DNA from: Gammaproteobacteria bacterium | GTDB lineage: Bacteria; Pseudomonadota; Gammaproteobacteria; UBA4575 | Length of the DNA: 64,000 nt | Direction: 5' to 3' | Assembly (NCBI GenBank): GCA_965243395.1 | Contig: CBDEUS010000001.1 | Location: forward strand, 1-64,000 | Shown: positions 1 to 64,000 of the stretch, piece by piece | How the letters are laid out: every line of letters starts with the position of its first letter | Position numbering within the stretch: the first letter of the stretch is position 1 | The notes under the pieces: model-generated | Seen by the model: only the letters and a program-made list of their open reading frames with translations | Databases searched by the model: none | Told to the model about the DNA's origin: nothing | Position numbers and translations under genes: made by a program

Positions 1-3000
1 GCCGAACAACAACGTTCCTGCAGAAGATGATCAAGACAATGCACTGACCACACCGGTGGCGAGTGCGGACTTAAGTTTAACGAAGGTGGTGGACAACGCG
101 ACGCCGAGTGTGGGTGCGAACGTGAACTTCACGGTCACCGTGACCAACAACGGTCCCAGTGGTGCGACCAATGTGGCGGTGTTGGATCAGTTACCGGCGG
201 GTTACACCTATGTGAGTGATACACCAAGTGTTGGAACGTATAACAGTGGCACCGGCGTGTGGACGGTGGGCGCGTTAGCGAATGCGGCGAGTGAGACTTT
301 AGTGATCACCGCGACGGTGAACGCGAGTGGACCGTATGACAACATCGCGCAAGTCAGTGCCAGTGACCAAGCCGATCCGGACAGTACGCCGAACAACAAC
401 GTTCCTGCAGAAGATGATCAAGACAATGCACTGACCACACCGGTGGCGAGTGCGGACTTAAGTTTAACGAAGGTGGTGGACAACGCGACGCCGAGTGTGG
501 GTGCGAACGTGAACTTCACGGTCACCGTGACCAACAACGGTCCCAGTGGTGCGACCAATGTGGCGGTGTTGGATCAGTTACCGGCGGGTTACACCTATGT
601 GAGTGATACACCAAGTGTTGGAACGTATAACAGTGGCACCGGCGTGTGGACGGTGGGCGCGTTAGCGAATGCGGCGAGTGAGACTTTAGTGATCACCGCG
701 ACGGTGAACGCGAGTGGACCGTATGACAACATCGCGCAAGTCAGTGCCAGTGACCAAGCCGATCCGGACAGTACGCCGAACAACAACGTTCCTGCAGAAG
801 ATGATCAAGACAATGCACTGACCACACCGGTGGCGAGTGCGGACTTAAGTTTAACGAAGGTGGTGGACAACGCGACGCCGAGTGTGGGTGCGAACGTGAA
901 CTTCACGGTCACCGTGACCAACAACGGTCCCAGTGGTGCGACCAATGTGGCGGTGTTGGATCAGTTACCGGCGGGTTACACCTATGTGAGTGATACACCA
1001 AGTGTTGGAACGTATAACAGTGGCACCGGCGTGTGGACGGTGGGCGCGTTAGCGAATGCGGCGAGTGAGACTTTAGTGATCACCGCGACGGTGAACGCGA
1101 GTGGACCGTATGACAACATCGCGCAAGTCAGTGCCAGTGACCAAGCCGATCCGGACAGTACGCCGAACAACAACGTTCCTGCAGAAGATGATCAAGACAA
1201 TGCACTGACCACACCGGTGGCGAGTGCGGACTTAAGTTTAACGAAGGTGGTGGACAACGCGACGCCGAGTGTGGGTGCGAACGTGAACTTCACGGTCACC
1301 GTGACCAACAACGGTCCCAGTGGTGCGACCAATGTGGCGGTGTTGGATCAGTTACCGGCGGGTTACACCTATGTGAGTGATACACCAAGTGTTGGAACGT
1401 ATAACAGTGGCACCGGCGTGTGGACGGTGGGCGCGTTAGCGAATGCGGCGAGTGAGACTTTAGTGATCACCGCGACGGTGAACGCGAGTGGACCGTATGA
1501 CAACATCGCGCAAGTCAGTGCCAGTGACCAAGCCGATCCGGACAGTACGCCGAACAACAACGTTCCTGCAGAAGATGATCAAGACAATGCACTGACCACA
1601 CCGGTGGCGAGTGCGGACTTAAGTTTAACGAAGGTGGTGGACAACGCGACGCCGAGTGTGGGTGCGAACGTGAACTTCACGGTCACCGTGACCAACAACG
1701 GTCCCAGTGGTGCGACCAATGTGGCGGTGTTGGATCAGTTACCGGCGGGTTACACCTATGTGAGTGATACACCAAGTGTTGGAACGTATAACAGTGGCAC
1801 CGGCGTGTGGACGGTGGGCGCGTTAGCGAATGCGGCGAGTGAGACTTTAGTGATCACCGCGACGGTGAACGCGAGTGGACCGTATGACAACATCGCGCAA
1901 GTCAGTGCCAGTGACCAAGCCGATCCGGACAGTACGCCGAACAACAACGTTCCTGCAGAAGATGATCAAGACAATGCACTGACCACACCGGTGGCGAGTG
2001 CGGACTTAAGTTTAACGAAGGTGGTGGACAACGCGACGCCGAGTGTGGGTGCGAACGTGAACTTCACGGTCACCGTGACCAACAACGGTCCCAGTGGTGC
2101 GACCAATGTGGCGGTGTTGGATCAGTTACCGGCGGGTTACACCTATGTGAGTGATACACCAAGTGTTGGAACGTATAACAGTGGCACCGGCGTGTGGACG
2201 GTGGGCGCGTTAGCGAATGCGGCGAGTGAGACTTTAGTGATCACCGCGACGGTGAACGCGAGTGGACCGTATGACAACATCGCGCAAGTCAGTGCCAGTG
2301 ACCAAGCCGATCCGGACAGTACGCCGAACAACAACGTTCCTGCAGAAGATGATCAAGACAATGCACTGACCACACCGGTGGCGAGTGCGGACTTAAGTTT
2401 AACGAAGGTGGTGGACAACGCGACGCCGAGTGTGGGTGCGAACGTGAACTTCACGGTCACCGTGACCAACAACGGTCCCAGTGGTGCGACCAATGTGGCG
2501 GTGTTGGATCAGTTACCGGCGGGTTACACCTATGTGAGTGATACACCAAGTGTTGGAACGTATAACAGTGGCACCGGCGTGTGGACGGTGGGCGCGTTAG
2601 CGAATGCGGCGAGTGAGACTTTAGTGATCACCGCGACGGTGAACGCGAGTGGACCGTATGACAACATCGCGCAAGTCAGTGCCAGTGACCAAGCCGATCC
2701 GGACAGTACGCCGAACAACAACGTTCCTGCAGAAGATGATCAAGACAATGCACTGACCACACCGGTGGCGAGTGCGGACTTAAGTTTAACGAAGGTGGTG
2801 GACAACGCGACGCCGAGTGTGGGTGCGAACGTGAACTTCACGGTCACCGTGACCAACAACGGTCCCAGTGGTGCGACCAATGTGGCGGTGTTGGATCAGT
2901 TACCGGCGGGTTACACCTATGTGAGTGATACACCAAGTGTTGGAACGTATAACAGTGGCACCGGCGTGTGGACGGTGGGCGCGTTAGCGAATGCGGCGAG

Positions 3001-6000
3001 TGAGACTTTAGTGATCACCGCGACGGTGAACGCGAGTGGACCGTATGACAACATCGCGCAAGTCAGTGCCAGTGACCAAGCCGATCCGGACAGTACGCCG
3101 AACAACAACGTTCCTGCAGAAGATGATCAAGACAATGCACTGACCACACCGGTGGCGAGTGCGGACTTAAGTTTAACGAAGGTGGTGGACAACGCGACGC
3201 CGAGTGTGGGTGCGAACGTGAACTTCACGGTCACCGTGACCAACAACGGTCCCAGTGGTGCGACCAATGTGGCGGTGTTGGATCAGTTACCGGCGGGTTA
3301 CACCTATGTGAGTGATACACCAAGTGTTGGAACGTATAACAGTGGCACCGGCGTGTGGACGGTGGGCGCGTTAGCGAATGCGGCGAGTGAGACTTTAGTG
3401 ATCACCGCGACGGTGAACGCGAGTGGACCGTATGACAACATCGCGCAAGTCAGTGCCAGTGACCAAGCCGATCCGGACAGTACGCCGAACAACAACGTTC
3501 CTGCAGAAGATGATCAAGACAATGCACTGACCACACCGGTGGCGAGTGCGGACTTAAGTTTAACGAAGGTGGTGGACAACGCGACGCCGAGTGTGGGTGC
3601 GAACGTGAACTTCACGGTCACCGTGACCAACAACGGTCCCAGTGGTGCGACCAATGTGGCGGTGTTGGATCAGTTACCGGCGGGTTACACCTATGTGAGT
3701 GATACACCAAGTGTTGGAACGTATAACAGTGGCACCGGCGTGTGGACGGTGGGCGCGTTAGCGAATGCGGCGAGTGAGACTTTAGTGATCACCGCGACGG
3801 TGAACGCGAGTGGACCGTATGACAACATCGCGCAAGTCAGTGCCAGTGACCAAGCCGATCCGGACAGTACGCCGAACAACAACGTTCCTGCAGAAGATGA
3901 TCAAGACAATGCACTGACCACACCGGTGGCGAGTGCGGACTTAAGTTTAACGAAGGTGGTGGACAACGCGACGCCGAGTGTGGGTGCGAACGTGAACTTC
4001 ACGGTCACCGTGACCAACAACGGTCCCAGTGGTGCGACCAATGTGGCGGTGTTGGATCAGTTACCGGCGGGTTACACCTATGTGAGTGATACACCAAGTG
4101 TTGGAACGTATAACAGTGGCACCGGCGTGTGGACGGTGGGCGCGTTAGCGAATGCGGCGAGTGAGACTTTAGTGATCACCGCGACGGTGAACGCGAGTGG
4201 ACCGTATGACAACATCGCGCAAGTCAGTGCCAGTGACCAAGCCGATCCGGACAGTACGCCGAACAACAACGTTCCTGCAGAAGATGATCAAGACAATGCA
4301 CTGACCACACCGGTGGCGAGTGCGGACTTAAGTTTAACGAAGGTGGTGGACAACGCGACGCCGAGTGTGGGTGCGAACGTGAACTTCACGGTCACCGTGA
4401 CCAACAACGGTCCCAGTGGTGCGACCAATGTGGCGGTGTTGGATCAGTTACCGGCGGGTTACACCTATGTGAGTGATACACCAAGTGTTGGAACGTATAA
4501 CAGTGGCACCGGCGTGTGGACGGTGGGCGCGTTAGCGAATGCGGCGAGTGAGACTTTAGTGATCACCGCGACGGTGAACGCGAGTGGACCGTATGACAAC
4601 ATCGCGCAAGTCAGTGCCAGTGACCAAGCCGATCCGGACAGTACGCCGAACAACAACGTTCCTGCAGAAGATGATCAAGACAATGCACTGACCACACCGG
4701 TGGCGAGTGCGGACTTAAGTTTAACGAAGGTGGTGGACAACGCGACGCCGAGTGTGGGTGCGAACGTGAACTTCACGGTCACCGTGACCAACAACGGTCC
4801 CAGTGGTGCGACCAATGTGGCGGTGTTGGATCAGTTACCGGCGGGTTACACCTATGTGAGTGATACACCAAGTGTTGGAACGTATAACAGTGGCACCGGC
4901 GTGTGGACGGTGGGCGCGTTAGCGAATGCGGCGAGTGAGACTTTAGTGATCACCGCGACGGTGAACGCGAGTGGACCGTATGACAACATCGCGCAAGTCA
5001 GTGCCAGTGACCAAGCCGATCCGGACAGTACGCCGAACAACAACGTTCCTGCAGAAGATGATCAAGACAATGCACTGACCACACCGGTGGCGAGTGCGGA
5101 CTTAAGTTTAACGAAGGTGGTGGACAACGCGACGCCGAGTGTGGGTGCGAACGTGAACTTCACGGTCACCGTGACCAACAACGGTCCCAGTGGTGCGACC
5201 AATGTGGCGGTGTTGGATCAGTTACCGGCGGGTTACACCTATGTGAGTGATACACCAAGTGTTGGAACGTATAACAGTGGCACCGGCGTGTGGACGGTGG
5301 GCGCGTTAGCGAATGCGGCGAGTGAGACTTTAGTGATCACCGCGACGGTGAACGCGAGTGGACCGTATGACAACATCGCGCAAGTCAGTGCCAGTGACCA
5401 AGCCGATCCGGACAGTACGCCGAACAACAACGTTCCTGCAGAAGATGATCAAGACAATGCACTGACCACACCGGTGGCGAGTGCGGACTTAAGTTTAACG
5501 AAGGTGGTGGACAACGCGACGCCGAGTGTGGGTGCGAACGTGAACTTCACGGTCACCGTGACCAACAACGGTCCCAGTGGTGCGACCAATGTGGCGGTGT
5601 TGGATCAGTTACCGGCGGGTTACACCTATGTGAGTGATACACCAAGTGTTGGAACGTATAACAGTGGCACCGGCGTGTGGACGGTGGGCGCGTTAGCGAA
5701 TGCGGCGAGTGAGACTTTAGTGATCACCGCGACGGTGAACGCGAGTGGACCGTATGACAACATCGCGCAAGTCAGTGCCAGTGACCAAGCCGATCCGGAC
5801 AGTACGCCGAACAACAACGTTCCTGCAGAAGATGATCAAGACAATGCACTGACCACACCGGTGGCGAGTGCGGACTTAAGTTTAACGAAGGTGGTGGACA
5901 ACGCGACGCCGAGTGTGGGTGCGAACGTGAACTTCACGGTCACCGTGACCAACAACGGTCCCAGTGGTGCGACCAATGTGGCGGTGTTGGATCAGTTACC

Positions 6001-9000
6001 GGCGGGTTACACCTATGTGAGTGATACACCAAGTGTTGGAACGTATAACAGTGGCACCGGCGTGTGGACGGTGGGCGCGTTAGCGAATGCGGCGAGTGAG
6101 ACTTTAGTGATCACCGCGACGGTGAACGCGAGTGGACCGTATGACAACATCGCGCAAGTCAGTGCCAGTGACCAAGCCGATCCGGACAGTACGCCGAACA
6201 ACAACGTTCCTGCAGAAGATGATCAAGACAATGCACTGACCACACCGGTGGCGAGTGCGGACTTAAGTTTAACGAAGGTGGTGGACAACGCGACGCCGAG
6301 TGTGGGTGCGAACGTGAACTTCACGGTCACCGTGACCAACAACGGTCCCAGTGGTGCGACCAATGTGGCGGTGTTGGATCAGTTACCGGCGGGTTACACC
6401 TATGTGAGTGATACACCAAGTGTTGGAACGTATAACAGTGGCACCGGCGTGTGGACGGTGGGCGCGTTAGCGAATGCGGCGAGTGAGACTTTAGTGATCA
6501 CCGCGACGGTGAACGCGAGTGGACCGTATGACAACATCGCGCAAGTCAGTGCCAGTGACCAAGCCGATCCGGACAGTACGCCGAACAACAACGTTCCTGC
6601 AGAAGATGATCAAGACAATGCACTGACCACACCGGTGGCGAGTGCGGACTTAAGTTTAACGAAGGTGGTGGACAACGCGACGCCGAGTGTGGGTGCGAAC
6701 GTGAACTTCACGGTCACCGTGACCAACAACGGTCCCAGTGGTGCGACCAATGTGGCGGTGTTGGATCAGTTACCGGCGGGTTACACCTATGTGAGTGATA
6801 CACCAAGTGTTGGAACGTATAACAGTGGCACCGGCGTGTGGACGGTGGGCGCGTTAGCGAATGCGGCGAGTGAGACTTTAGTGATCACCGCGACGGTGAA
6901 CGCGAGTGGACCGTATGACAACATCGCGCAAGTCAGTGCCAGTGACCAAGCCGATCCGGACAGTACGCCGAACAACAACGTTCCTGCAGAAGATGATCAA
7001 GACAATGCACTGACCACACCGGTGGCGAGTGCGGACTTAAGTTTAACGAAGGTGGTGGACAACGCGACGCCGAGTGTGGGTGCGAACGTGAACTTCACGG
7101 TCACCGTGACCAACAACGGTCCCAGTGGTGCGACCAATGTGGCGGTGTTGGATCAGTTACCGGCGGGTTACACCTATGTGAGTGATACACCAAGTGTTGG
7201 AACGTATAACAGTGGCACCGGCGTGTGGACGGTGGGCGCGTTAGCGAATGCGGCGAGTGAGACTTTAGTGATCACCGCGACGGTGAACGCGAGTGGACCG
7301 TATGACAACATCGCGCAAGTCAGTGCCAGTGACCAAGCCGATCCGGACAGTACGCCGAACAACAACGTTCCTGCAGAAGATGATCAAGACAATGCACTGA
7401 CCACACCGGTGGCGAGTGCGGACTTAAGTTTAACGAAGGTGGTGGACAACGCGACGCCGAGTGTGGGTGCGAACGTGAACTTCACGGTCACCGTGACCAA
7501 CAACGGTCCCAGTGGTGCGACCAATGTGGCGGTGTTGGATCAGTTACCGGCGGGTTACACCTATGTGAGTGATACACCAAGTGTTGGAACGTATAACAGT
7601 GGCACCGGCGTGTGGACGGTGGGCGCGTTAGCGAATGCGGCGAGTGAGACTTTAGTGATCACCGCGACGGTGAACGCGAGTGGACCGTATGACAACATCG
7701 CGCAAGTCAGTGCCAGTGACCAAGCCGATCCGGACAGTACGCCGAACAACAACGTTCCTGCAGAAGATGATCAAGACAATGCACTGACCACACCGGTGGC
7801 GAGTGCGGACTTAAGTTTAACGAAGGTGGTGGACAACGCGACGCCGAGTGTGGGTGCGAACGTGAACTTCACGGTCACCGTGACCAACAACGGTCCCAGT
7901 GGTGCGACCAATGTGGCGGTGTTGGATCAGTTACCGGCGGGTTACACCTATGTGAGTGATACACCAAGTGTTGGAACGTATAACAGTGGCACCGGCGTGT
8001 GGACGGTGGGCGCGTTAGCGAATGCGGCGAGTGAGACTTTAGTGATCACCGCGACGGTGAACGCGAGTGGACCGTATGACAACATCGCGCAAGTCAGTGC
8101 CAGTGACCAAGCCGATCCGGACAGTACGCCGAACAACAACGTTCCTGCAGAAGATGATCAAGACAATGCACTGACCACACCGGTGGCGAGTGCGGACTTA
8201 AGTTTAACGAAGGTGGTGGACAACGCGACGCCGAGTGTGGGTGCGAACGTGAACTTCACGGTCACCGTGACCAACAACGGTCCCAGTGGTGCGACCAATG
8301 TGGCGGTGTTGGATCAGTTACCGGCGGGTTACACCTATGTGAGTGATACACCAAGTGTTGGAACGTATAACAGTGGCACCGGCGTGTGGACGGTGGGCGC
8401 GTTAGCGAATGCGGCGAGTGAGACTTTAGTGATCACCGCGACGGTGAACGCGAGTGGACCGTATGACAACATCGCGCAAGTCAGTGCCAGTGACCAAGCC
8501 GATCCGGACAGTACGCCGAACAACAACGTTCCTGCAGAAGATGATCAAGACAATGCACTGACCACACCGGTGGCGAGTGCGGACTTAAGTTTAACGAAGG
8601 TGGTGGACAACGCGACGCCGAGTGTGGGTGCGAACGTGAACTTCACGGTCACCGTGACCAACAACGGTCCCAGTGGTGCGACCAATGTGGCGGTGTTGGA
8701 TCAGTTACCGGCGGGTTACACCTATGTGAGTGATACACCAAGTGTTGGAACGTATAACAGTGGCACCGGCGTGTGGACGGTGGGCGCGTTAGCGAATGCG
8801 GCGAGTGAGACTTTAGTGATCACCGCGACGGTGAACGCGAGTGGACCGTATGACAACATCGCGCAAGTCAGTGCCAGTGACCAAGCCGATCCGGACAGTA
8901 CGCCGAACAACAACGTTCCTGCAGAAGATGATCAAGACAATGCACTGACCACACCGGTGGCGAGTGCGGACTTAAGTTTAACGAAGGTGGTGGACAACGC

Positions 9001-9348
9001 GACGCCGAGTGTGGGTGCGAACGTGAACTTCACGGTCACCGTGACCAACAACGGTCCCAGTGGTGCGACCAATGTGGCGGTGTTGGATCAGTTACCGGCG
9101 GGTTACACCTATGTGAGTGATACACCAAGTGTTGGAACGTATAACAGTGGCACCGGCGTGTGGACGGTGGGCGCGTTAGCGAATGCGGCGAGTGAGACTT
9201 TAGTGATCACCGCGACGGTGAACGCGAGTGGACCGTATGACAACATCGCGCAAGTCAGTGCCAGTGACCAAGCCGATCCGGACAGTACGCCGAACAACAA
9301 CGTTCCTGCAGAAGATGATCAAGACAATGCACTGACCACACCGGTGGC
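1..9348 (+). repeat. Tandem array of 387-bp (129-codon) repeats: 24 full apparently identical copies plus a partial copy at the window start
   Basis: Period of 387 shown by identical antisense ORFs at 208, 595, 982...9109. Units start at 56+387n and the last ends at 9343, with homology continuing to 9348. Confidence 0.98.
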
Positions 9349-12300
9349 TGGTAGCGCGGTTAGTGTTGTTAAACAGTGCGTTCCGGATACGATAATCGCA
9401 GGCACACCAACACTATTGACTATTACTTTGGGGAATACAGGTAGTGTAGATGCAACTTTAACAGCAGATATGCTAGACAATATGCCGACAGGCATGAACG
9501 CTTTAGCAATTAATCCAGCGACATCTTGTCCTAGTGCGATAGATATTAGTAATCCAAATATAATTCGTTATCCAGTTGGTGCTGTTATACCTGCTGGTGG
9601 TTGTGACATAGCAGTTGATGTTACTTCTGCATCTCAAGGAACCTCAACCAACATAATCCCAATAGGGGCACTGCAAACAAACTTAGGTAACAATTTATTA
9701 GCCACATCAGATGATTTAACGGTTATAGGGGATCCTCTAGGATTTTTCTATTGTGAAGATACAGGTCAAGTGATTCCTGGTGGTAGCGTGAGCTTTACAG
9801 CGGCAGGTGCTGGCATCGCCACGTTATTAGAAGACGGTTCTAGCGGAAGGTATCAGGCGACATTTAATGGTACCGACACATATACAATGAATATAACGGT
9901 TCCACCAGGTACCGCATTAAGTACTGCACGACCTGTTGATCCTGCAAATTATGTTTCACCAGTTGGAGCACCAAATCCAACGCTACTAGGTAGTGGTGCA
10001 ACAGGTGGGTTTTTAACGGACTTTACCGCGGCAACTAACACTCCATGGTTTGATGGATTTGATTTTGTTTCTGGTGATCCAATTATTCTGAATAACAATA
10101 TACCATTAACAAATTGTGCTTCGTTTGCAACACCAGTGCTGTTAACTAAAACAGCAAATCCTGATCAAGTTGTAATTGGTGATGTGGTTCAATACACATT
10201 GAACTTAGAAAATAATTCTATTTCATCTTTCACAAATATAGATGTTGTAGACAATATTCCTGGCGGTTTTAGTTATGTAGAAGATTCTGCATTACTTATT
10301 GCTGCAGGTCCTGATGATGAGCTAAATACTAATGATGATATTGAAACAACCATTTCCGTTACGGGTTCTGACCCCATCACTTTTGAAGATATTGATATTG
10401 ATGTAAATGAATCTGTACAAATTCGTTACTTGTTAAGAGTTTCTTCAGGTGTAGTTGAAGGAGAATATGAAAACACTGCACAAGTGTTAGGAGCTGGTTC
10501 CTCAACAATTAGTAATGTGGCGAGTGCCTCGGTAGTGGTTACACAAGATTCTATTTTGCAGAAGACAACCATAATAGGAAAAGTCTTTAACGACCGTGAT
10601 GAAGATGGTTGGCAAGATAGCGCGCATGCGACGAATGTAACTATTAAAAGTGAACATTTTGGATGGGATGGGCATGACCTCGGTACAGTTTATGGGCGTG
10701 CGAGTGAATTTGATTCTATTGAAGAAAACCAATTGCAAGTGCGTATGCCACTAAATCTTGAAGGGGATAATAGTTTTGTTATTGAAAGTTCGGAAGGCAC
10801 GATTATTACTGTAGATAATGATGGCAATGTTAATGAGGAATATAAGGGTTCTAAACATAAAGGCTTAACTGCTCAAGACCTGACTATAAGCACAGCACGT
10901 GAAAATGATGAACTTGTTATAACGATAAGTAACCACGGAATTCAAGAAGCAGGTATTCCAGGTGTGCGATTGGCAACTGTTGAAGGATTGTTGGTAGAAA
11001 CCGATCAATATGGTCGTTATCACCTAGCTGATATTGACGGTGGTCGCTGGGAACGCGGACGTAACTTTATTATAAAAGTAGATCCTGCAACTTTGCCTGA
11101 AGGTGCAGTCTTCACTACAGAAAATCCGCGCGTTTTACGTATTACACAAGCGTTGATGAGCAAGTTTAATTTTGGTGTGAAGTTGCCTGCACAAGAAGTA
11201 GCTTTAACTGAAAGAGCGTATGGTGCGGCCAAACGTGTTAAGCGTGAAGTAGAAGTGGTTGAAACACGTGAAATTAAAGATGTAGTCGACCCAATTTACT
11301 TTAATTCTGGTAAAGCTAATATTTCTCAACAAGCATTGAACGCTTTGCAACAAGAAATTGAACGACTGCAAGACAAAGAAAAAGTAATTATACGTGTGGT
11401 GGGTCATGCAGATAACCAACAGCTTTCAGCGAGTACTAAAGCTAAGTTTGAGGATAATCATGGTTTAGCACGTGCACGTGCAACGCAAGTAGCCGAAATT
11501 TTACAGCGCGAATTACAACTTAGTGATGAAATGATCACGATAGTTGAACATGGTGCGCAAAAACCTATTGCTCCGAATGATACTGCTGAAGGGCGTGCGA
11601 AGAACCGTCGTGCTGAAATTGATGTGGTATATGACGAGCGTTATACCAAAACAGTTGTGGAAATCGATTATACACCTCCGCCAGAGCCAATAATTAAGCG
11701 AGAAGCACAAATTCCTAATGGTGGAGCTATTTGGGCAGTAGAAGATCCGGCTACGATCGATCCACGTTTAAACGTTATTGCTCAAGGCGCAATTGTGCGT
11801 AAAAACAGAAAAGTTAAAGATCCGATTAACTTTACTTTATATAGTAACTACATAGCGTTCATCGATCGTTGGGAATTAGCGATTTATGCGCATAGTGATC
11901 GTGACTTGATTAAACCGATTGAAGTGATAACCGGTAATAAGTTTACGTTTACTGACACAATTGAATGGCAGGCACAAAATGTAGACGAAAAATATTTTGA
12001 AGAGGGTGAAAGCTTAACTTATGTGTTAAGGGTTTTTGATGAGCAAGGACGTATGGATGAAACGGCACCACGTCCACTCGCAGTTGCTGATGAAAGAATT
12101 ATTAAAGTGCAACAACGCGACTTAGAGCAAGATCAGGAAGATGTTGCGCTTGCCAGTTATGGAGAATCAAATTTATTACGTCAAACTATTCCTCTTGCAG
12201 GATCACGAGTACGTGTTAATGGAGTGGATTTAGATACAGATTACACTATCACTGTAAATGGTGAGCGTGTGATTATTGATGAAAATGGTAAGTTTGTGCT

Positions 12301-15112
12301 AGAGCAACATTTACCTATTGGCAAGCATCAAATGTTGGTTAAGGTAACCGATAACAGAAATATCGATTTTGAGCGCAATATAGATGTAGACGTAACTGGA
12401 AAATATATGTTCATGGTTGGTTTAGCAAACTTGACTGTGGGTGAGAATAGTTTATCTGGAAGTGTAGAGCCACTCGGTGATGATGATCATTTTGATGAAG
12501 ATGTATGGGTAGATGGAAGAGTTGCTTTCTACTTAAAAGGTAAAATTAAAGGTAAGTATTTAGTTACTGCACAACTAGATACAACTGAAGATGAATTACA
12601 CAACTTGGGTGATCGCTTAGAAGAAGAGGACCCATCCGCAATCTTCCGTCGTCTCGATCCTGACCAGTTCTATGCAGTGTATGGTGATGACTCAACTACG
12701 ATTGATGATACCGACAGCCAAGGAGCATTCTATTTACGCGTGGATTGGGATAAAAGCATGGCATTGTGGGGTAATTACAATACTGATCTCACGGGCACAG
12801 AGTTTGCGCAATACAACCGCAGTTTATATGGCGCCAAATTAGAACATCGCAATGTTGATGTTACTAAGTTTGGTGAGCATAAGCATGAAGTACATGTATT
12901 TGGAAGCGAAGCACAAACTGCGGCAGCACATAACGAGTTTATTTCTACAGGTGGTTCGCTTTACTACTTGCGTGATCGTGACATAGTGCAAGGCTCGGAT
13001 AAAGTCTGGGTCGAAGTACGTACACGTGACAGTGAACAAATTGTCGAGACTATCACGCTTGAACACGGTAGGGACTATGACATTGATTATATTCAAGGTC
13101 GCATCATTCTCACCCGTCCGTTAACACAATTTGATTTTGGTTCAGGCCCTACAATTATTAAAGATACACCTTTGGACGGTAATGATGTGTTCTTACTCGT
13201 AGATTATGAGTACCTTCCAGATTCGTTCAGTGCAGATGATGTTACTTCTGGTGCGCGCGGTAAAGCCTGGTTGAATGACTATATTGCCTTGGGTGGAACT
13301 TATGTTAACGAAGATCGTGATGGTGTTGATTATGAGCTGAAAGGCACTGATGTCACCTTGCAGGCAGGTAAAGGAACTTATTTGCGCCTTGAATTTGCTG
13401 AATCTGATGCAAAACAAGCCGACAATAATTTTATTTCTGCGAATGGCGGACTTAGTTTCTCAAAACAGAATTCATCAGACGATGAACCAGATGGTGAAGC
13501 AAAAGGTATCGAAGCACGTATCAATTTTGCAGAATTAAGTGATCATGAGGGTTATGTATTAGGTTGGTGGAAAGATCGTGACGCAGGATTCTCATCTGCA
13601 GCACGTTTGGATGACGGGATTGAAACAATAGATACAGGTATCGAAGCACAATGGCAAGCTACTGAGCGATTAGATCTTACAACACGTGCAACAAAACTGG
13701 ATAAGAAAACTCAAAGTGAGTTTAGTGCTGTCAGCGTGCAAGGAAATTACGATGTAAATGACAAGCTTAATGTTGGACTAGAGTTGCGACACGAAAACGA
13801 AGAGGATGATGTATTAAATGAAGAAGGTGATGCGACCTTAGCTGGTGCAGAAATTCGTTATGATTTGACGGATCATACTGAAGTATATACAAGCGGACAG
13901 TTTGTAATCGAGGATAGCGGTGATTATGAAAGTAATGCGCTAGGCACAGTGGGTATACAACAACAAGTAAGTGAGCGGTTGGCACTTAAAGGCGAGCTTG
14001 CCACAGGTGATCGTGGAGATGCTGTGATACTAGGCATGGAATACGATGTCACGCCAAACATGAATATTAGTCTTGATGCAGGGTTTGGTAGTGGTGCGAC
14101 CAGTCAAATTGGTACTAATTACACGACTGCTAGTGGACTAGATTTATACGGTAGTTATGCGACTGATCCTGATCGTACGGATAGTGGTGAATCTATATTT
14201 ACTTTTGGAACACGCAAACGTTATGGAAATGGTCTTCATTTATATAGCGAGAACCAGTTTGGTGAAGGAGAAAATGTACAAAGTGTTGCGCGCACATATG
14301 GGTTGGATTTTGACTTAACCGAGCAATGGCGTTTATCTGCATCTGTACAAAAGAATGATATTGATGATGATTTAGGTGATATTGATCGTCGTGCTGCAAC
14401 ATTGGGCGCAAATTATTATGGAGACGATCTTAAGCTTGGTTCAGTACTTGAGTATCGTGAAGATTCCAATGCTCAAACTAACGAAGATGCTACACAATGG
14501 GTAACCACAAACACAATTGAATGGCAGCAAAGTGAAAGTTTACGTTGGTTAGGTAAAGCAGATCTTTCAACTACACATAGTGATGAAAACAAAGGTGACG
14601 AAGCTAGATATGTCGAACTTGATTTAGGTTTTGCTTATCGTCCCGCTTTCAATGATCGATTAAACATTCTTGGGAAATATACATTTATTTATGATCTGGC
14701 AAGCAGTGGGCAGGATACTTCACTGGCCGACCAACGCAGTCATGTATTTGCATTGGAAAGTATTTACGATCTTACACAAAAATGGGAAGTAGGCGCCAAG
14801 ATTGCCTATAAGACTGGTGACACACGTGTCACAAGGGGATCAGGACCATGGTTTGAAACCGGTGCACATTTGGCAGTTGCGCGTGCGCGCTATCACATGC
14901 TTAAGAAATGGGATGCATTATTTGAATATCGTTGGTTAGAAACCGAAGAACAAGATGATAATAAAGATGGCGCATTAGTAGGCGTGTATCGACATGTCGG
15001 TAAACACATGAAAGTAGGTACTGGCTATAACTTTACTGACTTCAGTGATGATTTAACCGATAACGATTACGACTCTCACGGCTGGTTCTTTGACATTACG
15101 GGTAAGTATTAA
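2..15112 (+). CDS. Giant surface adhesin-like protein (5'-truncated): >=24 DUF11/Ig-like repeats, further Ig-like domains, OmpA-like domain, C-terminal outer-membrane beta-barrel
   Basis: Frame is open from position 2 (CCG AAC AAC...), so GTG at 56 is not the real start. 129-aa repeat [46 protein letters not shown] is DUF11-like. OmpA motif IYFNSGKA...VVGHAD...GLARARA...[15 protein letters not shown] lies at ~11290-11625. C-terminal part has amphipathic beta-strands and ends FFDITGKY. Confidence 0.9.
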   Translation, partial: [5036 protein letters not shown]

Positions 15113-15123
15113 GGAAATTATCC

Positions 15124-17745
15124 GTGAACAATATTAGGATCAAAAAGATATTAAAGAAATATTATTACCTATTTGGTTTCGTGTTAATCATGCCAAGTCT
15201 TGCCAGCTCGGCAGTGTTAGATTGGGATGTAAACAATTGGCCACTACCTTCACTGGCTCAAAGTTATAATGTTGGTGGAAGTAATATCAACATTACAATT
15301 TCTGGAAACACAGCGCAGTTAAATACTACAGGTAATCCAGCTTCTCCTGAAACCAGTCAGTATTTAACAGGAGGAACTGTAAACGAAGATGCATTATTTA
15401 TACGTACAGATTTTGTTAATACTAGTCAAAACATAACACTCACACTGGATTTCACGCATCCTGGTGGCGTAAGCGATTTAAGTTTTACTGTATGGGATGT
15501 TGATGCAGACATACCACAATGGAATGATCGTTTACAAGTCACTGCTGTTGCAGGCGGTGTAACCGTTAACCCTTCGAGCATTTCGGATGGTATTACTAAC
15601 AGTCCAATTGGTGCAAATGGTTCAATAGGTGATCCCGCAGATAATAATAATGCTGCTAATGCATCATCTGATGGTAATGTAACTTTTACTTTTAACCAAA
15701 CAGTTATCACTCAATTAACTATTGTTTATACAAATGCCACAACAGGCACACCGGGGAATCAATGGATATCATTGCATGATTTAACCTTCGATGTTGCACC
15801 TACCATTACAAAATCATTTAGCCCAGACACCATGACAGTGGGAGATGTTAGTACACTTACAATCAATCTAGGAAATAATGACACTAATACTGCTACATTA
15901 AGTTCTAACTTGGTTGACAATTTACCTGCTGGTGTCACGGTAGCAAATCCTGCAAATATTGGCGGCACATGTACAGGAACAGTGAATGCACCAGCAGGCG
16001 GAGGATCAATTACATATACGAGTGGTTCTACAATTCCTGCGGGTGGTTGTACCATCACAGTAGATGTCACGACTTCAGCAGTTGGTACAGTTACAAACAC
16101 AATAGCTGCAAATGCGTTACAAACAGACTTAGGAAATAATTTTGTTGCAGCAAGTGACGACTTGACTTCAAATGCAGTCGTAGCACCTACAGTAGTAAAA
16201 ACTTTTAGTCCTGACTCGATCAATGTAAATGGCGTCAGCACACTAACAATTACTTTGGGAAATACAAATACTCTTGACGCAACTTTGGGTGCACCATTAG
16301 TAGATACATTACCAACAGCAGGAAATAGTGATGTTGTAGTTGCAGCAACACCTAATATAGGTGGCACTTGCAATAGTGCAAATGTCTCTGCAGTTGCAGG
16401 TTCAACTTCTATTACTTATGCAAGCGGCGCAATCATACCTGCAGGTGGATGCACAATAATAGTGGATGTAACTTCATCTAATGTGGGTGCATTTACTAAC
16501 ACCATACCAGTCGCGGCCTTGCAAACCGATTTAGGTAATAGCAGTACAGCCGCATCAGATACTTTAACTGTTAATTCGACATCACCGCCAACAATTTCAA
16601 AAGCATTTAGTCCAAATGCCATAAATGCAGGTGGATCAAGTCAACTTACAATTACACTTGGCAACACTAATGCCGCTGCAATTACGCTGACCGCTAACAT
16701 GGATGATAATTTACCAGCTGGAGTTACTGTTACTTCCGTAAGTGGGTCTTCAACTTGTCCGGGTACTATAGATATAAGTACTAATACACGCGTTCGTTAT
16801 GTTAATGGTTCAAGTATACCAAGTGGTGGTTGCAATATAATTGTTAATGTAACTTCTAGTACACTTGGAGTTGTTACAAATACAATTTTTGTTGGCGCAC
16901 TGCAAACAAATGTTGGTAGTAATTCAAGTTCAGCCAGTGATAATTTAACCGTCAATGCGGGTGGCGGTTCGCCAACATGTCCCGCAGGTACAACATTGGT
17001 AACACTTGGCACACCACGAAATGCTGATACAAGTGCAGCGGGGACCTCAGCAGGGATTTTGCGAGAAGCACAAGCGTATGGACCGATTGAAGCACTTGGC
17101 ACAAATATTCAGAGTACTTCAACAGCGGCACGTTTACGTTCAACAGAGCCAACCTTGGTCTTAGATTTAACCGATACGGTTCCTGAAAATGCAACCATAA
17201 TTCTTTCTATTGCACGAAATAATAACAGTGGAAACTATGATATCGATAGCTCATCTGACAATAGTAGCTTTGGTGGTTTAATAACGTTTAGTGCTGGTCC
17301 AAATGATCTTTCACAACAAATTAGTTATACCGTACCGAGCGGAGGTGCAAGGTATGTTCGTTTTGATCGCAATGGTGGAAGTTTATGGGTCGATGGTGTG
17401 CAGTATTCACAAATTTGTCAGCCAATTCCCCAAGCTGACTTATCTATAACGAAAACGGATAGCAGCGCAACGTATACACCGGGTGGAACGGGGACATATG
17501 TAATTACCGTCACCAATAATGGCCCAGATGCGGTCACTGGAACAACCATTCAAGATCTTTTACCAAATGGGGTGACTTTATCTGCGCAATGGACCTGCTC
17601 TGCAAGTGCAGGTTCAGCTTGCAGCGCTGCAAGTGGTGGTGTAGTAGGGGGCAGTACGGTTTCACTAACTGCAAATATTATTAATGGCGGTGTTATTACT
17701 ATAAATGTACCGGTGCAATTTTCTGCAAACATGAGTGATTACTAA
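15124..17745 (+). CDS. Secreted Ig-like/DUF11 domain protein (873 aa)
   Basis: N-terminal signal peptide; three internal 'PT.KxFSP...LTIxLGN...PxGGC' repeats; C-terminal DUF11 domain ADLSITKTD...NNGPD. Confidence 0.85.
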   Translation: [873 protein letters not shown]

Positions 17746-17836
17746 AAGAATGAAATGGCAAAACTGTTGAAAAGCAGTGGCGCAAAGTTACTGGTCTACG
17801 GAATAATTTTTTCTAAGATCGCAGGGCTACCAAACA

Positions 17837-19603
17837 ATGATAGTAAAAATTAGAAATTTAGTACTCTTAATAATTGCTTTATTTGTAAGTAGTAATTCAG
17901 TTTACTCAGGCGGCTTTTTTGAAACAGGTACAGTTAGTTTAAATGATACGATTGATGGCGGCACTTGGATTACTGTCAATTTAACTAAAACTTATGTTAA
18001 TCCTGTTGTAGTGGCTGGTCCCATTACACATAACAATGATCTTACTTTGGTGCCGCGTGTACGCAATGTCACATCCACGACTTTTCAAATTGGCATGCAA
18101 AGTCCTTGTGAAAATGCTGGAAGTATTGATCCTCCTGCTGGCCCTTGCCCTCCTGTAGGAGGTTGGGTATCTGAAGATCTGGATTATTGGGTGATGGAAG
18201 AAGGCGCATGGGAATTTCCTGATGGACAAGAAGTGGAAGCAGATATTGAGAATACAAGTGTTGTGCGTGCAGGTGCGGGTGGAAATTCGGGCGCAACCAA
18301 TCAAGTAAACTTAACACACACTTATGCTACAAGCGGAGTCATCATCTATCACACTGTAAACACATTTAATGATCCCAGTTTTATTACATCAACCGCAACA
18401 CGTGATGATAGTGTTGGTAATCCACCAACACCAACACCCGCAGATAATGATTTTAGTTTGGTACTAGAAGGTATGGAGGTGAATTCAACTCATGGCGCAG
18501 AGGATATAGGTTGGATTGCAATGGAGACAAGTAGCGGAACAAATGCAGGGTTTAGTTATGATGCAGGTAGAACTGGAGAAGATGTAGATCGTCATAGTGA
18601 TGGTTGTTTCGCACGCGGACCGACAGGCATAACAACAGAAAATATTATTAGTAATGTAAATACAATGAATGGAAACAATGGTTCGGAAGTGCGTTTTTGC
18701 TCGCCCGGAAGTCCAGGTCGAATTAACGTTCATATGGACGAAGATCAAGTGAACGATGATGAGCGCACAGGAATTCCTGAAGCGGTTACTTGGTTTGTGT
18801 ATGACCATGGTGGGTTTGGAGCATTAGATTTTATTACTGGTACAAAAACAGTCGTGGATGATAACGGTGGAACTGTGTTACCCGGAGATTTTTTAACATA
18901 CACCGTTAGTCTTGCTAATGAGCTTAATGATTTCGCACAAGCAAATAATGCATCGAATGAATTTGAAGATACTTTAGATAGTCGAGTTACTTTTGACTCG
19001 ATTGTTTCAACATCTTCTGGGGCCCTTGTTCATAACAGTGGTGTTATGCAATGGAATGGCGCAATTCCCGCTTCTGGAACTGTAACATTACAATATCGTG
19101 TACAAGTGAATGATGACGTATGTGGAAATGGTGGAACCATCTCTAATCAAGGCACAATATTTATGGATGCAAGTGGGGATGGAGTCAATTCAATCACTGA
19201 AGTGACTGATGATCCAAGCGTAAGTATTGCAGGTGATATCGATGCAGATAACTTAGTGGATGATGATGATCCAACTGAGATCACTATTGATTGCACTGCA
19301 GATTTGCAAATAACAAAAGATGATGGCTCGCTAACTTACACACCAGGCACAACAGCAACGTATCAAATTCAAGTGAGTAATTCAGGGCCCGCCCGTGTTT
19401 CAGGGGCGACGATTTCTGATGATCTTCCAGATGGGGTGACTATGACATCGGCTTGGACATGCACGCCTTCATCAGTCAATTCAAGTTGCAATACGGTTCC
19501 AAGTACTTCCGACCCGATTTCGATCAGTGTCGACATTGCCAGCGGAGATACGATTATCATAGATGTCCCTGTGCAGTTTTCGAGTAATATGGGAGATTAT
19601 TAA
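17837..19603 (+). CDS. Secreted DUF11 domain protein with a probable lectin-like N-terminal region (588 aa)
   Basis: Signal peptide. N-terminus WITVNLTKTYVNPVVVAG...RVRNVTSTTFQI resembles H-type-lectin-like beta domains (inference). Two DUF11-like domains at the C-terminus. Confidence 0.8.
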   Translation: MIVKIRNLVLLIIALFVSSNSVYSGGFFETGTVSLNDTIDGGTWITVNLTKTYVNPVVVAGPITHNNDLTLVPRVRNVTSTTFQIGMQSPCENAGSIDPPAGPCPPVGGWVSEDLDYWVMEEGAWEFPDGQEVEADIENTSVVRAGAGGNSGATNQVNLTHTYATSGVIIYHTVNTFNDPSFITSTATRDDSVGNPPTPTPADNDFSLVLEGMEVNSTHGAEDIGWIAMETSSGTNAGFSYDAGRTGEDVDRHSDGCFARGPTGITTENIISNVNTMNGNNGSEVRFCSPGSPGRINVHMDEDQVNDDERTGIPEAVTWFVYDHGGFGALDFITGTKTVVDDNGGTVLPGDFLTYTVSLANELNDFAQANNASNEFEDTLDSRVTFDSIVSTSSGALVHNSGVMQWNGAIPASGTVTLQYRVQVNDDVCGNGGTISNQGTIFMDASGDGVNSITEVTDDPSVSIAGDIDADNLVDDDDPTEITIDCTADLQITKDDGSLTYTPGTTATYQIQVSNSGPARVSGATISDDLPDGVTMTSAWTCTPSSVNSSCNTVPSTSDPISISVDIASGDTIIIDVPVQFSSNMGDY

Positions 19604-19710
19604 GCTCCTCTCCATTTATTGCTGTTGCCCTCGCCTGGGTTCTATTTCACAATAGCGACCCCATTATTGGTGACCAGAGTAGCGTCACATATATATAAGT
19701 ATAAAAAGAG

Positions 19711-21708
19711 ATGGAAAATCGTCGAGAACTCGCTAATGCCATACGAGCATTAAGTATGGATGCTGTACAGCAAGCTAACTCGGGTCATCCCGGGATGCCG
19801 ATGGGAATGGCAGATATTGCTGAAGTTTTGTGGAACGATTTTCTAAAACATAATCCTAAAAATCCTAATTGGCCAGATCGGGATCGATTTGTGATATCAA
19901 ACGGTCACGGTTCAATGTTGCTTTATTCTTTATTGCATTTGTCTGGTTATGATCTTTCCATTCAAGATTTAAAAGATTTTCGTCAACTGCATTCTAAGAC
20001 TCCTGGCCATCCTGAATATGGAGATACACCAGGTGTAGAAACCACCACTGGGCCGTTAGGTCAGGGTGTGAGTAATGCTGTGGGAATGGCTATTGCAGAA
20101 AAAATGCTTGCCGCACAGTTTAATAAAGATAACTTAAATATTGTTGATCACTTTACTTATGTTTTTGTAGGCGATGGTTGTTTGATGGAAGGTATTTCCC
20201 ATGAAGCGTGTTCGTTAGCAGGAACTTTAGGTCTTGGTAAATTAATAGCGTTTTATGACGATAACGGTATTTCAATTGATGGGGAAATTGAAGGATGGTT
20301 TACGGATGATACACCGATGCGTTTTCGTTCTTATGGTTGGGATGTTATTGAAAATGTAGATGGTCATGATGCTACGCAAGTAAAGAATGCTATAGATTCA
20401 GCAAGAAACGAAACTTCCAAACCCACATTAATTTGTTGTAAAACCATAATTGGATGGGGAGCACCTAACAAACAAGGTACAGGTGATGCACACGGTGCGC
20501 CACTTGGCGACGATGAAATTAAGTTAGTGCGTGAAAAAATAAATTGGCAGCATCCACCTTTTGAAATTCCAGAATCTATTTACAGTGCATGGAAAGCGTC
20601 GAGTGCAGGAGCTGAAAATGAGGAGCAGTGGCAAGCAACATTTGATTCTTATCAATCAAAATATCCGGAACTTGCAGCAGAATTTGTAAGACGCACAACT
20701 AGCAAACTACCAGAAAACTGGGAAAGTATGTCCCAGGAAGTTATTCAAAATGCGGTAGAGGAAAAAAAGACCGTTGCAACACGTAAAGCTTCCGAGCTTG
20801 CTTTGGATGGCTACGCAAAACACCTGCCAGAAATCGTAGGGGGTTCTGCAGATTTAACTCCATCTAATAATACTTGGTGGTCGGGTTCTAAAGATATTGA
20901 ATCTAATGATGCAACTGGAAACTATTTACGCTACGGAGTTCGTGAATTTGGCATGTCCGCAATCAATTCGGGTATTGCATTGCATGGAGGATTTATTCCC
21001 TATTGCGCAACCTTTTTAGTATTTTCTGACTACGCCAGAAATGCGTTACGCATGTCAGCATTAATGGGTTTGCGAAATATATTTATTTTCACACATGATT
21101 CGATTGGTCTGGGAGAAGATGGGCCCACCCACCAAGCGATTGAGCAGACGGCGACATTGCGTATGATTCCTAATATGTCTGTTTGGCGTACCGCTGACAC
21201 AGTGGAATCTGCCGTGGCATGGAAAAGTGCTATTGAACGAACCAAAGGGCCTACGAGCTTAATATTCTCGCGTCAGAATTTACCTTTTATAGAACGAACA
21301 AATGATCAAGTAGCTGCGATAGCAAAAGGCGGTTATGTACTGCATGATTGTGATCAAGTTCCAGAACTTATCTTAATTACTGCAGGTTCGGAAGTGAGTA
21401 TTACGCTTAGCGCGGCAAAACAGTTAGCACAGTTAGGGAAACAGGTTCGAGTGGTCTCCATGCCGTCTACTGATGTATTTGATCAGCAAGATGATGCATA
21501 TAAAGAAGCCGTGTTACCCGCAGCGGTGACCAAGCGTCTGGCGATTGAAGCTGGAGTTTCGGATTACTGGTGTAAGTACGTTGGTTTGCAAGGACGTGTA
21601 ATCGGTATGGATACGTTTGGTGCTTCAGCACCAGGCAATGTGGCTATGCAGTATTTTGGATTTAGTGAAGCGAATATCGTTCTAAATGCTAATGAAATGT
21701 TAGGGTAA
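19711..21708 (+). CDS. tkt: Transketolase
   Basis: [32 protein letters not shown] motifs. Confidence 0.99.
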
Positions 21709-21761
21709 AGACTAACTGAGAAAGAATTTAAAATTTAAAGAGATAAGTACGGAGAAAGGAA

Positions 21762-22763
21762 ATGGCTATAAAAGTTGCAATTAATGGTTATGGGCGTATT
21801 GGTAGAAATATTATGCGCGCGATTTACGAATCAGGTCGCAACAATGAAATTCAAGTAGTAGCAATTAATGATTTGGGTGATGCGCACACCAATGCACATT
21901 TAACTCAATACGATACCGCGCATGGAAGATTTAATGGCACGGTAGAAGTAGATGGCGACTACATGGTTATTAATGGTGATCGTATCCGCGTATGTTCTGA
22001 ACGTGATCCAAGCAAACTTCCCTGGAGTGAGTTAGGGGTTGATGTCGTACATGAGAGCACCGGATTTTTTGCAAGTAAAGAAAAAGCTTCAGCTCATTTA
22101 ACCGCAGGAGCAAAAAAAGTAATCATTTCCGCTCCCGGTGGTAATGATGTTGATGCGACAATAGTTTATGGCGTAAATCATGATGTACTAAAAGCGACGG
22201 ACACTGTAATTTCAAATGCATCATGTACCACGAACTGTTTAGCTCCACTGGTAAAGCCATTGCATGAAAAAATTGGTGTTGAAAACGGTGTGATGACTAC
22301 GATTCACGCTTATACCAATGATCAAGTTTTAACAGATGTTTATCATAGCGATTTACGTCGCGCGCGGTCTGCAACCATGTCGATGATACCCACTAAAACA
22401 GGTGCTGCATCTGCAGTAGGTCTGGTGTTACCTGAACTAAATGGAAAATTAGATGGTTTTGCAATGCGTGTTCCAACTATAAACGTGTCTATTGTTGATT
22501 TAACGTTCTTGGCTTCTCGGGATACGACTGCAGAAGAAGTGAATGCAGTTATGAAAGATGCTGCAGACGGATATGTGCTTGATTATGTCGATGCACCATT
22601 GGTGTCGATTGATTTTAATCATGATCCACACTCATCTAATTTTGATGCTTCACTCACTAAAGTAATGGGAACCCGTACTGTCAAAGTTTGTTCATGGTAT
22701 GACAATGAGTGGGGCTTCTCGAATAGGATGTTGGATACTACCATTGCATTAATGAACGCATAG
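21762..22763 (+). CDS. gap: Type I glyceraldehyde-3-phosphate dehydrogenase
   Basis: [30 protein letters not shown] motifs. Confidence 0.98.
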
Positions 22764-22816
22764 AAAATTAACAGGTAAACTAAATCATATAATTTTGATG
22801 GAACAAATTTAAAGCC

Positions 22817-23998
22817 ATGAATGTGTTAAGCATGGCTGATATTGATCTTGAGAATCAACGTGTACTGATCCGAGAAGACTTAAATGTTCCCGTAAAAGAC
22901 GGGCGCGTGACGAGTGCCAAACGTATTCACGCAGCATTACCAACTATTCAACTCGCAACAGATCGAGGTGCAAAAGTAATTTTACTTTCTCATCGAGGTC
23001 GGCCGACTGAAGGGGAGTTCAATCAAGAGCATTCTCTACTGCCGATTGCAAATTACTTTGTGGAAGAATGTAATTTGAATGTTCGGCTCGAACAAGATTG
23101 GCTTTCAGGCGTTGAATGTAATGCCGGTGAAATAGTGCTATGTGAGAATGTGCGCTTTCAGGTTGGTGAGAAAAAAAATGACGATCAACTTGCAAAGCAA
23201 ATGGCCAGTCTTTGTGATATCTATGTGATGGACGCATTTGGGACCGCACACCGAGCGCAAGCATCCACACATGGAGTCGCTAAATATGCTCCGGTTGCAT
23301 GTGCTGGACCCCTACTAAAGAAAGAGCTAGATTCATTAGAACATGCGTTATCCAGTCCCAGACGACCAATGATCGCTATTGTTGGAGGCTCTAAAGTTTC
23401 GACAAAATTGACTGTATTGGAAACTTTGCTCGATAAGGTTGATCAGCTTATTGTGGGTGGGGGAATTGTAAATACATTTTTAGCTGCAATAGATAAACCG
23501 ATAGGTAAATCACTTTGTGAAGCTGATTTAATCGATACAGCCAAAAAGTTACTTAAAAAAGCTGAATCTAAAAACACCCAAATTCCATTACCGGAAGATG
23601 TAGTGTGTGCGACAGAATTTTCCGAAACAGCTACAGCTACAATAAAATCTGTTGATGATGTAAATGATGACGATTTGATTTTAGATATTGGACCAAAATC
23701 TTCACAACAGCTTGCTGTATTAATGCAGGATGCAGGTACAATTGTCTGGAACGGCCCTGTTGGTGTTTTCGAATTTGATGCTTTTTCTAAAGGAACGGAA
23801 GTTATGGCTAAAGCCATTGCGGCTAGCGATGCATTTTCTGTCGCAGGGGGAGGAGATACTTTAGCTGCGGTGGATAAGTTTGGCTTAGAAGATCAAATAT
23901 CTTATATCTCAACGGGCGGCGGAGCCTTTTTAGAATATTTAGAGGGAAGAAAATTACCTGCTGTTGAAATACTGGAACAACGGGCAAAGACAAATTGA
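22817..23998 (+). CDS. pgk: Phosphoglycerate kinase
   Basis: [30 protein letters not shown] motifs. Confidence 0.99.
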
Positions 23999-24023
23999 GT
24001 TTAAATTAATTGAGTATTGTTAA

Positions 24024-25502
24024 ATGAGTCTTATAACGGAAATACGACAACGTAAAGCAATATTGCGGCACACCAAAATTATCGCGACCTTAGGGCCTGC
24101 TACTGATAGCGAACAGGTTATGGGCCGATTGATGGATGCAGGTATTGATTTAGTTCGAATTAATTTTTCTCATGGCACGCATGAAGAGCATGCATGGCGA
24201 ATTAAAACATTACGCAAACTTAGTAAACAAAAAAATTATGAAGTAGGTGTATTGGGTGACTTACAAGGTGCAAAAATCCGAATTGGTATCTTCAAAGACA
24301 AAAAAATTCATTTAGAAATTGGAGAGCACTTTTGTATTGATACTGAATTGTCGTTGGAAGATGGAGATCAAGAGAAAGTAGGCACGACGTATAAAGGATT
24401 AGCGGGTGACGTTGCTACAGATGATATTTTACTCATTGATGATGGACGAATTGTCTTACGCGTAATAAGTGTCGATGGGAGTAAAATTCATTGTGAAGTT
24501 GTAATGGGGGGTGAACTCAGCAGCAACAAGGGAATCAATCGCAAGGGAGGTGGATTATCAGCACCGGCACTTACGGATAAAGATCGTGAAGATATATTGC
24601 ATGCGGTTAAATTTGATGTCGACTACATTGCAATTTCATTTCCAAGAGATGCAGATGATATTAAGTTAGCGAAACAAATTTTTACTGATGCAGGTGGCAA
24701 GGCAGGCATTATTGCAAAAATTGAACGTCTGGAAGCATTAGAATCCATTGACGGAATTTTAGATGCATGTGATGCAATCATGATTGGTCGTGGAGATCTA
24801 GGCGTCGAAATTGGAGATGCAGAAGTTCCGGGTGTGCAAAAAACCTTGATTGATATGGCACACGAAAAAAATCGTATTGCCATTACGGCAACTCAAATGA
24901 TGGAGTCGATGACCTATAGCCCAATTCCCACACGTGCTGAAGTTTCTGATGTAGCAAATGCTGTGTTAGACGGCACGGATGCGGTTATGCTTTCTGGAGA
25001 AACGGCGGTGGGTAAATACCCTGTGAAAGCCGTTAAAGCCATGAACCGCACTTGCTTGGCATCTGAACGTCGCGCGTTAAAAAAGATATCAGAACAACGC
25101 ATAGATACCGTATTTGAAAGAGTGGATGAGGCGATCGCTATGTCAGCCATGTACACGGCTAATCACTTGGATGTGGCAGCAATTGCAGCATTAACAGAGT
25201 CTGGTTCTACTGCGTTGTGGATGTCGCGTGTTAATTCGGCAATACCCATCTACGCACTTTCCCGTATAGAAAAAACCTTGCGTAGAGTAACTCTATACAA
25301 AGGTGTTTATCCAGCTAGTCTTGAGCTGATGGGACGTACTCATGCAGAAGTGAACATGGAAGCCATCGAAGTGCTATTGAAGTGTGCAGTAGTGCAAGAG
25401 AATGACTTAGTGATAATCACCAAGGGCGATCTCATGGGAGTTGATGGCGGTACCAATGCGTTAAAAATTGTTCGAGTTGGTCACTTAATTGACCCTCAAT
25501 AG
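24024..25502 (+). CDS. pyk: Pyruvate kinase
   Basis: TKIIATLGPA, RINFSHG, IIAKIE, ATQMMESM, PTRAEVSDVANAVLDGTDAVMLSGETA motifs. Confidence 0.99.
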   Translation: MSLITEIRQRKAILRHTKIIATLGPATDSEQVMGRLMDAGIDLVRINFSHGTHEEHAWRIKTLRKLSKQKNYEVGVLGDLQGAKIRIGIFKDKKIHLEIGEHFCIDTELSLEDGDQEKVGTTYKGLAGDVATDDILLIDDGRIVLRVISVDGSKIHCEVVMGGELSSNKGINRKGGGLSAPALTDKDREDILHAVKFDVDYIAISFPRDADDIKLAKQIFTDAGGKAGIIAKIERLEALESIDGILDACDAIMIGRGDLGVEIGDAEVPGVQKTLIDMAHEKNRIAITATQMMESMTYSPIPTRAEVSDVANAVLDGTDAVMLSGETAVGKYPVKAVKAMNRTCLASERRALKKISEQRIDTVFERVDEAIAMSAMYTANHLDVAAIAALTESGSTALWMSRVNSAIPIYALSRIEKTLRRVTLYKGVYPASLELMGRTHAEVNMEAIEVLLKCAVVQENDLVIITKGDLMGVDGGTNALKIVRVGHLIDPQ

Positions 25503-25569
25503 TTGTTAAAATCGCCGTAAGTAAATTTCGTATTAAATATAGAATAGAGGCCTCATTAGGAGAATAAGT

Positions 25570-26595
25570 ATGAATGTTCAAGAATTAAATAAAATTGCCT
25601 GTGCAATGGTTGCTCCAGGCCGTGGTATTTTAGCCATGGATGAAAGTCATCCGACTTGCAATGGACGTTTTGAAAAATTAGGCATTGCGACTACAGAAGA
25701 AATGCGTCAGGCCTATCGTGATATGTTAGTGACTGCTCCTGGTTTATCAGACTATATTGGCGGCGCTATTTTATTTGACGAAACTATCCGTCAAAAAACA
25801 TTAGATGGAACTCCGTTTGCTGAATACTTAAGTAAAAATGGCATTATCCCAGGCATCAAGGTAGATGCCGGTGCAAAAGTATTAGCAGGCCACGAAACCG
25901 AAAAAGTTACCGAAGGTTTAGATGGTTTACGCGAACGTTTTGCAGAATATTATGAATTAGGTGCGCGTTTTTCAAAATGGCGTGCAGTGATCACAATAGG
26001 TGACAGAATTCCAAGTTGGGCATGTATAGAAGCCAATGCGCATGCACTTGCACGTTACGCAATGTTAAGCCAAGAAGCGGGTATTGTGCCTATCGTAGAA
26101 CCCGAAGTGCTAATGAATGGTGACCATAGTATCGAACGCTGTTATGAAGTTACTGAATTAACTCAACGCATCACTTTTCAGCATCTTAAGAATCAAGGTA
26201 TTGCACTGGAAGGTATGGTTTTAAAACCTTCTATGGTTATTTCCGGTGACACAAATAACAATAGAGCAGATGTACAAACTGTGGCTGAGCAAACAATTAA
26301 ATGCTTACTAGCATCAGTACCTGCTGCAGTACCGGGTATTGCGTTTTTGTCAGGTGGGCAATCTGACGAGGAAGCGAGTGCACACTTAAATGCGATGAAC
26401 GCATTGGGTATCGATTTGCCATGGGCCTTAACTTTTTCTTACGGCCGAGCGTTGCAGCAAACTGCTATGAAAACCTGGAAAGGTGAGTCTGGCAATGTTG
26501 AAGCTGCACAAAATGCCTTGTTATGGAGAGCCAAATGTAATGGTTCCGCTGCATTAGGCAAGTATTCAGACGCCATGGAAAAGCAAGCAGCTTAA
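25570..26595 (+). CDS. fba: Class I (Schiff-base) fructose-bisphosphate aldolase
   Basis: GILAMDES, GIKVD, KWRAV, VPIVEPE, LKPSMV, FLSGGQS, TFSYGRALQ motifs. Confidence 0.97.
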   Translation: MNVQELNKIACAMVAPGRGILAMDESHPTCNGRFEKLGIATTEEMRQAYRDMLVTAPGLSDYIGGAILFDETIRQKTLDGTPFAEYLSKNGIIPGIKVDAGAKVLAGHETEKVTEGLDGLRERFAEYYELGARFSKWRAVITIGDRIPSWACIEANAHALARYAMLSQEAGIVPIVEPEVLMNGDHSIERCYEVTELTQRITFQHLKNQGIALEGMVLKPSMVISGDTNNNRADVQTVAEQTIKCLLASVPAAVPGIAFLSGGQSDEEASAHLNAMNALGIDLPWALTFSYGRALQQTAMKTWKGESGNVEAAQNALLWRAKCNGSAALGKYSDAMEKQAA

Positions 26596-26607
26596 ATCTC
26601 ACTAGAC

Positions 26608-26638
26608 TTATGTAGGGAAAGATTGTTTCCCTACATAA
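26608..26638 (+). terminator. Probable intrinsic terminator after the glycolytic operon
   Basis: Perfect 13-bp stem TTATGTAGGGAAA-gattg-TTTCCCTACATAA followed by TTT. Confidence 0.75.
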
Positions 26639-26702
26639 TTTCAAATTTCACCCTAGTCGTTACAAAAGTAACGATTAAATACCATACAAACTTATATCAT
26701 CG

Positions 26703-26791
26703 CGCACTCAATTAGTGCATCCATGTGGTATCAGTATCTACAATAGTGCAATTGCACTATAAATTAATTATAGTGTTGGGCTACAAAGGGC
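26703..26791 (+). promoter_or_regulatory. Putative NtrC site(s) upstream of glnK-amtB, with a weak sigma54-like spacing
   Basis: CGCACT-caatt-AGTGCA (26703-26719) fits TGCACY-N5-RGTGCA. A half site AGTGCA ends at 26750. GG-N10-GC at 26778-26791 is a weak match. Confidence 0.5.
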
Positions 26792-26814
26792 TAGCAATAT
26801 AGCCTGAAAAATAA

Positions 26815-27204
<390 letters not shown>

Positions 27205-27244
27205 AAAATTAAAAAAATAATAAAAATTTATAAAGGGAAACAAA

Positions 27245-28567
27245 ATGAGTTTATTCAAACAAACATTAGGTAAAGGTTTTATAACGACTAAATGGGCATG
27301 GTCACTTTGCTTACTGCTAATTGTAGTCATGCCTGGAGTTGCACTTGCTGAGGATGTGCTTGATACAGGAGACACATCATGGCTACTCACATCTACAGCG
27401 CTAGTTTTATTTATGACCATACCAGGCTTGTCACTTTTTTATGCAGGTTTGGTGCGTAGTAAAAATGTTCTTTCAGTCTTAATGCAGTGTTTCACCATTA
27501 CATGTTTAGCATCACTTGTTTGGTTAGTGTTTGGATACAGTCTTGCATTTGGTGAAGGTAATAGTTTGGTTGGGGATTTTTCCAATTTATTTTTAAAAGA
27601 AGTTACACGCGATGCAGTAAATGGCACGATTCCTGAGAGTGTATTTGTAATGTTTCAGATGACTTTTGCCATTATTACACCTGCGCTAGTTGTAGGTGGG
27701 TTTGCAGAACGCATGAAATTTTCATCCATGATGTGGTTTTCCTTTTTATGGCTAGTAATCGTTTATTTCCCGGTGTGTCATTGGGTATGGGGCGGTGGCT
27801 GGTTGGCAGAGAAAGGTGTGCTGGATTTTGCTGGCGGGTTAGTTGTCCACTTAACCGCAGGTGCAGGTGCGATTGTTGCCGCAATAGTATTAGGAACACG
27901 CAAAGGGTTTCCTCGTACTGCCATGCCGCCACATAATTTATCAATGTCTGTAACTGGTGCTGGCATGTTATGGGTTGGATGGTTTGGGTTTAATGCCGGA
28001 AGTGCGGTAGCTGCCAGTGGAGATGCTGGTATGGCCATGTTGGTTACTCATATTAGTGCAGCAACAGCATCATTAGTTTGGATGTTTGCTGAATGGATTA
28101 AATTTGGAAAGCCCAGTGTGTTAGGTATTGTGACAGGTATGGTTGCCGGTCTTGGCACGATAACACCGGCTTCAGGTTTCGTAGGTCCAATAGGTGCGCT
28201 TATTATTGGTGCATCGGCTGGTCTTGTTTGCTTCGCTGCAACAAACTTCTTAAAACGTGTACTCAAGATTGATGATTCATTAGATGTTTTTCCTGTGCAC
28301 GGTGTAGGAGGAATATTAGGAACTATTCTCGCAGGAGTATTTATTGCAGAACAGTTTGGCGGAGCTGGCCTTGCTGAAGGCATGACCATCGGATCTCAAG
28401 TGGGTGTGCAAGTTTTAGGTGTAGTAGCTGTTCTTGTTTGGACCGTTGTTGCGACTTTTGTAATTTTACAAGTTGTTAAGTTACTTGTTGGTTTGCGCGT
28501 CGATGAACAACAAGAGACTGAAGGGCTGGACATCACACAGCACGAAGAGACCGGATACAATATGTAA
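27245..28567 (+). CDS. amtB: Ammonium transporter
   Basis: FQMTFAIIT, DFAGGLVVH, WFGFNAGS, DDSLDVFPVHG motifs. Confidence 0.98.
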   Translation: MSLFKQTLGKGFITTKWAWSLCLLLIVVMPGVALAEDVLDTGDTSWLLTSTALVLFMTIPGLSLFYAGLVRSKNVLSVLMQCFTITCLASLVWLVFGYSLAFGEGNSLVGDFSNLFLKEVTRDAVNGTIPESVFVMFQMTFAIITPALVVGGFAERMKFSSMMWFSFLWLVIVYFPVCHWVWGGGWLAEKGVLDFAGGLVVHLTAGAGAIVAAIVLGTRKGFPRTAMPPHNLSMSVTGAGMLWVGWFGFNAGSAVAASGDAGMAMLVTHISAATASLVWMFAEWIKFGKPSVLGIVTGMVAGLGTITPASGFVGPIGALIIGASAGLVCFAATNFLKRVLKIDDSLDVFPVHGVGGILGTILAGVFIAEQFGGAGLAEGMTIGSQVGVQVLGVVAVLVWTVVATFVILQVVKLLVGLRVDEQQETEGLDITQHEETGYNM

Positions 28568-28570
28568 GCA

Positions 28571-28622
28571 TAGGGATATGCGAATATGAGACGCATCATG
28601 GATGATGCGCTCAAATTAGAGT
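28571..28622 (+). repeat. Array end motif L1 (~50 bp), inverted relative to 30455-30505 and 47026-47053
   Basis: TAGGGATATGCGAATATGAGacgCATCATGGATGATGcgcTCAAATTAGAG matches the reverse complement of 30455-30505 (TATGGATATGCAAATATGAGtaaCAACAGGGATGTTGttTCAGATGAGAG). Confidence 0.75.
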
Positions 28623-28808
28623 CAGGAAGAAATAAAAAATGCAGGTTGGAAAAATTGAATTCAAAGTTTCATTATGTCCGCTAACGACCAATAGCGGACA
28701 TTCAACAAATTATCTTTAACGCTGAAAAAAGCCCATATGTCACTTATAAGGCTGTATAAATTTTCAACTCATACTATTCTTACAACAAATTTCTAGTTGG
28801 GGTGACAA

Positions 28809-29840
28809 ATGCACATCAGTAAAGTTGATTTAATGAAGGCTGCTGAAAAAGGTTTGTTGAGAAGCGAGCAAGTTGAACCCTTGTACGAATTTCTTGGCTC
28901 CATCGATAGTAAAAGCCCAAAATTTGATTTCACCCACGTCCTTTATTACCTAGGTGGTTTAATAGCTATTGGTGCCTTAACTCTTTTCATGAATCTAGGT
29001 TGGGAAGAGTTTGGTGGATGGGGAATATTTTTTATATCTTTGCTATATGCAGGTATTGGATTTAAGTTTACAAATTATTTCCGTGACAAAGATCTGCATA
29101 TACCTGCAGGAATATGTGCTGCATTTATAGTTGCTTTGACACCACTTGCTATATATGGATTTCAGCAGGGTATGGGATGGTGGCCTGAAAATACTCCATA
29201 TAGAGAATATCATCGTTACATTAAGTTTTTATGGATCTACATGGAGCTTGGTGCACTTGCCGTCGGGGCAATAATTGTTTGGAAGTATCGTTATCCATTT
29301 TTACTCATGCCTATTGCTGCAACTCTTTGGTATATGTCCATGGATATTGCAGAGATTATTACTAGCGACATCGTACATTTTGAAGAACGGGCTAAAATTA
29401 CAATGGGATTTGGGCTTGCAATGACATTATTTGCATTGCTCGTAGATATTCGGTCCAGAAAATCATTAGATTATGCATTTTGGCTTTATTTATTTGGAGT
29501 AATGGCATTTTGGGGAGGGTTAACCTCTCAACATTCGGATAGTGAGCTCGCTAAGTTTTTTTATTTCTGTATCAACTTGGTTCTAATAGGACTTGGTGTA
29601 ATTTTAGTTAGAAAAGTTTTTGTAGTATTTGGCGCATTGGGATGCGCATTTTATCTTGGACATTTAGCAAATGAAGTGTTTAAAGATAGTTGGTTATTTC
29701 CCATTGCACTGACTGTTATAGGAATTACGGTTATTTATTTGGGTGTGCTATGGCAAAAAAATGAAAAGAGACTTACAGATAATCTTAGGGGTTACTTACC
29801 AGCTGCTATCCAAGAGCTTCTAGAAGGAAAACGCATTTAA
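28809..29840 (+). CDS. Multi-pass membrane protein (DUF2157-like), cassette gene
   Basis: About 10 hydrophobic segments; N-terminal 'AAEKGLLRSEQVEPL...YYLGGLIAIGA' pattern. Confidence 0.75.
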   Translation: MHISKVDLMKAAEKGLLRSEQVEPLYEFLGSIDSKSPKFDFTHVLYYLGGLIAIGALTLFMNLGWEEFGGWGIFFISLLYAGIGFKFTNYFRDKDLHIPAGICAAFIVALTPLAIYGFQQGMGWWPENTPYREYHRYIKFLWIYMELGALAVGAIIVWKYRYPFLLMPIAATLWYMSMDIAEIITSDIVHFEERAKITMGFGLAMTLFALLVDIRSRKSLDYAFWLYLFGVMAFWGGLTSQHSDSELAKFFYFCINLVLIGLGVILVRKVFVVFGALGCAFYLGHLANEVFKDSWLFPIALTVIGITVIYLGVLWQKNEKRLTDNLRGYLPAAIQELLEGKRI

Positions 29841-29918
29841 CAATATGTTTTAAATGACTGCTTACGACCCAAAGCGGACATTTCCACAATCATAGATTTC
29901 ATTCTTTAAAATCTCATC

Positions 29919-30416
29919 ATGGCTGTTTTTATACACCTATTTGACGAACGAAATGCAAGCTCTATTCGCAAGAATGGAATCAAAATTTCAAAAAACTCGA
30001 ACAAAGAAATTAAAGGTGTATTTGCATATCCACAAACAGAAAATTTTGTTGTAAATCATCAGTGGATGCGGGAATTACGACGGCGTGCAGGACAAAATAT
30101 TTTGGCTGCTCGATTTAGGATTTCCGATAATACTGAAGTATTGGTAGGAAAATATAATGAAGAATCAATAGTTACTTCGGCTTCTAATGCAATTGGAATT
30201 GTCCGACAACATATTGATCCTATGGGATTAGAAGTAATAGTTACAAGGCCAATTAAGCCGCGAGAAATTATATCAATTTACAAACCACCTAAAGTAAGTG
30301 GATGGCGATATTATCCAAATGCTAAAGGCGAAAAACCTTGTGGTTGTCCTTATTGTCAGCGCGGTGAGCCATATAGTAAAAAACTGAGAATCAAATATGA
30401 GAAAGATTTTGAATGA
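29919..30416 (+). CDS. Hypothetical protein with C-terminal CxCxxC motif, cassette gene
   Basis: 165-aa ORF containing PCGCPYC; its TGA stop lies inside the 28-bp site at 30413. Confidence 0.8.
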   Translation: MAVFIHLFDERNASSIRKNGIKISKNSNKEIKGVFAYPQTENFVVNHQWMRELRRRAGQNILAARFRISDNTEVLVGKYNEESIVTSASNAIGIVRQHIDPMGLEVIVTRPIKPREIISIYKPPKVSGWRYYPNAKGEKPCGCPYCQRGEPYSKKLRIKYEKDFE

Positions 30417-30454
30417 CCGCTATTGGCCGAAAGCGGGCATTTATAAAGCTCGTA

Positions 30455-30505
30455 GCTCTCATCTGAAACAACATCCCTGTTGTTACTCATATTTGCATAT
30501 CCATA
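30455..30505 (-). repeat. Array end motif R1 (inverted copy of L1)
   Basis: GCTCTCATCTGAAACAACATCCCTGTTGTTACTCATATTTGCATATCCATA. Confidence 0.75.
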
Positions 30506-30609
30506 TGATCACTACCGACCCATAGCCGCCCTTCGTGAACTAAATCACACATTTTTAAATTGTGCAGGGATCTTAGCTACTAAACTGATAGTATCGAGCA
30601 CTTCTATAA

Positions 30610-31149
30610 ATGTATGTTCAATATATGCTTTTCCCACCCGTTCCAGAGAATGAGTCAATTCGCTTGCAAGCACTGCACGAGCTAAATCTTCTTGATACTC
30701 AACCGGATGAAAGAATTGACATCATTACAAAGTTTGCGTGTTATTTTCTAAATGCACCTATTTGTCTAGTTTCCCTCGTCGATGAAAATCGCCAATGGTT
30801 TAAATCTTGTGAAGGATTAAACGTTAAGGAAACTCCACGCTATATGTCATTTTGTGCCCATGCAATTTGTCATACCTCAACTCTTAATTCAGATTCACGA
30901 ATTTTTGAAGTATGTGACACATATATTGATAGTCGATTTATAGATAACCCCTTAGTTACAAAATCTCCTGGGATTCGATATTACATTGGTTATGTGTTGC
31001 AATCTGAATCGAAAATGAATTTAGGTACTTTTTGTATCATCGATACAGTACCTAGAAAATTTTCTGAAAGTGAAAAAGACTTACTAAAGGCACTAGGAGT
31101 TATGGTAGAAAATTTATTAATTAAGAATTCACATTTTCCTCATAATTAA
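30610..31149 (+). CDS. Stand-alone GAF domain protein, cassette gene
   Basis: ENESIRLQALHELNLLDT...SLVDENRQWFKS...SFCAHAI...DSRFIDNPLV...GTFCIIDTVPR is a typical GAF domain; no output domain. Confidence 0.88.
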   Translation: MYVQYMLFPPVPENESIRLQALHELNLLDTQPDERIDIITKFACYFLNAPICLVSLVDENRQWFKSCEGLNVKETPRYMSFCAHAICHTSTLNSDSRIFEVCDTYIDSRFIDNPLVTKSPGIRYYIGYVLQSESKMNLGTFCIIDTVPRKFSESEKDLLKALGVMVENLLIKNSHFPHN

Positions 31150-31179
31150 ACATAGTAGCTCACGTTCGAAAGCAAATAT

Positions 31180-31857
31180 TTATCTTAATAATTTAACTAT
31201 AAAATTTACGATTGGCGAATCACTTTTTATAGCTTCATTATTTGCAACTGCAAAAATTGGCACATTCAACAAGCTTTGTAAATCCTCTTGGTTGTTCATC
31301 GCTTTATCATGAGGTGCATTTCTATTATTTAAGACAATTGCGTTAAGTGTTAAACCTCTTTGCTGAATTGCTTCCACTGTTAATAATATATGGTTAATGC
31401 ATCCTAGCTGATCGTTTGCGACAAGTAATACAGGGAGTCGTAATGTTTCTGCAAGATCTGCATTTAAGCCATTTTCACAAAGCGGCGAATAAAAACCTCC
31501 GGCACCTTCTACTACAAGAAAATTTTCTTCATTTACGTTAGCAAGGCAAGCTTGTTTAGTTTCTTGAACACTAATGGGCTTGTTCACAAGGCGTGCAGCA
31601 CGTTGTGGTGAAATCGCCGGCTCAAAACGAAAAGGACAAATTTCTGTTAGCGGATATTTTTTCTGAATCGCTTCATAGTATTTATTTGCATCATCAGGAT
31701 GTAATGATCCATCTACACACTCACAACCCGATTCAATGGGCTTGCGTGGCACGACATCGAGTTCCAGATCATGCAATCGCGCAACAATTTGCGCGCCAAT
31801 GTAGGTTTTACCCACGTCGGTATCAGTGCCGGTAATAAATAATCCTTTGTTTATCAC
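31180..31857 (-). CDS. bioD: Dethiobiotin synthase
   Basis: FITGTDTDVGKT, KPIESG, VEGAGG, LGCINH motifs. Confidence 0.97.
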   Translation of the reverse strand: MINKGLFITGTDTDVGKTYIGAQIVARLHDLELDVVPRKPIESGCECVDGSLHPDDANKYYEAIQKKYPLTEICPFRFEPAISPQRAARLVNKPISVQETKQACLANVNEENFLVVEGAGGFYSPLCENGLNADLAETLRLPVLLVANDQLGCINHILLTVEAIQQRGLTLNAIVLNNRNAPHDKAMNNQEDLQSLLNVPIFAVANNEAIKSDSPIVNFIVKLLR

Positions 31858-31895
31858 TTTTTTATTTATACAAAAATCAGTTACTTATATTTAAT

Positions 31896-31940
31896 TTGAC
31901 AAGCATACCGCTTGGTATGTATAACATACCGATCGGTATG
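31896..31940 (+). promoter_or_regulatory. Sigma70-like promoter overlapped by two palindromic TetR-type operators
   Basis: TTGACA at 31896 and TATAAC at 31920. Palindromes CATACCGCTTGGTATG (31904-31919) and CATACCGATCGGTATG (31925-31940) lie directly upstream of the TetR gene. Confidence 0.8.
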
Positions 31941-31962
31941 ATACACAAAAAACAGAATAACC

Positions 31963-32577
31963 ATGCCTTCAACAGCTAAGAATACTGAACAAGAACTCGA
32001 TACACGGCAAGTCATTTTAGAAGCGGCCTATGAAGAAATTCACGTGCGTGGATTTCAAGCTGCGAGTTTGTCAAAAATTTTATCTTCTACGAATGTTACT
32101 AAAGGCGCGTTGTATCACTACTTTCCTACCAAATTAGCACTTGGTTATGCGGTAGTCGATGAAATTCTTGCCGATCATATTCAACAACAATGGGTGCAAC
32201 CGCTGCTTCAAGCGGAAGATGCTATTGATGTATTTAAAAATATCATTATGCAATTAGGTGGAGAAATTACAGAAGAAGACATTCAATGTGGTTGCCCTTT
32301 AAATAATCTTGCACAAGAAATGGCACCGATTGATGAAGGTTTTCGTTCGCGTGTCGAAGCTGTTTATCATGCTTGGCGTAAAGGAATTGAAAAAGCACTT
32401 GTTAAAGGTCAAGAAAATGGTTTTGTTAGCAAAGATGTAAATGTTACAAGTGCAGCTATGATGGTTGTGGCCAGTCTAGAAGGTTGTATGGGTCTAGCAA
32501 AAAATGCACAAAGTAAAAAAGTGTTGCTTCAATGCGGGCAAAGTGTAATGGATTATCTTGAAAGTTTAAGACCATAG
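31963..32577 (+). CDS. TetR/AcrR family transcriptional regulator
   Basis: N-terminal HTH TRQVILEAA...VTKGALYHYFPTK; GCPLNNLAQE. Confidence 0.95.
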   Translation: MPSTAKNTEQELDTRQVILEAAYEEIHVRGFQAASLSKILSSTNVTKGALYHYFPTKLALGYAVVDEILADHIQQQWVQPLLQAEDAIDVFKNIIMQLGGEITEEDIQCGCPLNNLAQEMAPIDEGFRSRVEAVYHAWRKGIEKALVKGQENGFVSKDVNVTSAAMMVVASLEGCMGLAKNAQSKKVLLQCGQSVMDYLESLRP

Positions 32578-32585
32578 GAAAGATT

Positions 32586-34925
32586 ATGCTAAGTAAATAT
32601 TCAGATTTTATTCTTCGCTGGCGTTATCTAGTAGTGCTCGTAAGTTTAGTATGTGCATTTGCATTAGCTTCGGGTGGTAAGAATTTAGTTTTCACGAACG
32701 ATTATCGGTATTTTTTTAGTGAAGATAACCCTCAGTTACTAGAATTCGAAACATTACAAGATACTTATACAAAAAATGATAATGTTTTTATTATGCTAGA
32801 GCCTAAGGATGGTAATGTATTTAATAAACCGTTTTTAGCAGCATTAAAAGAACTTACAGAAAGTTCTTGGCAGGTCCCTCATTCTATTCGTGTAGATTCA
32901 ATTACTAATTTTCAACATACCTACGCAGAGGGAGATGATCTAATCGTAATAGATTTAGTTGACGATGTAGAAAATTTGTCAGCAAGTGAGATTAATTACA
33001 TTCAAAACGTTGCTATAAGTGAACCCTTATTAGTACATCGATTAGTGTCTGCAACCTCTCAAGCCGCTGCAATAAATATTACCATTGAACTGCCAGGTAA
33101 AAATGAGATAACAGAAGGACCTGAAGTCGTTAACTTTACCAGAGATATGGTAAAAGCCTTTGAGCAAGCGCATCCAGAAATTGATGTGTATACCACGGGC
33201 ATAGTAATAATGAATAATGCCTTTCCGGAAGCCAGCATAAACGATATGAAAAATCTCATACCGTTTGCCTTTGCTGCAGTTATTATTGGGCTATTCTTAT
33301 TTCTACGTAGTATCAGCGCAACGGTATCTACACTTATTGTAATCATTCTCTCCATTATGATGGGTATGGGTGCTGCTGGTTGGTTAGGTTTTAAGTTAAC
33401 CCCACCCTCTGCATCTGCTCCAACCATGATTCTTACTCTGGCGGTGGCTGATTGTGTGCACTTTTTAACAACATTTCTAAAATCCATGCGTGCTGGCCTA
33501 GATAAATTTGCAGCGATTAAAGAGTCATTAAGAATTAATTTTAATCCTATATTTTTAACATCATTAACCACAGTAATTGGATTTTTAAGTTTAAATTTTA
33601 GTGATGTTCCTCCATTTCGTGATCTTGGCAATATCACGGCAATGGGTGTGACATTTGCTTTTGTGTTGTCTGTATTTTTCTTACCTGCTTTGGCTGCAAT
33701 ATTGCCGTTTAAAGTTAAAGTCGGTGTGGACAGAAAAACTAAATTAATGCAAGCGCTCGCAAATTATGTAATCGCAAAGCGCAAAGTTTTGCTTTGGGGG
33801 ATGGGTGCAGTAATTCTCGCATTTATTGCGATCATTCCGCGTAATGAAATTAATGATCGTTTTGTAGAATACTTCGATGAAACAATTGAGTTTCGTCTGC
33901 ATACAGACTATGTAACTGAAAAAATTACTGGTCTTTATAGTATTCAATATTCTTTAGAGGCAAACGATTCGGGTGGTATAAGTGAACCCGCTTTCTTGCA
34001 GAAGATGGACGACTTTACAGCATGGTTGCGTGATCAGCCGGAGGTAATGCATGTAAATACGGTTTCGGACACTTTCAAACGTTTAAATAAAAACATGCAT
34101 GCAGATGATGAGCAGTTTTATAAACTGCCAGATAATCGTGAGTTAGCTGCACAATACTTATTGTTGTATGAATTGTCCTTGCCTTATGGTCTGGATCTGA
34201 ATGATCAAATTAATATTGATAAATCCTCTACTCGAATATCCACTACTTTGCAAACATTAAGTACTGAGAAGATGTTAGATTTTGAGGCAAGATCAAGAAA
34301 TTGGATTAATGAAAACGCACCAAACATAGGAATGGTTGCCTCGGCGCCAGCAGTAATCTTTTCACACCTTGCGGTACGCAATATCGATAGCATGATTAAA
34401 GGCACATTGGTTGCATTAGCAGTTATTTCGCTAATTTTAATTTTTGCATTAAGGTCTTTTAAATTAGGTTTATTAAGTTTAATTCCAAATCTCACACCGG
34501 TTGGTGTTGCATTTGGTATTTGGGCTATTTTTGATAGTGAAGTTGGGCTTGCGTTATCCATTGTTGCCGGTATGACATTAGGCATTGTCGTAGATGATAC
34601 CGTGCACTTTATGAGTAAGTATTTAAGAGCTAAAAGAGAAAAGGATAGCTCAGCTGTTGAAGCTGTCCGTTATGCCTTTGAAAATGTGGGTACTGCATTG
34701 TTAGTAACCACAATCGTATTAGCAGCGGGATTTTTAGTTTTATCTTTGTCAGCTTTTGAGTTGAATTCTGCAATGGGTTTGTTAACCGCTATTACCATTG
34801 TCATTGCATTAATTATTGATTTCTTATTTTTACCACCATTATTGATAGCGTTAGAAGGTGGCGGTCATGAAAAGGAGAACCGTGATGAACAAGAGTTGGA
34901 ATCTGATCTCGCAACTGCTAGTTAG
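32586..34925 (+). CDS. MMPL/RND family transporter
   Basis: Two 6-TM halves with large periplasmic loops; AVADCVH and GIVVDDTVHF motifs. Confidence 0.92.
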   Translation: MLSKYSDFILRWRYLVVLVSLVCAFALASGGKNLVFTNDYRYFFSEDNPQLLEFETLQDTYTKNDNVFIMLEPKDGNVFNKPFLAALKELTESSWQVPHSIRVDSITNFQHTYAEGDDLIVIDLVDDVENLSASEINYIQNVAISEPLLVHRLVSATSQAAAINITIELPGKNEITEGPEVVNFTRDMVKAFEQAHPEIDVYTTGIVIMNNAFPEASINDMKNLIPFAFAAVIIGLFLFLRSISATVSTLIVIILSIMMGMGAAGWLGFKLTPPSASAPTMILTLAVADCVHFLTTFLKSMRAGLDKFAAIKESLRINFNPIFLTSLTTVIGFLSLNFSDVPPFRDLGNITAMGVTFAFVLSVFFLPALAAILPFKVKVGVDRKTKLMQALANYVIAKRKVLLWGMGAVILAFIAIIPRNEINDRFVEYFDETIEFRLHTDYVTEKITGLYSIQYSLEANDSGGISEPAFLQKMDDFTAWLRDQPEVMHVNTVSDTFKRLNKNMHADDEQFYKLPDNRELAAQYLLLYELSLPYGLDLNDQINIDKSSTRISTTLQTLSTEKMLDFEARSRNWINENAPNIGMVASAPAVIFSHLAVRNIDSMIKGTLVALAVISLILIFALRSFKLGLLSLIPNLTPVGVAFGIWAIFDSEVGLALSIVAGMTLGIVVDDTVHFMSKYLRAKREKDSSAVEAVRYAFENVGTALLVTTIVLAAGFLVLSLSAFELNSAMGLLTAITIVIALIIDFLFLPPLLIALEGGGHEKENRDEQELESDLATAS

Positions 34926-35685
34926 CCTTATTGTATTTAGTGCAAGCACATTTGCTTGGGCTGAAACACCTGAGGAGAAAGGGTTAGCGATTGCCATTGC
35001 AGCCGATGAACGAGATTTTGGTTTTGAAACAATCACCGCAGATATGGTGATGATTTTGCGCAATCGTAAAGGGCAGGAAAGCACACGTTATATACGTACT
35101 CGCACTTTAGAAGTAGAGGGGGATGGCGATAAAACCCTATCTATTTTTGATCGCCCTGCGGATGTAAAACATACTGCAGTGCTAACCTACAGTCATGGGT
35201 TAGAGCCGGATGATCAATGGTTATATCTGCCTGCACTGAAACGAGTAAAACGTATTAATTCAAGGAATAAATCTGGTCCGTTTGTGGGTAGTGAATTTGC
35301 CTTTGAAGATTTAGGCTCACAAGAGGTAGAAAAGTATTCTTATAAATATTTACGAGATGAAGCTTGTGGTGAATGGGATTGTTACGTAATCGAACGATAT
35401 CCTGAATATGAATACTCCGGCTACACACGCCAGGTGGGATGGATTGACAAGGCCGAGTACCGTCCTGTAAAAATTGAATTTTATGATCGTAAAGATGTGT
35501 TACTTAAAACACTTACTTATAGCGGTTATCAAGAGTACATCGACTATTACTGGCGTCCAGATGAAATGTTTATGGAAAATCATCAAACTGGTAAGACAAC
35601 TACATTAAAATGGTCTAACTACAAATTCAAAACAGAAGTAGCTGAGCGTGATTTCAATCCTAATGCATTACCTCGTTTGCGTTAA
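34885..35685 (+). CDS. Outer-membrane lipoprotein-sorting (LolA-like) protein
   Basis: Signal peptide; DDQWLYLPALKRVKRI and FVGSEFAFEDL motifs. ATG at 34885 follows AAGGAG. Confidence 0.85.
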   Translation: MNKSWNLISQLLVSLIVFSASTFAWAETPEEKGLAIAIAADERDFGFETITADMVMILRNRKGQESTRYIRTRTLEVEGDGDKTLSIFDRPADVKHTAVLTYSHGLEPDDQWLYLPALKRVKRINSRNKSGPFVGSEFAFEDLGSQEVEKYSYKYLRDEACGEWDCYVIERYPEYEYSGYTRQVGWIDKAEYRPVKIEFYDRKDVLLKTLTYSGYQEYIDYYWRPDEMFMENHQTGKTTTLKWSNYKFKTEVAERDFNPNALPRLR

Positions 35686-35706
35686 AAACTAACGTAAAAA
35701 TTAAAA

Positions 35707-36930
35707 ATGTTTCTGGCATTAAAAACTGTCCTACATGTGTTTCTGTGGGGCATTGTTTTTTTATCATTATATATACAAGTTGTTTCAGCAGAAGAATCGA
35801 GTGGTTACTGGTCTGGTTATATTTCTGGACAGGCTCGAGGATTTTGGCAAAGTTCGCAATTCAGCGATCAACGTGACGGGGATATTTCTTTCGCAACCGA
35901 GCCAGAGTATTACAAAGATTGGAATAATGGCTTACGCGCAATAACTTTTAAACCTTTTGTACGTATCGATTCCACTGATCCAGAACGTACCCACGCCGAT
36001 ATAAGAGAAGCACATTATTTACATGTAGTGGGTGATTGGGAATGGCGTGTCGGTATCGCCAAAGTGTTTTGGGGAGTAACCGAATCTCAACATCTGGTTG
36101 ATATCATTAATCAAACAGATTTAGTTGAAAATATAGATACCGAAGACAAGCTTGGGCAACCAATGATTGAGACTACTTGGTTGCAAGATTGGGGCGCATT
36201 ACAGTTTTATATTCTACCGGGTTTTCGCGAACGAACATTTCCGGGTCGGCATGGGCGTTTGCGCACAGGCTTAGTGGTGGATACTGATAAAGAAGAATAT
36301 GAATCTGGCGCAGAAGAATATCATGTCGATTGGGCAGTGCGTTTGAAAACTCAATTTGGGCCTATCGATTTAGGACTATCACACTTTAATGGCACATCGC
36401 GTACTCCAGAATTACGCCCTACTGTAAATTCAAGTGGTGATTTAGAACTGATCCCATTTTACGGTTTAATTGATCAAACAGGCTTAGACTTGCAAGCAAT
36501 AATCGGCAATTGGACATGGAAGTTAGAATCTATTTTGCAGACTAAAAAAGGCCGTGACTTCACAGCAGCCGTAGGTGGATTTGAATATACGTTTTATGGT
36601 GTTTCTGAAAGTGGTGCGGATTTAGGTGTGTTGTCTGAATATCATTATGATGATCGCAAGCAAGATGCTGCTACTCCGTTTCAGGATGACCTATTTTTAG
36701 GTGCGCGTTATGTATTTAATGACGCGCAAGATACAGAAATTTTAGCGGGTGGCTTATATGATTTCGATTTTAGCAGTAAAAGTTTTCGTGTAGAGCTGCA
36801 GCGTAGATTTAGTGATAGTTGGAAACTTGAAAGCGAATTGCAATTGTTCAGCAATGTTGCAAATGAAGATCCGCAACGTGATTTTCATCGCGATGATTAT
36901 TTTCAAGTAGATCTTGCATATTATTTTTAA
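35707..36930 (+). CDS. Outer-membrane beta-barrel protein associated with the MMPL/LolA-like cluster
   Basis: Signal peptide, amphipathic strands, terminal AYYF. Confidence 0.8.
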   Translation: MFLALKTVLHVFLWGIVFLSLYIQVVSAEESSGYWSGYISGQARGFWQSSQFSDQRDGDISFATEPEYYKDWNNGLRAITFKPFVRIDSTDPERTHADIREAHYLHVVGDWEWRVGIAKVFWGVTESQHLVDIINQTDLVENIDTEDKLGQPMIETTWLQDWGALQFYILPGFRERTFPGRHGRLRTGLVVDTDKEEYESGAEEYHVDWAVRLKTQFGPIDLGLSHFNGTSRTPELRPTVNSSGDLELIPFYGLIDQTGLDLQAIIGNWTWKLESILQTKKGRDFTAAVGGFEYTFYGVSESGADLGVLSEYHYDDRKQDAATPFQDDLFLGARYVFNDAQDTEILAGGLYDFDFSSKSFRVELQRRFSDSWKLESELQLFSNVANEDPQRDFHRDDYFQVDLAYYF

Positions 36931-37013
36931 TAAGTATGGCAAGTAAGGAACAGCTTGAGAAAAATAAGTTAAATGCTAACGCATTAAGAATCAGCAAATA
37001 ACAACACAATGTT

Positions 37014-37898
37014 CTAAATTTTTTCGCCGGTTAGTATTTCACAGGCTTCTAAATATTTCTTACTAGTATTGTCAATAATTTCTTGAGGGAGTTTTGGTCC
37101 GGGAGCTTTTTTATTCCAGTCTAAGGTTTCCAAATAGTCACGTACGTATTGCTTGTCAAAACTTCTCGGACTTTGCCCTACCTTGTAAGAATCTAAAGGC
37201 CAAAAACGAGATGAGTCAGGAGTGAGTGCCTCATCAATTAGAACAATTTCCTGATTTTCATCTAATCCAAATTCAAATTTGGTATCGGCAATTATAATTC
37301 CACGCTCTAATGCAAATTGAGCCGCTTCAGAATATATTTGTAAGCTTAAATCTCTAACTTTTTCGGCAATATCTTTTCCTACCAAATTAATAATTTCATC
37401 AAAACTTACGTTAATATCATGATCTCCCACAGCAGCTTTTGTGGAAGGAGTAAATATTGCAGTATTCAGTTGTTGGGCTTGTTGTAAATTTTCAGGTAGC
37501 TTTACACCACAAATAGCTCCAGTATTTTGATATTCCTTCCAACCAGAACCAATCACATAACCTCGTACAATAGCTTCAAAAGGTAGTGCTTTTAATTTTC
37601 TTGCAATGACGCTTCTGTCTCTAAGTACGTTTAATTCTTGCTCGTCTTTAATTATATCTTCGAGAGGTATGTCGCTTAGATGATTCTTAACTTGTTTAGA
37701 GAAATGATCGAACCAGAAATTGGAAACCTTAGTAAGCACGATGCCTTTTTTTGGAATCGGGTCGGGTAAAATCACATCGAAAGCAGATAAACGATCACTC
37801 GTAACGATAAGCCAGTGCTCACTATCGACTTGGTAAATATCGCGTACTTTGCCTTGATAGACCTTTTTCAGGCTTTTTAGGTTAGATTCGAATAACAT
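37014..37898 (-). CDS. purC: SAICAR synthetase
   Basis: GKVRDIY, SDRLSAFD, DTKFEFG, TPDSSRFW motifs. Confidence 0.98.
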   Translation of the reverse strand: MLFESNLKSLKKVYQGKVRDIYQVDSEHWLIVTSDRLSAFDVILPDPIPKKGIVLTKVSNFWFDHFSKQVKNHLSDIPLEDIIKDEQELNVLRDRSVIARKLKALPFEAIVRGYVIGSGWKEYQNTGAICGVKLPENLQQAQQLNTAIFTPSTKAAVGDHDINVSFDEIINLVGKDIAEKVRDLSLQIYSEAAQFALERGIIIADTKFEFGLDENQEIVLIDEALTPDSSRFWPLDSYKVGQSPRSFDKQYVRDYLETLDWNKKAPGPKLPQEIIDNTSKKYLEACEILTGEKI

Positions 37899-38014
37899 AT
37901 TGGTATATTTAGTCGTTAAATTGCCTTTTTATTCTGGTTTTCCGCTGGTTTTATTAGGCCGTCTCAGCGAAAATGCCCGATTAATTTTTTGTCTACAGAA
38001 TCAGAGGAATTACA

Positions 38015-38503
38015 ATGGCCGATCCACAAGTGAGTCTCATCATGGGTAGTGATAGCGACTGGCCTGTAATGCGTGCTGCTGCAGAGGTGCTTGCTCAATT
38101 TAATATATTGTACGAGAAGCGCGTGGTATCTGCTCATCGAACCCCTAAATTAATGGCAGAATTTTCCGAGGATGCTGCATCTCGGGGTATCCAATGTATT
38201 ATCGCAGGCGCGGGAGGTGCAGCGCATCTACCCGGTATGGTAGCTGCTAATACTACTGTGCCTGTACTGGGTGTTCCCGTACCAAGTAAACATTTGTCTG
38301 GGCAAGATTCTTTATACTCGATTGTTCAAATGCCCAAAGGAGTCCCGGTGGCAACTTTTGCTATTGGTGAAGCGGGTGCCGCCAACGCAGGATTATTTGC
38401 AGTGGCATTGTTAGCGAACAATGATTCTGCTTTAAAAACAAAATTGGATGAATTTCGTGCGACTCAATCTGAAAAAGTTCTCAGCGCTAAACTTCCTGAT
38501 TAA
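38015..38503 (+). CDS. purE: N5-CAIR mutase
   Basis: [24 protein letters not shown] motifs. Confidence 0.98.
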
Positions 38504-38514
38504 TATTTGATTCT

Positions 38515-39651
38515 ATGATTTTACCGGGCGCATCGCTTGGCATGTTGGGCGGCGGCCAATTGGGCCGAATGTTCGTGCATGCGGCTACAGCAATGGGATA
38601 TCGCGTGATAGTGCTGGATCCAAACTCCTCTAGCCCCGCAGGAGAAATCGCTCATTTGCATCTGCAGGCAAATTACGATGATGCACATTCATTAAAAGCA
38701 CTCACGCAAGAATGTGCAGTGATTACCACTGAGTTTGAGAATGTTCCGGCCGAAGTATTTGCTCATTTAGAAAAAACATGTCGCGTTTCACCTAACGCAC
38801 GTGCACTTGAACTTGCGCAAGATCGAATCAAGGAAAAACAATTTGCACAATCATTGGATATACCACCTACACCTTTTCATGTTGTGAGTAGTGAGCAAGA
38901 CATTGAGCAAGCGTTTAACTCGCTAAGTGCGCCATTAATATTAAAAACAACACGCTTGGGTTATGACGGTAAGGGTCAGGCTACTGTGAATTCGGCGCAA
39001 GAATGCATAGCGCAGTGGAATGAGTTAGGAAAAGTTGATTGTGTATTAGAACAAAAAATTAATTTAGCTAGCGAAATCTCTGTAATATTAGCGCGCTCGT
39101 TCAGTAAAAAATTAAGATTTTTTCCGATTGCAGAAAATGTGCATAAAGATGGCATTTTATTTACAAGTACCGTACCCGCTAATATAAATGAAGAAACTCA
39201 ATCTCTAGCAAAGTCTCATGTGCAAAAAATTGCTGAAGAATTAGATTACTGTGGCATTTTGGCTGTTGAGTTTTTCATTAGTGAAGAGGGTGATTTATTT
39301 TTTAATGAAATGGCACCGCGCACCCATAACAGTGGGCACTATTCGATGGACGCATGTTATACATCGCAATTTGAGCAACAAGTGAGAGCAATTTGCGATT
39401 TACCCATGGGTAATACAGATGCACACAGCGCAGTTACCATGGTAAATGTGCTAGGTGATCTTTGGGGGCATAATAATCAAAACCAGCCCGATTGGTCGCG
39501 CATCTTATCTGATAATGTAAAATTACATTTATACGGCAAACATCAAGCTCGTGCAGGAAGAAAGATGGGGCACTTTAATTATCTTGCTTCAAAAGGAGAA
39601 AATACTTTAGCTGCTGCCAAAAAGTGTTTTCTAAAACTCTCAACTGAATAG
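38515..39651 (+). CDS. purK: N5-CAIR synthase
   Basis: GGGQLGRM, GYDGKGQ, NEMAPRTHNSGH, GRKMGH motifs. Confidence 0.98.
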   Translation: MILPGASLGMLGGGQLGRMFVHAATAMGYRVIVLDPNSSSPAGEIAHLHLQANYDDAHSLKALTQECAVITTEFENVPAEVFAHLEKTCRVSPNARALELAQDRIKEKQFAQSLDIPPTPFHVVSSEQDIEQAFNSLSAPLILKTTRLGYDGKGQATVNSAQECIAQWNELGKVDCVLEQKINLASEISVILARSFSKKLRFFPIAENVHKDGILFTSTVPANINEETQSLAKSHVQKIAEELDYCGILAVEFFISEEGDLFFNEMAPRTHNSGHYSMDACYTSQFEQQVRAICDLPMGNTDAHSAVTMVNVLGDLWGHNNQNQPDWSRILSDNVKLHLYGKHQARAGRKMGHFNYLASKGENTLAAAKKCFLKLSTE

Positions 39652-39662
39652 TTTTTTTCGCA

Positions 39663-40658
39663 ATGAAAAAATTTTCTGCTTTTCGAATCCATTCAAACAG
39701 TGAAGGTACACAAGCAGGAATTGAGCAACTCAGTATTGATGATCTTTGCGAAGGTGATGTTGTTATCAAGGTAAAGTATTCAAGCGTAAATTATAAAGAT
39801 GCACTTGCGGGTTCTGGTAGAGCGCAAATTCTTCGACGTTCACCATTAGTGGGAGGTATAGATCTAGCTGGTGAAGTTGTTGAATCTACAAGTGGTGAAT
39901 TTGTTCCGGGTGATCAGGTCTTAGTAAATGGTAGCGGTTTAAGTGAAACACACGATGGGGGCTATGCAGAATTTGCTCGCGTTCCCACAGATTGGGTTGT
40001 GCCTTTACCAAAGGGATTAAGTTTAAGCCAGACTATGATTATTGGTACGGCGGGTTTTACAGCCGCATTATGTGTGCACTTGCTAGAACAGAATAATCAA
40101 AAAGTAGAAGATGGCCCGATTGTTGTTACAGGAGCAAGTGGTGGCGTTGGTAGTTTTGCGATCAATATATTACATAAGCTAGGCTTTGAAACCATCGCAG
40201 TGTCAGGCAAAAAAAATTCGTTTGACTACTTATATGAATTAGGGGCTACTAAAGTAGTAGGTCGTGAAAAAATCAAAATAGGAGATGGTGTATTAGAAAA
40301 AACACGTTGGGCTGGCGCTATTGATAACGTCGGTGGAGAAACATTAAGTGCATTGGTGCGTGCGACCAAGCCATGGGGAAATGTGGTCAGTGTTGGCATT
40401 GCGGGTGGAGTAAAATTTGAGCTTTCAACCATGCCATTTATTATTCGAGGCGTGAACTTATTAGGTGTAAGTTCATCTAATTGTCCACAAACACTTAGAA
40501 AAGTAATTTGGAATCGTCTTGGCGATGATTTGCACCCTGATCAAATAGCTAAGATACATTCTGAAACAGTTAAGTTAGAAGATTTACCGCAGATATTCGA
40601 AAAATTACTTAATAATGAAATTCAAGGCAGAACGCTTGTGGAGGTAAGTAATGATTAG
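39663..40658 (+). CDS. YhdH/AcuI family MDR oxidoreductase (acryloyl-CoA reductase-like)
   Basis: YSSVNYKDALA, GTAGFTAAL, VTGASGGVGS, PFIIRGVNLLGV motifs. Confidence 0.9.
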   Translation: MKKFSAFRIHSNSEGTQAGIEQLSIDDLCEGDVVIKVKYSSVNYKDALAGSGRAQILRRSPLVGGIDLAGEVVESTSGEFVPGDQVLVNGSGLSETHDGGYAEFARVPTDWVVPLPKGLSLSQTMIIGTAGFTAALCVHLLEQNNQKVEDGPIVVTGASGGVGSFAINILHKLGFETIAVSGKKNSFDYLYELGATKVVGREKIKIGDGVLEKTRWAGAIDNVGGETLSALVRATKPWGNVVSVGIAGGVKFELSTMPFIIRGVNLLGVSSSNCPQTLRKVIWNRLGDDLHPDQIAKIHSETVKLEDLPQIFEKLLNNEIQGRTLVEVSND

Positions 40659-41205
40659 AAGGTTTTTTATGAAAAATACTTATACAGTTTTAATTTTTAC
40701 TTTTGCGCTTCTCGCGAGTGCGATGGTTTATGCGGCAAAAGTGAACCCTCCTGCGCAAATGCCTGAGTTTACCCAAATGGATCAAGCTGCATGGATCAAT
40801 TCAAAACCTTTGGCAGTAAGTGATCTGCGTGGCAAGGTAGTTTTAATTGACGTATGGACTTATGGTTGTTGGAATTGCTACAACTCATTTCCCTGGTTAA
40901 GAAGTGTTGAAGAAAAATTTGCAGATCAAGATTTCACAGTGATCGGTATTCATACACCAGAGTTTGAGCATGAGAAAAAACGTGAAAATATTGTTAAAAA
41001 AGTAGAAGAATTTATGCTGCATCACCCTGTGATGATTGACAACGATTTTGCCTACTGGCGTGCCTTGCGAAATAAATATTGGCCTGCATACTACATAGTT
41101 GATAAGCAAGGCAACATTCGTAAAGGGTTTATTGGCGAAACTCACCAAGGAGATCGCAGAGCAAAAAAGATTGAAAACTTAATTGCTAAATTGCTGAAAG
41201 AATAA
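40651..41205 (+). CDS. Exported redoxin (DipZ/TlpA-like thioredoxin); start may be 40669
   Basis: WTYGCWNC, GIHTPEF, YWPAYY motifs; signal peptide. Confidence 0.9.
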   Translation: MIRRFFMKNTYTVLIFTFALLASAMVYAAKVNPPAQMPEFTQMDQAAWINSKPLAVSDLRGKVVLIDVWTYGCWNCYNSFPWLRSVEEKFADQDFTVIGIHTPEFEHEKKRENIVKKVEEFMLHHPVMIDNDFAYWRALRNKYWPAYYIVDKQGNIRKGFIGETHQGDRRAKKIENLIAKLLKE

Positions 41206-41440
41206 GATTTCCATCAGGCGTGATGCATCCGATTCAAGGTAAGTGAGCTAATATCAATAACAGCTTAGGAATTTCAATTCAGAGCTTCAAAATAACTGCT
41301 TATAGCCCAAAGCAGATATTAAATAATTACTAAACGTAATCGCCGACTAATAAAATAGTCTAATCTTCGTTCTACATACGTGCATTTAATGTAATGAATT
41401 GGAGTTTAGTTTACTAGACTCAATGTTTACAATTAGACAC

Positions 41441-42718
41441 ATGTCAAATAAACATCATGTTGTTGTTATTGGAGCTGGGTTTGGCGGAATACAAACTGTC
41501 CATCATCTCAAGCACAAAAATGTCCGCATCACACTTATTGATCAGCATAACTATCATCTTTTCCAGCCCTTACTATACCAAGTTGCAACCGCATTATTGG
41601 CACCATCAGAGATCGCCTGGCCAATACGTAATTTGGTACGTAAGAGAAAGGATATTACTACTTTATTAGCAGTAGTAGCGGATGTAGATAAAGATAACAA
41701 AAAAGTTATTCTAGAAAACGGCGAATCAATTACATACGACACTCTTGTAATAGCAACAGGAGCACGTCACGCTTATTTTGGACATGACGAATGGTCAAAA
41801 TATGCCCCGGGCTTAAAAGTTTTAGAGGAAGCTACATCTATAAGACACAAAATTTTGATCGCATTTGAACGAGCTGAATTTGAAACAGATAAAATGAAAC
41901 AGGATGCGCTTTTAACTTTTGTAATAGTTGGTGGTGGCCCAACAGGTGTAGAACTTGCTGGCACAATTGCCGAGCTTGCGCACCATACGCTATCTAACGA
42001 ATTTCGCCATTTTGATTCTAAAACCACTCGTGTAGTGCTTGTAGAAGCTTCTTCCCGGATTTTGTCTTCATTTTCGGAAAGTCTGTCGAACTATGCAAAG
42101 AAAGCTCTAGAGAATCTCGGGGTAGAAGTTCAACTTGGGCAGCCTGTATCAACCTGTGATGAGGATGGCGTGACTATAGGTTCTGAAAGGCTAAACTCTA
42201 AAACAATTCTTTGGGCAGCAGGGGTTCAAGCATCACCCGCGGCAAATTGGCTTAATGTGCAAGCTGATCATGCAAATCGTGTCATCGTAGAGCCAGATTT
42301 AACGATCCCGAACAATTCAGAAATATTTGTTATTGGAGACACAGCATCAATTAAGGATAAAAATGGCCATCAAATTCCTGGCATTGCACCTGCCGCTAAA
42401 CAACAAGGGCACTATGTAGCCAAACAAATCAAAGCACGTCTTCAAGGTAAAAAATTAACAAACCCATTTCAATATAAAAGCTTTGGGCAGATGGCAACGA
42501 TTGGTAAACGTGCAGCAGTTTTTGAAATCGGTAGACTGAAATTTCATGGCTGGCCTGCTTGGTGGTTATGGGGAATAACACATATTTACTTTTTAATCGG
42601 GGTGCGTAATAGGATGTCTGTTGCATTAAGCTGGTTATGGATTTACTTCAAAGGTGATAGAGGTGCGCGATTGATTACAAACTTTGATACAACAACAACT
42701 GAGAAATTTGAAGAATAG
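41441..42718 (+). CDS. ndh: Type II NADH dehydrogenase-like FAD oxidoreductase, cassette gene
   Basis: VVIGAGFGG, HLFQPLLYQVAT, VGGGPTGVELAG, VIGD, APAAKQQG motifs; ATG at 41441 preferred over TTG at 41399. Confidence 0.9.
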   Translation: MSNKHHVVVIGAGFGGIQTVHHLKHKNVRITLIDQHNYHLFQPLLYQVATALLAPSEIAWPIRNLVRKRKDITTLLAVVADVDKDNKKVILENGESITYDTLVIATGARHAYFGHDEWSKYAPGLKVLEEATSIRHKILIAFERAEFETDKMKQDALLTFVIVGGGPTGVELAGTIAELAHHTLSNEFRHFDSKTTRVVLVEASSRILSSFSESLSNYAKKALENLGVEVQLGQPVSTCDEDGVTIGSERLNSKTILWAAGVQASPAANWLNVQADHANRVIVEPDLTIPNNSEIFVIGDTASIKDKNGHQIPGIAPAAKQQGHYVAKQIKARLQGKKLTNPFQYKSFGQMATIGKRAAVFEIGRLKFHGWPAWWLWGITHIYFLIGVRNRMSVALSWLWIYFKGDRGARLITNFDTTTTEKFEE

Positions 42719-42799
42719 CAGTAACGTGTTGTTGGAACTATTTAATACGAAATGCTTTAAGATGTCTGCTCACGACCCAAAGCGGACATTTTGGTCATC

Positions 42800-43150
42800 A
42801 TGAAATTAATCGTAAATTGCATACTGCATATTAGTTTTATGATTGTATTTGGTTGTTCACAAGAACCTATAATAAATAATTCAAAATTTGCTGAAAGCTT
42901 AATAGAAGAACATTTTTCTATAGGTACGCACGTAAATGAGATAAATAAATTTTGTGACAAAAATGGATATGCAATATATGAAGCTACTAAATGTGAAAAT
43001 AATCAAGAAAGTTGTTCCCATGGAGCACTTGTAACTGTGTCGACACCAAATAATAGCTGGTGGTATGGAAATGGGCTTATTCAAATATATTTAACATTTG
43101 ATGATAATAAAAAATTAAATCATATTAAGCACGAAATATATTATGACTAA
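42800..43150 (+). CDS. Hypothetical lipoprotein, cassette gene
   Basis: MKLIV...IVFGC lipobox-like signal; ATG 10 bp after a 28-bp site; TAA lies within the next site. Confidence 0.7.
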   Translation: MKLIVNCILHISFMIVFGCSQEPIINNSKFAESLIEEHFSIGTHVNEINKFCDKNGYAIYEATKCENNQESCSHGALVTVSTPNNSWWYGNGLIQIYLTFDDNKKLNHIKHEIYYD

Positions 43151-43173
43151 CGACCCAAATCGGACTTAGCTTT

Positions 43174-43470
43174 ATGACGAATCAGCTATCAAACGAAGAA
43201 GAAAAGGAGCTTTCATCCCTTTATCTTCAAGCAATTATTATTGCTGACAAATTTGCTAATGTAGATTCAAATGAGTCGGAAGCGATTATTGGAATGAATA
43301 ATATTCTAACCAGTGTAAAACCTATAGTGGAAGCGTCTTATCAGAAGAAAAATTTAAAAGGCATGAGGATGATTATAAGTGACTTCAAAGAGATGTTTTC
43401 TGGGTGCTCAGATGAAGATCGGCAAGCAACAAACAAAATATTTAAACAAAATAATTTAGCTGAGTGGTAA
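43174..43470 (+). CDS. Hypothetical protein, cassette gene
   Basis: 98-aa ORF filling the interval between sites 43143 and 43480. Confidence 0.7.
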   Translation: MTNQLSNEEEKELSSLYLQAIIIADKFANVDSNESEAIIGMNNILTSVKPIVEASYQKKNLKGMRMIISDFKEMFSGCSDEDRQATNKIFKQNNLAEW

Positions 43471-43526
43471 TTCGCAAGTATGACCGCTAATGACAGAAAG
43501 TAGAATTTAGTAAAAAAGGGATAATT

Positions 43527-43955
43527 ATGAAACGTTTAATATTCGCTGTATTATTATTTAATGTTGTTTCAATTACTTTAGCTGCACCTCCTAAACCCGC
43601 TGAAACTAAATATCTAAAAACAGAAGTTGGTGGATTCGCAATAGAGAAAGGAAAAGCACTTTATTCTCTACAATATAAAATTAAAAAGCCCTTTGATAAA
43701 AAAATTTCGGCACAGATTCAGTACGAAAATCCTGATCCCAATGGAGGAAGTTTGATTGATGAATTTATAATTAATCCAGGGCAAGTATCAATTTCTGTCG
43801 AATCAGTAGTGTTAAGTTGTATAAAAAACAATAAAAAATATAAAGTTGTACTAAAACTATTCGACGACGGTAAGCAAATTACCAAACATAAAGATAAGGT
43901 ACAGTTTGCTTTACCAGATGAGATAATTCAGCAGTTAAAAATTACATTATGCTAA
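43527..43955 (+). CDS. Secreted hypothetical protein, cassette gene
   Basis: MKRLIFAVLLFNVVSITLA signal peptide; RBS-like AAGGG upstream. Confidence 0.8.
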   Translation: MKRLIFAVLLFNVVSITLAAPPKPAETKYLKTEVGGFAIEKGKALYSLQYKIKKPFDKKISAQIQYENPDPNGGSLIDEFIINPGQVSISVESVVLSCIKNNKKYKVVLKLFDDGKQITKHKDKVQFALPDEIIQQLKITLC

Positions 43956-44019
43956 ATGCGTAAATATCAGCTTTCGAACAAAAGCGGACATTTAAAATTA
44001 ATGTTCTAATATCATCAAA

Positions 44020-44508
44020 ATGCGTTATTTTCTCTTAGTTCTGACTATATTTTCCAACCTATGTCAAAGTAATCAAGAAGAAGTCTACGTTCAATATAAC
44101 GAATATTTTAACCATGTTAATAGTTCAACAAAAACTGAACCCATTAGTATTTATTTTACAAAAAAAGAAATTTTAAAAAGCAAACAAGCCATCAAAACAA
44201 TGAGAGAGCATGGTTTTAGCGATGACTACATAAAGGATAGTATGTGGAAATATCTCGCAAGAGGCGCACGATTCAAAGAAATATCAGATCATGCAGAGGA
44301 TAATTATTTAGATGATAGTAAATGTTTGGTAATACGAGGTTTATACCATAATAATAAATGGGTAAGTGCAATTCACAAATACGATTACGAAGATGGTTCA
44401 TTTAAGATTGATAGTATTTTTTTAGATTATGATGATGGTGGTGATGAACTATTTATTCACGCTAATCTAGATTTATGTGATTTATTACATAGTGAAACTG
44501 CTACATAA
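44020..44508 (+). CDS. Secreted hypothetical protein, cassette gene
   Basis: Signal-like N-terminus; TAA immediately adjacent to the site at 44509. Confidence 0.75.
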   Translation: MRYFLLVLTIFSNLCQSNQEEVYVQYNEYFNHVNSSTKTEPISIYFTKKEILKSKQAIKTMREHGFSDDYIKDSMWKYLARGARFKEISDHAEDNYLDDSKCLVIRGLYHNNKWVSAIHKYDYEDGSFKIDSIFLDYDDGGDELFIHANLDLCDLLHSETAT

Positions 44509-44546
44509 ATGACCGCTATTGGCCGAAAGCGGATATAAAAATTTGT

Positions 44547-45014
44547 ATGAAAAGACAATCACCATTAGTTTGTTGGATACTTTCAGTAATTACCAGCGGC
44601 ATTTATTCATTATATTGGCTTTATAATCGCAGTGATGTAATTAATGAAATGTCGGGTAATACTAATTTTCAAGGAAAGAAAATGGTTAAGAAAATATTGT
44701 TTTCATTTGTAATTGTGTCTGTATTAATGTGTTTAGCGCTATATTTTGATCCTAATCAAGTCAGTAATAAAGAAGCAGATGATGATTTATTTAGCATATT
44801 TTTATGGCTAACATTTTTCGCCGCTATGTTTTATACATGGTCGATTATTCAAGCATTTTACAAAGCTGGATATGCTATCCAAACATTAGAAAAGAAACAG
44901 GACATCGAAAACCAATGCTCACCTTATTTATCATGGGTATTATTATTTTTTTTGTACTTTAATATTCCTTATTTGCAATCTCATTTAAATTGCTTGGGTG
45001 GTCCACAGGAATGA
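44547..45014 (+). CDS. DUF4234-like membrane protein, cassette gene
   Basis: KRQSPLVCWILSVITSGIYSLYWLY...YLQSHLN pattern; TGA lies inside site 45011. Confidence 0.78.
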   Translation: MKRQSPLVCWILSVITSGIYSLYWLYNRSDVINEMSGNTNFQGKKMVKKILFSFVIVSVLMCLALYFDPNQVSNKEADDDLFSIFLWLTFFAAMFYTWSIIQAFYKAGYAIQTLEKKQDIENQCSPYLSWVLLFFLYFNIPYLQSHLNCLGGPQE

Positions 45015-45071
45015 CCGCTATTGGCCGGAAGCAGACATATTTTACTTATAATGGTTTAAATTAGTTTTGAA

Positions 45072-45536
45072 ATGAGTACATATATACATCATCTAACTGC
45101 GAATGATATGACAATCATGAGAGCTATGCTCATAACATTTGGTGAAGTATTCAATGACATGGATACCTATACTGAAAAACAGCCTAGTTCAAACTACTTG
45201 GAAAAATTACTCAATAAGGATTCATTTATCGCATTGGCAGCTTTAAAGAATAATAATGTCGTTGGCGCGATGGTAGCTTATGAGCTTGTAAAATTTGAGC
45301 AAGAACGCAGTGAATTCTACATTTATGATCTAGCAGTAGATAAATCTCATCGGCGTGAGGGTATTGCAACTGGCTTGATAGAAGAGCTAAAAAATATTGC
45401 TGCAAAACGAGGAGCTTACGTAATTTTTGTTCAGGCTGACAAAGGTATTGAGGATGAACCAGCAATTGCACTCTATAATAAGCTTGGAAAAACTTGTGAG
45501 GATGTATTCCACTTTGATATACAAGTTAATGATTAG
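45072..45536 (+). CDS. aac(3)-I: AAC(3)-I family aminoglycoside N-acetyltransferase (GNAT), cassette gene
   Basis: FGEVFND..TY...QP...YL..LL....[26 protein letters not shown]...[32 protein letters not shown]...EDV.HFDI: the motif series of AAC(3)-I (aacC1-type) enzymes. Confidence 0.9.
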
Positions 45537-45596
45537 AATGTCCGGTATCGATCCAAAGCGGACTAATTATAGAAAACTGACAATCCTATAACATTT

Positions 45597-46097
45597 ATGA
45601 GAATAATATTTTTTTTAATACTAATCATTTTAATATGTTCGTGGTTTTATTATGGGCATTGGATCTTTAACAATAAAAAACTATCTTGGAAAATTATTTG
45701 GGTATTTGTAACAATTCTACCGTTTATTAGTTTTTATTATTTAACTAACCCAAGTGTTAACTATTACAAAAATCAATTTACACTTATATCAGGGTTTGAG
45801 TTTCCTTCAAATGGTATATTTATAGACTATTCTTCATCGTTTCCAGATTTACAAGGCGATTATAGCGTTTGTGGTTTGTTCAAAGCTCCAACTGATTTCA
45901 TAAAAATACTAAACTCTACAATTCCTACAATACAAAATGGTCAATTCAAGCCACGAATGTTTTGCAAATTGGATGAGAAATCAAAATATTACTACACAAA
46001 TGTTTTAGATCTTGAAAATGAGGAACTAGGAGTTACAGGAATACTTGGTATCAGCACCGAAACAAATGTTGTTCATTTTCAATTTTTTAGAAATTAA
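45597..46097 (+). CDS. Hypothetical membrane protein, cassette gene
   Basis: Two N-terminal TM segments; flanked by sites 45538 and 46101. Confidence 0.7.
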   Translation: MRIIFFLILIILICSWFYYGHWIFNNKKLSWKIIWVFVTILPFISFYYLTNPSVNYYKNQFTLISGFEFPSNGIFIDYSSSFPDLQGDYSVCGLFKAPTDFIKILNSTIPTIQNGQFKPRMFCKLDEKSKYYYTNVLDLENEELGVTGILGISTETNVVHFQFFRN

Positions 46098-46166
46098 ATA
46101 AAATCCGCTATTGGTTGAAAAATATGCAAAAATGACAATTAGAACTTATATAAAAATATTTTAATC

Positions 46167-46607
46167 ATGAAAGATATAAAAAAAGTTTTTCGTAATCTTG
46201 AAAGAAAATTGAACAAATCAAGTTGGTTTGATAATGGTTGGGAGATTTACAACCGTGGTGTTTATCTGCAACTCTACAAGGATAGCTGGCACAATCATAA
46301 TCAGGGTGGAATTCATTTTGAAACTTTTATTGAAGCGAGAGAAGTTAAACAAAAGGCATTCCCAATCTGTATGCATGCGGAGGAAGATTGCCCCTCACAA
46401 CAGACTTTCATTCAAGAGTTTATGGCATTGGAAGGTGATCGAATAAAGGGTTGGAAAGGTTATCAAATTGGCGAAGGCTACAGCATCTGCAAAAGAACAC
46501 TTCCTCTTAATTTTAAGAATCTGGAGCAACGGTTATTAGAAGAGTTCAGCAGACTTCGACAACTGGAAAAAAGCGTGGAAAAGGCACTGAGTCTAGTTCA
46601 AATTTAG
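46167..46607 (+). CDS. Hypothetical protein, cassette gene
   Basis: 146-aa ORF containing LQLYKDSWHN...GIHFETFI. Confidence 0.78.
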   Translation: MKDIKKVFRNLERKLNKSSWFDNGWEIYNRGVYLQLYKDSWHNHNQGGIHFETFIEAREVKQKAFPICMHAEEDCPSQQTFIQEFMALEGDRIKGWKGYQIGEGYSICKRTLPLNFKNLEQRLLEEFSRLRQLEKSVEKALSLVQI

Positions 46608-46676
46608 GCTGGCTTACACGGTGCAAACATTAATGGCTGAAAGCAGTCATCTAATTAATGTAATAAGGTATTAAAA

Positions 46677-46970
46677 GTGATTAGAAAACTATTCCTGTCT
46701 ATTATATTTATACCTGTCATTTCATCGGCGTGGATGGGGGGTGGAGGCGGTAAAAGTTATGAGGATGGCATGTTTTGGGGTGCTGATCTGGATCGAAACG
46801 AACGTTTAGATCGAGAGGAAGCTAAGGCTGTTTATAATTTAGCAGAAGATGAAATTTTTACACGCTATGATAAAAATGGGAACGGAACAATAAATCTACC
46901 TGAATTTATGGAATTTTTTCAACATTCTCCATGGACGAATAAAATTAATCATCCTAAAGCTAAAGAGTAA
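46677..46970 (+). CDS. Secreted EF-hand calcium-binding protein, cassette gene
   Basis: Signal peptide; EF-hand loops DLDRNERLDREE and DKNGNGTINLPE. Confidence 0.8.
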   Translation: MIRKLFLSIIFIPVISSAWMGGGGGKSYEDGMFWGADLDRNERLDREEAKAVYNLAEDEIFTRYDKNGNGTINLPEFMEFFQHSPWTNKINHPKAKE

Positions 46971-47025
46971 CTTAAAATGATGTGATTTGAGTCAGTGCAG
47001 CACTTGAATTATAAAAGATTATTAT

Positions 47026-47053
47026 TGTTGTTACTCATATTCACATATCCTTA
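47026..47053 (-). repeat. Array end motif R2
   Basis: TGTTGTTACTCATATTCACATATCCTTA matches 30478-30505 TGTTGTTACTCATATTTGCATATCCATA at 25 of 28 positions. Confidence 0.8.
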
Positions 47054-47054
47054 C

Positions 47055-48284
47055 TCAAGCGAAGAACCAATAGCCTAGTGTAATTGCGGCGATGATGCCT
47101 GCCAGGTCCGCAAACAATCCACAGCCAATTGCATGACGCACACGATTAATGCCGACACTCCCAAAGTAAACGGCTAAAACATAAAAAGTTGTTTCTGTAC
47201 TGCCTTGCACAATAGCAGCTACATTAGCGGCAAAAGAATCAACACCGTAGTTGTTCATAGTTTCTAATAACATTGCGCGTGCTCCGCTGCCTGAGAAGGG
47301 GCGCATTAAAGCAGTGGGCAAGGCGGCGATGAAGTCTGGATTTAAACCAAGCGTTATTACAACTTTTTCAATACCTTTCAGCACCATATCCAATATCATG
47401 CTGGCACGTAGTACGCCGATAGCTACAAGCATGGCAACTAGATAAGGAATAATTTTGAGAGCGACATCAAAACCCTGTTTGGCACCATCAATAAATGCGT
47501 CATAAACATTCACTTTGCGTAAAAAACCCATAACAAGAAATGCAATGATGATTAAAAGTAACAATAAATTACCAAGTAAGCTGGATCGCTCTGCAAGTGA
47601 AGAGGAACTTTCACTGAGTAAAAATGCTAGGAGTAAACCGATTAGTGCTCCAAAACCCAAAAGATAAAATAATACAGTTTTATTAAATAGATTTAGGCGC
47701 TGAATGAATGCGACGAGTAGTAAGCCAGCAAGTGTTGAGCAACAAGTGGCAAGAAGAATGGGAATGAATACAGCGGTTGGGTCTACAGAACCTTGCTGTG
47801 CGCGAAATAAAAAGATTGTTACGGGTAGTAAAGTTACTGACGATGTATTGAGTACTAAAAATAAAATCTGGGCGTTGCTGGCAATTTCTTTTTCAGGATT
47901 CAGTTCCTGCAAATCTTGCATCGCTTTAAGGCCGAGCGGAGTTGCAGCATTGTCCAGTCCCAGCATATTTGCAGCCATGTTCATTGTGACTGATCCTATT
48001 GCGGGATGATCGCTTGGTACTTCCGGCATGAGTTTTTTAAACAGAGGGCGGAATGCTTTCGTAAGTAACTCAACAAATCCAGCGCGTTCTGCAATAGTGA
48101 AAAACCCCAGCCAAAGACACAATACTCCAACTAAACCTAGAGCAATTTCGACACTTAAGGAAGCCATATCGAAAGTCGCCTGCACGACCTGTGCAAAGAT
48201 GCCATTGTTATCACGAACAATAAATTGATAAATACAGCTTAGAAATGCTGCTAGGAAAAATCCGAGCCAAATGTAGTTAAGCAT
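47055..48284 (-). CDS. Fused SpmA/SpmB (nucleoside recognition 'gate' domain) membrane protein
   Basis: ANMLGLDNAATPLGLKAM, LVLNTSSV, RPFSGSGA, GSTETTFYVLAVYFGSV motifs. Confidence 0.92.
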   Translation of the reverse strand: MLNYIWLGFFLAAFLSCIYQFIVRDNNGIFAQVVQATFDMASLSVEIALGLVGVLCLWLGFFTIAERAGFVELLTKAFRPLFKKLMPEVPSDHPAIGSVTMNMAANMLGLDNAATPLGLKAMQDLQELNPEKEIASNAQILFLVLNTSSVTLLPVTIFLFRAQQGSVDPTAVFIPILLATCCSTLAGLLLVAFIQRLNLFNKTVLFYLLGFGALIGLLLAFLLSESSSSLAERSSLLGNLLLLLIIIAFLVMGFLRKVNVYDAFIDGAKQGFDVALKIIPYLVAMLVAIGVLRASMILDMVLKGIEKVVITLGLNPDFIAALPTALMRPFSGSGARAMLLETMNNYGVDSFAANVAAIVQGSTETTFYVLAVYFGSVGINRVRHAIGCGLFADLAGIIAAITLGYWFFA

Positions 48285-48307
48285 GTATAAAAATTATCGT
48301 CTAATTG

Positions 48308-48619
48308 TCAACGACCAATGGCTAAAAAAAATGGTAACCACATAATAAATAGAAAAAGTGCAGCAGCTAATTCGATGAACCCAATTGTACGAAATTTATT
48401 TTTTACTTCCTCGTCAGACATACGAATTCGGCACATCATGAAATCAAACATTAAAACCATAAACACGAGTGGTGCTACAGCGGGTGCAATTAATGTGGTA
48501 ATGACCTGCCAGCCTTCTAGATAGACACCTGTACCAGGCTCTGGTGACAGGAAGGCAACGATCAATGCAAACGCGATAAGAATGAGACGTAATGCACCTA
48601 AATCTTTAATAAAACTCAT
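48308..48619 (-). CDS. Small membrane protein
   Basis: 103 aa, three hydrophobic segments, co-oriented upstream of the spmAB-like gene. Confidence 0.7.
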   Translation of the reverse strand: MSFIKDLGALRLILIAFALIVAFLSPEPGTGVYLEGWQVITTLIAPAVAPLVFMVLMFDFMMCRIRMSDEEVKNKFRTIGFIELAAALFLFIMWLPFFLAIGR

Positions 48620-48936
48620 TAGTTATGATCTTTATACGGCTAGAAGTGTAAATAACTGCAAACTAAATCGACAAAAATTTCACATTAGGTTCTACATTTT
48701 GGACCAAAATTGTCACTTTATGACTGGCTTCAACACTTTAGTAAATCACGTAACCTTTTGTAACTAAAGCGCTTTATCTCATCGGGCGAGACAATCCAAA
48801 TTAAGTTTTAAAGATATACTTTAGCTCATTGATCTGTAATTTGTACCCACTTGTAGGGAACTTAACAGAATAAGGATTTTAACACCCATATGGATTTGGG
48901 AAGAATTTTAACTACATATATATAGGAACTTAAATA

Positions 48937-49470
48937 ATGGAAATGAAGAAATTAGTTAAAGGATTAATCGTTGCAGGTGCAATGGTCGCCGGTGGTAGCG
49001 CATTTGCTGCTACACAAGGTACTTTAGGTGGTACTTCACAAGGTGACATAGATATTGATGTTAGTGTTGGTGATGAAATTTTAATCACTGCTCTAGCGGA
49101 TATCACTGGAACTCATGTGCCTGGTAACAATTTCACTGGAAGCAGTCCAGCATGTGTGTACACAAATAATCCAACAGGAAACTACAACGTTACTATGACT
49201 AGTGCTAATCCTGGTGCAGGTAATGAATTTCAGTTAAATGGTCCATCTGGATTAATAATTTATACAGTTGACTATGATGACGGCGATAGTTCAGCAACTA
49301 TGCTATCTGGTCAAATCAACACAACATTTGATAATGCAGACACTGCTTCAACTAACTGTGGCGGTGCTCCTCAATCTTCTATCGATATTTCTGTACCAGC
49401 TGCATCTTTAGATGCTGTTGCAGCAGGCACATATTCAGATGTAATTACTATTTTAGTTGCTCCTAGATAA
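48937..49470 (+). CDS. Probable major pilin of a CS1/Tcf/Csu-like chaperone-usher pilus
   Basis: Signal peptide, two Cys, C-terminal AGTYSDVITILVAP motif typical of pilus subunits. Confidence 0.8.
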   Translation: MEMKKLVKGLIVAGAMVAGGSAFAATQGTLGGTSQGDIDIDVSVGDEILITALADITGTHVPGNNFTGSSPACVYTNNPTGNYNVTMTSANPGAGNEFQLNGPSGLIIYTVDYDDGDSSATMLSGQINTTFDNADTASTNCGGAPQSSIDISVPAASLDAVAAGTYSDVITILVAPR

Positions 49471-49501
49471 TTCTAGAAAACTAAATTTCTACGATTGTGA
49501 A

Positions 49502-49530
49502 TGCGCCAACAGCAAACTACTGTTGGCGCA
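49502..49530 (+). terminator. Stem-loop between major and minor pilin genes
   Basis: TGCGCCAACAG-caaacta-CTGTTGGCGCA is a perfect 11-bp stem. Confidence 0.65.
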
Positions 49531-49572
49531 ATTCATTTAAGAATGATAAAAATTAAATTAAATAAAAATAAA

Positions 49573-50157
49573 ATGAGAAAGAAAATAGATCATTATTTAC
49601 TTCTCCTCGGTTTATTTTTATTTTTTTCAATTCTACCTTTTTCCTCAATACAGGCTGCTACTCAGGGCTCGCTTGGTGCAACTTCGAGTGGAACTGTTGA
49701 GCTTGGTATCGCCGTAAATCGAAGTATCATTATTCTTGGATTGCGTGATTTTAATTTCGGTGTATGGAATAGTGGTGACGGCACGTTAATCGATAACGAT
49801 GATGTGTGTGTGGCAAAGACCTCAAACTTTGGCACATATGGCATACGTGCTGCCGGAGATGGTGATGGATTTGATCCAGCAGCATTCACTCTTTCTAATG
49901 GAGTTGATCAAATTAACTATAATGTTTACTGGAATGATACAGATACGCCAAGCGGAGCAAATCCGTTAAATCAACTTACTCCGGGTGTAATTCAACACGG
50001 ACAAGTTGAGACAAACTTCCATGTGATTATTGCTGTGTTTTTTGGTATTTGTTTGCCTAACGCAAATATAGAAATTGAAATACCTGATACAGAATTATCG
50101 TCTGCAGTGGGTGGTGCATATTCTGGAACATTGACACTGCTCGTTATTCCCGATTAG
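49573..50157 (+). CDS. Minor pilin-like subunit
   Basis: Signal peptide from MRKKID; mature N-terminus ATQGSLGATSSG resembles the major pilin ATQGTLGGTSQG; ends GAYSGTLTLLVIPD. Confidence 0.78.
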   Translation: MRKKIDHYLLLLGLFLFFSILPFSSIQAATQGSLGATSSGTVELGIAVNRSIIILGLRDFNFGVWNSGDGTLIDNDDVCVAKTSNFGTYGIRAAGDGDGFDPAAFTLSNGVDQINYNVYWNDTDTPSGANPLNQLTPGVIQHGQVETNFHVIIAVFFGICLPNANIEIEIPDTELSSAVGGAYSGTLTLLVIPD

Positions 50158-50189
50158 TCTTAGTACATCTTAAGTAAAATTTTGTTCTT

Positions 50190-50663
50190 ATGCTTAAGCA
50201 TTTGAGGTGCCTATTGTTGGTGCTGTTATTTTTATTGTGTATCTCTTCGGCACATGCTGTTATTCGCATATATGGGTTAGAAGATTTTAGTTTAGGCAGA
50301 TGGGTAACAGGTTCGGGATCAATCCGCGCTAATGCAAATATATGTGTTGCAGTGAGACCCCGCGGTCCATATCAGATTACTGCATACGGACAGGGCCCAG
50401 CGAACGCCTTTGTCCTTTCCGATGCAGGTGTACATTTACCATTTCGATTATTTTTCAATGATCGTCCACGTCCAAATGGGGCACAAGAGTTATTTGCCGG
50501 ACAGACGCTTGGAGGATTGCGTGGTAGAAGAGGGCGAGGGATTCGTAGGCAGTGCAGTCGGCCTACAGCAAACATTGCGGTTCTTGTTTCTGATTCTGAC
50601 CTTACACAGGTACCCGCAGGTCGTTATCGTGGCACCATTGTTTTTGTAGTGGGTCCAGAATAA
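50190..50663 (+). CDS. Arg-rich minor pilin-like subunit
   Basis: Signal peptide, Cys pair, C-terminal AGRYRGTIVFVVGPE. Confidence 0.75.
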   Translation: MLKHLRCLLLVLLFLLCISSAHAVIRIYGLEDFSLGRWVTGSGSIRANANICVAVRPRGPYQITAYGQGPANAFVLSDAGVHLPFRLFFNDRPRPNGAQELFAGQTLGGLRGRRGRGIRRQCSRPTANIAVLVSDSDLTQVPAGRYRGTIVFVVGPE

Positions 50664-50665
50664 AA

Positions 50666-53119
50666 CTAGTTGTTGCAGACTAAGCTATCAACAAAAGCCA
50701 CCCCTTGTTTAATTTCGAGTTCAGGAAGTTCAATGGTGCATGTAGCAGTACCATTTTTAGAAACCTCAAGTGGTTTTGTACCGATAATTTCCGCTTGTAG
50801 CCAACCATCCTGATCTGTAACAGCATATCCAACAGCATTGTCTATACGCATGCGTGAAGCAGGTTCCCCATTTTTCAATTCAACTCGAGTGATCAATACT
50901 GTAATTGGCTGAACTTCATAATCTAATGTTTCTACATTGCCTGGATACAGTGTTACTTTTCTAAGGCCTTCATCAAAATGTAATAACTCATCGCTCTGTG
51001 AGCGAATTGAGATGCTGTAGGTTTGAAACGCAATTAAAGGTAGTACTGTGCGATGACCTATTTTTGCAATCCCTCTTGGCTGTCCATTTACAAATATTTC
51101 GAAAGGCTCATTTTTTGTTGGTCCTTCAATATTTAAAATTACTCCACTGTCTGTATTGCGTTGACCACCGAATGCAAGTTGGCCATCGTTAGATAATAGA
51201 TTTGTATTTTGAACACCTCGATAGCGTAAGAAACTTCCACGTTCGTTATCATCTACCTGCTCTATCTGAGTATCGAATCGACCAAAGGAAGAAATATTTT
51301 CAGCACGTAAGCCTGCTGAGGATCGCTCTAACTCTTCTGAAAGAAACCCACCTAATGTGAATTCACCATATTGAAAGTCTTCATAACTCTTATTCAAATT
51401 TGCAAATATCACAGGACCTTGATCAGTTTCCCCATCCGTTTCAGTTGCTAAATATCTTGGACGTATACTCAAATTATGGTTTGGCGCAGATTTTGTAATA
51501 CGTATACCAGCTTGCAGATTGTAATCATCTTCTTCAAAAAACGAACTTAAATTGGCTTCAATAGAATAACGATTTCTGTGAAATAAAGGATATCGGTACT
51601 CTAAACCATAAGATGTGCTTGCTTCCTCAGTGCGTCTATCACGATATTGAGTGCGTAAGATTAAATTTCCTCTACTAAGCGGAATACTTGCAGACATATT
51701 TCCTTGACTGAAATCACTTGGCAAGATTCGAACATCTATGTCCTCGTCATCATCGATCTTTGATTCGACCTGACGATAATCCATATTCAGGGATATTCCT
51801 TTAAATCGAAACTGTCCTAGCAAATGCAAGCCCCATTCACCTTCAGCACCGATCATTGTTGCATTTTGCAAAATATAACCTGATCCAAAATAAGCAAGAC
51901 TGCTTTGTAATAAATCAGTGTCTTTTGAATGTAAAAACTCCAATGATGCGCCAAGATTATTTTTAAGGCGATACGCAGTTCCTGCGCGCAACAATTCTGC
52001 GCTGGAAATATCCGGTAAACTACCATTTGAAACGTCTTTCTCAAGTATACCAAGCTCCAAATAATGTAATGGCTGATCCATAGGTGGGAGTATCGACGAC
52101 TTTACAAAAAAGTATTGCTCTTCTCGTGTACTGCCACTGGAGTCCGTAATACGTAATGTAATCGGATAAGAACCGGATGGCAGCCTCAGGGTATTGAGCT
52201 GTTGATTACCAGTATCATAAATACCACCGTCAATGAGTTTGCCATCTTTAAAAACTTCAATTTGACTGCGTGAATTTAAAAACAAAAAGATTTCTGTTGC
52301 TTGAGAATAATCTAAATCAGCGCGTGTTCGAGTAGATCCATAGATACGTGTTCCGAGTAAATCCAAGCTATTTGTAAATGAACTAAATTGCGTACTTGAA
52401 TTGTAATAACCAAGCTCTTTTGCAATGCCTGAATTGTCATTTTGTAGTGACAAAGTCTCGAGATTAAAATCACGTGTATTGGAATAATCCCACTGGGTTT
52501 GCATTCTTGATTGTCCACGAGAAATGATATGATTTGCTCCCGTTGTGTATGCAGTTTCTCCATCTTCTCCGCTAAAACTGCTGGAAAAGGAACTTACGCT
52601 GGTAAATTTATCTGATGTGTTCTTTGGTAAAAACTTATTTGACACAATTCCCTGCGGCAACAGCTGTAATTTGTTTACAAACACATGTAAATGAAATCGA
52701 CTTTCATCGAAGATCACACCAGCAATATTAGGTTCAATGATTCCACAATCTCTTTGCAAATCAGATAAGCATACCGAACCCGCGTGAGTATCGAGTGGCC
52801 CACTAAGAGCGTCAATAATTACAGCTGGATCAATTAAATGTGGAATTAAAGCAGTGACCTCGTCTGGGAACGTTAATTCGATACTCTTTGGTGTATAGGT
52901 TGCAAGTGTGTTACCAACTTTATCACCACCATAGTACACATCTACTTCTGTGGTTTGTGGGAGTACTAAATCTTCAAAACCGGGAGGAGGTCCATCTTTG
53001 ACTCGAATAGCGGGTGTATCTTCTGCAAGAACTTGTGATGAAAAAAAGATTACGTGCGATAAATATATACACACGCATAGGAACATGTTGACTACAAAGT
53101 ATTGCAGTTTACTTTGCAT
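50666..53119 (-). CDS. TcfC/CfaC-like fimbrial usher outer-membrane protein
   Basis: PPPGFEDL N-terminus, GNQQLNTLRLPSGSYPITLRI, TDQDGWLQAE, terminal Cys pair. Confidence 0.85.
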   Translation of the reverse strand: MQSKLQYFVVNMFLCVCIYLSHVIFFSSQVLAEDTPAIRVKDGPPPGFEDLVLPQTTEVDVYYGGDKVGNTLATYTPKSIELTFPDEVTALIPHLIDPAVIIDALSGPLDTHAGSVCLSDLQRDCGIIEPNIAGVIFDESRFHLHVFVNKLQLLPQGIVSNKFLPKNTSDKFTSVSSFSSSFSGEDGETAYTTGANHIISRGQSRMQTQWDYSNTRDFNLETLSLQNDNSGIAKELGYYNSSTQFSSFTNSLDLLGTRIYGSTRTRADLDYSQATEIFLFLNSRSQIEVFKDGKLIDGGIYDTGNQQLNTLRLPSGSYPITLRITDSSGSTREEQYFFVKSSILPPMDQPLHYLELGILEKDVSNGSLPDISSAELLRAGTAYRLKNNLGASLEFLHSKDTDLLQSSLAYFGSGYILQNATMIGAEGEWGLHLLGQFRFKGISLNMDYRQVESKIDDDEDIDVRILPSDFSQGNMSASIPLSRGNLILRTQYRDRRTEEASTSYGLEYRYPLFHRNRYSIEANLSSFFEEDDYNLQAGIRITKSAPNHNLSIRPRYLATETDGETDQGPVIFANLNKSYEDFQYGEFTLGGFLSEELERSSAGLRAENISSFGRFDTQIEQVDDNERGSFLRYRGVQNTNLLSNDGQLAFGGQRNTDSGVILNIEGPTKNEPFEIFVNGQPRGIAKIGHRTVLPLIAFQTYSISIRSQSDELLHFDEGLRKVTLYPGNVETLDYEVQPITVLITRVELKNGEPASRMRIDNAVGYAVTDQDGWLQAEIIGTKPLEVSKNGTATCTIELPELEIKQGVAFVDSLVCNN

Positions 53120-53149
53120 GAGCAGTCTGTAAAAACTAATTATTAAAGA

Positions 53150-53893
53150 TTATTTGTAAGTTTCAACAGAGTTTTTCGTGCCCACACTCATTTGGTAATC
53201 AACGGCTTTGTTATAAGGCAATTCAAGCGTCCAACTATTTCCGGGATATAAACGTCGTCCTGTTAAACGTTGGCAACTTTCAGAATCATTCGAGGCGCCA
53301 TCAGGGCATTGCTTACCCTCACGCAATAAAATGTTTGTATTGCCTTTATTTTCAAAAAATATTGATTTTCCAGAACGCTTGGCGATTAAATTGGGTTCTG
53401 GTGTTGCAGGTTGCATGAGAACTAATACCTCATAACCAACTAAAATTTTAACGCCAATTTGTTCAGTTTCTAAATCACCTATAACAGGCTTAAAAGTTAC
53501 TCGATACACGCGTTCTTTTTCGCCAAGAGGTTGCAAAGAAACTACACGCACTAGCTTTCTTCCGCCAGGAGGCACAACAAGTTTGTTGGGTGTGACTAAC
53601 AAACCAGATTCACGAGGATCATTTATTGTTAGACGATGCTCAGTTTCCGTGCCAGGTTCTGCGACTATTGAAGGTGTAATTTCAATGTATAGGTTTTCTG
53701 AGTTACTTGGGTTTTCAACTTCTATGTCCTTACGTAATGGTTTGCCCGGTTCAAAATGAATAATCGCTTCACTTAAAACCATGTTGGCAAATACACTAGA
53801 TACGGGTGTGAGAAATAAAAAACACATTGCAACGAAAAGCGCTAAATGTGCGAGAAATTTTTGTGTAGTTAAAATTTTATGTTGAATAGGCAT
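53150..53893 (-). CDS. Fimbrial periplasmic chaperone
   Basis: LLVTPNKLVVPPGGRKLVRV, ERVYRVTFKP, ENKGNTN, RLYPG motifs. Confidence 0.85.
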   Translation of the reverse strand: MPIQHKILTTQKFLAHLALFVAMCFLFLTPVSSVFANMVLSEAIIHFEPGKPLRKDIEVENPSNSENLYIEITPSIVAEPGTETEHRLTINDPRESGLLVTPNKLVVPPGGRKLVRVVSLQPLGEKERVYRVTFKPVIGDLETEQIGVKILVGYEVLVLMQPATPEPNLIAKRSGKSIFFENKGNTNILLREGKQCPDGASNDSESCQRLTGRRLYPGNSWTLELPYNKAVDYQMSVGTKNSVETYK

Positions 53894-54205
53894 CAGAACT
53901 TAATCCTTGGTTATATTTTACTCATTATCTATGTATGACATACACACACATTGGATTAGAGTGCCTAATTAACTGAATTTCCAACAGAAATTGCCAAAAC
54001 GTCCTTTTTTGTTGATTGGCTGGGATTAGTGTTTAAACGATTCTAGATAGGTTTAAAGTACTTACAGTTCGTCGCTATAAACGTCGCTTTCATACCTGTG
54101 ACAAAGGTATCAGTCACTCTACATAATTCTTCACAATTGACCCACATTTTTGCCATTTTTGAGCATTAGTTTGTTGTCAATCACCATCAGATAAATTGGA
54201 AAAAC

Positions 54206-55723
54206 ATGATTTATGGAATGCTAGTTTTGCTGATCTTGCTCGCTGTGTTAATTGGCATTGGGTTTCTAATTTATTTATTGGTCCGAAAAATTCAACAAAT
54301 AAGTAAAAGCGCTATGGACAATGATAATTCAAAAATCGGTAATCAATCAGGCAAAAATGCAAAAAGTATGAGTGAAACTTTAACGATACGAGCACTAATT
54401 GTTGGTGTGATTGCATTAGTAATGCTAATTCCCTTGGTGATGATGCAAGGTGTTGTTGATGAACGAAATGGATTATATAGAAATGTTTTGCATGACATTG
54501 CAAATACTTGGGGAGGTCGACAATTATTGCAAGGACCTATGTTGGTAGTACCATTTATAGAAAAGCATGTTAACCGAGAAACAACCACAGATGAAAATGG
54601 CGAAGAAAAAGTTAAAACTAAAATTACCTATAAAACTAAATATGCTATTCACTTGCCAAAAGATTTAAAAATTAATGTTGACTTAAAGGAGCAGCATCGC
54701 AAGCGAGGTATTTATAAGTCTTTAGTATATGAAGCAGCGATATCTTTGTCGGGTAGTTTTGGACAATTAGACGTTGAAAAAATGTCAGATTACATTCATC
54801 GAATTGATTGGGATAAGGCATACTTTGTTTTGGGCTTGTCCGATACGCGGGCCATAAATGAAGTTGCGCCATTGAATTGGAATGGTGTTGAACTTGGTTA
54901 TTCTCCAGGAACAGGAGTCACTAATTTAATTACTCATGGTTTTCGTGCCAGCATTAAAAATTTAAGTGCGGCAACAGAAACACATGAATTTGCTACTAAA
55001 ATTTCTATCAATGGTAGTCAGGGTTTTAGGTTTGCGCCATTTGGTGAAAAGACCATTGTTTCAATGCAGTCCACATGGCCACATCCTAGCTTTCAAGGGA
55101 TGACGCTACCCTCAAAGCATAAAATTACAGAAACAGGATTTACAGCAGAATGGGTAATCCCGCATTTGGCTCGAAACTATCCTCAGGCATGGGTGTCAGG
55201 AAATGCAGGTTATCATCTCGGTGAATTTGTCGCCGGAGTAGACTTATTTGAACCTGTATTTCTCTATTCAAAAATGACGCGTGCAGTAAAATACGGCATT
55301 TTATTTATAGGATTAACGTTTTTAACTTTTCTTATCTTTGAGCTAACTATGCAAGCTCGTTTGCACTATGTGCAATATGGATTAATCGGTGTGGCCTTAG
55401 CTATTTTTTATTTAGTATTGTTATCGATAGCTGAACACACAGCATTTATAAATGCATATATTGTTGCGGCAGTTATTAATATTGGACTGATAACTTTATA
55501 TACGGCTGCAGCACTGAGAAACTGGTCTAAAGCCGGAATTATTTTTGTACTGTTAGGCGCGTTATACGCCGTACTGTATTCATTACTTCAGTTAGAAGAC
55601 TACGCGCTATTAATGGGAACGATGCTGTTATTATCTGTATTGATAGTACTGATGTATGTTACCCGTAATCTTCGCGTGAACTCATCAAGTGATAGTAATA
55701 TTCCTCATCTTGGTAATGGATAA
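54206..55723 (+). CDS. creD: Cell envelope integrity inner-membrane protein CreD
   Basis: STWPHPSFQG, RAVKYGILFIGLTF, LHYVQYGLIG, LQLEDYALLMGT, MYVTR motifs. Confidence 0.93.
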   Translation: MIYGMLVLLILLAVLIGIGFLIYLLVRKIQQISKSAMDNDNSKIGNQSGKNAKSMSETLTIRALIVGVIALVMLIPLVMMQGVVDERNGLYRNVLHDIANTWGGRQLLQGPMLVVPFIEKHVNRETTTDENGEEKVKTKITYKTKYAIHLPKDLKINVDLKEQHRKRGIYKSLVYEAAISLSGSFGQLDVEKMSDYIHRIDWDKAYFVLGLSDTRAINEVAPLNWNGVELGYSPGTGVTNLITHGFRASIKNLSAATETHEFATKISINGSQGFRFAPFGEKTIVSMQSTWPHPSFQGMTLPSKHKITETGFTAEWVIPHLARNYPQAWVSGNAGYHLGEFVAGVDLFEPVFLYSKMTRAVKYGILFIGLTFLTFLIFELTMQARLHYVQYGLIGVALAIFYLVLLSIAEHTAFINAYIVAAVINIGLITLYTAAALRNWSKAGIIFVLLGALYAVLYSLLQLEDYALLMGTMLLLSVLIVLMYVTRNLRVNSSSDSNIPHLGNG

Positions 55724-55828
55724 GATAAATAAAATACTGCAAAATTTGCTACGCATCGGGAACAAATAGTTTATCTTTGTAATCTTATGCATACATCATT
55801 TAAAAGACTTTTTAGCGGAGCAATGTAA

Positions 55829-56140
55829 ATGAAACAGTTTGTAGGACTTATTAGTATTTTATTTGTAGCACTTTCTTCAGGTGCCGTTTTTGCAGGCGAT
55901 GCAGAAGCAGGAAAATCAAAATCCATAACCTGTGCTGCTTGTCATGGTGGAGAAGGCATTAGCCCTAATGGACTATGGCCGAATCTCGCAGGTCAAAAAG
56001 AAGAATACTTAGCAGCACAAATCAAGGCATTTCGAGATGGTGCTAGAGAAAACGCACAAATGGCGCCAATGGTGGCAAATCTAAGCGATGAAGATATTGC
56101 AGATCTTGCCGCGTACTACGCGTCTTTGGGTTGCAAATAA
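55829..56140 (+). CDS. Monoheme cytochrome c (c553/c554-like)
   Basis: Signal peptide, CAACHG heme site, PNLAGQ, Met ligand region QMAPMV. Confidence 0.95.
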
Positions 56141-56155
56141 GATTTGTCAGGCTGA

Positions 56156-56638
56156 CTATGCGGCTATGTAGCGTAGTCCGCCTGCTACCATCACTACTAT
56201 TACACCAAGTAATAAATTAATTCCGATGAATTTGCGAATTTGCGCGAGGTGTTCGCTGGCAAGCTGAAAGTTTTCTTGTTTGACTGCTTTGCATAAGCGT
56301 CGAAAGGGCGCAAAAAATACATGCAAGAAAATTAAAATCATAATCACACCTATCACTTGCATGATGTGAATGTGCCAGCCGACACGCGCCATACCTCCGT
56401 AGTGTGCTGCAATGATCCAATAGCCGGTTGCGGGTAATGTAATGATGCATACCCAAACCCAAAAGAAGAAGCTCGAAAGTGTTCTCTTCCATAGTTTCAA
56501 GCGTTGGGGCATTTCCAGGGCCTTGGCGGCAGCAGGTCGTAATGAGATATAGGCGAAGAACATTCCACCTACCCATATAACTGCAGCAATTAAATGAGCT
56601 GCAACGGCAGCTGGGAAGTAATATGGCTGTAAGTCCAC
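56156..56638 (-). CDS. CopD/DUF4149-like membrane protein
   Basis: HLIAAVIWVGGMFFAY..LRPA pattern. Confidence 0.8.
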   Translation of the reverse strand: MDLQPYYFPAAVAAHLIAAVIWVGGMFFAYISLRPAAAKALEMPQRLKLWKRTLSSFFFWVWVCIITLPATGYWIIAAHYGGMARVGWHIHIMQVIGVIMILIFLHVFFAPFRRLCKAVKQENFQLASEHLAQIRKFIGINLLLGVIVVMVAGGLRYIAA

Positions 56639-56789
56639 TTTGTACTCTCTCTTATCTAGTTCTTTTATTATCTTCAGAGTGATGGACGGTGCGTCCTGAT
56701 CTACAGATAAAGTTTACTGCATGTTTGCTGCAAATTATATGCTGATAGGCTAAAGTGCAGGCCTGATTTAAGTCAAACGTAGTTAAAGT

Positions 56790-57488
56790 ATGTCACAAGA
56801 AAGGCCAAACTCAGATTGGATAGCACCTTCTATTCTCTCAGCCGATTTTGCAAGATTGGGCGAAGAAGTGACTGCAGTGCTGGAGGCAGGCGCAGACATC
56901 ATTCATTTTGATGTAATGGATAATCACTATGTACCGAACTTAACCTTTGGACCGGTAATCTGTAAGGCACTACGAGACTACGGAATACAAGCACCGATAG
57001 ATGTGCATTTAATGGTCAAACCTGTGGACCGCTTGATTTCTGACTTTGCGGCTGCAGGTGCGAGCTATATAACTTTTCACCCCGAAGCATCGGAGCATGT
57101 TGATCGCAGTTTGCAATTAATACGTGATCAAGGATGTAAGGCAGGCTTGGTATTTAATCCAGCAACATCTTTGGATCAATTAGAATATGTATTAGATAAG
57201 ATCGACATGGTTTTACTGATGTCAGTTAATCCAGGTTTTGGCGGCCAAAAATTTATCCCAGCAATTTTGAAAAAATTAAAGCAGGCTAAAAAACTAATTG
57301 AACAATCAGGGTTGCCGATTCGGTTAGAAATTGACGGCGGTGTTAAAGTAGATAACATAGCTGAAATTAAAGCTGCAGGTGCTGATACTTTTGTTGCAGG
57401 TTCTGCAATTTTTAACACCAAAGATTATAAAGGCACGATCGCCAAAATGCGCGAACAACTTGGCAGCTCTTCCAAAGTTACCACTTAA
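56790..57488 (+). CDS. rpe: Ribulose-phosphate 3-epimerase
   Basis: [37 protein letters not shown] motifs. Confidence 0.99.
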
Positions 57489-57500
57489 TAATTTTCTGTT

Positions 57501-58187
57501 TTGAATAATTCTCTAACGCACACGCAATGCGTGATTTTTGATTTGGATGGAACATTAGTAGACAGTGCTCCAGATATCGCGATCAGCATGAATATAATGT
57601 TGCAAGAACTTGGTTATCCAACACATGATCTTGCTCAAGTTAGGAATTGGATGGGAAATGGTGCTGGAAAATTAATTAAACGCGCGCTCACAGGGAAGAT
57701 GGATGGAGAGCCCCCAAAAGAGTTGTTCAAAAGAGCCCAGCAAATATTTTTTGATGTTTATGAACAAAACATACATGCTGAAAGCACATTGTATGAGGGT
57801 GTATTAGAAGGATTGAATATTTTACGTGAGCAGCCTTATTTCATCGCTTGTGTCACCAATAAGCCTAGAAGATTTACACCACCCTTGTTGAAAGCCTTTA
57901 ATTTAAAACAGTATTTTGATTGTTTAATCTGTGGTGACGACCTCGCTGTAAAAAAGCCCGATCCTCAGGTATTACAGAATGTACTCCGTGAGGCAAATGT
58001 AGGTCCTAGGCAAACAGTAATGGTTGGGGACTCCGCTAGTGATATAAAAGCGGCTCGAGCAGCTAATATCACATCATTTTGTGTCCGATATGGATATCAT
58101 CAGGGAGTAGGTGTTGATGCTTTGGGCGCAGACTATATAATCGACTCCATTGAGGAAGTGCCTCAGTATCTATCGAATACAGATTAA
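57501..58187 (+). CDS. gph: Phosphoglycolate phosphatase (HAD)
   Basis: FDLDGTLVDSAPD, VTNKP, KKPDP, MVGDS motifs; sits in the conserved rpe-gph-trpE order. Confidence 0.93.
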   Translation: MNNSLTHTQCVIFDLDGTLVDSAPDIAISMNIMLQELGYPTHDLAQVRNWMGNGAGKLIKRALTGKMDGEPPKELFKRAQQIFFDVYEQNIHAESTLYEGVLEGLNILREQPYFIACVTNKPRRFTPPLLKAFNLKQYFDCLICGDDLAVKKPDPQVLQNVLREANVGPRQTVMVGDSASDIKAARAANITSFCVRYGYHQGVGVDALGADYIIDSIEEVPQYLSNTD

Positions 58188-58200
58188 GGAATTATTTTCA

Positions 58201-58254
58201 ATGATCATCTCATTACAGAAAGGAATAGCTTGGCTTTTTAGTTGGCGTAGCTAG
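58201..58254 (+). CDS. trpL: Putative Trp attenuation leader peptide MIISLQKGIAWLFSWRS
   Basis: AAGGA RBS at 58186, ATG at 58201, two TGG codons, ends W-R-S-stop, 55 bp before trpE. Confidence 0.6.
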   Translation: MIISLQKGIAWLFSWRS

Positions 58255-58309
58255 TTGTAACTAGTTGACCTGACTTATTCGCTGTTCTTTTTTTCGATTT
58301 GGAGATGAT

Positions 58310-59776
58310 ATGGATTCCGCACAATTTGACTCACTAAAAAACCAAGGTTACACCTGTATTCCGCTGGTGCGTGAAGTGCTGGCAGATCTTGATACCCCTC
58401 TTAGTGCTTACTTAAAGCTAGCTCATCAGCCTTACACCTATTTATTTGAGTCGGTGCAGGGGGGAGAACGTTGGGGTCGTTATTCTTTTATTGGTTTATC
58501 TTGTGCTGAACGCATTAAAGTATTTGGCAATAAAATAGTACATGAGTTTGATAAAGATGCTAATGAGGAACATGTTGATGACCCATTAGGCTGGATTCAA
58601 AACTATTTACAACAATTTCATGTTCCAGATATTCCTGATTTGCCACGTTTTACGGGTGGTGTTGTAGGCTATTTCGGTTATGAAACAATTCAATACATAG
58701 AACCGCGTCTTAAAAAAGCTACAAAACCTGATGTGCTGCAAACACCTGATATTTTTTTGATGGTATCAAAAGAATTAGTAGTTTTTGATAACTTAAGCGG
58801 GAAGATTTTCTTAATTGTTCATGTTGACCCAAAAGATGATCAAGCATTAGAACACGGAAAACAGAAATTAAATTCACTAACAGAAATGCTTCATCATATT
58901 GTGCCAGATGTAAATGCTAACTCGACTGTGTCTAATGTAAATTTCGTTACCGAGTATCCTGAAGATGAATTCAAACAAGCGGTAGAGTCAACCCGTGATT
59001 ACATTCGTGCTGGAGATGTAATGCAGGTTGTTTTGTCTCAGAGACAAAGCACAGATTTTACGGTTCCCCCCATCAACTTATATCGTAGTTTACGAAGCTT
59101 GAACCCTTCTCCCTACATGTATTACATGAACATGAATGATTTTTATATTGTAGGTTCCTCGCCAGAAATTTTAGTGAGGTTAGAAGACGGTGAAGTCACA
59201 GTAAGACCTATAGCAGGCACTAGACCGCGCGGGGATGATGCTCAGCTAGACATAGCATTTGAGAAAGAGTTACTGGCCGACCCTAAAGAGTTAGCCGAGC
59301 ATCTAATGCTAATAGACCTTGGTCGAAACGATGTGGGGCGCGTTGCAAAAACAGGAACAGTACAGTTGACTGACAAGATGATTATTGAACGTTATTCTCA
59401 TGTTATGCATATCGTTTCAAATGTAATTGGGGAGCTTGGTGAAAATCTAGATGCTATTGATGTATTAAAAGCAACTTTCCCAGCGGGCACAGTGAGTGGC
59501 GCGCCCAAAATACGTGCGATGGAAATTATTGACGAATTTGAACCAACTAAACGCGGAATTTATTCTGGTGCGGTGGGATATATTTCGTGGGATGGAAATA
59601 TGGATACCGCCATAGCAATACGCACTGCAGTTATTAAAGATGAAAAGCTTTATATACAGGCAGGCGCAGGGATTGTTTATGATTCAATTCCAGAAAATGA
59701 ATGGATAGAAACTAACAATAAAGCCGGTGCAATGAAGAAAGCCGCTGAGCTTGCTAATTTAATTAATCAAAAGTGA
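58310..59776 (+). CDS. trpE: Anthranilate synthase component I
   Basis: LNPSPYMY, GSSPEILV, RPIAGTR, EHLMLIDLGRND, FPAGTVSGAPK motifs. Confidence 0.98.
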   Translation: MDSAQFDSLKNQGYTCIPLVREVLADLDTPLSAYLKLAHQPYTYLFESVQGGERWGRYSFIGLSCAERIKVFGNKIVHEFDKDANEEHVDDPLGWIQNYLQQFHVPDIPDLPRFTGGVVGYFGYETIQYIEPRLKKATKPDVLQTPDIFLMVSKELVVFDNLSGKIFLIVHVDPKDDQALEHGKQKLNSLTEMLHHIVPDVNANSTVSNVNFVTEYPEDEFKQAVESTRDYIRAGDVMQVVLSQRQSTDFTVPPINLYRSLRSLNPSPYMYYMNMNDFYIVGSSPEILVRLEDGEVTVRPIAGTRPRGDDAQLDIAFEKELLADPKELAEHLMLIDLGRNDVGRVAKTGTVQLTDKMIIERYSHVMHIVSNVIGELGENLDAIDVLKATFPAGTVSGAPKIRAMEIIDEFEPTKRGIYSGAVGYISWDGNMDTAIAIRTAVIKDEKLYIQAGAGIVYDSIPENEWIETNNKAGAMKKAAELANLINQK

Positions 59777-59785
59777 ATTAATACC

Positions 59786-60367
59786 ATGATATTAATGATC
59801 GACAACTATGATTCGTTCACTTACAACCTCGTGCAATATTTAGGTGAGATTGGTGAGGAAGTAAAGGTGGTACGAAATGATCAGATTGGTGTGAAAGAAA
59901 TTAAAAACTTGCAACCTGATCATATTGTTATTTCTCCAGGACCATGTACGCCGAATGAAGCGGGTGTTTCGTTGGAAACTATTACTGAGCTAGGTGGTGA
60001 AATACCCATTCTGGGCGTTTGCCTGGGGCACCAAAGCATAGGTCAAGCCTATGGCGGTAATATCGTTAAAGCCCAGGAAGTCATGCATGGTAAAACATCC
60101 AAAGTTCATCATCACAATAAACATGTATTTGAAAAATGCGACAACCCTTTTACCGCAACACGCTATCATTCCTTAGTCATTGAAAAACAATCTATACCAG
60201 AATGTTTAGAAGTTACAGCGTGGACTGAAGATGAGTCGGGTGAATTGGATGAAATCATGGGGGTGCGCCATAAACAGTTTGCGGTTGAAGGTGTGCAGTT
60301 TCATCCAGAATCCATACTTACCGATTTTGGCCATCACTTATTAACCAATTTTGTTCGTCAAAACTAA
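59786..60367 (+). CDS. trpG: Anthranilate synthase component II (glutamine amidotransferase)
   Basis: [30 protein letters not shown] motifs. Confidence 0.97.
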
Positions 60368-60375
60368 CTTTCATT

Positions 60376-61395
60376 ATGAATATACAACAAGCAATTAATA
60401 CCGTAATTGAAGGGAATAATTTAAATCGCGATGACATGACAACAGTAATGCGAAGTGTGATGTCAGGTGAAGCTACGCCTTCGCAAGTTGCAGGTTTGCT
60501 TGTGGCCTTGCGTATGAAAGGCGAAGTGGTGGACGAGATTTCTGCCGCCGCATCTGTGATGCGTGAACTATCTACCAAGGTAAATGTTGCCTCTGAAAAC
60601 TTAGTGGATACTTGCGGCACAGGTGGAGATGCTAAAGGTACGTTTAATGTTTCAACTACTGCTGCATTTGTTGTGGCGGCTGCCGGCGCTAGGGTGGCTA
60701 AGCATGGTAATCGTTCGGTATCGAGTAAAAGTGGAAGTGCTGATCTGCTAGAAAAAGCAGGGGTGAATTTACAACTCACACCAGAACAGGTGGCAAAATG
60801 TATAGAAGAGTTGGGTATAGGCTTTTTATTTGCGCCAGCCCACCACAGTGCTATGAAACATGCTATTGGTCCACGTAAAGAACTTGGCATAAGGACAATA
60901 TTTAATTTACTCGGTCCTTTGACAAATCCTGCCAATGCACCACACCAAGTATTGGGTGTGTTTAGTAGCGAATGGGTTGAGCCATTGGCAAAAGTCTTAC
61001 AGTCGCTTGGAAGTAAACATGTATTAGTTGTACATGCAGATGATGGTTTAGACGAAATTAGTATTAACAGTGATACTCAAGTAGCTGAGTTAATAGATGG
61101 AGAAGTTAAGAATTATTCAATTTCACCGGAACAATTTGGTATGCAAAAAAGAAGTCTTGAAGAAATTGTCGCTAGCGATGTTTCCGAGAGCCTACAAATT
61201 GTAAATAATGTTTTTGAAAATCAAGCAGGCGCTGCATTAGATATTGTAAGACTTAATGCTGGTGCTGCAATTTATGCAAGTGATAAAGCTGCAAGTTTAG
61301 AAGAGGGTATAGTGCAAGCTACTAACGTTATAGAAAATGGTGCTGCAAAAAATAAATTTCAACAGTACATAGAATTTACAAAAAGTATGAGTTAA
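60376..61395 (+). CDS. trpD: Anthranilate phosphoribosyltransferase
   Basis: [33 protein letters not shown] motifs. Confidence 0.98.
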
Positions 61396-61397
61396 AA

Positions 61398-62195
61398 ATG
61401 ATGGATCAGCCAGAAATACTAAAAAAAATAATTGCACATAAAGAAAAGGAACTTGTAGAACGTAAATTACATATGCCGCTTGAAAAATTTCAAGAAATGG
61501 CAAAAGAAGCACCGGCACCACGTGGATTTGAGCGGACATTACGAGCTGCTCAAGCATCAAAACGGCCCGGTGTTATTGCCGAAATTAAGCGCGCATCACC
61601 CAGTAAAGGAATATTACGCGAAAAGTTTAATCCGATGGAGATTGCAGCTAGCTATCAAATGAATGGTGCAAGCTGTGTTTCCATATTAACAGATAGTGAG
61701 TTCTTTAAAGGTTCTTGTGCAATTTTAGAGCTGGCACGTAAAACCTGTTTTCTGCCAATTTTGCGCAAGGATTTTATTATTGATTCTTATCAAGTGTATG
61801 AGACTCGTGCGATTGATGCGGACTGTTTGTTATTAATTGTTGCAGCTTTAGAAGATGAGCAGATGGCTGAGCTCTATGCATTAGGAAAAGAATTACATCT
61901 TGATATATTGGTTGAAATACATAATCAAGAAGAACTGGATCGAGCGCTCAAACTTGAACCAACAATGATTGGTATCAATAACCGCAATTTAAATACTTTT
62001 GATGTTTCATTGGAGACTACGTTTGAATTGTTATCTAAAATTCCAGATGATTGTCATGTTGTGACAGAAAGTGGAATTCACACTAAAGAAGACATCGCTT
62101 TAATGAATGAAAAAGGAGTTAATTCATTCTTGGTAGGCGAGGCATTTATGGTGGCAGATAATCCAGGCGCAAAGCTTAAAGAATTATTTTTCTGA
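61398..62195 (+). CDS. trpC: Indole-3-glycerol phosphate synthase
   Basis: IAEIKRASPSKG, LRKDF, GINNRNL, ESGI motifs. Confidence 0.98.
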   Translation: MMDQPEILKKIIAHKEKELVERKLHMPLEKFQEMAKEAPAPRGFERTLRAAQASKRPGVIAEIKRASPSKGILREKFNPMEIAASYQMNGASCVSILTDSEFFKGSCAILELARKTCFLPILRKDFIIDSYQVYETRAIDADCLLLIVAALEDEQMAELYALGKELHLDILVEIHNQEELDRALKLEPTMIGINNRNLNTFDVSLETTFELLSKIPDDCHVVTESGIHTKEDIALMNEKGVNSFLVGEAFMVADNPGAKLKELFF

Positions 62196-62238
62196 TTTAC
62201 TGCGAGCGCAAAATTAAGCAAACCTCATCTTAGTTTTT

Positions 62239-62610
62239 TTATTGATAAGTAGGAGCGTGATACGCTAAGACTTTTCCGCCTTGTCGAACAATCGCAACAG
62301 ATCCATAGCCTATAATTGGCTTAGTTGATGGCTCAGGTTTCTTCACTTTGCTATCAATCCATTTGAAGGCATCTTCTAGTTTATGAGGGACAAGTTCACA
62401 TAGACGAATCCGGCCTTTCTTGGTTTGAGTAAGTAATCCAGCTTTACTTAATACACCAATATGCTTGCTCACCGCTTGCTGTGTTAAATCAAAATGGCTC
62501 ACGAGGTCTGAGCAAGTTTTTGGGCCTTTCTCAAGTTGAGCCAGTATCTGCAGACGAGTGGCATCGCCTAATGCAGTAAAGGTATTTGCTAAATTTGTAT
62601 ATACAACCAT
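62239..62610 (-). CDS. ArsR/SmtB family transcriptional regulator
   Basis: FTALGDATRLQIL, QQAVSKHIGVL..AGL...K.GR motifs. Confidence 0.92.
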   Translation of the reverse strand: MVVYTNLANTFTALGDATRLQILAQLEKGPKTCSDLVSHFDLTQQAVSKHIGVLSKAGLLTQTKKGRIRLCELVPHKLEDAFKWIDSKVKKPEPSTKPIIGYGSVAIVRQGGKVLAYHAPTYQ

Positions 62611-62622
62611 ATAGTTGTATAT
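62599..62622. promoter_or_regulatory. Palindromic ArsR-type operator overlapping the regulator's start codon
   Basis: ATATACAAC-catata-GTTGTATAT; the CAT at 62608-62610 is the ArsR start. Confidence 0.75.
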
Positions 62623-62686
62623 TAAATGAACCCGATTTAATAGTCAAATTTCCATAGATATGAAGCGATGAGGAGGGTTTATAACA

Positions 62687-64000
62687 ATGCAAACTCATAA
62701 ACTTAAAGTAGATGATGGACATACACTTCATCACGTCACCTGCCCACACGATTGTCCAGATTCTTGTTCAATGCTGGTCACAAGGAATGAGGCCACTGGA
62801 AAAGCAGTTCGAATTCAGGGTGATCCCACTCATCCAATTACTAAAGGTTATCTATGTAACAAGGTAAATCACTACCTTGATTTGGTTTATAACGAAAGTC
62901 GTGTTCTCTACCCACATAAACGAGTTGGGCCAAAGGGTCCGGGTGCTAAGTTTGAAAGAATAAGTTGGGACGAAGCACTTAATTGCATTACAAACAATTT
63001 TAAAAAAGTAATTTCTGAATTTGGTAGTCAGGCAATTCAGCCTTATTCTTATTCTGGAACCATGGGAATGGTTGGGTATTGGACTATGGATTCACGGTTT
63101 TGGAACAAGATGCAAGCCAACGGACTTGTTCGGTCGATTTGTACATATGCTGCTACAGAAGCGACGACTCAAACATACGGTTTAGCTCATCCCAACATGT
63201 CTATACATGAGGCGGCAACGGAAGCTGACATTATGATTCTATGGGGTGCAAATTTAGTCAGCACAGGTGTGCATGCAATTCCGTTTATTCGTGAAGCTAA
63301 AGAACGAGGTATGAAGTTAATTGTCGTTGATCCCCGTGTCACGCGAACAACAATGATGGCTGATTGGCATATTCAACCTAAACCCGGAACCGATGCAGCG
63401 CTAGCGTTGGGAATGATGAAAGTAATCGTAGATGCTGGACTGCATGATATTGAATTCTTAAAAGAACAAACAAATGGTTGGGAAGCGTTATTAGAAACAA
63501 AACTACCGGATTATCCACTCAATAAAGTTGAACGTATTACTGGTATTCCAGCAGAGGAGATCAAAAAGTTTGCTTTGCAATATGCTTCGACAAAGAAATC
63601 ATTTATACGTGCAAATTACGGTTTAAACCGTCATCAAAATGCAGGACAAATGTGTCGATCTGTTTTGATACTTCCATGCATAACTGGCGCATGGCGTGAA
63701 GCATGTGGAGGTGCTTGTTTTGGTAACCTAGAAGAAATGTGGTGCCGTTGGGATTTGGATAAATTACATCGTACTGATCTTGGGTCAAGTGATCGTGCTA
63801 TCAACATGGTGCAATTAGGTCAGGCATTAGTTGATAACTTGGGAATTTCTGAACAAACATTAGATCCACCTATTAAAAGTCTTTTTGTATACAACTCAGA
63901 CCCAGCAAACTGTGCTCCAAATTCAAATAAAGTCAGACAAGGCTTAATGCGCGAAGATTTATTTGTAGCAGTGCATGAAACCTTTTGGACAGATACATGC
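62687..64000 (+). CDS. Molybdopterin oxidoreductase family protein (3'-truncated; absent from the ORF track)
   Basis: AGGAGG at 62671, then ATG 62687 MQTHKLKVDDGHTLHHVTCPHDCPDSCSM...GDPTHPITKGYLCNK...RVLYP...ISWDEAL (4Fe-4S plus Mo-bisPGD family); the frame runs off the window end. Confidence 0.92.
   Translation, partial: MQTHKLKVDDGHTLHHVTCPHDCPDSCSMLVTRNEATGKAVRIQGDPTHPITKGYLCNKVNHYLDLVYNESRVLYPHKRVGPKGPGAKFERISWDEALNCITNNFKKVISEFGSQAIQPYSYSGTMGMVGYWTMDSRFWNKMQANGLVRSICTYAATEATTQTYGLAHPNMSIHEAATEADIMILWGANLVSTGVHAIPFIREAKERGMKLIVVDPRVTRTTMMADWHIQPKPGTDAALALGMMKVIVDAGLHDIEFLKEQTNGWEALLETKLPDYPLNKVERITGIPAEEIKKFALQYASTKKSFIRANYGLNRHQNAGQMCRSVLILPCITGAWREACGGACFGNLEEMWCRWDLDKLHRTDLGSSDRAINMVQLGQALVDNLGISEQTLDPPIKSLFVYNSDPANCAPNSNKVRQGLMREDLFVAVHETFWTDTC

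Follow-up and report, generated by a model that had tools for sequence, protein, structure and literature searches.

A compound palindromic repeat capping hairpin-site cassette arrays in an uncultured gammaproteobacterial lineage

Results

Two cassette arrays between core genes

The window analysed here, the whole stretch of 64,000 nucleotides from a gammaproteobacterial genome, contains two cassette arrays with 28-bp hairpin sites, each lying, as a preliminary description of this DNA had it, between convergent 3' ends of core genes: amtB and bioD around array 1, and the redoxin and spmAB genes around array 2. The features are given below by position, with bit scores from covariance model R1 for the capping motif and from model R2 for the sites.

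27245..28567, plus: amtB, left flank of array 1 (Pfam Ammonium_transp, E 8e-122)
28560..28627, plus: complete motif copy (head, hairpin 1, linker GAATATGAG, hairpin 2, tail), array 1 left end (R1 80.7 bits)
28628..28673, plus: spacer from motif to first site, array 1, with TTGAATTCAAAG box (alignment A3)
28674..28701, plus: first 28-bp hairpin site of array 1, 9-bp arms, 10-nt loop (R2 46.7 bits)
29854..29881, plus: 28-bp site after cassette ORF 28809-29840 (R2 47.4 bits)
30413..30440, minus: 28-bp site of CGGCCA loop type, overlapping the stop of ORF 29919-30416 (R2 46.3 bits)
30450..30516, minus: complete inward-facing motif copy, array 1 inner right end (R1 70.8 bits)
30505..30532, plus: degenerate 28-bp site, the left arm being the motif head in reverse complement (28-nt pattern matched with 6 mismatches; under the R2 reporting level)
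31149..31182, minus: palindrome resembling a very degenerate site, in the interval from the GAF gene to the bioD stop (R2 11.8 bits, E 0.9; inverted-repeat pair I1)
31180..31857, minus: bioD-like gene (AAA_26), right flank of array 1 (domain search)
40651..41205, plus: redoxin/AhpC-TSA gene, left flank of array 2 (domain search)
41190..41244, plus: truncated motif copy of the A-type subfamily, array 2 left end (R1 with filters off, 24.2 bits, E 6e-4 over the window)
41245..41291, plus: spacer from truncated motif to first site, array 2, with TTCAATTCAGAG box (alignment A3, matching 28628-28673)
41292..45565, plus: array 2 sites of 28 bp each, at 41292, 42762, 43140, 43964, 44509, 45011 and 45538 (R2, E <0.05)
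46997..47064, minus: motif copy, array 2 right end, adjoining the spmAB stop (R1 50.9 bits)
47055..48284, minus: spmAB-like gene with two Gate domains, right flank of array 2 (domain search)

All ten sites in the window with E <0.05 under R2 are inside the two arrays, and an additional array 2 site at 43480 was found by pattern search only. They behave as hairpins with 9-bp arms and a conserved 10-nt loop. The GC content of the arrays is 0.32-0.36 compared with 0.39-0.41 for the core, and one array cassette is an AAC(3)-I-type gene. The first site begins 44-45 nt beyond the motif in both arrays; the two spacers have a TTSAATTCARAG box in common, and the TTGAATTCAAAG box of array 1 is also present at locus L038 of another genome and, more weakly, at L060 and L011. 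At the right of array 1, some 10 nt separate the site at 30413-30440 from the inner motif copy, measured to its tail, and the head of this copy overlaps the degenerate site at 30505-30532. One cassette, the GAF gene (30610-31149), lies outside this copy, which is thus internal, as had been noted.

Motif copies in the window

The three occurrences of TANGGATATGYRAATATGAG reported previously, at 28571-28590(+), 30486-30505(-) and 47034-47053(-), were all recovered by exact pattern search. Allowing up to three mismatches also gave three matches against 0.13 expected, a number reached in 0 of 100 shuffles. The model R1 found four matches, one per end of both arrays and all facing inward, the next best match in the window having 11.7 bits (E 1.3). 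The similarity of about 50 bp described between the first two copies is real and reaches further, the repeat being about 65 nt long instead of 20; over 52 aligned columns, 28560-28627(+) and 30450-30516(-) have 75% identity. The degenerate plus-strand copy proposed for array 2 exists, but R1 places it at 41190-41244 and not at 41250-41286, a stretch that was rejected as a copy and is the counterpart of the array 1 spacer. In the R1 alignment this truncated copy is without hairpin 1 but has hairpin 2 and the tail, its linker is aligned to GAATAAGAT with the redoxin stop codon within, and it is similar to one copy each from loci L005 and L059 (L005m and L059p). With it there is therefore an inward-facing copy at all four array ends.

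The copies differ in their preservation. That at 28560-28627 has a two-hairpin fold of -14.1 kcal/mol (z -4.8) and that at 30450-30516 has a different hairpin 2 stem (AACAAC/GTTGTT) in which pairing is preserved, whilst the copy at 46997-47064 has the 20-mer intact but decay in hairpin 2 and in the left arm of hairpin 1, a stable fold being absent (z +1.2).

Anatomy and fold of the motif

The motif unit, about 65 nt long, is a compound palindromic repeat which caps the hairpin-site cassette arrays with its head outward. From that end it consists of a head, (T)AGTGAGCAT, resembling and sometimes identical with the right arm of the 28-bp site; a first stem-loop, GCAYA..TRTGC; a conserved linker, GAATATGAG; a second stem-loop, in which CATGGATG forms the apex and the lower stem covaries freely; and a conserved tail, TCWGATTAAAG. 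The helices have 5 and 6 pairs and are longer in some copies. Across the alignment 87% of 143 stem cells are paired, with both sides changed in 13 cells, and the covariation score was reached by 0 of 500 shuffles, slid controls being 10-47% paired; RNAalifold independently predicts both helices. Hairpins with a CATGGATG apex and a stem extension of at least 3 bp are confined to motif regions, and only 2 of 85 CATGGATG-apex occurrences in 1.16 Mb of unrelated loci have such an extension. Stem mismatches show no strand bias (5 G-T against 8 A-C), so it is the pairing alone that suggests use of the motif as a single strand. Of the 13 aligned copies one (window 30502 minus) has GTAG at the position of the head, where the consensus is AGTGAGCAT, and none has CGTC there; a REP-type terminal tag is thus absent from the motif. 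No T-run follows either hairpin, and there is no inward promoter-like match of at least 9 of 12 within the motif.

Directly outside the head, the left arm and loop of the 28-bp site are found in 3 of 13 copies, with 0, 2 and 3 substitutions out of 19, whereas none of 20,000 random non-array 28-nt windows came within three substitutions of this sequence. A fourth copy with a site at the head, 30502 minus, overlaps a degenerate one. The outer head is a variant of a 28-bp-site arm, in keeping with a role as platform or in recombination. Copies bounded by sites on both sides, over 90-130 bp, occur in the window (30413-30532), at L005 (9971-10090, where the site at 9971-9998 is outside the motif) and at L077 (9932-10060).

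Copies in other genomes

At least 11 more copies are found at no fewer than 8 loci in 4 other uncultured gammaproteobacterial MAGs. Copies in different MAGs have 84-96% identity, and the Pgk proteins of the lineage are about 81-85% identical to that of the window. Two further inward-facing pairs, at L005 (9987-10435, 449 bp, with no ORF of at least 60 codons inside) and L059 (8750-10031, 1.28 kb), bring the total to four, with a spacing of 0.45-5.9 kb and with sites and genes inside; in the arrays at L038, L060 and L077 a single visible end has the motif. Where both partners are in the alignment, which is so for three pairs, they share 69-75% identity; the truncated 41190 copy of the fourth pair lies outside it. 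In three of the four pairs an A-type end is combined with a non-A end, and the A-type ends of L005 and L059 have 84% mutual identity as against 75% and 69% to their own partners. Such pairing would be the expected look of differentiated left and right ends, with a chance of about 0.07 under random assignment. No cassette is common to the window and the related loci, and the mobility of the cassettes is therefore something that we infer.

All 15 copies among those listed are within 1.5 kb of a 28-bp site, and in 8 of the 15 a model-detected site starts no more than 50 nt inward of the tail. In a 17-mer scan, site matches were found in 8 of 8 loci with the extended motif compared with 1 of 109 others, among at least 117 loci listed. 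The proposed tie between motif and arrays holds for the copies listed, with the counts resting on 64 kb of this genome and on the loci among the matches listed.

Position relative to stop codons

As described before, the amtB gene ends 3 nt before the first 20-mer and the spmAB-like gene 1 nt from the third; measured to GGATATG, the distances are 6 nt for amtB, the TAA stop of which is inside the head of the 28560-28627 copy, and 4 nt for the 412-codon ORF on the spmAB side of the 46997-47064 copy. Six of 13 copies have GGATATG 0-9 nt beyond the end of an ORF of 91-460 codons, and in two further copies, L060 and window 41190, the ORF stop is inside the linker. Among the copies listed, 8 of 15 thus touch or overlap the stop of a co-oriented core ORF of at least 91 codons and 7 of 15 have no core ORF directly upstream. 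The converse, a motif common after convergent genes independently of arrays, was not seen, as neither motif nor site was present in any of the 7 array-free convergent junctions (ORFs of at least 100 codons) of the window and six related loci.

Tests for a mobile element

The suggestion that the copies are terminal inverted repeats or an attI-like platform gains from the inward-facing pairs (two in the window and two elsewhere), the link to arrays and the site-arm head, but neither a target duplication nor a recombinase accompanies them. No direct repeat of at least 4 nt, such as the target-site duplication of a DDE transposon or MITE, flanks the 4 pairs at boundary offsets of 0-15, the longest being 3 nt, once. 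No transposase, integrase or recombinase domain, and no Y1 transposase, was detected among the 51 ORFs of the window and the 60 ORFs of the six related loci, so that the acting enzyme is one that we purely infer. The arrangement does not correspond to the ends of IS200/IS605 elements (HUH Y1 transposase), in which subterminal hairpins lie on the same strand and left and right ends are distinct; the motif has hairpins, yet one end repeats the other in inverted orientation.

Discussion

The inward-facing copies are perhaps best read as inverted ends of a cassette platform that is REPIN-like and non-autonomous and depends on functions supplied in trans, a reading to which we assign a probability of about 45% (for REPINs see PMC3337134). 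The platform would insert at the extreme 3' terminus of genes, in many cases where two genes converge, without making a target duplication, and its head would supply TGA or TAG stop codons. It would carry at least one 28-bp hairpin site between its ends, and cassettes would pile up there, and occasionally at the head, through recombination at these sites. Landing and accumulation might both be catalysed by an enzyme encoded elsewhere which recognises folded single strands, candidates being an HUH Y1 transposase of the RAYT/TIRYT type or a tyrosine recombinase. Those features which look like a transposon, including abutment on both convergent stops, an outward head and the supply of stop codons, are also normal for REP dimers (PMC3733652). 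Points against the platform are the motif at a single visible end in L038, L060 and L077, the GAF cassette beyond the array 1 pair, the missing target duplication and recombinase, the lack of a cassette in common with the related loci, and pair distances above the 20-100 bp of most REP dimers.

One alternative, which we consider unlikely, is that the motif is an attI-like entry site, with the head as the crossover arm for a trans-encoded recombinase and the hairpins and tail as accessory binding sites; it would then be a fixed platform and not the end of a mobile unit. The resemblance of the head to a site arm, the full sites at the head in 3-4 copies and the regular distance to the first site with its common box in both window arrays would all follow, and the GAF cassette and the L005 site outside the motif are as expected for insertion at the head. 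However, most cassettes are inside the motif and not at the head, copies face inward at both ends of both window arrays and at L005 and L059 where an integron has a single attI, and the window and related loci are without an integrase, as is the motif without an inward promoter-like match.

A rather improbable second alternative is a REP-like 3'-end element working for the core genes on either side, for example by protecting transcript ends or insulating them from the array, and has no part in cassette recombination; the motif would mark array borders because arrays grow in the same gene-end gaps. The 8 of 15 copies at co-oriented stops agree with this, the upstream gene would have the motif on its sense strand, and stop-proximal placement, stop supply, outward tags and compensatory and G-T stem variation are documented for REPs (PMC3733652). 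Against it, all 15 copies listed are at arrays and none of the 7 core convergent junctions without an array has the motif, a core ORF directly upstream is lacking for 7 of 15, the head corresponds to a site arm, and the GTAG/CGTC tag, a T-run after the hairpins and an excess of G-T over A-C mismatches are all absent. A non-coding cassette or decayed remnant hitch-hiking between sites without a function of its own, which the mini-cassette-like, site-bounded copies and the two truncated or decayed window copies might suggest, is very improbable given the 84-96% identity between genomes, the maintenance of both stems by compensatory changes and the constant outward head and terminal position in all 4 pairs.

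The platform reading also has to be placed among known repeat systems. According to PMC3733652, conv-REPs are less than 20 bp from both ORF ends and their termini supply stop codons, dimers have their tags outward and are mostly 20-100 bp apart, stems show compensatory and G-T variation, and long "double palindromic" TIRs flank RAYT/TIRYT genes. The motif is like REP, REPIN and BIME elements in its short stem-loops with compensatory stem variation, its inverted pairs with the conserved terminus outward, its position a few nucleotides from convergent ORF stops, which it sometimes supplies, its lack of a target duplication, its multiple copies per genome and its mosaic arrangement with other repeats. 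It differs in that it is without a GTAG/CGTC tag, has a 65-nt unit of two stem-loops and conserved single-stranded parts, forms pairs 0.45-5.9 kb apart which enclose genes, and, over about 150 kb, is listed at cassette arrays alone and never behind other core genes; no RAYT, of which one copy per genome is easily missed, is among the ORFs scanned.

An integron has one attI, next to intI, and CALINs are clusters of attC sites without an integrase. The arrays share with both the small, mostly co-oriented, low-GC orphan genes, each ending at a folded imperfect palindrome, and a special site at the array border, and AAC(3)-I is a classic kind of integron cassette. In contrast, no integrase lies nearby, the sites have a length of 28 bp and a conserved loop, both ends have the border element, in inverted orientation, and there are several arrays per genome, wedged between core genes. 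MITE-flanked integrons, or "integron mobilization units", are cases of MITE or composite-transposon ends, and here too inverted short non-coding repeats bracket a cassette region, with an ORF-less 449-bp version at L005; however, there is no target-site duplication, an autonomous relative was not seen, and hairpins and a recombination-site arm are part of the ends. In Neisseria mosaics, short palindromes of fixed loop length punctuate the variable regions between conserved genes. The likeness lies in such palindromes being mixed with other repeat families, as for the interleaved CGTC-1 elements of the mosaic intergenic regions (PMC3733652), but there is no sequence relation and the inter-site segments here are whole genes.

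On a broader view, which we hold with considerable doubt, the pairs would be the ends of an undescribed integrase-less cassette-capture platform, a REPIN-like mobile seed that settles at stop codons, brings 28-nt single-strand hairpin sites and grows "mini-integrons" at many junctions in an uncultured gammaproteobacterial lineage, driven by a single-strand-specific enzyme encoded elsewhere. The AAC(3)-I-family cassette shows that genes of the resistance type can be housed in such arrays in environmental bacteria, and models R1 and R2 could, if this view is true, be used to seek arrays in metagenomes which are invisible to integron finders. Cassette capture and array building would then extend beyond integrons and the IntI/attC chemistry; a REP-like hairpin family would provide the landing pad and recombination sites for accessory genes at many chromosomal places, thus linking two old puzzles, the purpose of REP-type repeats and the origin of gene cassettes.

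Motif copies in the window

The window has three exact matches to the 20-nt pattern of the motif, at 28571 (+), 30486-30505 (-) and 47034-47053 (-), as noted in the preliminary description, with zero extra matches at up to three mismatches (shuffle mean 0.13; 0 of 100 shuffles reach three). Its placement was likewise confirmed, the first copy beginning 3 nt past the amtB stop and a single nucleotide separating the third from the stop codon of the spmAB-like gene. A scan of the whole window with a covariance model of the motif (R1), carried out with filters off, gave four matches at E < 1e-3.

Motif copies found with R1
28560-28627, +, motif copy
30450-30516, -, motif copy
46997-47064, -, motif copy
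41190-41244, +, truncated motif copy, newly found

The truncated copy has lost hairpin 1 but keeps hairpin 2 and the tail; the counterpart of its linker is GAATAAGAT, within which the redoxin gene stops. Added to the other three, this copy places an inward-facing motif at all four ends of the two cassette arrays, array 1 (between amtB and bioD) and array 2 (between the redoxin gene and the spmAB-like gene). The stretch at 41250-41286, previously proposed as a plausible degenerate plus-strand copy, lies in a spacer instead; this spacer is homologous to the array 1 spacer, and the TTSAATTCARAG box is common to both.

Elsewhere in the window, at positions 1-9201, within ORF 56-15112 (+, 5018 codons), a 387-bp unit is repeated in tandem 24 times without any difference between copies, which suggests that the repeat either expanded very recently or arose as an artefact of assembly. 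DUF7933/DUF11 surface-protein genes lie downstream of this ORF, and a c-di-GMP-I riboswitch (17747-17834, +; 71.6 bits, gathering score 35) is found directly upstream of the DUF11/DUF7927 ORF 17837-19603.

Related loci in other genomes

The genome contig collection was scanned once with the 17-mer GGATATGYRAATATGAG, which matched at least 117 stretches, and the distribution outside the window is thus a lower bound. Of the 117 listed loci, 109 were rejected as chance matches, mostly within coding sequence. Among the matches listed, eight loci (L005, L011, L038, L059, L060, L077, L106 and L110) carry the extended motif together with 28-bp sites, and in these R1 found eleven motif copies; they derive from four MAGs, including one that bears the label Mycobacterium despite a GC content of 0.41. 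Matches to the 28-bp site were present at all eight extended-motif loci vs one of the 109 other listed loci. At L005 (9987-10435) an inward motif pair encloses two sites and no ORF of at least 60 codons, and at L059 (8750-10031), between moaD and a degP-like gene, such a pair encloses one site and two small ORFs. No cassettes common to the window arrays and the related loci were found by tblastn (E 1e-3). Eukaryote-like genes, for a small GTPase of the Ras family and two proteins with caspase domains, occur at L005 (3944-4447, -) and L060 (3004-5796, +).

The window belongs to an uncultured gammaproteobacterium. The best foreign Pgk proteins, from Gammaproteobacteria MAGs, are 85-93% identical to that of the window, and another is 81% identical, whilst the window copy at 28560-28627 is 90% identical to the L038 copy. 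Conservation of a non-coding motif across genomes in which Pgk differs by 15-19% points either to selection on the motif or to its recent spread. An "A-type" sequence, GGATGYGCGAATATGATGTCCATCA, is common to three copies (L005 minus, L059 plus and window 41190-41244), each of which pairs with a non-A copy; the L005 minus and L059 plus copies are 84% identical to one another vs 75% and 69% to their own partners. However, random assignment yields the same pattern approximately 7% of the time by our own count, and this pairing may therefore be considered a hint and no established result.

Motif anatomy and covariation

An alignment of 13 copies spans approximately 65 nt.

Elements of the motif
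Head: (T)AGTGAGCAT
Stem-loop 1: GCAYA-(K)GG(A)-TRTGC
Linker: GAATATGAG
Stem-loop 2: CAT-GG-ATG apex; lower stem varies among copies, pairing maintained
Tail: TCWGATTAAAG

The lower stem of stem-loop 2 occurs, for example, as GCATCAT/ATGATGC, GCAACAT/ATGTTGC and GCGTCAT/ATGACGC. On the specified structure, 87% of 143 stem cells are paired and 13 are altered on both sides; the covariation score was reached by 0 of 500 shuffles, and pairing was 10-47% in the slid-partner control. The same two helices were predicted by unguided RNAalifold, and folding as DNA gave the two-hairpin structure in six of eight copies; the stem mismatches have no strand bias (5 G-T vs 8 A-C). Apexes of CATGGATG with at least three additional pairs are restricted to motif regions, such extension being found in 2 of 85 occurrences in a background of 1.16 Mb of unrelated loci.

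Extra hairpins with the CATGGATG apex and unrelated stems lie beside the main motif copies at L077 (10057-10260, -) and L059 (9925-9950, -), and L077 has a second motif copy in tandem. Given these, the hairpin module seems able to multiply.

The 28-bp sites and the cassette arrays

Palindromic 28-bp sites in the window, from a model of the site (R2) and a pattern search
Array 1, E < 0.05: 28674, 29854, 30413
Array 2, E < 0.05: 41292, 42762, 43140, 43964, 44509, 45011, 45538
Weaker matches: 30505 and 43480 (pattern search), 31149 (R2)

All ten window sites with E < 0.05 fall within the two arrays, where they lie between small, mostly family-less plus-strand ORFs (8 of 13 array ORFs have no Pfam family), and GC content is 0.32-0.36 in the arrays vs 0.39-0.41 in the core genes on either side. 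Each site is a hairpin in which 9-bp arms enclose a conserved 10-nt loop (WW-CGRCCM-AW), the stems having 87% pairing and both-side changes at six of the nine pairs. In an alignment of sites from the window (28674-45565) and the related loci (A2), 8 of 20 sites have T-G at one stem pair, a strand-specific wobble which suggests that folding involves one particular strand. One stem position is mostly unpaired (11 of 20), and the loops are of two types, CGACCC/A and CGGCCA, the latter scoring best on the opposite strand.

The motif and the site are related in sequence, in that the motif head is a variant of the right arm of the site. Immediately outward of the head, L005, L077 and L106 carry a site's left arm together with its loop, at 0, 2 and 3 substitutions of 19; among 20,000 random 28-nt stretches from outside the arrays, not one had three or fewer. 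The window copy at 30450-30516 overlaps a degenerate 28-bp site. In 8 of 15 copies a model-detected site starts within 50 nt inward of the tail, and all 15 motif copies are within 1.5 kb of a site.

L038 (813-913) has two back-to-back sites of opposite orientation, separated by an empty stretch of 45 bp and flanked by divergent genes; this arrangement could represent a cassette slot without a cassette or a pair resembling a REP dimer. One cassette (45072-45536, +), bounded by sites 45011-45038 and 45538-45565, codes for an aminoglycoside N-acetyltransferase of the AAC(3)-I family (221 bits with NCBIfam NF033083, cutoff 200). The cassette ORF 29919-30416 (+) has no Pfam or NCBIfam family; it was considered as a hidden recombinase and rejected, as its only protein atlas matches are clusters of hypothetical proteins and a weak lead to ADP-ribosyltransferase families, its nearest named look-alikes (DarT/PARP 0.91, Arr 0.89).

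Gene junctions and stop codons

A census of the window and six loci covered 120 junctions between ORFs of at least 100 codons. Ten of these have the motif, all at arrays; as for the case, raised in the preliminary description, of a REP-like element following convergent genes independently of arrays, neither motif nor site was found at any of seven array-free core convergent junctions. Thus the motif is no general after-gene repeat in the approximately 150 kb examined, of which, since the loci were selected through the motif, only the rest of the locus sequence is unbiased.

At eight of the 15 copies the motif adjoins or overlaps the stop codon of a core ORF in the same orientation, this stop lying between 9 nt ahead of GGATATG and the interior of the linker.

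Genes with a stop codon at the motif
Window: amtB, spmAB-like gene, redoxin gene
L059: moaD, degP
L005 and L060: ABC ATPase genes
L038: TauE gene

At L060 (10002-10031) a 564-codon ABC ATPase ORF runs through the head and hairpin 1 and ends at the linker TGA, the last residues thus being encoded by the repeat. That the motif acts for the flanking genes as a REP-like 3'-end element is unlikely in our estimation: the stop codons at these eight copies speak for it, but no T-run follows the hairpins and the motif junctions of the census are all at arrays. No intrinsic terminator was found at any motif copy.

Mobility hallmarks and database searches

Neither the target duplication nor the neighbouring transposase or integrase previously envisaged was found: no direct repeat of at least 4 nt flanks any of the four pairs at boundary offsets of 0-15, and no recombinase or transposase domain is present in 51 window ORFs or 60 ORFs around related copies. 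That the motif is an attI-like entry site is, in our estimation, as unlikely as the REP-like 3'-end element; no integrase domain is present in those ORFs. An IS5-type terminal inverted repeat starting at GGATATG, with a 4-bp duplication, was rejected because conservation reaches 9-11 nt beyond that point and the two ends of a pair are flanked by different 4-mers.

Rfam at gathering scores over the whole window gave nothing at the motif or sites; with the threshold relaxed to E ≤ 1 for 28500-30600, there were just two matches, both at chance level (SNORD25 and rli32). Inside the motif there is no inward promoter match of at least 9 of 12; the copy at 30450-30516 has one match of 9 of 12 that faces outward, in a region with no more promoter-like sites than shuffles. 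Using the motif and first site in blastn gave no match in the plasmid collection, the phage collection gave three chance-level matches (E 0.04-0.5, all in coding genes), and literature searches by sequence string, which gave one unrelated paper, and by keywords found no description of the motif or of such arrays.

Discussion

The features of the motif that appear odd for a transposon at first sight are all described for REP dimers: both ends lie tight against convergent stop codons, the head faces outward and supplies stops, there is no target duplication, and the stems vary in a compensatory manner (PMC3733652). Some RAYT/TIRYT genes are described as flanked by long double-palindromic inverted repeats (PMC3733652), and a REPIN, by definition, comprises two inverted REPs and a spacer, mobilised in trans (PMC3337134). 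However, the motif differs from REPs in that it is without a GTAG or CGTC tag, is a compound unit, has a head which is an arm of the 28-bp site and, within the sequence examined, occurs only at cassette arrays. A functionless non-coding cassette, whose stems would have kept the covariation described, is very improbable.

Based on the likenesses to REP dimers and the four differences from REPs, we tentatively propose, with a probability of about 0.45, that the motif copies form the inverted termini of a non-autonomous, REPIN-like platform. Such a platform would carry the hairpin sites, at which cassettes, themselves putatively mobile, would accumulate.

Follow-up and report, generated by a model that had tools for sequence, protein, structure and literature searches.

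How did a set of small genes, bordered by copies of a 28-bp palindrome, come to lie between amtB and a bioD-like gene in this gammaproteobacterial genome? Integrons are the textbook case of gene capture by site-specific recombination, and their attC sites are imperfect inverted repeats of ~57-141 bp which fold as single-stranded DNA and carry two protein-binding boxes. We analysed the locus within the window, i.e., the whole 64,000-nucleotide stretch of DNA under study, as well as in the rest of the genome and in relatives. On balance, we favour the reading that the insert between amtB and bioD is one array of a lineage-wide, IntI-independent system of mobile cassettes, that the arrays here are orphans, and that an uncharacterised Xer-like tyrosine recombinase of ~375 amino acids, termed Int-X and present in relatives and on metagenome contigs, is the best candidate for the enzyme.

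The left core flank is amtB, an ammonium transporter gene (27245..28567, + strand; PF00909, E 7.8e-122) that lies beside bioD in relatives and has a glnK-like P-II gene upstream (26866-27204; PF00543), and the right core flank is a convergent bioD-like gene (31180..31857, - strand; PF13500). A sequence-only reading of the window had placed five copies of the site between them, bracketing a DUF2157-like gene, a CxCxxC protein and a lone GAF gene. The copies at 28674, 29854 and 30413 and a weaker one at 30505 are real, all on the + strand, whereas the fifth, at 31152, is indistinguishable from chance. The first is an A-type site (28674..28701; score 39.9) with the hybrid centre CGACCAATAG, and the perfect 10-bp inverted repeat described for it, which forms its arms, is borne out by the sequence. 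It is followed by an ORF of 343 amino acids (28809..29840, + strand) encoding a membrane protein, whose likeness to DUF2157 proved to be weak and below the cut-off (E 0.0028; 17.8 bits against 32.4), and then by a second A-type site (29854..29881; score 50.8). The next ORF (29919..30416, + strand; 165 amino acids) does encode a CxCxxC motif, read from the DNA as C-G-C-P-Y-C; it belongs to no Pfam family, its 86 homologues come from metagenomes and unrelated phyla and are all unnamed or 'hypothetical', and its TGA stop codon is formed by bases 2-4 of the B-type site that follows (30413..30440; score 50.5). Beyond a degenerate A-like site (30505..30532; score 18.5, 4 mismatches) lies a third, cassette-like ORF of 179 amino acids (30610..31149, + strand), which is the bracketed GAF gene (PF01590, E 7e-10). 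The last proposed copy (31152..31179, no strand assigned) scores below 3 and, given 7 mismatches in the 20 specified positions of the site pattern, is a possible relic at best. Its start, 2 nt after the GAF stop codon, fits the way in which sites follow ORFs elsewhere. A distant-mode query of a plasmid collection with positions 28560-31180 returned GAF-domain noise only.

The insert also holds two copies of an array-end element, T, which consists of two short hairpins with ATCCNT loops flanking CTCATATTCGCA. An inverted copy (28562..28618, - strand; fold z -4.7) abuts the amtB stop codon and inversely repeats positions 30469-30512 (44 nt, 77%), within a direct copy (30462..30514, + strand; hairpins 30467-30484 and 30495-30508) whose end is overlapped by the degenerate site at 30505. 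Pairing in T shows compensatory changes across 11 copies, and none of 500 shuffles attained the observed pairing. Site 30413 and the T copy after it make up a recurrent B-T composite, and the ~105-bp B-T unit is found at many loci in relatives. Other fixed-spacer composites join a B site to an A site across 45 nt (73 or 83 nt start to start), and the same 45-nt spacer, with a GGTTGGAA motif at 28644-28651, stands in front of the first site here (28629..28673, + strand). Genome-wide, this motif occurs within 50 nt upstream of 21 of the 64 A sites compared with 2 of the 62 B sites.

A sister array of co-oriented small ORFs (41292..47053, + strand) carries sites at 41292, 42762, 43140, 43480, 43964, 44509, 45011 and 45538, together with a weak one at 46623, and contains a further T copy (47026-47053) that abuts the stop codon of a convergent 409-aa gene. 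The two arrays share site sequence as had been claimed, the first 24 bp of sites 30413 and 44509 being identical and ACGACCCAAAGCGGACATTT being common to 29854 and 42762. Outside the two arrays no match in the window scores 8 or more (the best, 4.6, is at 60711), in agreement with the earlier remark that there were no copies among the housekeeping genes.

When at most 3 mismatches were tolerated, the pattern ATGNCCGCTNNNGNCCNANAGCGGNCAT matched the window at 7 places compared with none in 100 shuffles, and a position-weight scan of the whole 2.58-Mb genome (threshold 12) returned 126 sites compared with 2 in a block-shuffled genome. These form 28 clusters, 19 of which hold at least two sites, and the clusters are flanked by ordinary core genes. 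The site is two-fold symmetric, with 9-bp arms (ATGNCCGCT and AGCGGNCAT) enclosing a 10-bp centre of one of two discrete, conserved types, A (AACGACCCAA; 64 sites) and B (ATTGGCCGAA; 62 sites). The summed column similarity of the two types is 18.48 in direct and 18.22 in reverse-complement alignment, several copies are identical across all 28 bp, and runs of one type (A A A, B B B) occur in arrays. The sites are polar with respect to genes: an ORF of at least 50 amino acids ends between -40 and +12 nt of the site start at 73 of the 126 oriented sites, compared with 14 of 126 for the opposite orientation. The ORFs ending at sites have a median length of 151 amino acids, and 15 sites supply the stop codon itself, a TGA within ATGACC.

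Although the palindromes lie between ORFs and their top strands fold as hairpins (z -3.5 to -5.9), we find it hardly credible that they are regulatory or RNA elements, i.e., operators, terminators or mRNA stabilisers, which merely accompany accessory genes. No T-tract was found at the sites and none was called terminator-like, promoter- and terminator-like signals were not enriched and none fell at a site, and an Rfam search of 27-48 kb of the window gave no match at E ≤ 1. Covariation of the arms was likewise lacking, with 83.1% paired compared with 83.5% in shuffles, 386 of 500 of which reached the observed value. As the arms do not covary and the best-conserved columns are the centres, in two types, the site looks like a set of double-stranded half-sites and not like a hairpin under structural selection. 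A regulatory role would also leave the empty sites and the unit-wise relocation seen among relatives unexplained.

Among the 13 relatives with amtB and bioD on one contig, the two genes are neighbours in 10, their matched parts lying 104-326 bp apart. The four gaps that were read (G011, G005, G007 and G006) hold only a bidirectional terminator hairpin and no site, and in G012, G008 and G001 there are 1.4-1.6 kb of other content between the genes. The flanks of the sister array are kept in five relatives with 1.0-11.8 kb of differing content between them, and this locus is without sites in G011 and G003. Cassettes from the window are found in other arrays of relatives, i.e., they have relocated between loci and species. 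The unit 28674-29882, which is the DUF2157-like cassette from site to site, has an 83% identical copy in G001, where it stands at a different locus; from the 41-kb array, the GNAT and 146-aa cassettes occur in G012 within an array orthologous to that at C1:281k of our genome, and the 166-aa cassette occurs at a locus orthologous to C2:659k. Whole cassettes have been relocated between arrays in G012, G001 and G011, and DNA homologues of the GAF gene lie elsewhere in at least 8 relatives with a small amtB-bioD gap. Within our own genome no cassettes were duplicated between arrays, a single pair at 28% identity being found among 73 ORFs. With 28 clusters, and no recombinase adjoining any array in this genome, the results support the sequence-only reading in its proposal that the system works in trans at several chromosomal loci and not at one platform.

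The sites extend well beyond this genome. Matches occur in 32 of 56 family genomes, with up to ~160 per strand in some relatives, and the reversed control pattern gave 0 in all. Arrays of the same A and B sites are present in a 53% G+C genome from another family, so that the site sequence is conserved between 38% and 53% G+C genomes. The array cargo includes glyoxalase, GNAT, nitroreductase, SnoaL, OsmC and SRPBCC proteins and many family-less ORFs, a spectrum that is typical of cassette arrays. Given this cargo and the integron-like array architecture, the arrays could be read as ordinary integron cassettes that have exceptionally short attC sites and whose IntI was lost by the strain, i.e., classical CALINs, and true IntI (TIGR02249 above cut-off) is indeed encoded in 5 of 56 family genomes. 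However, the five IntI loci have no site at up to 5 mismatches, and in G014, the only IntI-bearing member of the genus, there are 0 sites and the cassettes are followed by a different repeat. A 28-bp site with a 9-bp stem is too short for a two-box folded attC, and the arrays stand at 28 places, which makes this reading very unlikely.

The position of the break points suggests where the favoured system would act. Homology between our genome and G012 stops at 28689, inside the centre of site 28674, and a 51-nt insert lies precisely at this centre (28689/28691) in metagenome contigs with 99% identity to the window. Either CGACC(G)/CGACC(C) or TGGCTG/TGGTCG borders the inserts seen in G012, in G002 and at a second site of G012. 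As such small inserts are flanked by a duplicated 5-6-bp centre, cuts would be placed at the borders between arms and centre, and from these sequences we infer that recombination occurs at the site centre. The 51-nt polymorphism could alternatively be due to enzyme-free replication slippage between the 5-6-bp repeats. Joints at site borders, with sides of 20-32 letters, arise from the repeated sites themselves and therefore reflect the repeat and not excision; neither circular cassettes nor excision junctions nor duplications within the genome were observed.

A different origin would be from REP/BIME-like palindromes, once spread by a RAYT or similar enzyme, with the palindromes serving as portable homology and the cassettes moving by homologous, not site-specific, recombination after DNA uptake. 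This would agree with palindromes at gene 3' ends, with the two variants, with composites whose fixed spacers are reminiscent of BIMEs, and with the high copy numbers and identical copies described above. Nevertheless, Y1_Tnp (PF01797) is absent from our genome, and of the 13 genus relatives with sites 12 lack it; it occurs in 8 of the 56 genomes of the family and in just 1 of the 14 genus relatives, uncorrelated with site counts. The sites are clustered in variable arrays, with none outside the arrays in the 64-kb window, their arms lack compensatory changes, breaks fall at the conserved centre, and the sequence has been kept in genomes of 38% and 53% G+C. We consider this origin unlikely.

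For the mobile cassette system that we favour, the best candidate enzyme is Int-X, which is physically associated with the sites and occupies cassette position within arrays of relatives and of metagenome contigs, and it is often pseudogenised. Int-X matches were found in 7 of 56 family genomes, several of them as fragments with stop codons, and an additional decayed copy is present in G015; all seven genomes are among the 32 that bear sites and none among the 24 site-free ones, a contrast that is statistically weak because kin are not independent. Of the 12 Int-X matches, 4 have a strong site no more than 200 bp away, 8 have no site scoring at least 12 within 1.5 kb, and the intact Int-X of G040 has no site within that distance. 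A site follows the Int-X stop codon after 7 nt in G003 and after 8 nt at the second copy of G035 (int2), and a partial site follows after 18 nt at the first (int1). The latter gene is divergent from its array, with the first site 176 nt from its start codon, which is an integron-like layout. Strong sites were also present on 4 of 7 independent Int-X metagenome contigs, two of them at 26 and 41 nt after the stop codon.

Int-X passes the gathering score of PF00589 (38.8-54.5 bits against a cut-off of 27.1). Across four intact copies, the residues that align to catalytic R, K, HxxR, H and Y do not vary; among them are R220, H313, R316, H339 and Y349, which presumably have the same catalytic roles in Int-X. 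Its best NCBIfam matches are XerA, XerC and XerD, and its best solved structure is 4a8e, an XerC-like recombinase; it was rejected as a XerA, XerC or IntI equivalog, with 51 against 220, 41 against 335 and 23 against 265 bits at the respective NCBIfam cut-offs. The N-terminus is ~80 residues longer than in Xer-type recombinases and gave only insignificant AP2 matches in Pfam (E 0.065-0.49); it may be an arm-binding domain, in which case Int-X would be more phage-like than Xer-like. The structure predicted from a four-row alignment, with a mean pLDDT of 53.3, was too poor for a fold search. Relatives of Int-X are few: 14 in 5.8 billion proteins at E ≤ 1e-10, the best name being 'tyrosine-type recombinase/integrase', and none with the Int-X profile at E ≤ 1e-25 in 299-301 genomes sampled across the class. 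For a more distant relative, P0100, no genomic locus was found among genome contigs.

Int-X would be the probable catalyst at these sites, though it could be mere cargo, as GAF cassettes likewise recur across genomes. Neither Int-X nor a remnant of it was found in our genome, and it is missing in 24 of the 32 site-bearing family genomes and in G069 outside the family. As the sites are well conserved without Int-X, either the enzyme must be supplied anew at frequent intervals or every genome must have another factor.

Host XerC/XerD, which have been proposed to recombine the dif modules of Acinetobacter plasmids, would explain the conserved sites in Int-X-free genomes with no need of a dedicated enzyme. 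They are the only tyrosine recombinases common to the site-bearing genomes examined, the 28-bp site can be read as 11-6-11 and inserts duplicate its 5-6-bp centre, and both xer genes of our genome lie within ~3 kb of a mini-array. The genome also has no IS, RT, serine recombinase, Y1 or IS110 enzyme. On the other hand, the closeness to mini-arrays may be conserved synteny or chance, and dif of this genome (ACTTCGCATAATATATATTATGTTAAAT, at the GC-skew maximum, C1:959290) agrees with the site at just 6/11, 0/6 and 4/11 positions (10/28 in total). XerC/XerD are, moreover, present in G014 and 23 further family genomes where the sites are absent, and we regard it as quite improbable that they recombine the sites. 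Apart from XerC and XerD, the tyrosine recombinases of our genome are three phage-type integrases only, and TIGR02249 scores there are 131-135 against a cut-off of 265. The phage-type integrases were rejected as the cognate enzyme because outside our genome they occur in G002 alone, apart from weak matches in G035. No recombinase came up when 58 + 33 + 36 ORFs from arrays and flanks were scanned against Pfam, and a self-BLAST of the genome gave no IS-like multicopy DNA, its repeats being tuf, desaturase and tandem-repeat genes.

In the mobile cassette system proposed here, a cassette would usually comprise a single small ORF with its stop codon next to or within the 28-bp site. Site-specific recombination at such sites would excise and insert whole cassettes at many places in the chromosome, with the terminator region between convergent core genes as the typical target. 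The site geometry would be that of a tyrosine-recombinase core site, read 11-6-11 like dif, and the putative enzyme, Int-X, would be supplied in relatives. As it is not encoded in our genome, the arrays in the window would be orphan arrays, analogous to attC clusters without an integrase. More tentatively, and with somewhat less conviction, we suggest that this may be a second kind of 'integron' in marine Gammaproteobacteria, in which a dif-sized 28-bp site stands in for attC and a new Xer-like recombinase, itself a cassette, for IntI, arrays seed at convergent-gene terminators chromosome-wide, incompatible A and B centres partition exchange, and the system has spread across families of very different G+C with its site sequence kept.

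A full-text literature search with 16-17-nt pieces of the site found no paper carrying them, and searches by concept returned integron and Acinetobacter dif-module papers only, with nothing on the 28-bp site. These arrays would entirely escape tools that find integrons with IntI profiles and attC models. If the proposal is right, an unrecognised cassette system organises part of the accessory genome in a whole family and in at least one other, a system which bears on how cassettes originate and move without IntI and on how orphan arrays persist, and which offers a compact pair of a small novel recombinase and a very short, easily tracked site. Even if the assignment of the enzyme fails, the empty sites and relocated cassettes describe a new class of hot spot for gene turnover.

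Several known systems are close to these arrays. As in REP/BIME elements with RAYT, there are short extragenic palindromes at gene 3' ends, with variants and fixed-spacer composites; here, however, nearly all carriers are without RAYT, sites are clustered in variable arrays, arms do not covary and site-to-site units relocate. In the dRS3 repeats, NIME arrays and minimal mobile elements of Neisseria, variable units situated between conserved genes are bordered by a short palindromic repeat, which has a defined centre and acts as an integration target; the units are mostly non-coding repeats. The dRS3-linked enzyme is of a different family from that considered here, and the rule of an ORF plus a site per cassette does not hold there. 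Int-X has the PF00589 catalytic domain in common with XerA, XerC and XerD but scores far below the cut-offs of those families. In the XerC/XerD-dependent dif modules (pdif) of Acinetobacter, 28-bp sites bound gene modules found in varied contexts (PMC6449649, PMC12907356, PMC7399989, PMC10132070). So far as the available text of these papers goes, the dif modules resemble our arrays in having no recombinase gene adjacent to the module and in being targeted at their sites by small elements, and differ in that the sites here are dissimilar to the host dif, the arrays are chromosomal with small-cassette cargo and one polarity relative to ORFs, and same-type runs replace strict alternation. In layout, the arrays also resemble integrons and CALINs, with small ORFs packed tightly into co-oriented arrays and, behind each ORF, an imperfect palindrome in contact with the stop codon or including it, with similar cargo and cassettes in different arrays, with a sporadic and often decayed integrase that leaves orphan arrays behind and, in G035, with a divergent recombinase gene beside the array. 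Unlike integrons, IntI is absent here and the IntI loci of relatives are without these sites, which are 28 bp long, with non-covarying half-sites and two discrete centres; and in place of a single platform with attI and Pc, there are dozens of loci per genome, a candidate recombinase that itself stands in cassette position, and arrays that end in the two-hairpin element T.

In the window, amtB (27245-28567, + strand) and a convergent bioD-like gene (31180-31857, - strand) form the left and right flanks of an array, the 2.6 kb between them holding three co-oriented ORFs with copies of a 28-bp palindromic site between the ORFs. By mechanical ORF calling, as used for all ORFs in this analysis, these encode a 343-aa membrane protein, weakly DUF2157-like, a 165-aa CxCxxC protein without family and a 179-aa GAF protein. 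The site pattern ATGNCCGCTNNNGNCCNANAGCGGNCAT matched seven times in the window at up to three mismatches, compared with no match in 100 shuffles. Five sites had been claimed here in the sequence-only reading, of which four were recovered by a weight matrix trained on the sites of the source genome, G000, with scores of 39.9 (28674), 50.8 (29854), 50.5 (30413) and 18.5 (30505), while the fifth, at 31152, scored below 3 and is at best the relic of a site. The strings quoted as shared between sites proved exact, and the absence of copies among housekeeping genes held, the window outside this array and its sister at 41292-47053 (the 41-kb array), which adds eight sites, having no match of score 8 or more. 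One housekeeping-looking gene, for a 439-aa NDH-2-type pyridine nucleotide-disulphide oxidoreductase (41399-42718), is itself flanked by sites (41292 and 42762) in cassette fashion; its homologues in G003 and G011, 70% identical, are at other places.

G000 comprises 2.58 Mb at 38% G+C in two contigs, C1, which opens with the window, and C2. A scan of both at a score threshold of 12 found 126 sites, against 2 in the block-shuffled genome. These fall into 28 clusters, 19 of them with at least two sites and the largest with 20, 17, 14 and 13, and polarity is nearly uniform inside each cluster. At 73/126 sites, an ORF of 50 aa or more ends between -40 and +12 nt of the oriented site start, compared with 14/126 when reversed, and the TGA within the site's ATGACC is the stop codon of 15 ORFs. 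The ORFs preceding sites have a median length of 151 aa, and the array cargo, i.e., glyoxalase, GNAT, nitroreductase, SnoaL, OsmC, SRPBCC, nuclease, methyltransferase and many family-less ORFs, matches the usual content of chromosomal cassette arrays. No recombinase was found among the array ORFs of G000 and no cassette was duplicated within it, comparison of 73 ORFs yielding a single pair at 28% identity. Ordinary core genes flank the arrays, e.g., rpoD-dnaG, hslUV and ubiE. The first 9.3 kb of the window (1-9348) consist of ~24 perfect tandem copies of a 387-bp unit, contig C2 opens with an identical block, inverted, and a 318-bp-period repeat ends both contigs. Judging by these repeats at the contig ends, the assembly breaks inside giant repetitive genes, and C1 and C2 are probably one chromosome.

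The site arms are ATGNCCGCT and AGCGGNCAT, and the 10-bp centre falls into two distinct and highly conserved types, A (AACGACCCAA) and B (ATTGGCCGAA). Arm pairing was observed in 83.1% of cells, against 83.5% in shuffles (386/500 shuffles equalled or exceeded the observed value), and as the arms are without covariation, the palindrome behaves like a pair of half-sites recognised by sequence rather than a compensated hairpin. The better-conserved arm is the right in A sites and the left in B sites, also when sites are single. As to B being an inverted A, column similarity between the two was 18.48 direct and 18.22 as reverse complement, favouring neither orientation. Sites recur in composites, the first being B-45 nt-A (site starts 73 or 83 nt apart), whose spacer motif GGTTGGAA precedes 21/64 A sites compared with 2/62 B sites. 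The others are B followed by element T, and an inverted T leading through that spacer into an A site. T is made up of a pair of short hairpins whose loops read ATCCNT and, unlike the 28-bp site, has compensatory changes: 15 double changes among 11 copies, compared with 6.0 ± 2.0 expected and equalled in 0/500 shuffles. Mutually inverted copies (28562-28618 and 30462-30514) bound the amtB-bioD array, as they do the array at C2:997.7-999.6k, and a third copy in the window (47026-47053) ends the 41-kb array, abutting the stop of a convergent 409-aa gene; G000 holds ~11 copies besides these three. The loops read A-N-G-G-A-T on one strand, the one that is sense for the core gene entering the array (amtB; the 409-aa gene). 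We take these loops to resemble CsrA/RsmA-type GGA-loop binding sites, and T may be a 3'-UTR RNA element substituting for the lost terminator of the core gene.

Comparison with relatives indicates that the amtB-bioD insert is not ancestral. The matched parts of amtB and bioD lie 104-326 bp apart in 10 of the 13 relatives with both on one contig, relatives whose shared kinship makes such counts non-independent, and the empty arrangement that the sequence-only reading had proposed to look for is found. Where the gap was read (G011, G005, G007 and G006), it contains a bidirectional terminator hairpin only and no site. In G002 it holds solely an inverted T, the spacer and an interrupted A site, while the closest relative, G012 (87%), has the left end of G000 followed by an Ada-like 345-aa gene in place of the G000 cassettes, then B-T. 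The flanks of the 41-kb array are kept in five relatives with 11.8, 1.9, 1.0, 1.0 and 2.0 kb between them; this locus is free of sites in G011 and G003, and in G012 it shares no cassette with G000.

The same cassettes do occur in different arrays, as the earlier reading had raised, with the DUF2157-like, GNAT, 146-aa and 166-aa units at other loci in relatives. G001 carries an 83% match to the DUF2157-like unit that runs from the opening base of one site through the final base of the following site; this copy occupies the orthologue of C1:139-140k, where G000 has a solitary T only. G012 has the GNAT cassette, at 90% identity, together with the adjacent 146-aa cassette in an array with a left flank orthologous to C1:280.8-281.7k, the 166-aa cassette is found in a relative at the locus orthologous to C2:659-661k, and GAF cassettes are at other places in at least eight relatives. 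These alignments indicate that cassettes move as units.

Homology between G000 and G012 on the amtB side stops in the centre of site 28674, at 28689. This site is interrupted in G012 (locus L007, 3373-3445) and G002 (L009, 3392-3470) by a 45-nt hairpin element with flanks CGACC(G)…CGACC(C), and another G012 site (L042, 2120-2250) carries a ~105-nt relative with flanks TGGCTG…TGGTCG. A 51-letter insertion precisely between 28689 and 28691 is carried by metagenome contigs that differ from the window at 5 of 380 nt (99% identity), i.e., insertion at the site centre is polymorphic among such strains. These tiny elements form a family of 45 to ~105 nt with conserved ends; they enter the exact centre of sites in both orientations, and 5-6 bp are duplicated around them. 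Cuts staggered across the arm/centre borders would account for a duplicated 5-6-bp centre, which would fit a dif-like 11-6-11 core; slippage between short repeats could also remove such inserts.

At up to two mismatches the site pattern was found in 13/14 genus relatives and in 8 of the family's 11 genera, and its reversed control gave 0 everywhere. Among 300 other genomes sampled across the class, 14 matched one or more times; the control gave at most one match, in 7 genomes. G069, from another family and with 53% G+C, has 45 matches, and since its typical arrays (L092, L093) use both A and B sites, the site sequence is preserved despite a strongly different base composition; Int-X, a candidate tyrosine recombinase family, was not found in this genome.

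A classical integron was considered and rejected: G000 has no IntI, true IntI occurs in 5/56 family genomes, the five IntI loci are without the site even at five mismatches, and in G014, the only one of the genus to carry IntI, there are 0 sites and another kind of repeat follows the cassettes. The G014 integron (L022, 7013-8572 and 8805-13428) comprises IntI at 387 bits and a divergent three-ORF array, each ORF followed by a AACAAGGCGCT...-type repeat. REP/RAYT was likewise rejected, the Y1 transposase being missing in G000 and in 12/13 site-bearing genus relatives, as were terminators, the sites having no T-tract and a terminator scan calling none. An Rfam search gave no match for the site, and G000 showed no IS110-type, serine, rve or DDE_Tnp_1 enzymes, no reverse transcriptase and no IS-like repeats.

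Screening site-rich relatives with PF00589 revealed weak-scoring recombinases of ~375 aa adjoining sites, three of which share 45-51% mutual identity and, with a G040 copy 62% identical to G035 int1, constitute Int-X. The Int-X stop in G003 is followed after 7 nt by a full site, beyond which lies a fragment of a second copy. One G035 copy points away from a co-oriented array, in divergent orientation, its start codon 176 nt from the first site and a partial site 18 nt past its stop; the second, which lies at the array's opposite end, is followed by a site 8 nt past its stop. G035 also has two identical copies of a distinct 375-aa phage-type integrase (L061 13478-14605 and L064 4976-6103), one adjoining the Int-X array, which suggests another mobile element in that region. 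Int-X occurs in 7/56 family genomes, 7/32 site-bearing and 0/24 site-free, many copies being fragments with stop codons; G015 has an additional wrecked copy. Three of the four most site-rich genomes (G005, G035, G003) have full-length or nearly full-length copies, that of G005 split near residue 177. Strong sites are present on 4/7 metagenome contigs with Int-X, two of them 26 and 41 nt past the stop. Int-X keeps the conserved R, HxxR, H and Y, matches XerA, XerC and XerD far below cut-offs, and has the XerC-like 4a8e as its best solved structure (E 1e-6). Only 14 relatives were found at E <= 1e-10 in 5.8 billion proteins, with names no finer than 'tyrosine-type recombinase/integrase', and of 301 genomes sampled across the class, Int-X was not found in the other 299.

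The weak point of assigning the sites to Int-X is that most carriers have well-conserved sites without it, including G000, where no copy or remnant was found. Either the enzyme is often re-supplied, or a factor common to every genome reads the sites, for which XerC/XerD are the obvious rival. Both G000 xer genes lie within ~3 kb of a one-cassette mini-array, xerD (C1:426417-427334) near C1:422917-423495 and xerC (C2:250961-251932) near C2:247855-248502, although this proximity may be chance or conserved synteny; a B-T unit also lies ~2.5 kb from xerC in G011. Against Xer acting at a dif-like site, the host dif is dissimilar: the genuine G000 dif (C1:959290-959317), coinciding with the cumulative GC-skew maximum (~940 kb; minimum near C2:400k), matches the site at 10/28 positions only. 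Homologous recombination, with the sites serving as portable homology, may also contribute, and no excision product was observed. The simplest account remains a site-specific cassette system parallel to integrons, whose recombinase would be mobile and frequently lost, leaving orphan arrays that would include both in the window. The proposed system would use dif-sized sites and insert at numerous loci, frequently where convergent genes have their terminator region.

Follow-up and report, generated by a model that had tools for sequence, protein, structure and literature searches.

Ten unrelated, co-oriented genes, each accompanied by one copy of a 28-bp palindromic site, had led a preliminary description of this locus to propose an integron-like gene-cassette array that does not use attC. 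The question is whether the site serves to move these genes or is a repeat of some other kind. In the window analysed here, a 64,000-nucleotide stretch of a gammaproteobacterial genome (G000) numbered from its first letter, the 28-bp element occurs at eight positions with three or fewer mismatches, giving 15 strand matches versus 0.03 expected (100 shuffles); 0 of 100 shuffled windows reached 15 strand matches. Five of these positions (42762, 43964, 44509, 45011 and 45538) belong to the ten-site array as first described. The other five copies claimed for it are real but degenerate: those at 41292 and 43480 have four mismatches each, that at 43143 has the 3-bp deletion noted earlier, and those at 46101 (nhmmer E 0.2) and 46623 (E 0.01-0.5) are partial. 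The three remaining positions, 28674, 29854 and 30413, lie beyond the claimed range and form a second small array.

Two polar forms of the element can be told apart: A copies follow stop codons, B copies precede starts, and A resembles inverted B at 22 of 28 positions. In each A or B copy one arm is conserved and the other decayed; the site geometry can be read as 11-6-11 or 10-8-10. The majority of junctions hold one 28-mer alone, and in full form a junction is a 101-bp A-45-B inverted doublet. Such doublets are 75-90% identical over ~101 bp across a genome, and the arrays are bracketed by longer inverted modules. The palindromic site originally described is present, but it is only the core of a larger modular element comprising A and B variants, doublets and flanking inverted modules. 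No compensatory change preserving the palindrome was found in the 28-mer arms. Since each copy keeps one arm and loses the other, and the arms do not covary, the element is probably recognised as duplex DNA rather than as a hairpin.

The larger array (locus 1) lies between two conserved genes. On its left is a thioredoxin-like gene (40651..41205, + strand; AhpC/TSA/Redoxin by Pfam), orthologues of which (64-90% identity) occupy the same locus in the other genomes compared, and on its right a gene for a nucleoside-recognition 'Gate' membrane protein (47055..48284, - strand; Pfam), with orthologues of 84-97% identity in all but one of the genus's 14 other genomes. The left boundary module (41207..41291) consists, by eye, of a hairpin-forming stretch and then a GGAAT-type stretch; it resembles the module upstream of the first B site in other arrays, and positions 41210-41235 resemble a stretch upstream of the site at C2:999516 (both by eye). 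The right boundary module (47020..47050) appears by eye to be an inverted copy of the left hairpin module. Compared with window positions 30470-30505, C1:423392+ and C2:997811, its sequence is also seen, by eye, after the last A site of other arrays; beyond 47050, other contigs continue differently.

All features between these flanking genes are on the + strand, except that site 5 is ambiguous in orientation. Site 1 (41292..41319; E 2e-4, typed 'other') precedes cassette 1 (41399..42718), an NDH-2-type pyridine-nucleotide oxidoreductase of 439 aa (Pfam Pyr_redox_2 and NDH2_C) with copies ~69% identical in DNA at other loci of relatives. Site 2 (42762..42789; type B, loop ACGACCCA), recovered by mismatch and profile searches, is followed by cassette 2 (42791..43150), a 119-aa ORF of no family with no DNA match in the family's other 55 genomes. 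Its stop codon falls inside site 3 (43143..43167; type B, E 0.43 / E 0.01), in which the deletion affects the left arm. ORFs of no family also make up cassette 3 (43174..43470, 98 aa), cassette 4 (43527..43955, 142 aa) and cassette 5 (44020..44508, 162 aa), separated by site 4 (43480..43507; A-like, right arm decayed, E 0.019) and site 5 (43964..43991), which has an atypical loop and which the profile scores better on the minus strand. The first base of site 6 (44509..44536; type A, loop TTGGCCGA) directly follows the stop codon of cassette 5. Cassette 6 (44547..45014) encodes a 155-aa DUF4234 membrane protein, the TGA stop of which lies within the left arm of site 7 (45011..45038; type A). 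Cassette 7 (45072..45536) encodes an AAC(3)-I family aminoglycoside N-acetyltransferase of 154 aa, 57-67% identical to plasmid-borne members of that family. Site 8 (45538..45565; B-like, found by mismatch and profile searches) leads to cassette 8 (45597..46097, 166 aa, no family), and site 9 (46101..46128; A-like, right arm decayed, E 0.24) to cassette 9 (46167..46607, 146 aa, no family). Only the loop and right half of site 10 (46623..46650; A-like, E 0.46 / E 0.011) are recognisable. The last unit, cassette 10 (46677..46970), encodes a 97-aa EF-hand protein (Pfam EF-hand_1), with paralogues and homologues of 70-82% DNA identity scattered over many genomes.

Four of the ten cassette proteins thus have a Pfam family. 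Pfam agrees with the NDH-2, DUF4234 and EF-hand identities proposed earlier, and assigns the presumed AAC(3)-I protein to GNAT; that protein also scores above the NCBIfam AAC(3)-I cut-off (NF033083, 221 bits against 200). The reported spacing was likewise borne out. At eight of the ten sites the stop codon is either within the site or separated from it by 0-15 nt; the distance is 86 nt at the first site and 43 nt at the site that follows the NDH-2 gene. Nine of the ten genes start 1-38 nt after a site.

The second, smaller array of the same system (locus 2; 28568..30525, + strand) comprises, in order, a boundary module, a B site (28674-28701), a 343-aa ORF, a B site (29854-29881), a 165-aa ORF, an A site (30413-30440) and an inverted boundary module; a 179-aa ORF (30610-31149) lies downstream. 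The 343-aa cassette has moved. Its match in one relative (G001) is at another locus and is 83% identical in DNA over exactly window positions 28674-29882; the match begins with the first base of one site and stops where the next site ends, and provides a trace of the shuffling claimed at the outset. The conserved gene upstream of this cassette is 77% identical in DNA.

Across G000 as a whole the profile gave 93 matches, 87 of which were clustered, in 23 clusters (random placement: mean of 20.7 clustered matches, maximum 38). Nearly all strong matches were intergenic (84/86), and the site lay on the strand of the nearest gene in 81 of 86 cases, so that the cassette-like architecture first seen at one locus extends genome-wide and the copies are not dispersed. 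Genes next to sites are short (median 160 aa vs 230) and of low GC content (35.5% vs 38.9%), and the cassette genes are unrelated to one another, with one paralogous pair in 106. Of 70 array ORFs, 45 have no Pfam family, and no recombinase families were found among the 70 by Pfam. The motif is present in 14/14 genomes of the genus and in 20 of the 24 family genomes sampled. Within the genus, 13 of the 14 genomes other than G000 have 24-164 matches per strand. The genome G012 has a 16-kb array with 39 matches, and with 14 doublets in the 15 kb examined. No doublet match was found in plasmid or phage collections.

Comparison of relatives revealed complete turnover of the site-bounded genes at both conserved loci. 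At locus 1, the flanks of G000 and G012 are 90-97% identical, and the two have 0 of 10 cassette proteins in common; in a set of 10 genomes the smallest gap, devoid of cassettes, is 1.1 kb and the largest 12.5 kb. At locus 2 the cassette sets of three species are unrelated; a fourth species has the element alone, and a fifth a plain terminator. Three adjacent cassettes of G000 are arranged differently in G012: the copy of cassette 7 (90% identical) is at another locus, where it adjoins a cassette-9 homologue, and that of cassette 8 (75% identical) is on another contig, where it is also preceded by a B-type site. Homology to the latter begins 8 nt into site 8. G012 does not share the 5' UTR of the AAC(3)-I cassette, and at that junction only a right arm survives. 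Homologues of cassette 9 (78-87% DNA identity) were found in at least nine genomes; among the other ORFs called in those regions, five belong to families common to two or three regions, and the rest are unshared. No excision products or precise site-to-site deletions between near-identical strains were found in the contigs, where apparent joints were repeat artefacts.

Different genes between the same elements in related species point to a gene-shuffling system, and we favour a cassette system that recombines at the 28-bp elements, with a probability of roughly 0.5. The region is one of ~20 chromosomal gene-cassette arrays in the genome. Units are short ORFs, orphans for the most part, cut back to the coding sequence; each has a B copy just upstream, an A copy at or over the stop codon, or both. 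Two complete units in succession give the 101-bp junction, and whole arrays sit within a longer inverted module between core genes. The elements may be duplex DNA sites, each with one strongly conserved half-site, at which a sequence-specific protein recombines cassettes, leading to their gain, loss and reshuffling.

If the elements are read in this way, as cassette recombination sites, the system would be similar in function to integron arrays or CALINs, with another site family and no IntI. The likeness extends to one short, mostly orphan, promoterless-looking ORF per repeat, a single unit orientation, stops in or adjoining the repeat, complete content turnover between related species at a fixed locus, a full junction of ~100 bp in which the outer inverted repeats are conserved and the inner ones weaker, and an AAC(3)-I family gene among the cassettes. 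Unlike integrons, the system has mostly single 28-mer junctions, ~20 arrays per genome versus one platform with attI and Pc, and arrays bracketed by their own inverted boundary modules. It also lacks RYYYAAC/GTTRRRY cores: as the preliminary description held, the sites are not attC, and the strict RYYYAAC..GTTRRRY pattern had 0 matches on both strands of the window array. The same description took the recombinase to be encoded elsewhere, and here the search did not bear it out. G000 lacks an IntI above cut-off and has no gene for Y1/RAYT, IS110, a serine recombinase or a reverse transcriptase. It does encode five tyrosine recombinases. Two are XerC and XerD, flanked by the genes that normally neighbour them; the other three are phage-type integrases, and a search of five relatives gave no match to these above 42% identity. 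Nor was an enzyme family found repeatedly beside the element (within ~8 kb) at the 120 loci from genomes or the 120 from metagenomes. Besides these negative searches, the lack of excision products and of precise site-to-site deletions in the contigs, the absence of the doublet from the plasmid and phage collections, the homology breakpoints at ORF ends and the REP-like behaviour of the core in high-GC Alphaproteobacteria count against the cassette reading.

The main rival requires no enzyme and so fits these empty searches. The elements may be repeats resembling REP/REPIN or MITEs, without a dedicated part in recombination: selfish or domesticated palindromes with the 101-bp doublet as their full unit, which accumulated in the gaps of hypervariable islands. 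Turnover would then reflect horizontal transfer together with homologous recombination or slippage, the 28-140-bp repeats acting as portable homology anchors. The identity among doublets is sufficient for such recombination, and the resemblance of A to inverted B gives the doublet the look of a REPIN or of a MITE with terminal inverted repeats. Homology breakpoints fall anywhere from the site interior to the ORF end, some of them at ORF ends and not within the site. Moreover, the core is a high-copy intergenic palindrome in Alpha-, Beta- and Gammaproteobacteria and in one Verrucomicrobia MAG. As it is REP-like in high-GC Alphaproteobacteria, with no orientation bias (55 copies on the gene strand, 47 opposed), the motif alone does not define a cassette system; tandem hairpin doublets also occur in high-GC, mostly alphaproteobacterial loci. 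We nevertheless consider this reading less likely than the first. A cognate RAYT is missing from G000, four of five site-rich relatives and three of five distant carriers; the element did not flank the one IS200-like gene inspected, and no target-site duplication was visible by eye around the doublets. Clustering, co-orientation with genes and stops inside the element are unexpected for a freely inserting repeat, the flanking of each new orphan gene by the element is left unexplained, and the near-identical core across bacterial classes argues for protein recognition. The likeness to REP/REPIN elements consists of an imperfect, GC-rich palindrome of 28 bp set in AT-rich intergenic DNA, ~100-bp inverted doublets and a high-copy, lineage-wide, vertically persistent distribution. 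The absence of a RAYT, clustered copies, gene-strand orientation and a palindrome not kept by compensatory change set the present element apart from REP/REPIN with RAYT and from BIME-type mosaics.

It is improbable that the elements act at the RNA level only, as intercistronic signals for stability, processing, termination or translational control in polycistronic transcripts, linked to accessory genes by travelling along with them. They do lie on the gene strand exactly between a stop and the next start, many B sites have a conserved GGTTGGAA stretch ~30 nt upstream, and the array-initial module of locus 2 folds well (z -5.2), with stem changes between species that keep pairing (by eye). Single sites, however, fold weakly (-4.7 and -6.1 kcal/mol), the sense strand of A copies often has C.A mismatches, and in 31 of 44 A copies it is the antisense strand that folds better. 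The lack of arm covariation, of T-tract terminators on the gene strand, of an Rfam family match and of enrichment in promoter-like sites (24 vs 28 expected) also argues against such a role, which by itself would leave cassette turnover at the sites unexplained.

Still less probable is that the housekeeping XerC and XerD act on the elements, as proposed for pdif modules of Acinetobacter, or as in IMEX elements. In the pdif modules one or a few genes lie between 28-bp sites, each composed of two arms around a short centre; the sites are alternately oriented and on plasmids. Like these modules, the arrays neither contain nor adjoin a recombinase gene. No recombinases other than XerC and XerD are common to all carriers, and a universal host enzyme would explain the conservation of the core across classes; the 11-6-11 reading also has the geometry of dif. 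Against this, the sites here are chromosomal direct repeats, and XerC/XerD are also found in genomes without the element. The genome has a single canonical dif (C1:959290), which the element arms do not resemble: by eye they match it at 6/11 and 4/11 positions, and the inner XerD-arm bases are missing. The preliminary description likewise held that the site is not dif.

Least probable of all are degenerate integron remnants, CALINs with diverged attC served in trans by IntI, since, although one site per co-oriented ORF, a doublet within the attC length range with outer and inner repeats resembling R and L boxes, and true IntI integrons in 5 of 56 family genomes would fit, IntI is missing from G000 and from 13 of its 14 congeners (the exception, G014, has a single element copy), the strict R''/R' pattern is absent, single 28-mer junctions are too short for attC, and the IntI integrons of the same family carry canonical attC without the 28-bp element, those in G041, G015 and G052 having ..YTAAC...GTTRR.. 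sites beside IntI with only partial, 15-16-nt profile matches.

Intergenic mosaic elements of Neisseria contain dRS3, an arrayed short palindrome with an 8-bp spacer that is a variable-region marker and an insertion target. The dRS3 arrays separate non-coding repeat blocks and are linked to an IS110-type enzyme, unlike the ORF-sized cassettes of G000, which has no IS110 family gene. The two have in common a short palindrome with an 8-bp spacer, repeated in arrays, that marks variable regions and would serve as an insertion target.

In the window, the motif ATGWCCGCTW-N8-AAGCGGACAT, a 28-bp imperfect palindrome, gave 15 strand matches at 8 positions at ≤3 mismatches, versus 0.03 expected. Five of the ten sites that the preliminary description had placed in the array at 41292-47053 are among these positions, the other five are real but decayed, and the genes lie relative to the sites as it had described. 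Copies at 28674, 29854 and 30413, absent from its list, form a second array (28568-30525; locus 2). Across the genome under study (G000; 2.58 Mb, 38% GC, two contigs, C1 and C2), of which the window is C1:1-64000, 96 stretches matched the motif at ≤4 mismatches, and a profile built from 78 element copies returned 86 matches at E<1e-3 and 93 at E<1e-2. We found that 87 of the 93 fall into 17 multi-site clusters, whereas random placement of the sites put 20.7 into clusters on average and never more than 38 (1000 trials); with six singletons counted there are 23 clusters, and the multi-site ones span 46 kb, or 1.8% of the genome. Genome-wide, the copies are therefore clustered, and not scattered after core genes. 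By simple ORF calls, 84 of the 86 strong profile matches are intergenic, and the asymmetric loop is co-directional with the nearest gene in 81 of the 86.

As in integrons, there is one site per co-oriented, mostly promoterless ORF. Using a longest-ORF heuristic, we found that the 106 genes adjoining a site are shorter (median 160 versus 230 aa) and lower in GC content (35.5% versus 38.9%) than those in the rest of the genome, and that they include a single paralogous pair. No Pfam family was assigned to 45 of the 70 ORFs in six arrays; the remaining 25 encode DUFs and small enzymes, with families including OsmC, GFA, SRPBCC, isochorismatase, SNase and Rap1a-like, and no recombinase or transposase family was detected by Pfam among the 70. 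In the reported array, Pfam found a family for four of the ten cassette proteins, bearing out the NDH-2, DUF4234, GNAT and EF-hand assignments made earlier. The GNAT cassette (45072-45536), previously called AAC(3)-I, scored 221 bits against an NCBIfam cut-off of 200 and is a member of the AAC(3)-I family of aminoglycoside acetyltransferases, with 57-67% identity to members found on plasmids, AAC(3)-Id among them. A resistance-family gene thus sits in a non-integron cassette array.

Two types of element were distinguished. Type A (44 copies, with loop TTGGCCGA) is found at stop codons or overlapping them and has a conserved left arm and loop, while type B (loop ACGACCCA; 38 copies) lies directly before starts and has a conserved loop and right arm; in both types the other arm is decayed, in single and paired copies alike. 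Hairpin maintenance of the kind seen in REP sequences was not detected, as a shuffle test revealed no arm covariation or compensatory change: Watson-Crick pairs occupied 595 of 840 arm cells versus a shuffle mean of 598.9, the observed count being reached by 1538 of 2000 shuffles, and at position pair 6/23 the combinations were C.G 27, C.A 25, T.G 22 and T.A 3. Since the arms do not covary and lone sites fold only weakly as DNA (-4.7 and -6.1 kcal/mol), the constraint on the element looks like one of sequence recognition rather than of hairpin formation.

Together, A and B make up a 101-bp doublet in the order A-45-B, with a conserved interior that contains GGTTGGAATCAA and for which a promoter is proposed. 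Its outer arms are conserved and its inner arms weak, resembling the R and L boxes of attC. The doublet is the standard junction of a 16-kb array in the closest relative, G012, of which the 15 kb examined held 39 profile matches, 14 doublets and 25 ORFs. This array, the largest seen (G012:C1:15-31k and locus L178), lies directly downstream, on the same strand, of a long operon whose ORFs resemble nuoA-N in their sizes, an arrangement that suggests read-through expression. Doublets also predominate in a 12-site array of G000 (C1:232.3-236.1k) that abuts a tRNA-Met gene at C1:232100-232176 (L148:101-177).

Inverted boundary modules bracket the arrays. Before the first B site there is a hairpin-forming part followed by a GGTTGGAA stretch, and an inverted copy of this module follows the last A site, for example 28568-28673 with 30441-30525 in the second array and 41207-41291 with 47020-47050 in the reported array (fold z of -5.2 and -3.5). 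The array-initial hairpin (28590-28615; also in L164 of G012, L167 of G002 and L166 of G001, loci from three other genomes of the family) is positioned ~40-75 nt past the stop of a 440-aa gene. Its stem varies between species with the pairing kept, and a GGA is conserved in its loop, in surroundings that we take to resemble CsrA/RsmA binding hairpins; the inverted module at the far end would not present GGA on the gene strand. A second array-end module, in which an A site is followed by a common ~50-nt stretch with a GGGTG..CACCC hairpin and ACAAAACCCGCG, was observed in three arrays of G000 (C1:878330, C1:893500 and C1:901999). One locus has, in G012 as in G002, a B site split by a ~50-nt loop insertion that is common to both species (L164, G012:C5, ~2130-2208; L167, G002:C3, ~2043-2120), has small hairpins of its own and is flanked by a direct CGACC repeat, which marks the loop as an insertion point. 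Several of the sequence comparisons were done by eye.

Relatives, each species represented by one genome, differ in the content of these arrays. Locus 1, which holds the reported array, is flanked by quinone oxidoreductase/thioredoxin-like genes and a Gate transporter gene and is syntenic in 10 genomes of the genus, with a gap of 1.1 to 12.5 kb. Five species have neither element nor cassettes at this locus, G002 has one site-bounded ORF, G001 three or four, G012 a different 12.5-kb set and G000 its ten cassettes. None of the ten gave a blastp match at locus 1 of the other genomes; the flanks are 90-97% identical between G000 and G012. At locus 2 (28.6-31.2 kb), G000 carries ORFs of 343, 165 and 179 aa, G012 an unrelated 345-aa ORF, G001 ORFs of 97, 139 and 130 aa, G002 the element only and G003, another genome of the family, a plain bidirectional terminator. 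In G001, the 343-aa cassette lies ~100 kb from locus 2, within another array (DNA 83%, protein 89.5% identical), and the match is exactly 28674-29882, which opens with the initial base of one site and closes where the next site ends, with similarity lost on both sides. Other cassettes are reshuffled: G012 has an AAC(3)-I cassette (90% identical) directly followed by a homologue of cassette 9, and on another contig a homologue of cassette 8 behind its own B site.

Two other arrays were compared with five relatives. A 12.6-kb stretch gave several gene-sized matches of 0.3-1.6 kb, each on a different contig of the relative, and array gene order is therefore not kept. In the 7.7-kb array, the flank and the repeated elements matched, and beyond these a single 0.46-kb stretch (73%, in G004). 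G000 and G012 have no common 5' UTR in front of the AAC(3)-I cassette, and the G012 junction keeps the right arm only, which speaks against a clean site-defined unit. In assembled contigs of four sequencing runs, the 18-29-nt sides of apparent joints were the repeated site itself, so that these joints are uninformative on excision; some metagenome contigs switch neighbour inside a site (X7 records 30 and 31), but these are not attributable to this locus.

Given this architecture and the comparative data, the best reading is a cassette system whose units are swapped at a conserved junction element that a protein recognises, with a function like that of an integron array or a CALIN (an attC cluster without an integrase); we put its probability at about 0.5. 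The main rival, that the repeats are REP- or MITE-like and serve merely as portable homology for ordinary recombination, is possible but in our judgement rather unlikely. It draws its main support from the search for an enzyme, as none was found in G000 or recurring beside the element. The preliminary description had supposed a recombinase encoded elsewhere, and no candidate came to light: G000 lacks IntI, the integron integrase (TIGR02249), and Y1 transposase (PF01797), IS110 (PF01548), serine recombinase (PF00239) and reverse transcriptase (PF00078) genes. Its five tyrosine recombinases (PF00589) comprise XerC, in a dapF-DUF484-xerC-hslVU neighbourhood, XerD, adjoining dsbC, and three integrases of phage type, for which matches in five relatives including G012 stayed at or below 42% identity. 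Among 240 loci examined, no enzyme recurs beside the element. In the 120 genome loci the recurrent neighbours, identified by reading the sequence only, were ABC substrate-binding proteins and histidine kinases; those in the 120 metagenome loci comprised ordinary enzymes and small membrane proteins that form a loose family, with a phage integrase in 2 of the 120. The missing enzyme weakens the site-specific reading more than anything else and is what most favours its rival.

The element shares with REPs and REPINs a short extragenic palindrome, high copy number and inverted doublets. A REPIN driven by a RAYT (REP-associated Y1 transposase) was rejected, as PF01797 had no matches in G000 and the copies are clustered rather than dispersed (87/93). 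PF01797 occurs in one of five site-rich relatives and two of five distant carriers, and is not flanked by the element in the one IS200-like gene inspected. As regards MITEs, the doublet ends are inverted at 22 of 28 positions; no target-site duplication was visible by eye in 10 doublets, and no insertion sequence with these ends was found, the transposase families searched being Y1 and IS110. The element also has a Xer-type geometry (28 bp, two arms and a 6-8-bp centre) in a genome with both XerC and XerD, enzymes that are likewise present in genomes without the element. We rejected dif itself and Xer-type modules (pdif, IMEX), as the sole dif-like site at ≤6 mismatches (C1:959290), a canonical dif, is unrelated to the element in sequence; by eye, one element arm agrees with it in 6 of 11 positions and the other in 4 of 11. 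This dif-like site lies ~34 kb from the cumulative GC-skew maximum of C1. As C2 has its own skew minimum, at ~450 kb, C1 and C2 may represent distinct replicons, or the assembly may be rearranged.

An integron with IntI was also rejected, the best TIGR02249 match in G000 scoring 83 bits against a cut-off of 265. This cut-off was passed in 5 of 56 family genomes (G041:C9:386-398k, G015:C29:1-8k, G052:C3:220-225k, G014:C20 and G056:C1), and no site-rich member of this genus is among them; within the genus of the window IntI occurs in G014 alone, which carries a single copy of the element. The arrays that follow IntI in G041, G015 and G052 are divergent, have canonical attC sites and lack the element. 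That the sites are not attC, as first described, was supported: the strict RYYYAAC/GTTRRRY pattern had no match on either strand of 41206-47054 and none in the C2 536-543k array, with a weak positive control (4 matches in the G041 integron array, 0 in that of G052). Two filters for canonical attC sites gave 0 and a third gave 6, some doubtful. The inverted repeat of attC spans 57-141 bp; the doublet is 101 bp, but single sites are 28 bp. Intrinsic terminators, sought as a GC-rich stem with a T tract behind it on the gene strand, were dismissed, with one terminator-like site in 41000-47200, on the minus strand. Rfam returned no family at E up to 1 in the window's 27-48 kb; in 10 loci searched at E up to 0.1 it returned tRNAs and a single chance match below threshold, and the doublet had no match in plasmid or phage collections. 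No description of the element or the concept was found in the titles and abstract openings searched, which covered few subscription journals; pdif modules and Neisseria dRS3 arrays served as general background for comparison.

At ≤2 mismatches the motif was present throughout the genus (14 of 14 genomes) and in 20 of the 24 genomes sampled in the family, with up to 164 matches per strand, and was absent from the small 1.6-1.8-Mb genomes. Among 401 genomes across the class, only this family and one other had more than 4 matches on a strand. Among the matches listed (at least 120), the exact 24-nt core was found in many Alphaproteobacteria, especially Pseudolabrys MAGs, and also in Xanthomonadales, one betaproteobacterium and one Verrucomicrobia MAG. 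Tandem hairpin doublets of the core, spaced by 17 nt, are frequent in the loci of high GC content, most of which are alphaproteobacterial. Since its orientation relative to genes is random in the high-GC loci (55 same, 47 opposite), compared with 16 to 1 in the low-GC loci, we regard the core as a REP-like motif that is old and widespread, and its organisation into cassettes as particular to this gammaproteobacterial lineage.

To our knowledge, integrons are the only well-understood route for bacteria to accumulate single genes without promoters and change their order, and where integron cassettes originate is an open question. The arrays described here have the same genomic outcome, namely orphan-ORF arrays, complete between-species turnover at fixed loci and a resistance-family gene, reached without IntI or attC although true integrons occur in sister genomes; what else can build cassette arrays thus becomes a directly testable question. 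We tentatively suggest an integron-independent cassette capture platform, in which a modular element, consisting of the A and B cores, the 101-bp doublet and the inverted boundary modules, would be the target of a recombinase or host factor belonging to a class that has so far had no link with cassette mobility. Such a platform would build and reshuffle ~20 arrays per genome across the whole gammaproteobacterial family, and the much more widely distributed REP-like copies of this core elsewhere in Proteobacteria would be its substrates or its relics. This would offer a possible function for a palindromic repeat family abundant in many Proteobacteria, and tools based on attC or IntI will miss such arrays.

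In Pseudolabrys and other alphaproteobacterial MAGs, the hairpins occur as pairs or triplets ~45 bp apart (loci L009-L128, for example L018, L021, L078 and L083), the first of the tandem hairpins with a G-rich loop and the second with a GACCCA loop. Expanded paralogues are often found near these hairpins and, judged solely from their sequences, resemble ABC substrate-binding proteins.

Follow-up and report, generated by a model that had tools for sequence, protein, structure and literature searches.

The gene under study lies at positions 45072..45536 on the + strand of the 64,000-nucleotide stretch that was analysed (the window). It encodes a 154-aa AAC(3)-I family aminoglycoside N-acetyltransferase, with an ATG start codon and a TAG stop codon. 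On both sides it is bordered by a 28-bp imperfect palindrome of the pattern ATGWCYGCT-N10-AGCGGAYAT. The upstream site (45011-45038, + strand; one mismatch, centre type B) finishes 33 bases ahead of the ATG, and its left arm contains the TGA stop codon of the preceding ORF (44547-45014). The downstream site (45538-45565, + strand; three mismatches, centre type A) begins 2 bases past the TAG. An earlier note on this DNA had claimed flanking sites at 45011 and 45538, and both are present.

The gene and its two sites are part of an array of about ten co-oriented modules (array 2, 41292..46650, + strand). Its order is NDH-2, ORFs of 119, 98, 142, 162 and 155 aa, the AAC gene, and ORFs of 166 and 146 aa, with sites at 41292, 42762, 43140, 43480, 43964, 44509, 45011, 45538, 46101 and 46623; the copies at 43140, 43480, 46101 and 46623 are more degenerate. 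Neither of the two ORFs behind the AAC gene, the first of 166 aa (45597..46097, + strand) and the second of 146 aa (46167..46607, + strand), had a Pfam match. The left flank of the array is an AhpC/thioredoxin-like gene with a Pfam match (40651..41205, + strand), and the right flank is a gene for a nucleoside-recognition (Gate) membrane protein (47055..48284, - strand). GC content was 31.8% in array 2 versus 40-42% in the flanking genes. A smaller array (array 1, 28674..30440, + strand), flanked by amtB on one side and a GAF-domain gene on the other, has sites at 28674, 29854 and 30413 and consists of a 343-aa and a 165-aa ORF, each forming one module.

The start of the window is occupied by a repetitive sequence. 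In positions 1-9201, inside ORF 2..15112, a 387-bp unit (129 aa) is repeated 24 times in tandem without a single difference; these repeats have 56% GC in a genome of 38-40% GC. The ORF is open at its 5' end and at least 5036 aa long, with more large ORFs behind it. Its product resembles a giant surface protein built of repeats; the perfect identity of the repeats may reflect assembly of a collapsed repeat.

AAC(3)-I family membership of the product

The NCBIfam equivalog model NF033083 (AAC_3_I) matched the 154-aa protein at 221.3 bits (E 5.3e-66), which exceeds the cut-off of 200 by only 21 bits; the match spans residues 5-152 and profile positions 1-145 of 145. Pfam GNAT model PF00583 matched at 56.2 bits (cut-off 20.7). 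The top match among solved structures was PDB 5hmn, "AAC3-I" (E 3.4e-57, residues 1-153), followed by 4yfj, 6bvc, 9mgs and 1bo4 (Serratia AAC(3)-Ia), with E values from 3.4e-57 to 7.4e-39 over the set. Identity to plasmid references was 57.3% for aac(3)-Ia, 55.7% for Ib, 56.4% for Ic and 56.9% for Ih. When the protein was aligned with Ia, Ib, Ic, Ih and five environmental members (10 sequences), 57 columns were invariant. The sole length change was a two-residue insertion (G-IE-D) common to the AAC protein and the environmental members.

A quick maximum-likelihood tree was built from 40 rows: 34 of the 120 matches listed, the four references and, as outgroup, two GNATs of related genomes. The AAC protein fell inside a 38-row AAC(3)-I clade together with Ia, Ib, Ic and Ih (SH-aLRT 100 versus the two outgroup GNATs), and thus does not group outside the AAC(3)-I family. 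Ia, Ib and Ic were nested deeper, at 98; 24 of the 37 inner branches of this tree were poorly supported. The identification as an AAC(3)-I homolog, proposed in the earlier note, was borne out by the NF033083 score, the structure matches, the invariant columns and the tree.

AAC(3)-I enzymes acetylate the 3-amino group of gentamicin-type aminoglycosides, with acetyl-CoA as donor. By homology, the product of 45072-45536 is predicted to be a GNAT-fold AAC(3)-I enzyme that would carry out this gentamicin-type acetylation. Relatives are abundant in the environment: 5576 proteins were found at E 0.001 or better, and 567 stretches with AAC(3)-I relatives were confirmed among species-representative genomes. 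Outside the genus, the nearest relatives with context are environmental chromosomal AAC(3)-I genes of 60-72% identity from many phyla; homologues of 74-86% identity come from short contigs and were left out of the flank counts below. A preprint (bioRxiv 10.1101/2021.09.10.459797) describes soil GNAT "meta-AACs" whose resistance activity is on par with that of clinical enzymes, and cites Xu et al. 2017 as the primary source on them. The third-position GC of the AAC gene (0.28) is similar to that of host genes, indicating that the gene is no recent import from a high-GC donor. Taken by itself, the gene adds one more, unremarkable member to a family that is large and well known.

28-bp sites divide arrays of unrelated small genes

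The source genome (G000) is 2.58 Mb in two contigs and 100% complete, and the window opens contig 1. Within the window we found 9 distinct sites at ≤3 mismatches, versus 0.21 expected (100 shuffles, largest 2). Across the genome, at ≤2 mismatches, the pattern gave 66 forward and 63 reverse matches, versus 1 and 0 for a reversed control pattern. These matches represent ~100 sites in ~25 clusters. In every cluster fetched, the sites divide small co-oriented ORFs lying between housekeeping genes; cluster positions include those after amtB, ychF, folE and rpoD, and between pgeF and clpB. A tRNA gene (74.6 bits; L083 4101-4174, G000 C1:232100-232173) borders the array of seven modules that follows ychF.

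Sites and genes share an orientation. The stop codon of a co-oriented ORF lies within -11..+60 bases at 77 of 120 sites, versus 20 for the opposite orientation, and in 16 cases the stop codon is inside the site, as the TGA of the left arm. The median length of the 77 site-linked ORFs was 155 aa, and a single pair among them was similar at E 1e-5 or better; tandem paralogue expansion was rejected on this count. Most array ORFs have no Pfam family. The others are small enzymes and DUFs (glyoxalase, nitroreductase, OsmC, SnoaL, Rap1a immunity). In this arrangement the AAC gene forms a module on its own, within a chromosomal row of small genes that share an orientation but not an origin. Every module terminates at, or a few bases from, a 28-bp imperfect palindrome. 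No promoter-like signal was found ahead of the AAC gene, which is therefore probably expressed by read-through from upstream. Among the sequencing runs containing the stretch, no RNA run was listed.

Two centre types occurred almost equally among 95 sites (47 A, 48 B). Of 32 close pairs of sites, spaced 59-83 bases apart, 28 have the B site first and the A site second. In its full form the site is a composite of ~101 bp, made up of a B site, a linker of 45 or 55 bp and an A site. Examples are found at G000 C1:233163-235440 (L083), at 11679-14297 of L110 in G022, and at the loci of G019. The linker is kept across genera, with GGTTGGAATCAA and ATACAAG as conserved words. In structure prediction the composite forms a single long hairpin, and the bottom strand was the more stable in 5 of 6 composites folded. 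That the two arms and the two centres are kept across lineages as distant as those described below speaks for a protein partner. Promoter and terminator scans remained at background level, and no Rfam family matched the sites. A role as DNA uptake sequence was rejected: of 56 arm 9-mers, 42 fell within sites, and the 14 elsewhere compare with ~12 expected by chance, indicating that the arms do not occur alone.

Distribution of the sites

The family to which the source genome belongs consists of uncultured gammaproteobacteria. Thirteen of 14 congeners carry 30-200 sites per genome. Sites were also found in five other genera of the family and in one distant family, and 28 of 250 other Pseudomonadota genomes sampled carry the site at ≤1 mismatch.

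The site was further present in 101 IMG/VR stretches with GC 0.39-0.65. In viral contigs its neighbours include small tyrosine recombinases and large DUF2924-associated serine recombinases. A separate observation concerns a lambdoid-type prophage group (23 IMG/VR loci: L144, L155, L157, L188, L190, L214 and others) that holds one perfect-armed palindrome. In these enterobacterial-type prophages its position is fixed, 83 bp past a PerC-like gene and ahead of a cargo gene (GAF-EAL in L144). The prophages encode a CI-like repressor, YdaS/YdaT, and DnaT-like and PerC-like proteins; no match was found in phage or E. coli collections. Many viral contigs start or stop within 100 bases of a site (L185, L205, L174, L202, L203, L193 and others). 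Such ends fit assembly breaks at a repeat, and short-read assemblies therefore probably under-represent the arrays.

Array content differs between genomes, and breaks fall at sites

An orthologue of the AAC gene (90% identity) was found in 2 of 56 family genomes, counting G000; the second is G012. Two other family genomes hold only a GNAT of 37-38% identity. In G012 the gene sits downstream of an argG-mlaA-folE block that is syntenic with G000 C1:277-282 kb. In G000 this locus is also a site-bearing array, other than the AhpC-to-Gate array that the AAC gene occupies there. At the folE locus, synteny between G000 and G012 stops, in each genome, at a degenerate site. The two contexts share the AAC gene and the 146-aa ORF (81% identity) and no other gene, and a functional link between the AAC gene and this ORF at 46167-46607 is possible. 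The 166-aa ORF, site-bounded in G000, is missing between them in G012, which retains half-sites at the corresponding junctions.

The AhpC-to-Gate gap measures 6.4, 12.5, 2.5, 1.6 and 2.6 kb in five congeneric genomes, with no shared array ORF. Its borders are stable: the AhpC flank is kept in all four congeneric genomes compared, and the Gate flank is 84-97% identical in all five. A homocysteine S-methyltransferase-like gene (313 aa, 79% identity) provides a further case of a gene that changed hot spot. It lies at C1:873601-874542 in G000 and in the AhpC-to-Gate hot spot in G011 (L098 1792-2730) and G002 (L097 2876-3811), so that it occupies different site-bearing loci in G000 versus G002 and G011.

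Sequencing runs were also searched. One metagenome contig (run X7, record 27) is 97.6% identical to the window over 45017-45310 and differs upstream of 45017, which places the break inside the 45011 site. Another X7 contig covers the end of the AAC gene, the 45538 site and the next ORF in window order. Neither an excised circle nor an empty-site junction was seen among the joints in sequencing runs, and because the sides of these joints are shorter than 30 letters, repeats can explain them. In run X5 a 40-letter linker joins 44540 to 45537; its source may be any composite site, and it was not counted as an empty junction.

The earlier proposal that the AAC gene is carried as a cassette gains comparative support from these data: the gene occurs in two of the 56 genomes, in two different site-bearing arrays, and the X7 sequence breaks at a site. 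The evidence that the AAC module itself moved comes from one other genome (G012) and one low-depth contig. This comparative evidence is thin and points all in one direction. Our best explanation is that the AAC(3)-I gene is a module of a non-integron, site-bounded, cassette-like array, to which we give a probability of roughly 0.65.

Sites compared with REP/BIME elements

The sites may instead be REP/BIME-like extragenic elements, acting as structural or post-transcriptional 3'-end signals, that have accumulated in fast-evolving regions; the AAC gene would then be an ordinary accessory gene of a hypervariable island, not moved by the sites. We regard this as the most serious competitor, with perhaps a one-in-four standing. 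In BIME-type REP pairs, two variants stand at a fixed distance with a conserved linker between them. The present sites resemble them in being short (~30-bp) imperfect palindromes directly past stop codons and in having two variants that are paired in this way. They are also spread over ~25 places in the genome, which could fit dispersed REP elements, though these places are mainly accessory arrays. Within single sites no compensatory changes were found; arm pair 6/23 showed a C-A mismatch in 25 and T-A in 6. The searches described below gave no dedicated recombinase, which likewise agrees with a REP-like nature.

Several results count against REP-like elements. PF01797 had no match in G000, which accordingly has no RAYT. 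Nor do RAYT genes follow the number of sites: 8 of 56 family genomes encode one, among them a single one of the 14 congeners, and they also turn up in the genera g5 and g7, where sites are few. Instead of lying between core genes, the sites gather in arrays of accessory ORFs that are unrelated to one another, and species-level synteny breaks at them. Site orientation tracks ORF orientation, as counted above. In intrinsic-terminator scoring the sites did not stand out, with 1 found versus 3.3 expected.

Search for an enzyme acting on the sites

G000 encodes five tyrosine recombinases: XerD (in xerD-dsbC), XerC (in dapF-DUF484-xerC-hslVU) and three P4-like integrases. Searches of G000 for serine recombinases and IS110 transposases found none. 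The P4-like integrases could not be tied to the sites; they are sporadic, occurring in only 3/56 and 2/56 family genomes. Of the three small tyrosine recombinases near viral sites, two are related to each other; one of these viral recombinases, used as query against this family, retrieved Xer-size genes only.

The housekeeping XerC/XerD pair may use the sites, as has been proposed for the pdif of Acinetobacter plasmid modules; this is a special case of the cassette-like explanation that names the enzyme, and we hold it improbable. Acinetobacter pdif are 28-bp sites that bound modules of one or a few genes, which may carry resistance genes and have no recombinase gene of their own; they alternate in orientation from one site to the next. 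The present sites have the same length and can be parsed as two inverted arms round a short centre, their modules likewise carry no recombinase, and XerC and XerD are the only tyrosine recombinases common to all site-rich genomes. The two enzymes are, however, equally present in the site-free genera g3, g4, g5 and g10. The canonical dif occurs once in G000, at C1:959290-959317, at the cumulative GC-skew maximum (~950 kb of contig 1), that is, the replication terminus, and the 28-bp sites share neither arm with it. They also differ from pdif in being chromosomal, not plasmid-borne, and in lacking the strict alternation of orientation. The closeness of the xer genes to sites (2.6-3.5 kb) was rejected as a clue, as both lie in their usual operons.

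Relation to integrons

AAC(3)-I genes move as integron cassettes, and the arrays were compared with integrons in several ways. A crude attC detector of our own found 4 attC in the plasmid controls L106 and L107 (blaVIM, aac(3)-Ia/Ib) and missed at least one in L108. With this detector, no RYYYAAC/GTTRRRY attC element was found in window positions 26000-48000. Over 80 loci it gave 20 matches versus 16 in shuffled sequence, so its background is high. G000 has no integron integrase (IntI): the best TIGR02249 match (E 1.6e-23) is under the cut-off and corresponds to the XerC and XerD genes.

Among the 56 family genomes, IntI scored above the cut-off of 265 bits in five (387-490 bits): G014 (L138), G015 (L137), G041 (L139), G052 (L142) and G056 (L141). 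Each IntI gene has a divergent array of small ORFs beside it. None of these five arrays contains a 28-bp site; three of them gave canonical attC-like elements. A sixth IntI gene, in G044, is interrupted by three stop codons. IntI presence does not track the sites among the family genomes: G015 has IntI and ~136 sites, the two apart, and G014 has IntI and a single site. The absence of detected attC elements from window positions 26000-48000 and of IntI from G000, together with true integrons that have no 28-bp sites, confirms the term "non-attC system" used in the earlier note.

That note had also suggested exchange of cargo with integrons. Flanks of homologues were searched for both kinds of site. 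Right after the gene, an attC-like element was detected in none of the 80 closest genome loci (crude detector); among 80 metagenome loci with homologues of ≤71% identity, one had such an element after the gene and one before it. The only 28-bp site among the 80 closest genome loci was at the 90% orthologue of G012 (0/79 for the others). Three weak pattern matches in the 80 metagenome loci looked chance-like on inspection, leaving 0 credible sites in 159 genome and metagenome loci. With attC after 1 of 160 homologues of 60-72% identity and no credible 28-bp site beside 159, this near absence leaves exchange of the AAC gene with integrons unsupported. It is weakened further by the low identity (55-57%) of integron-borne aac(3)-Ia, Ib and Ic, and by the absence of 28-bp sites from the five true integrons of related genomes.

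The arrays could in principle be integrase-less integron cassette clusters (CALINs) with very divergent attC, a reading that the similar architecture, cargo types and number of arrays and the hairpin with its more stable bottom strand recommend, but the lack of any RYYYAAC...GTTRRRY element in window positions 26000-48000, the IntI-adjacent arrays that have no 28-bp sites and, in three of five, attC-like elements, and the separation or near lack of sites in G015 and G014 make it highly implausible.

Discussion

We propose that the AAC(3)-I gene of this uncultured gammaproteobacterium is packaged in a cassette-like system that appears to be distinct from integrons and seemingly undescribed. A limited literature search, covering the palindrome arms and integron-like cassette systems, found no description of a 28-bp site system of this kind. 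The arrays behave much as integron cassette arrays do, forming hot spots between housekeeping genes with content wholly different between species, and use neither attC nor an integron integrase. Recombination at the 28-bp sites is the most likely way in which the AAC module came to lie where it is now; site-specific recombination is what we infer from the breaks and from the change of array.

A more specific form of this proposal is tentative, and we would put it at somewhat better than one chance in three. Here the 28-bp palindrome, or the 101-bp B-linker-A composite, would be the recombination site of a second, integron-independent cassette system that seeds many chromosomal hot spots. Its enzyme would be encoded away from the arrays, perhaps as a housekeeping or unrecognised recombinase, and AAC(3)-I would be the first resistance-family cargo seen in it.

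The AAC gene shares family, length and GNAT fold with the AAC(3)-Ia, Ib and Ic class 1 integron cassettes, which are likewise single-gene units ending at a palindromic site. It differs from them in that the site is a 28-bp palindrome instead of a 108-nt attC, the host replicon is the chromosome of an uncultured gammaproteobacterium, the resistance is putative, and the protein has the G-IE-D insertion. Environmental AAC(3)-I genes, including the soil-metagenome 5hmn, are its nearest relatives, and their own flanks have neither credible 28-bp sites nor attC. A role of the system as an environmental reservoir for resistance homologs, as raised in the earlier note, is possible.

Like integron arrays and CALINs, the arrays themselves are rows of small ORFs that share an orientation, lack promoters, are unrelated to one another and each have an imperfect palindrome behind them; many such arrays occur per genome, with no adjacent integrase and with species-specific content. 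What sets them apart is that an attC consensus, IntI and a single attI platform are all absent; about 25 intergenic spots are seeded, and the true integrons of the same bacterial family are separate from the 28-bp arrays.

The meaning of the finding depends on the nature of the sites. If they are only REP-like hairpins, it shrinks to an environmental AAC(3)-I gene of the usual kind, located in a variable island. If they are recombination sites, surveys of mobile resistance genes that centre on integrons would overlook this route, and the arrays would be a new case of a gene-capture platform working without a resident integrase.
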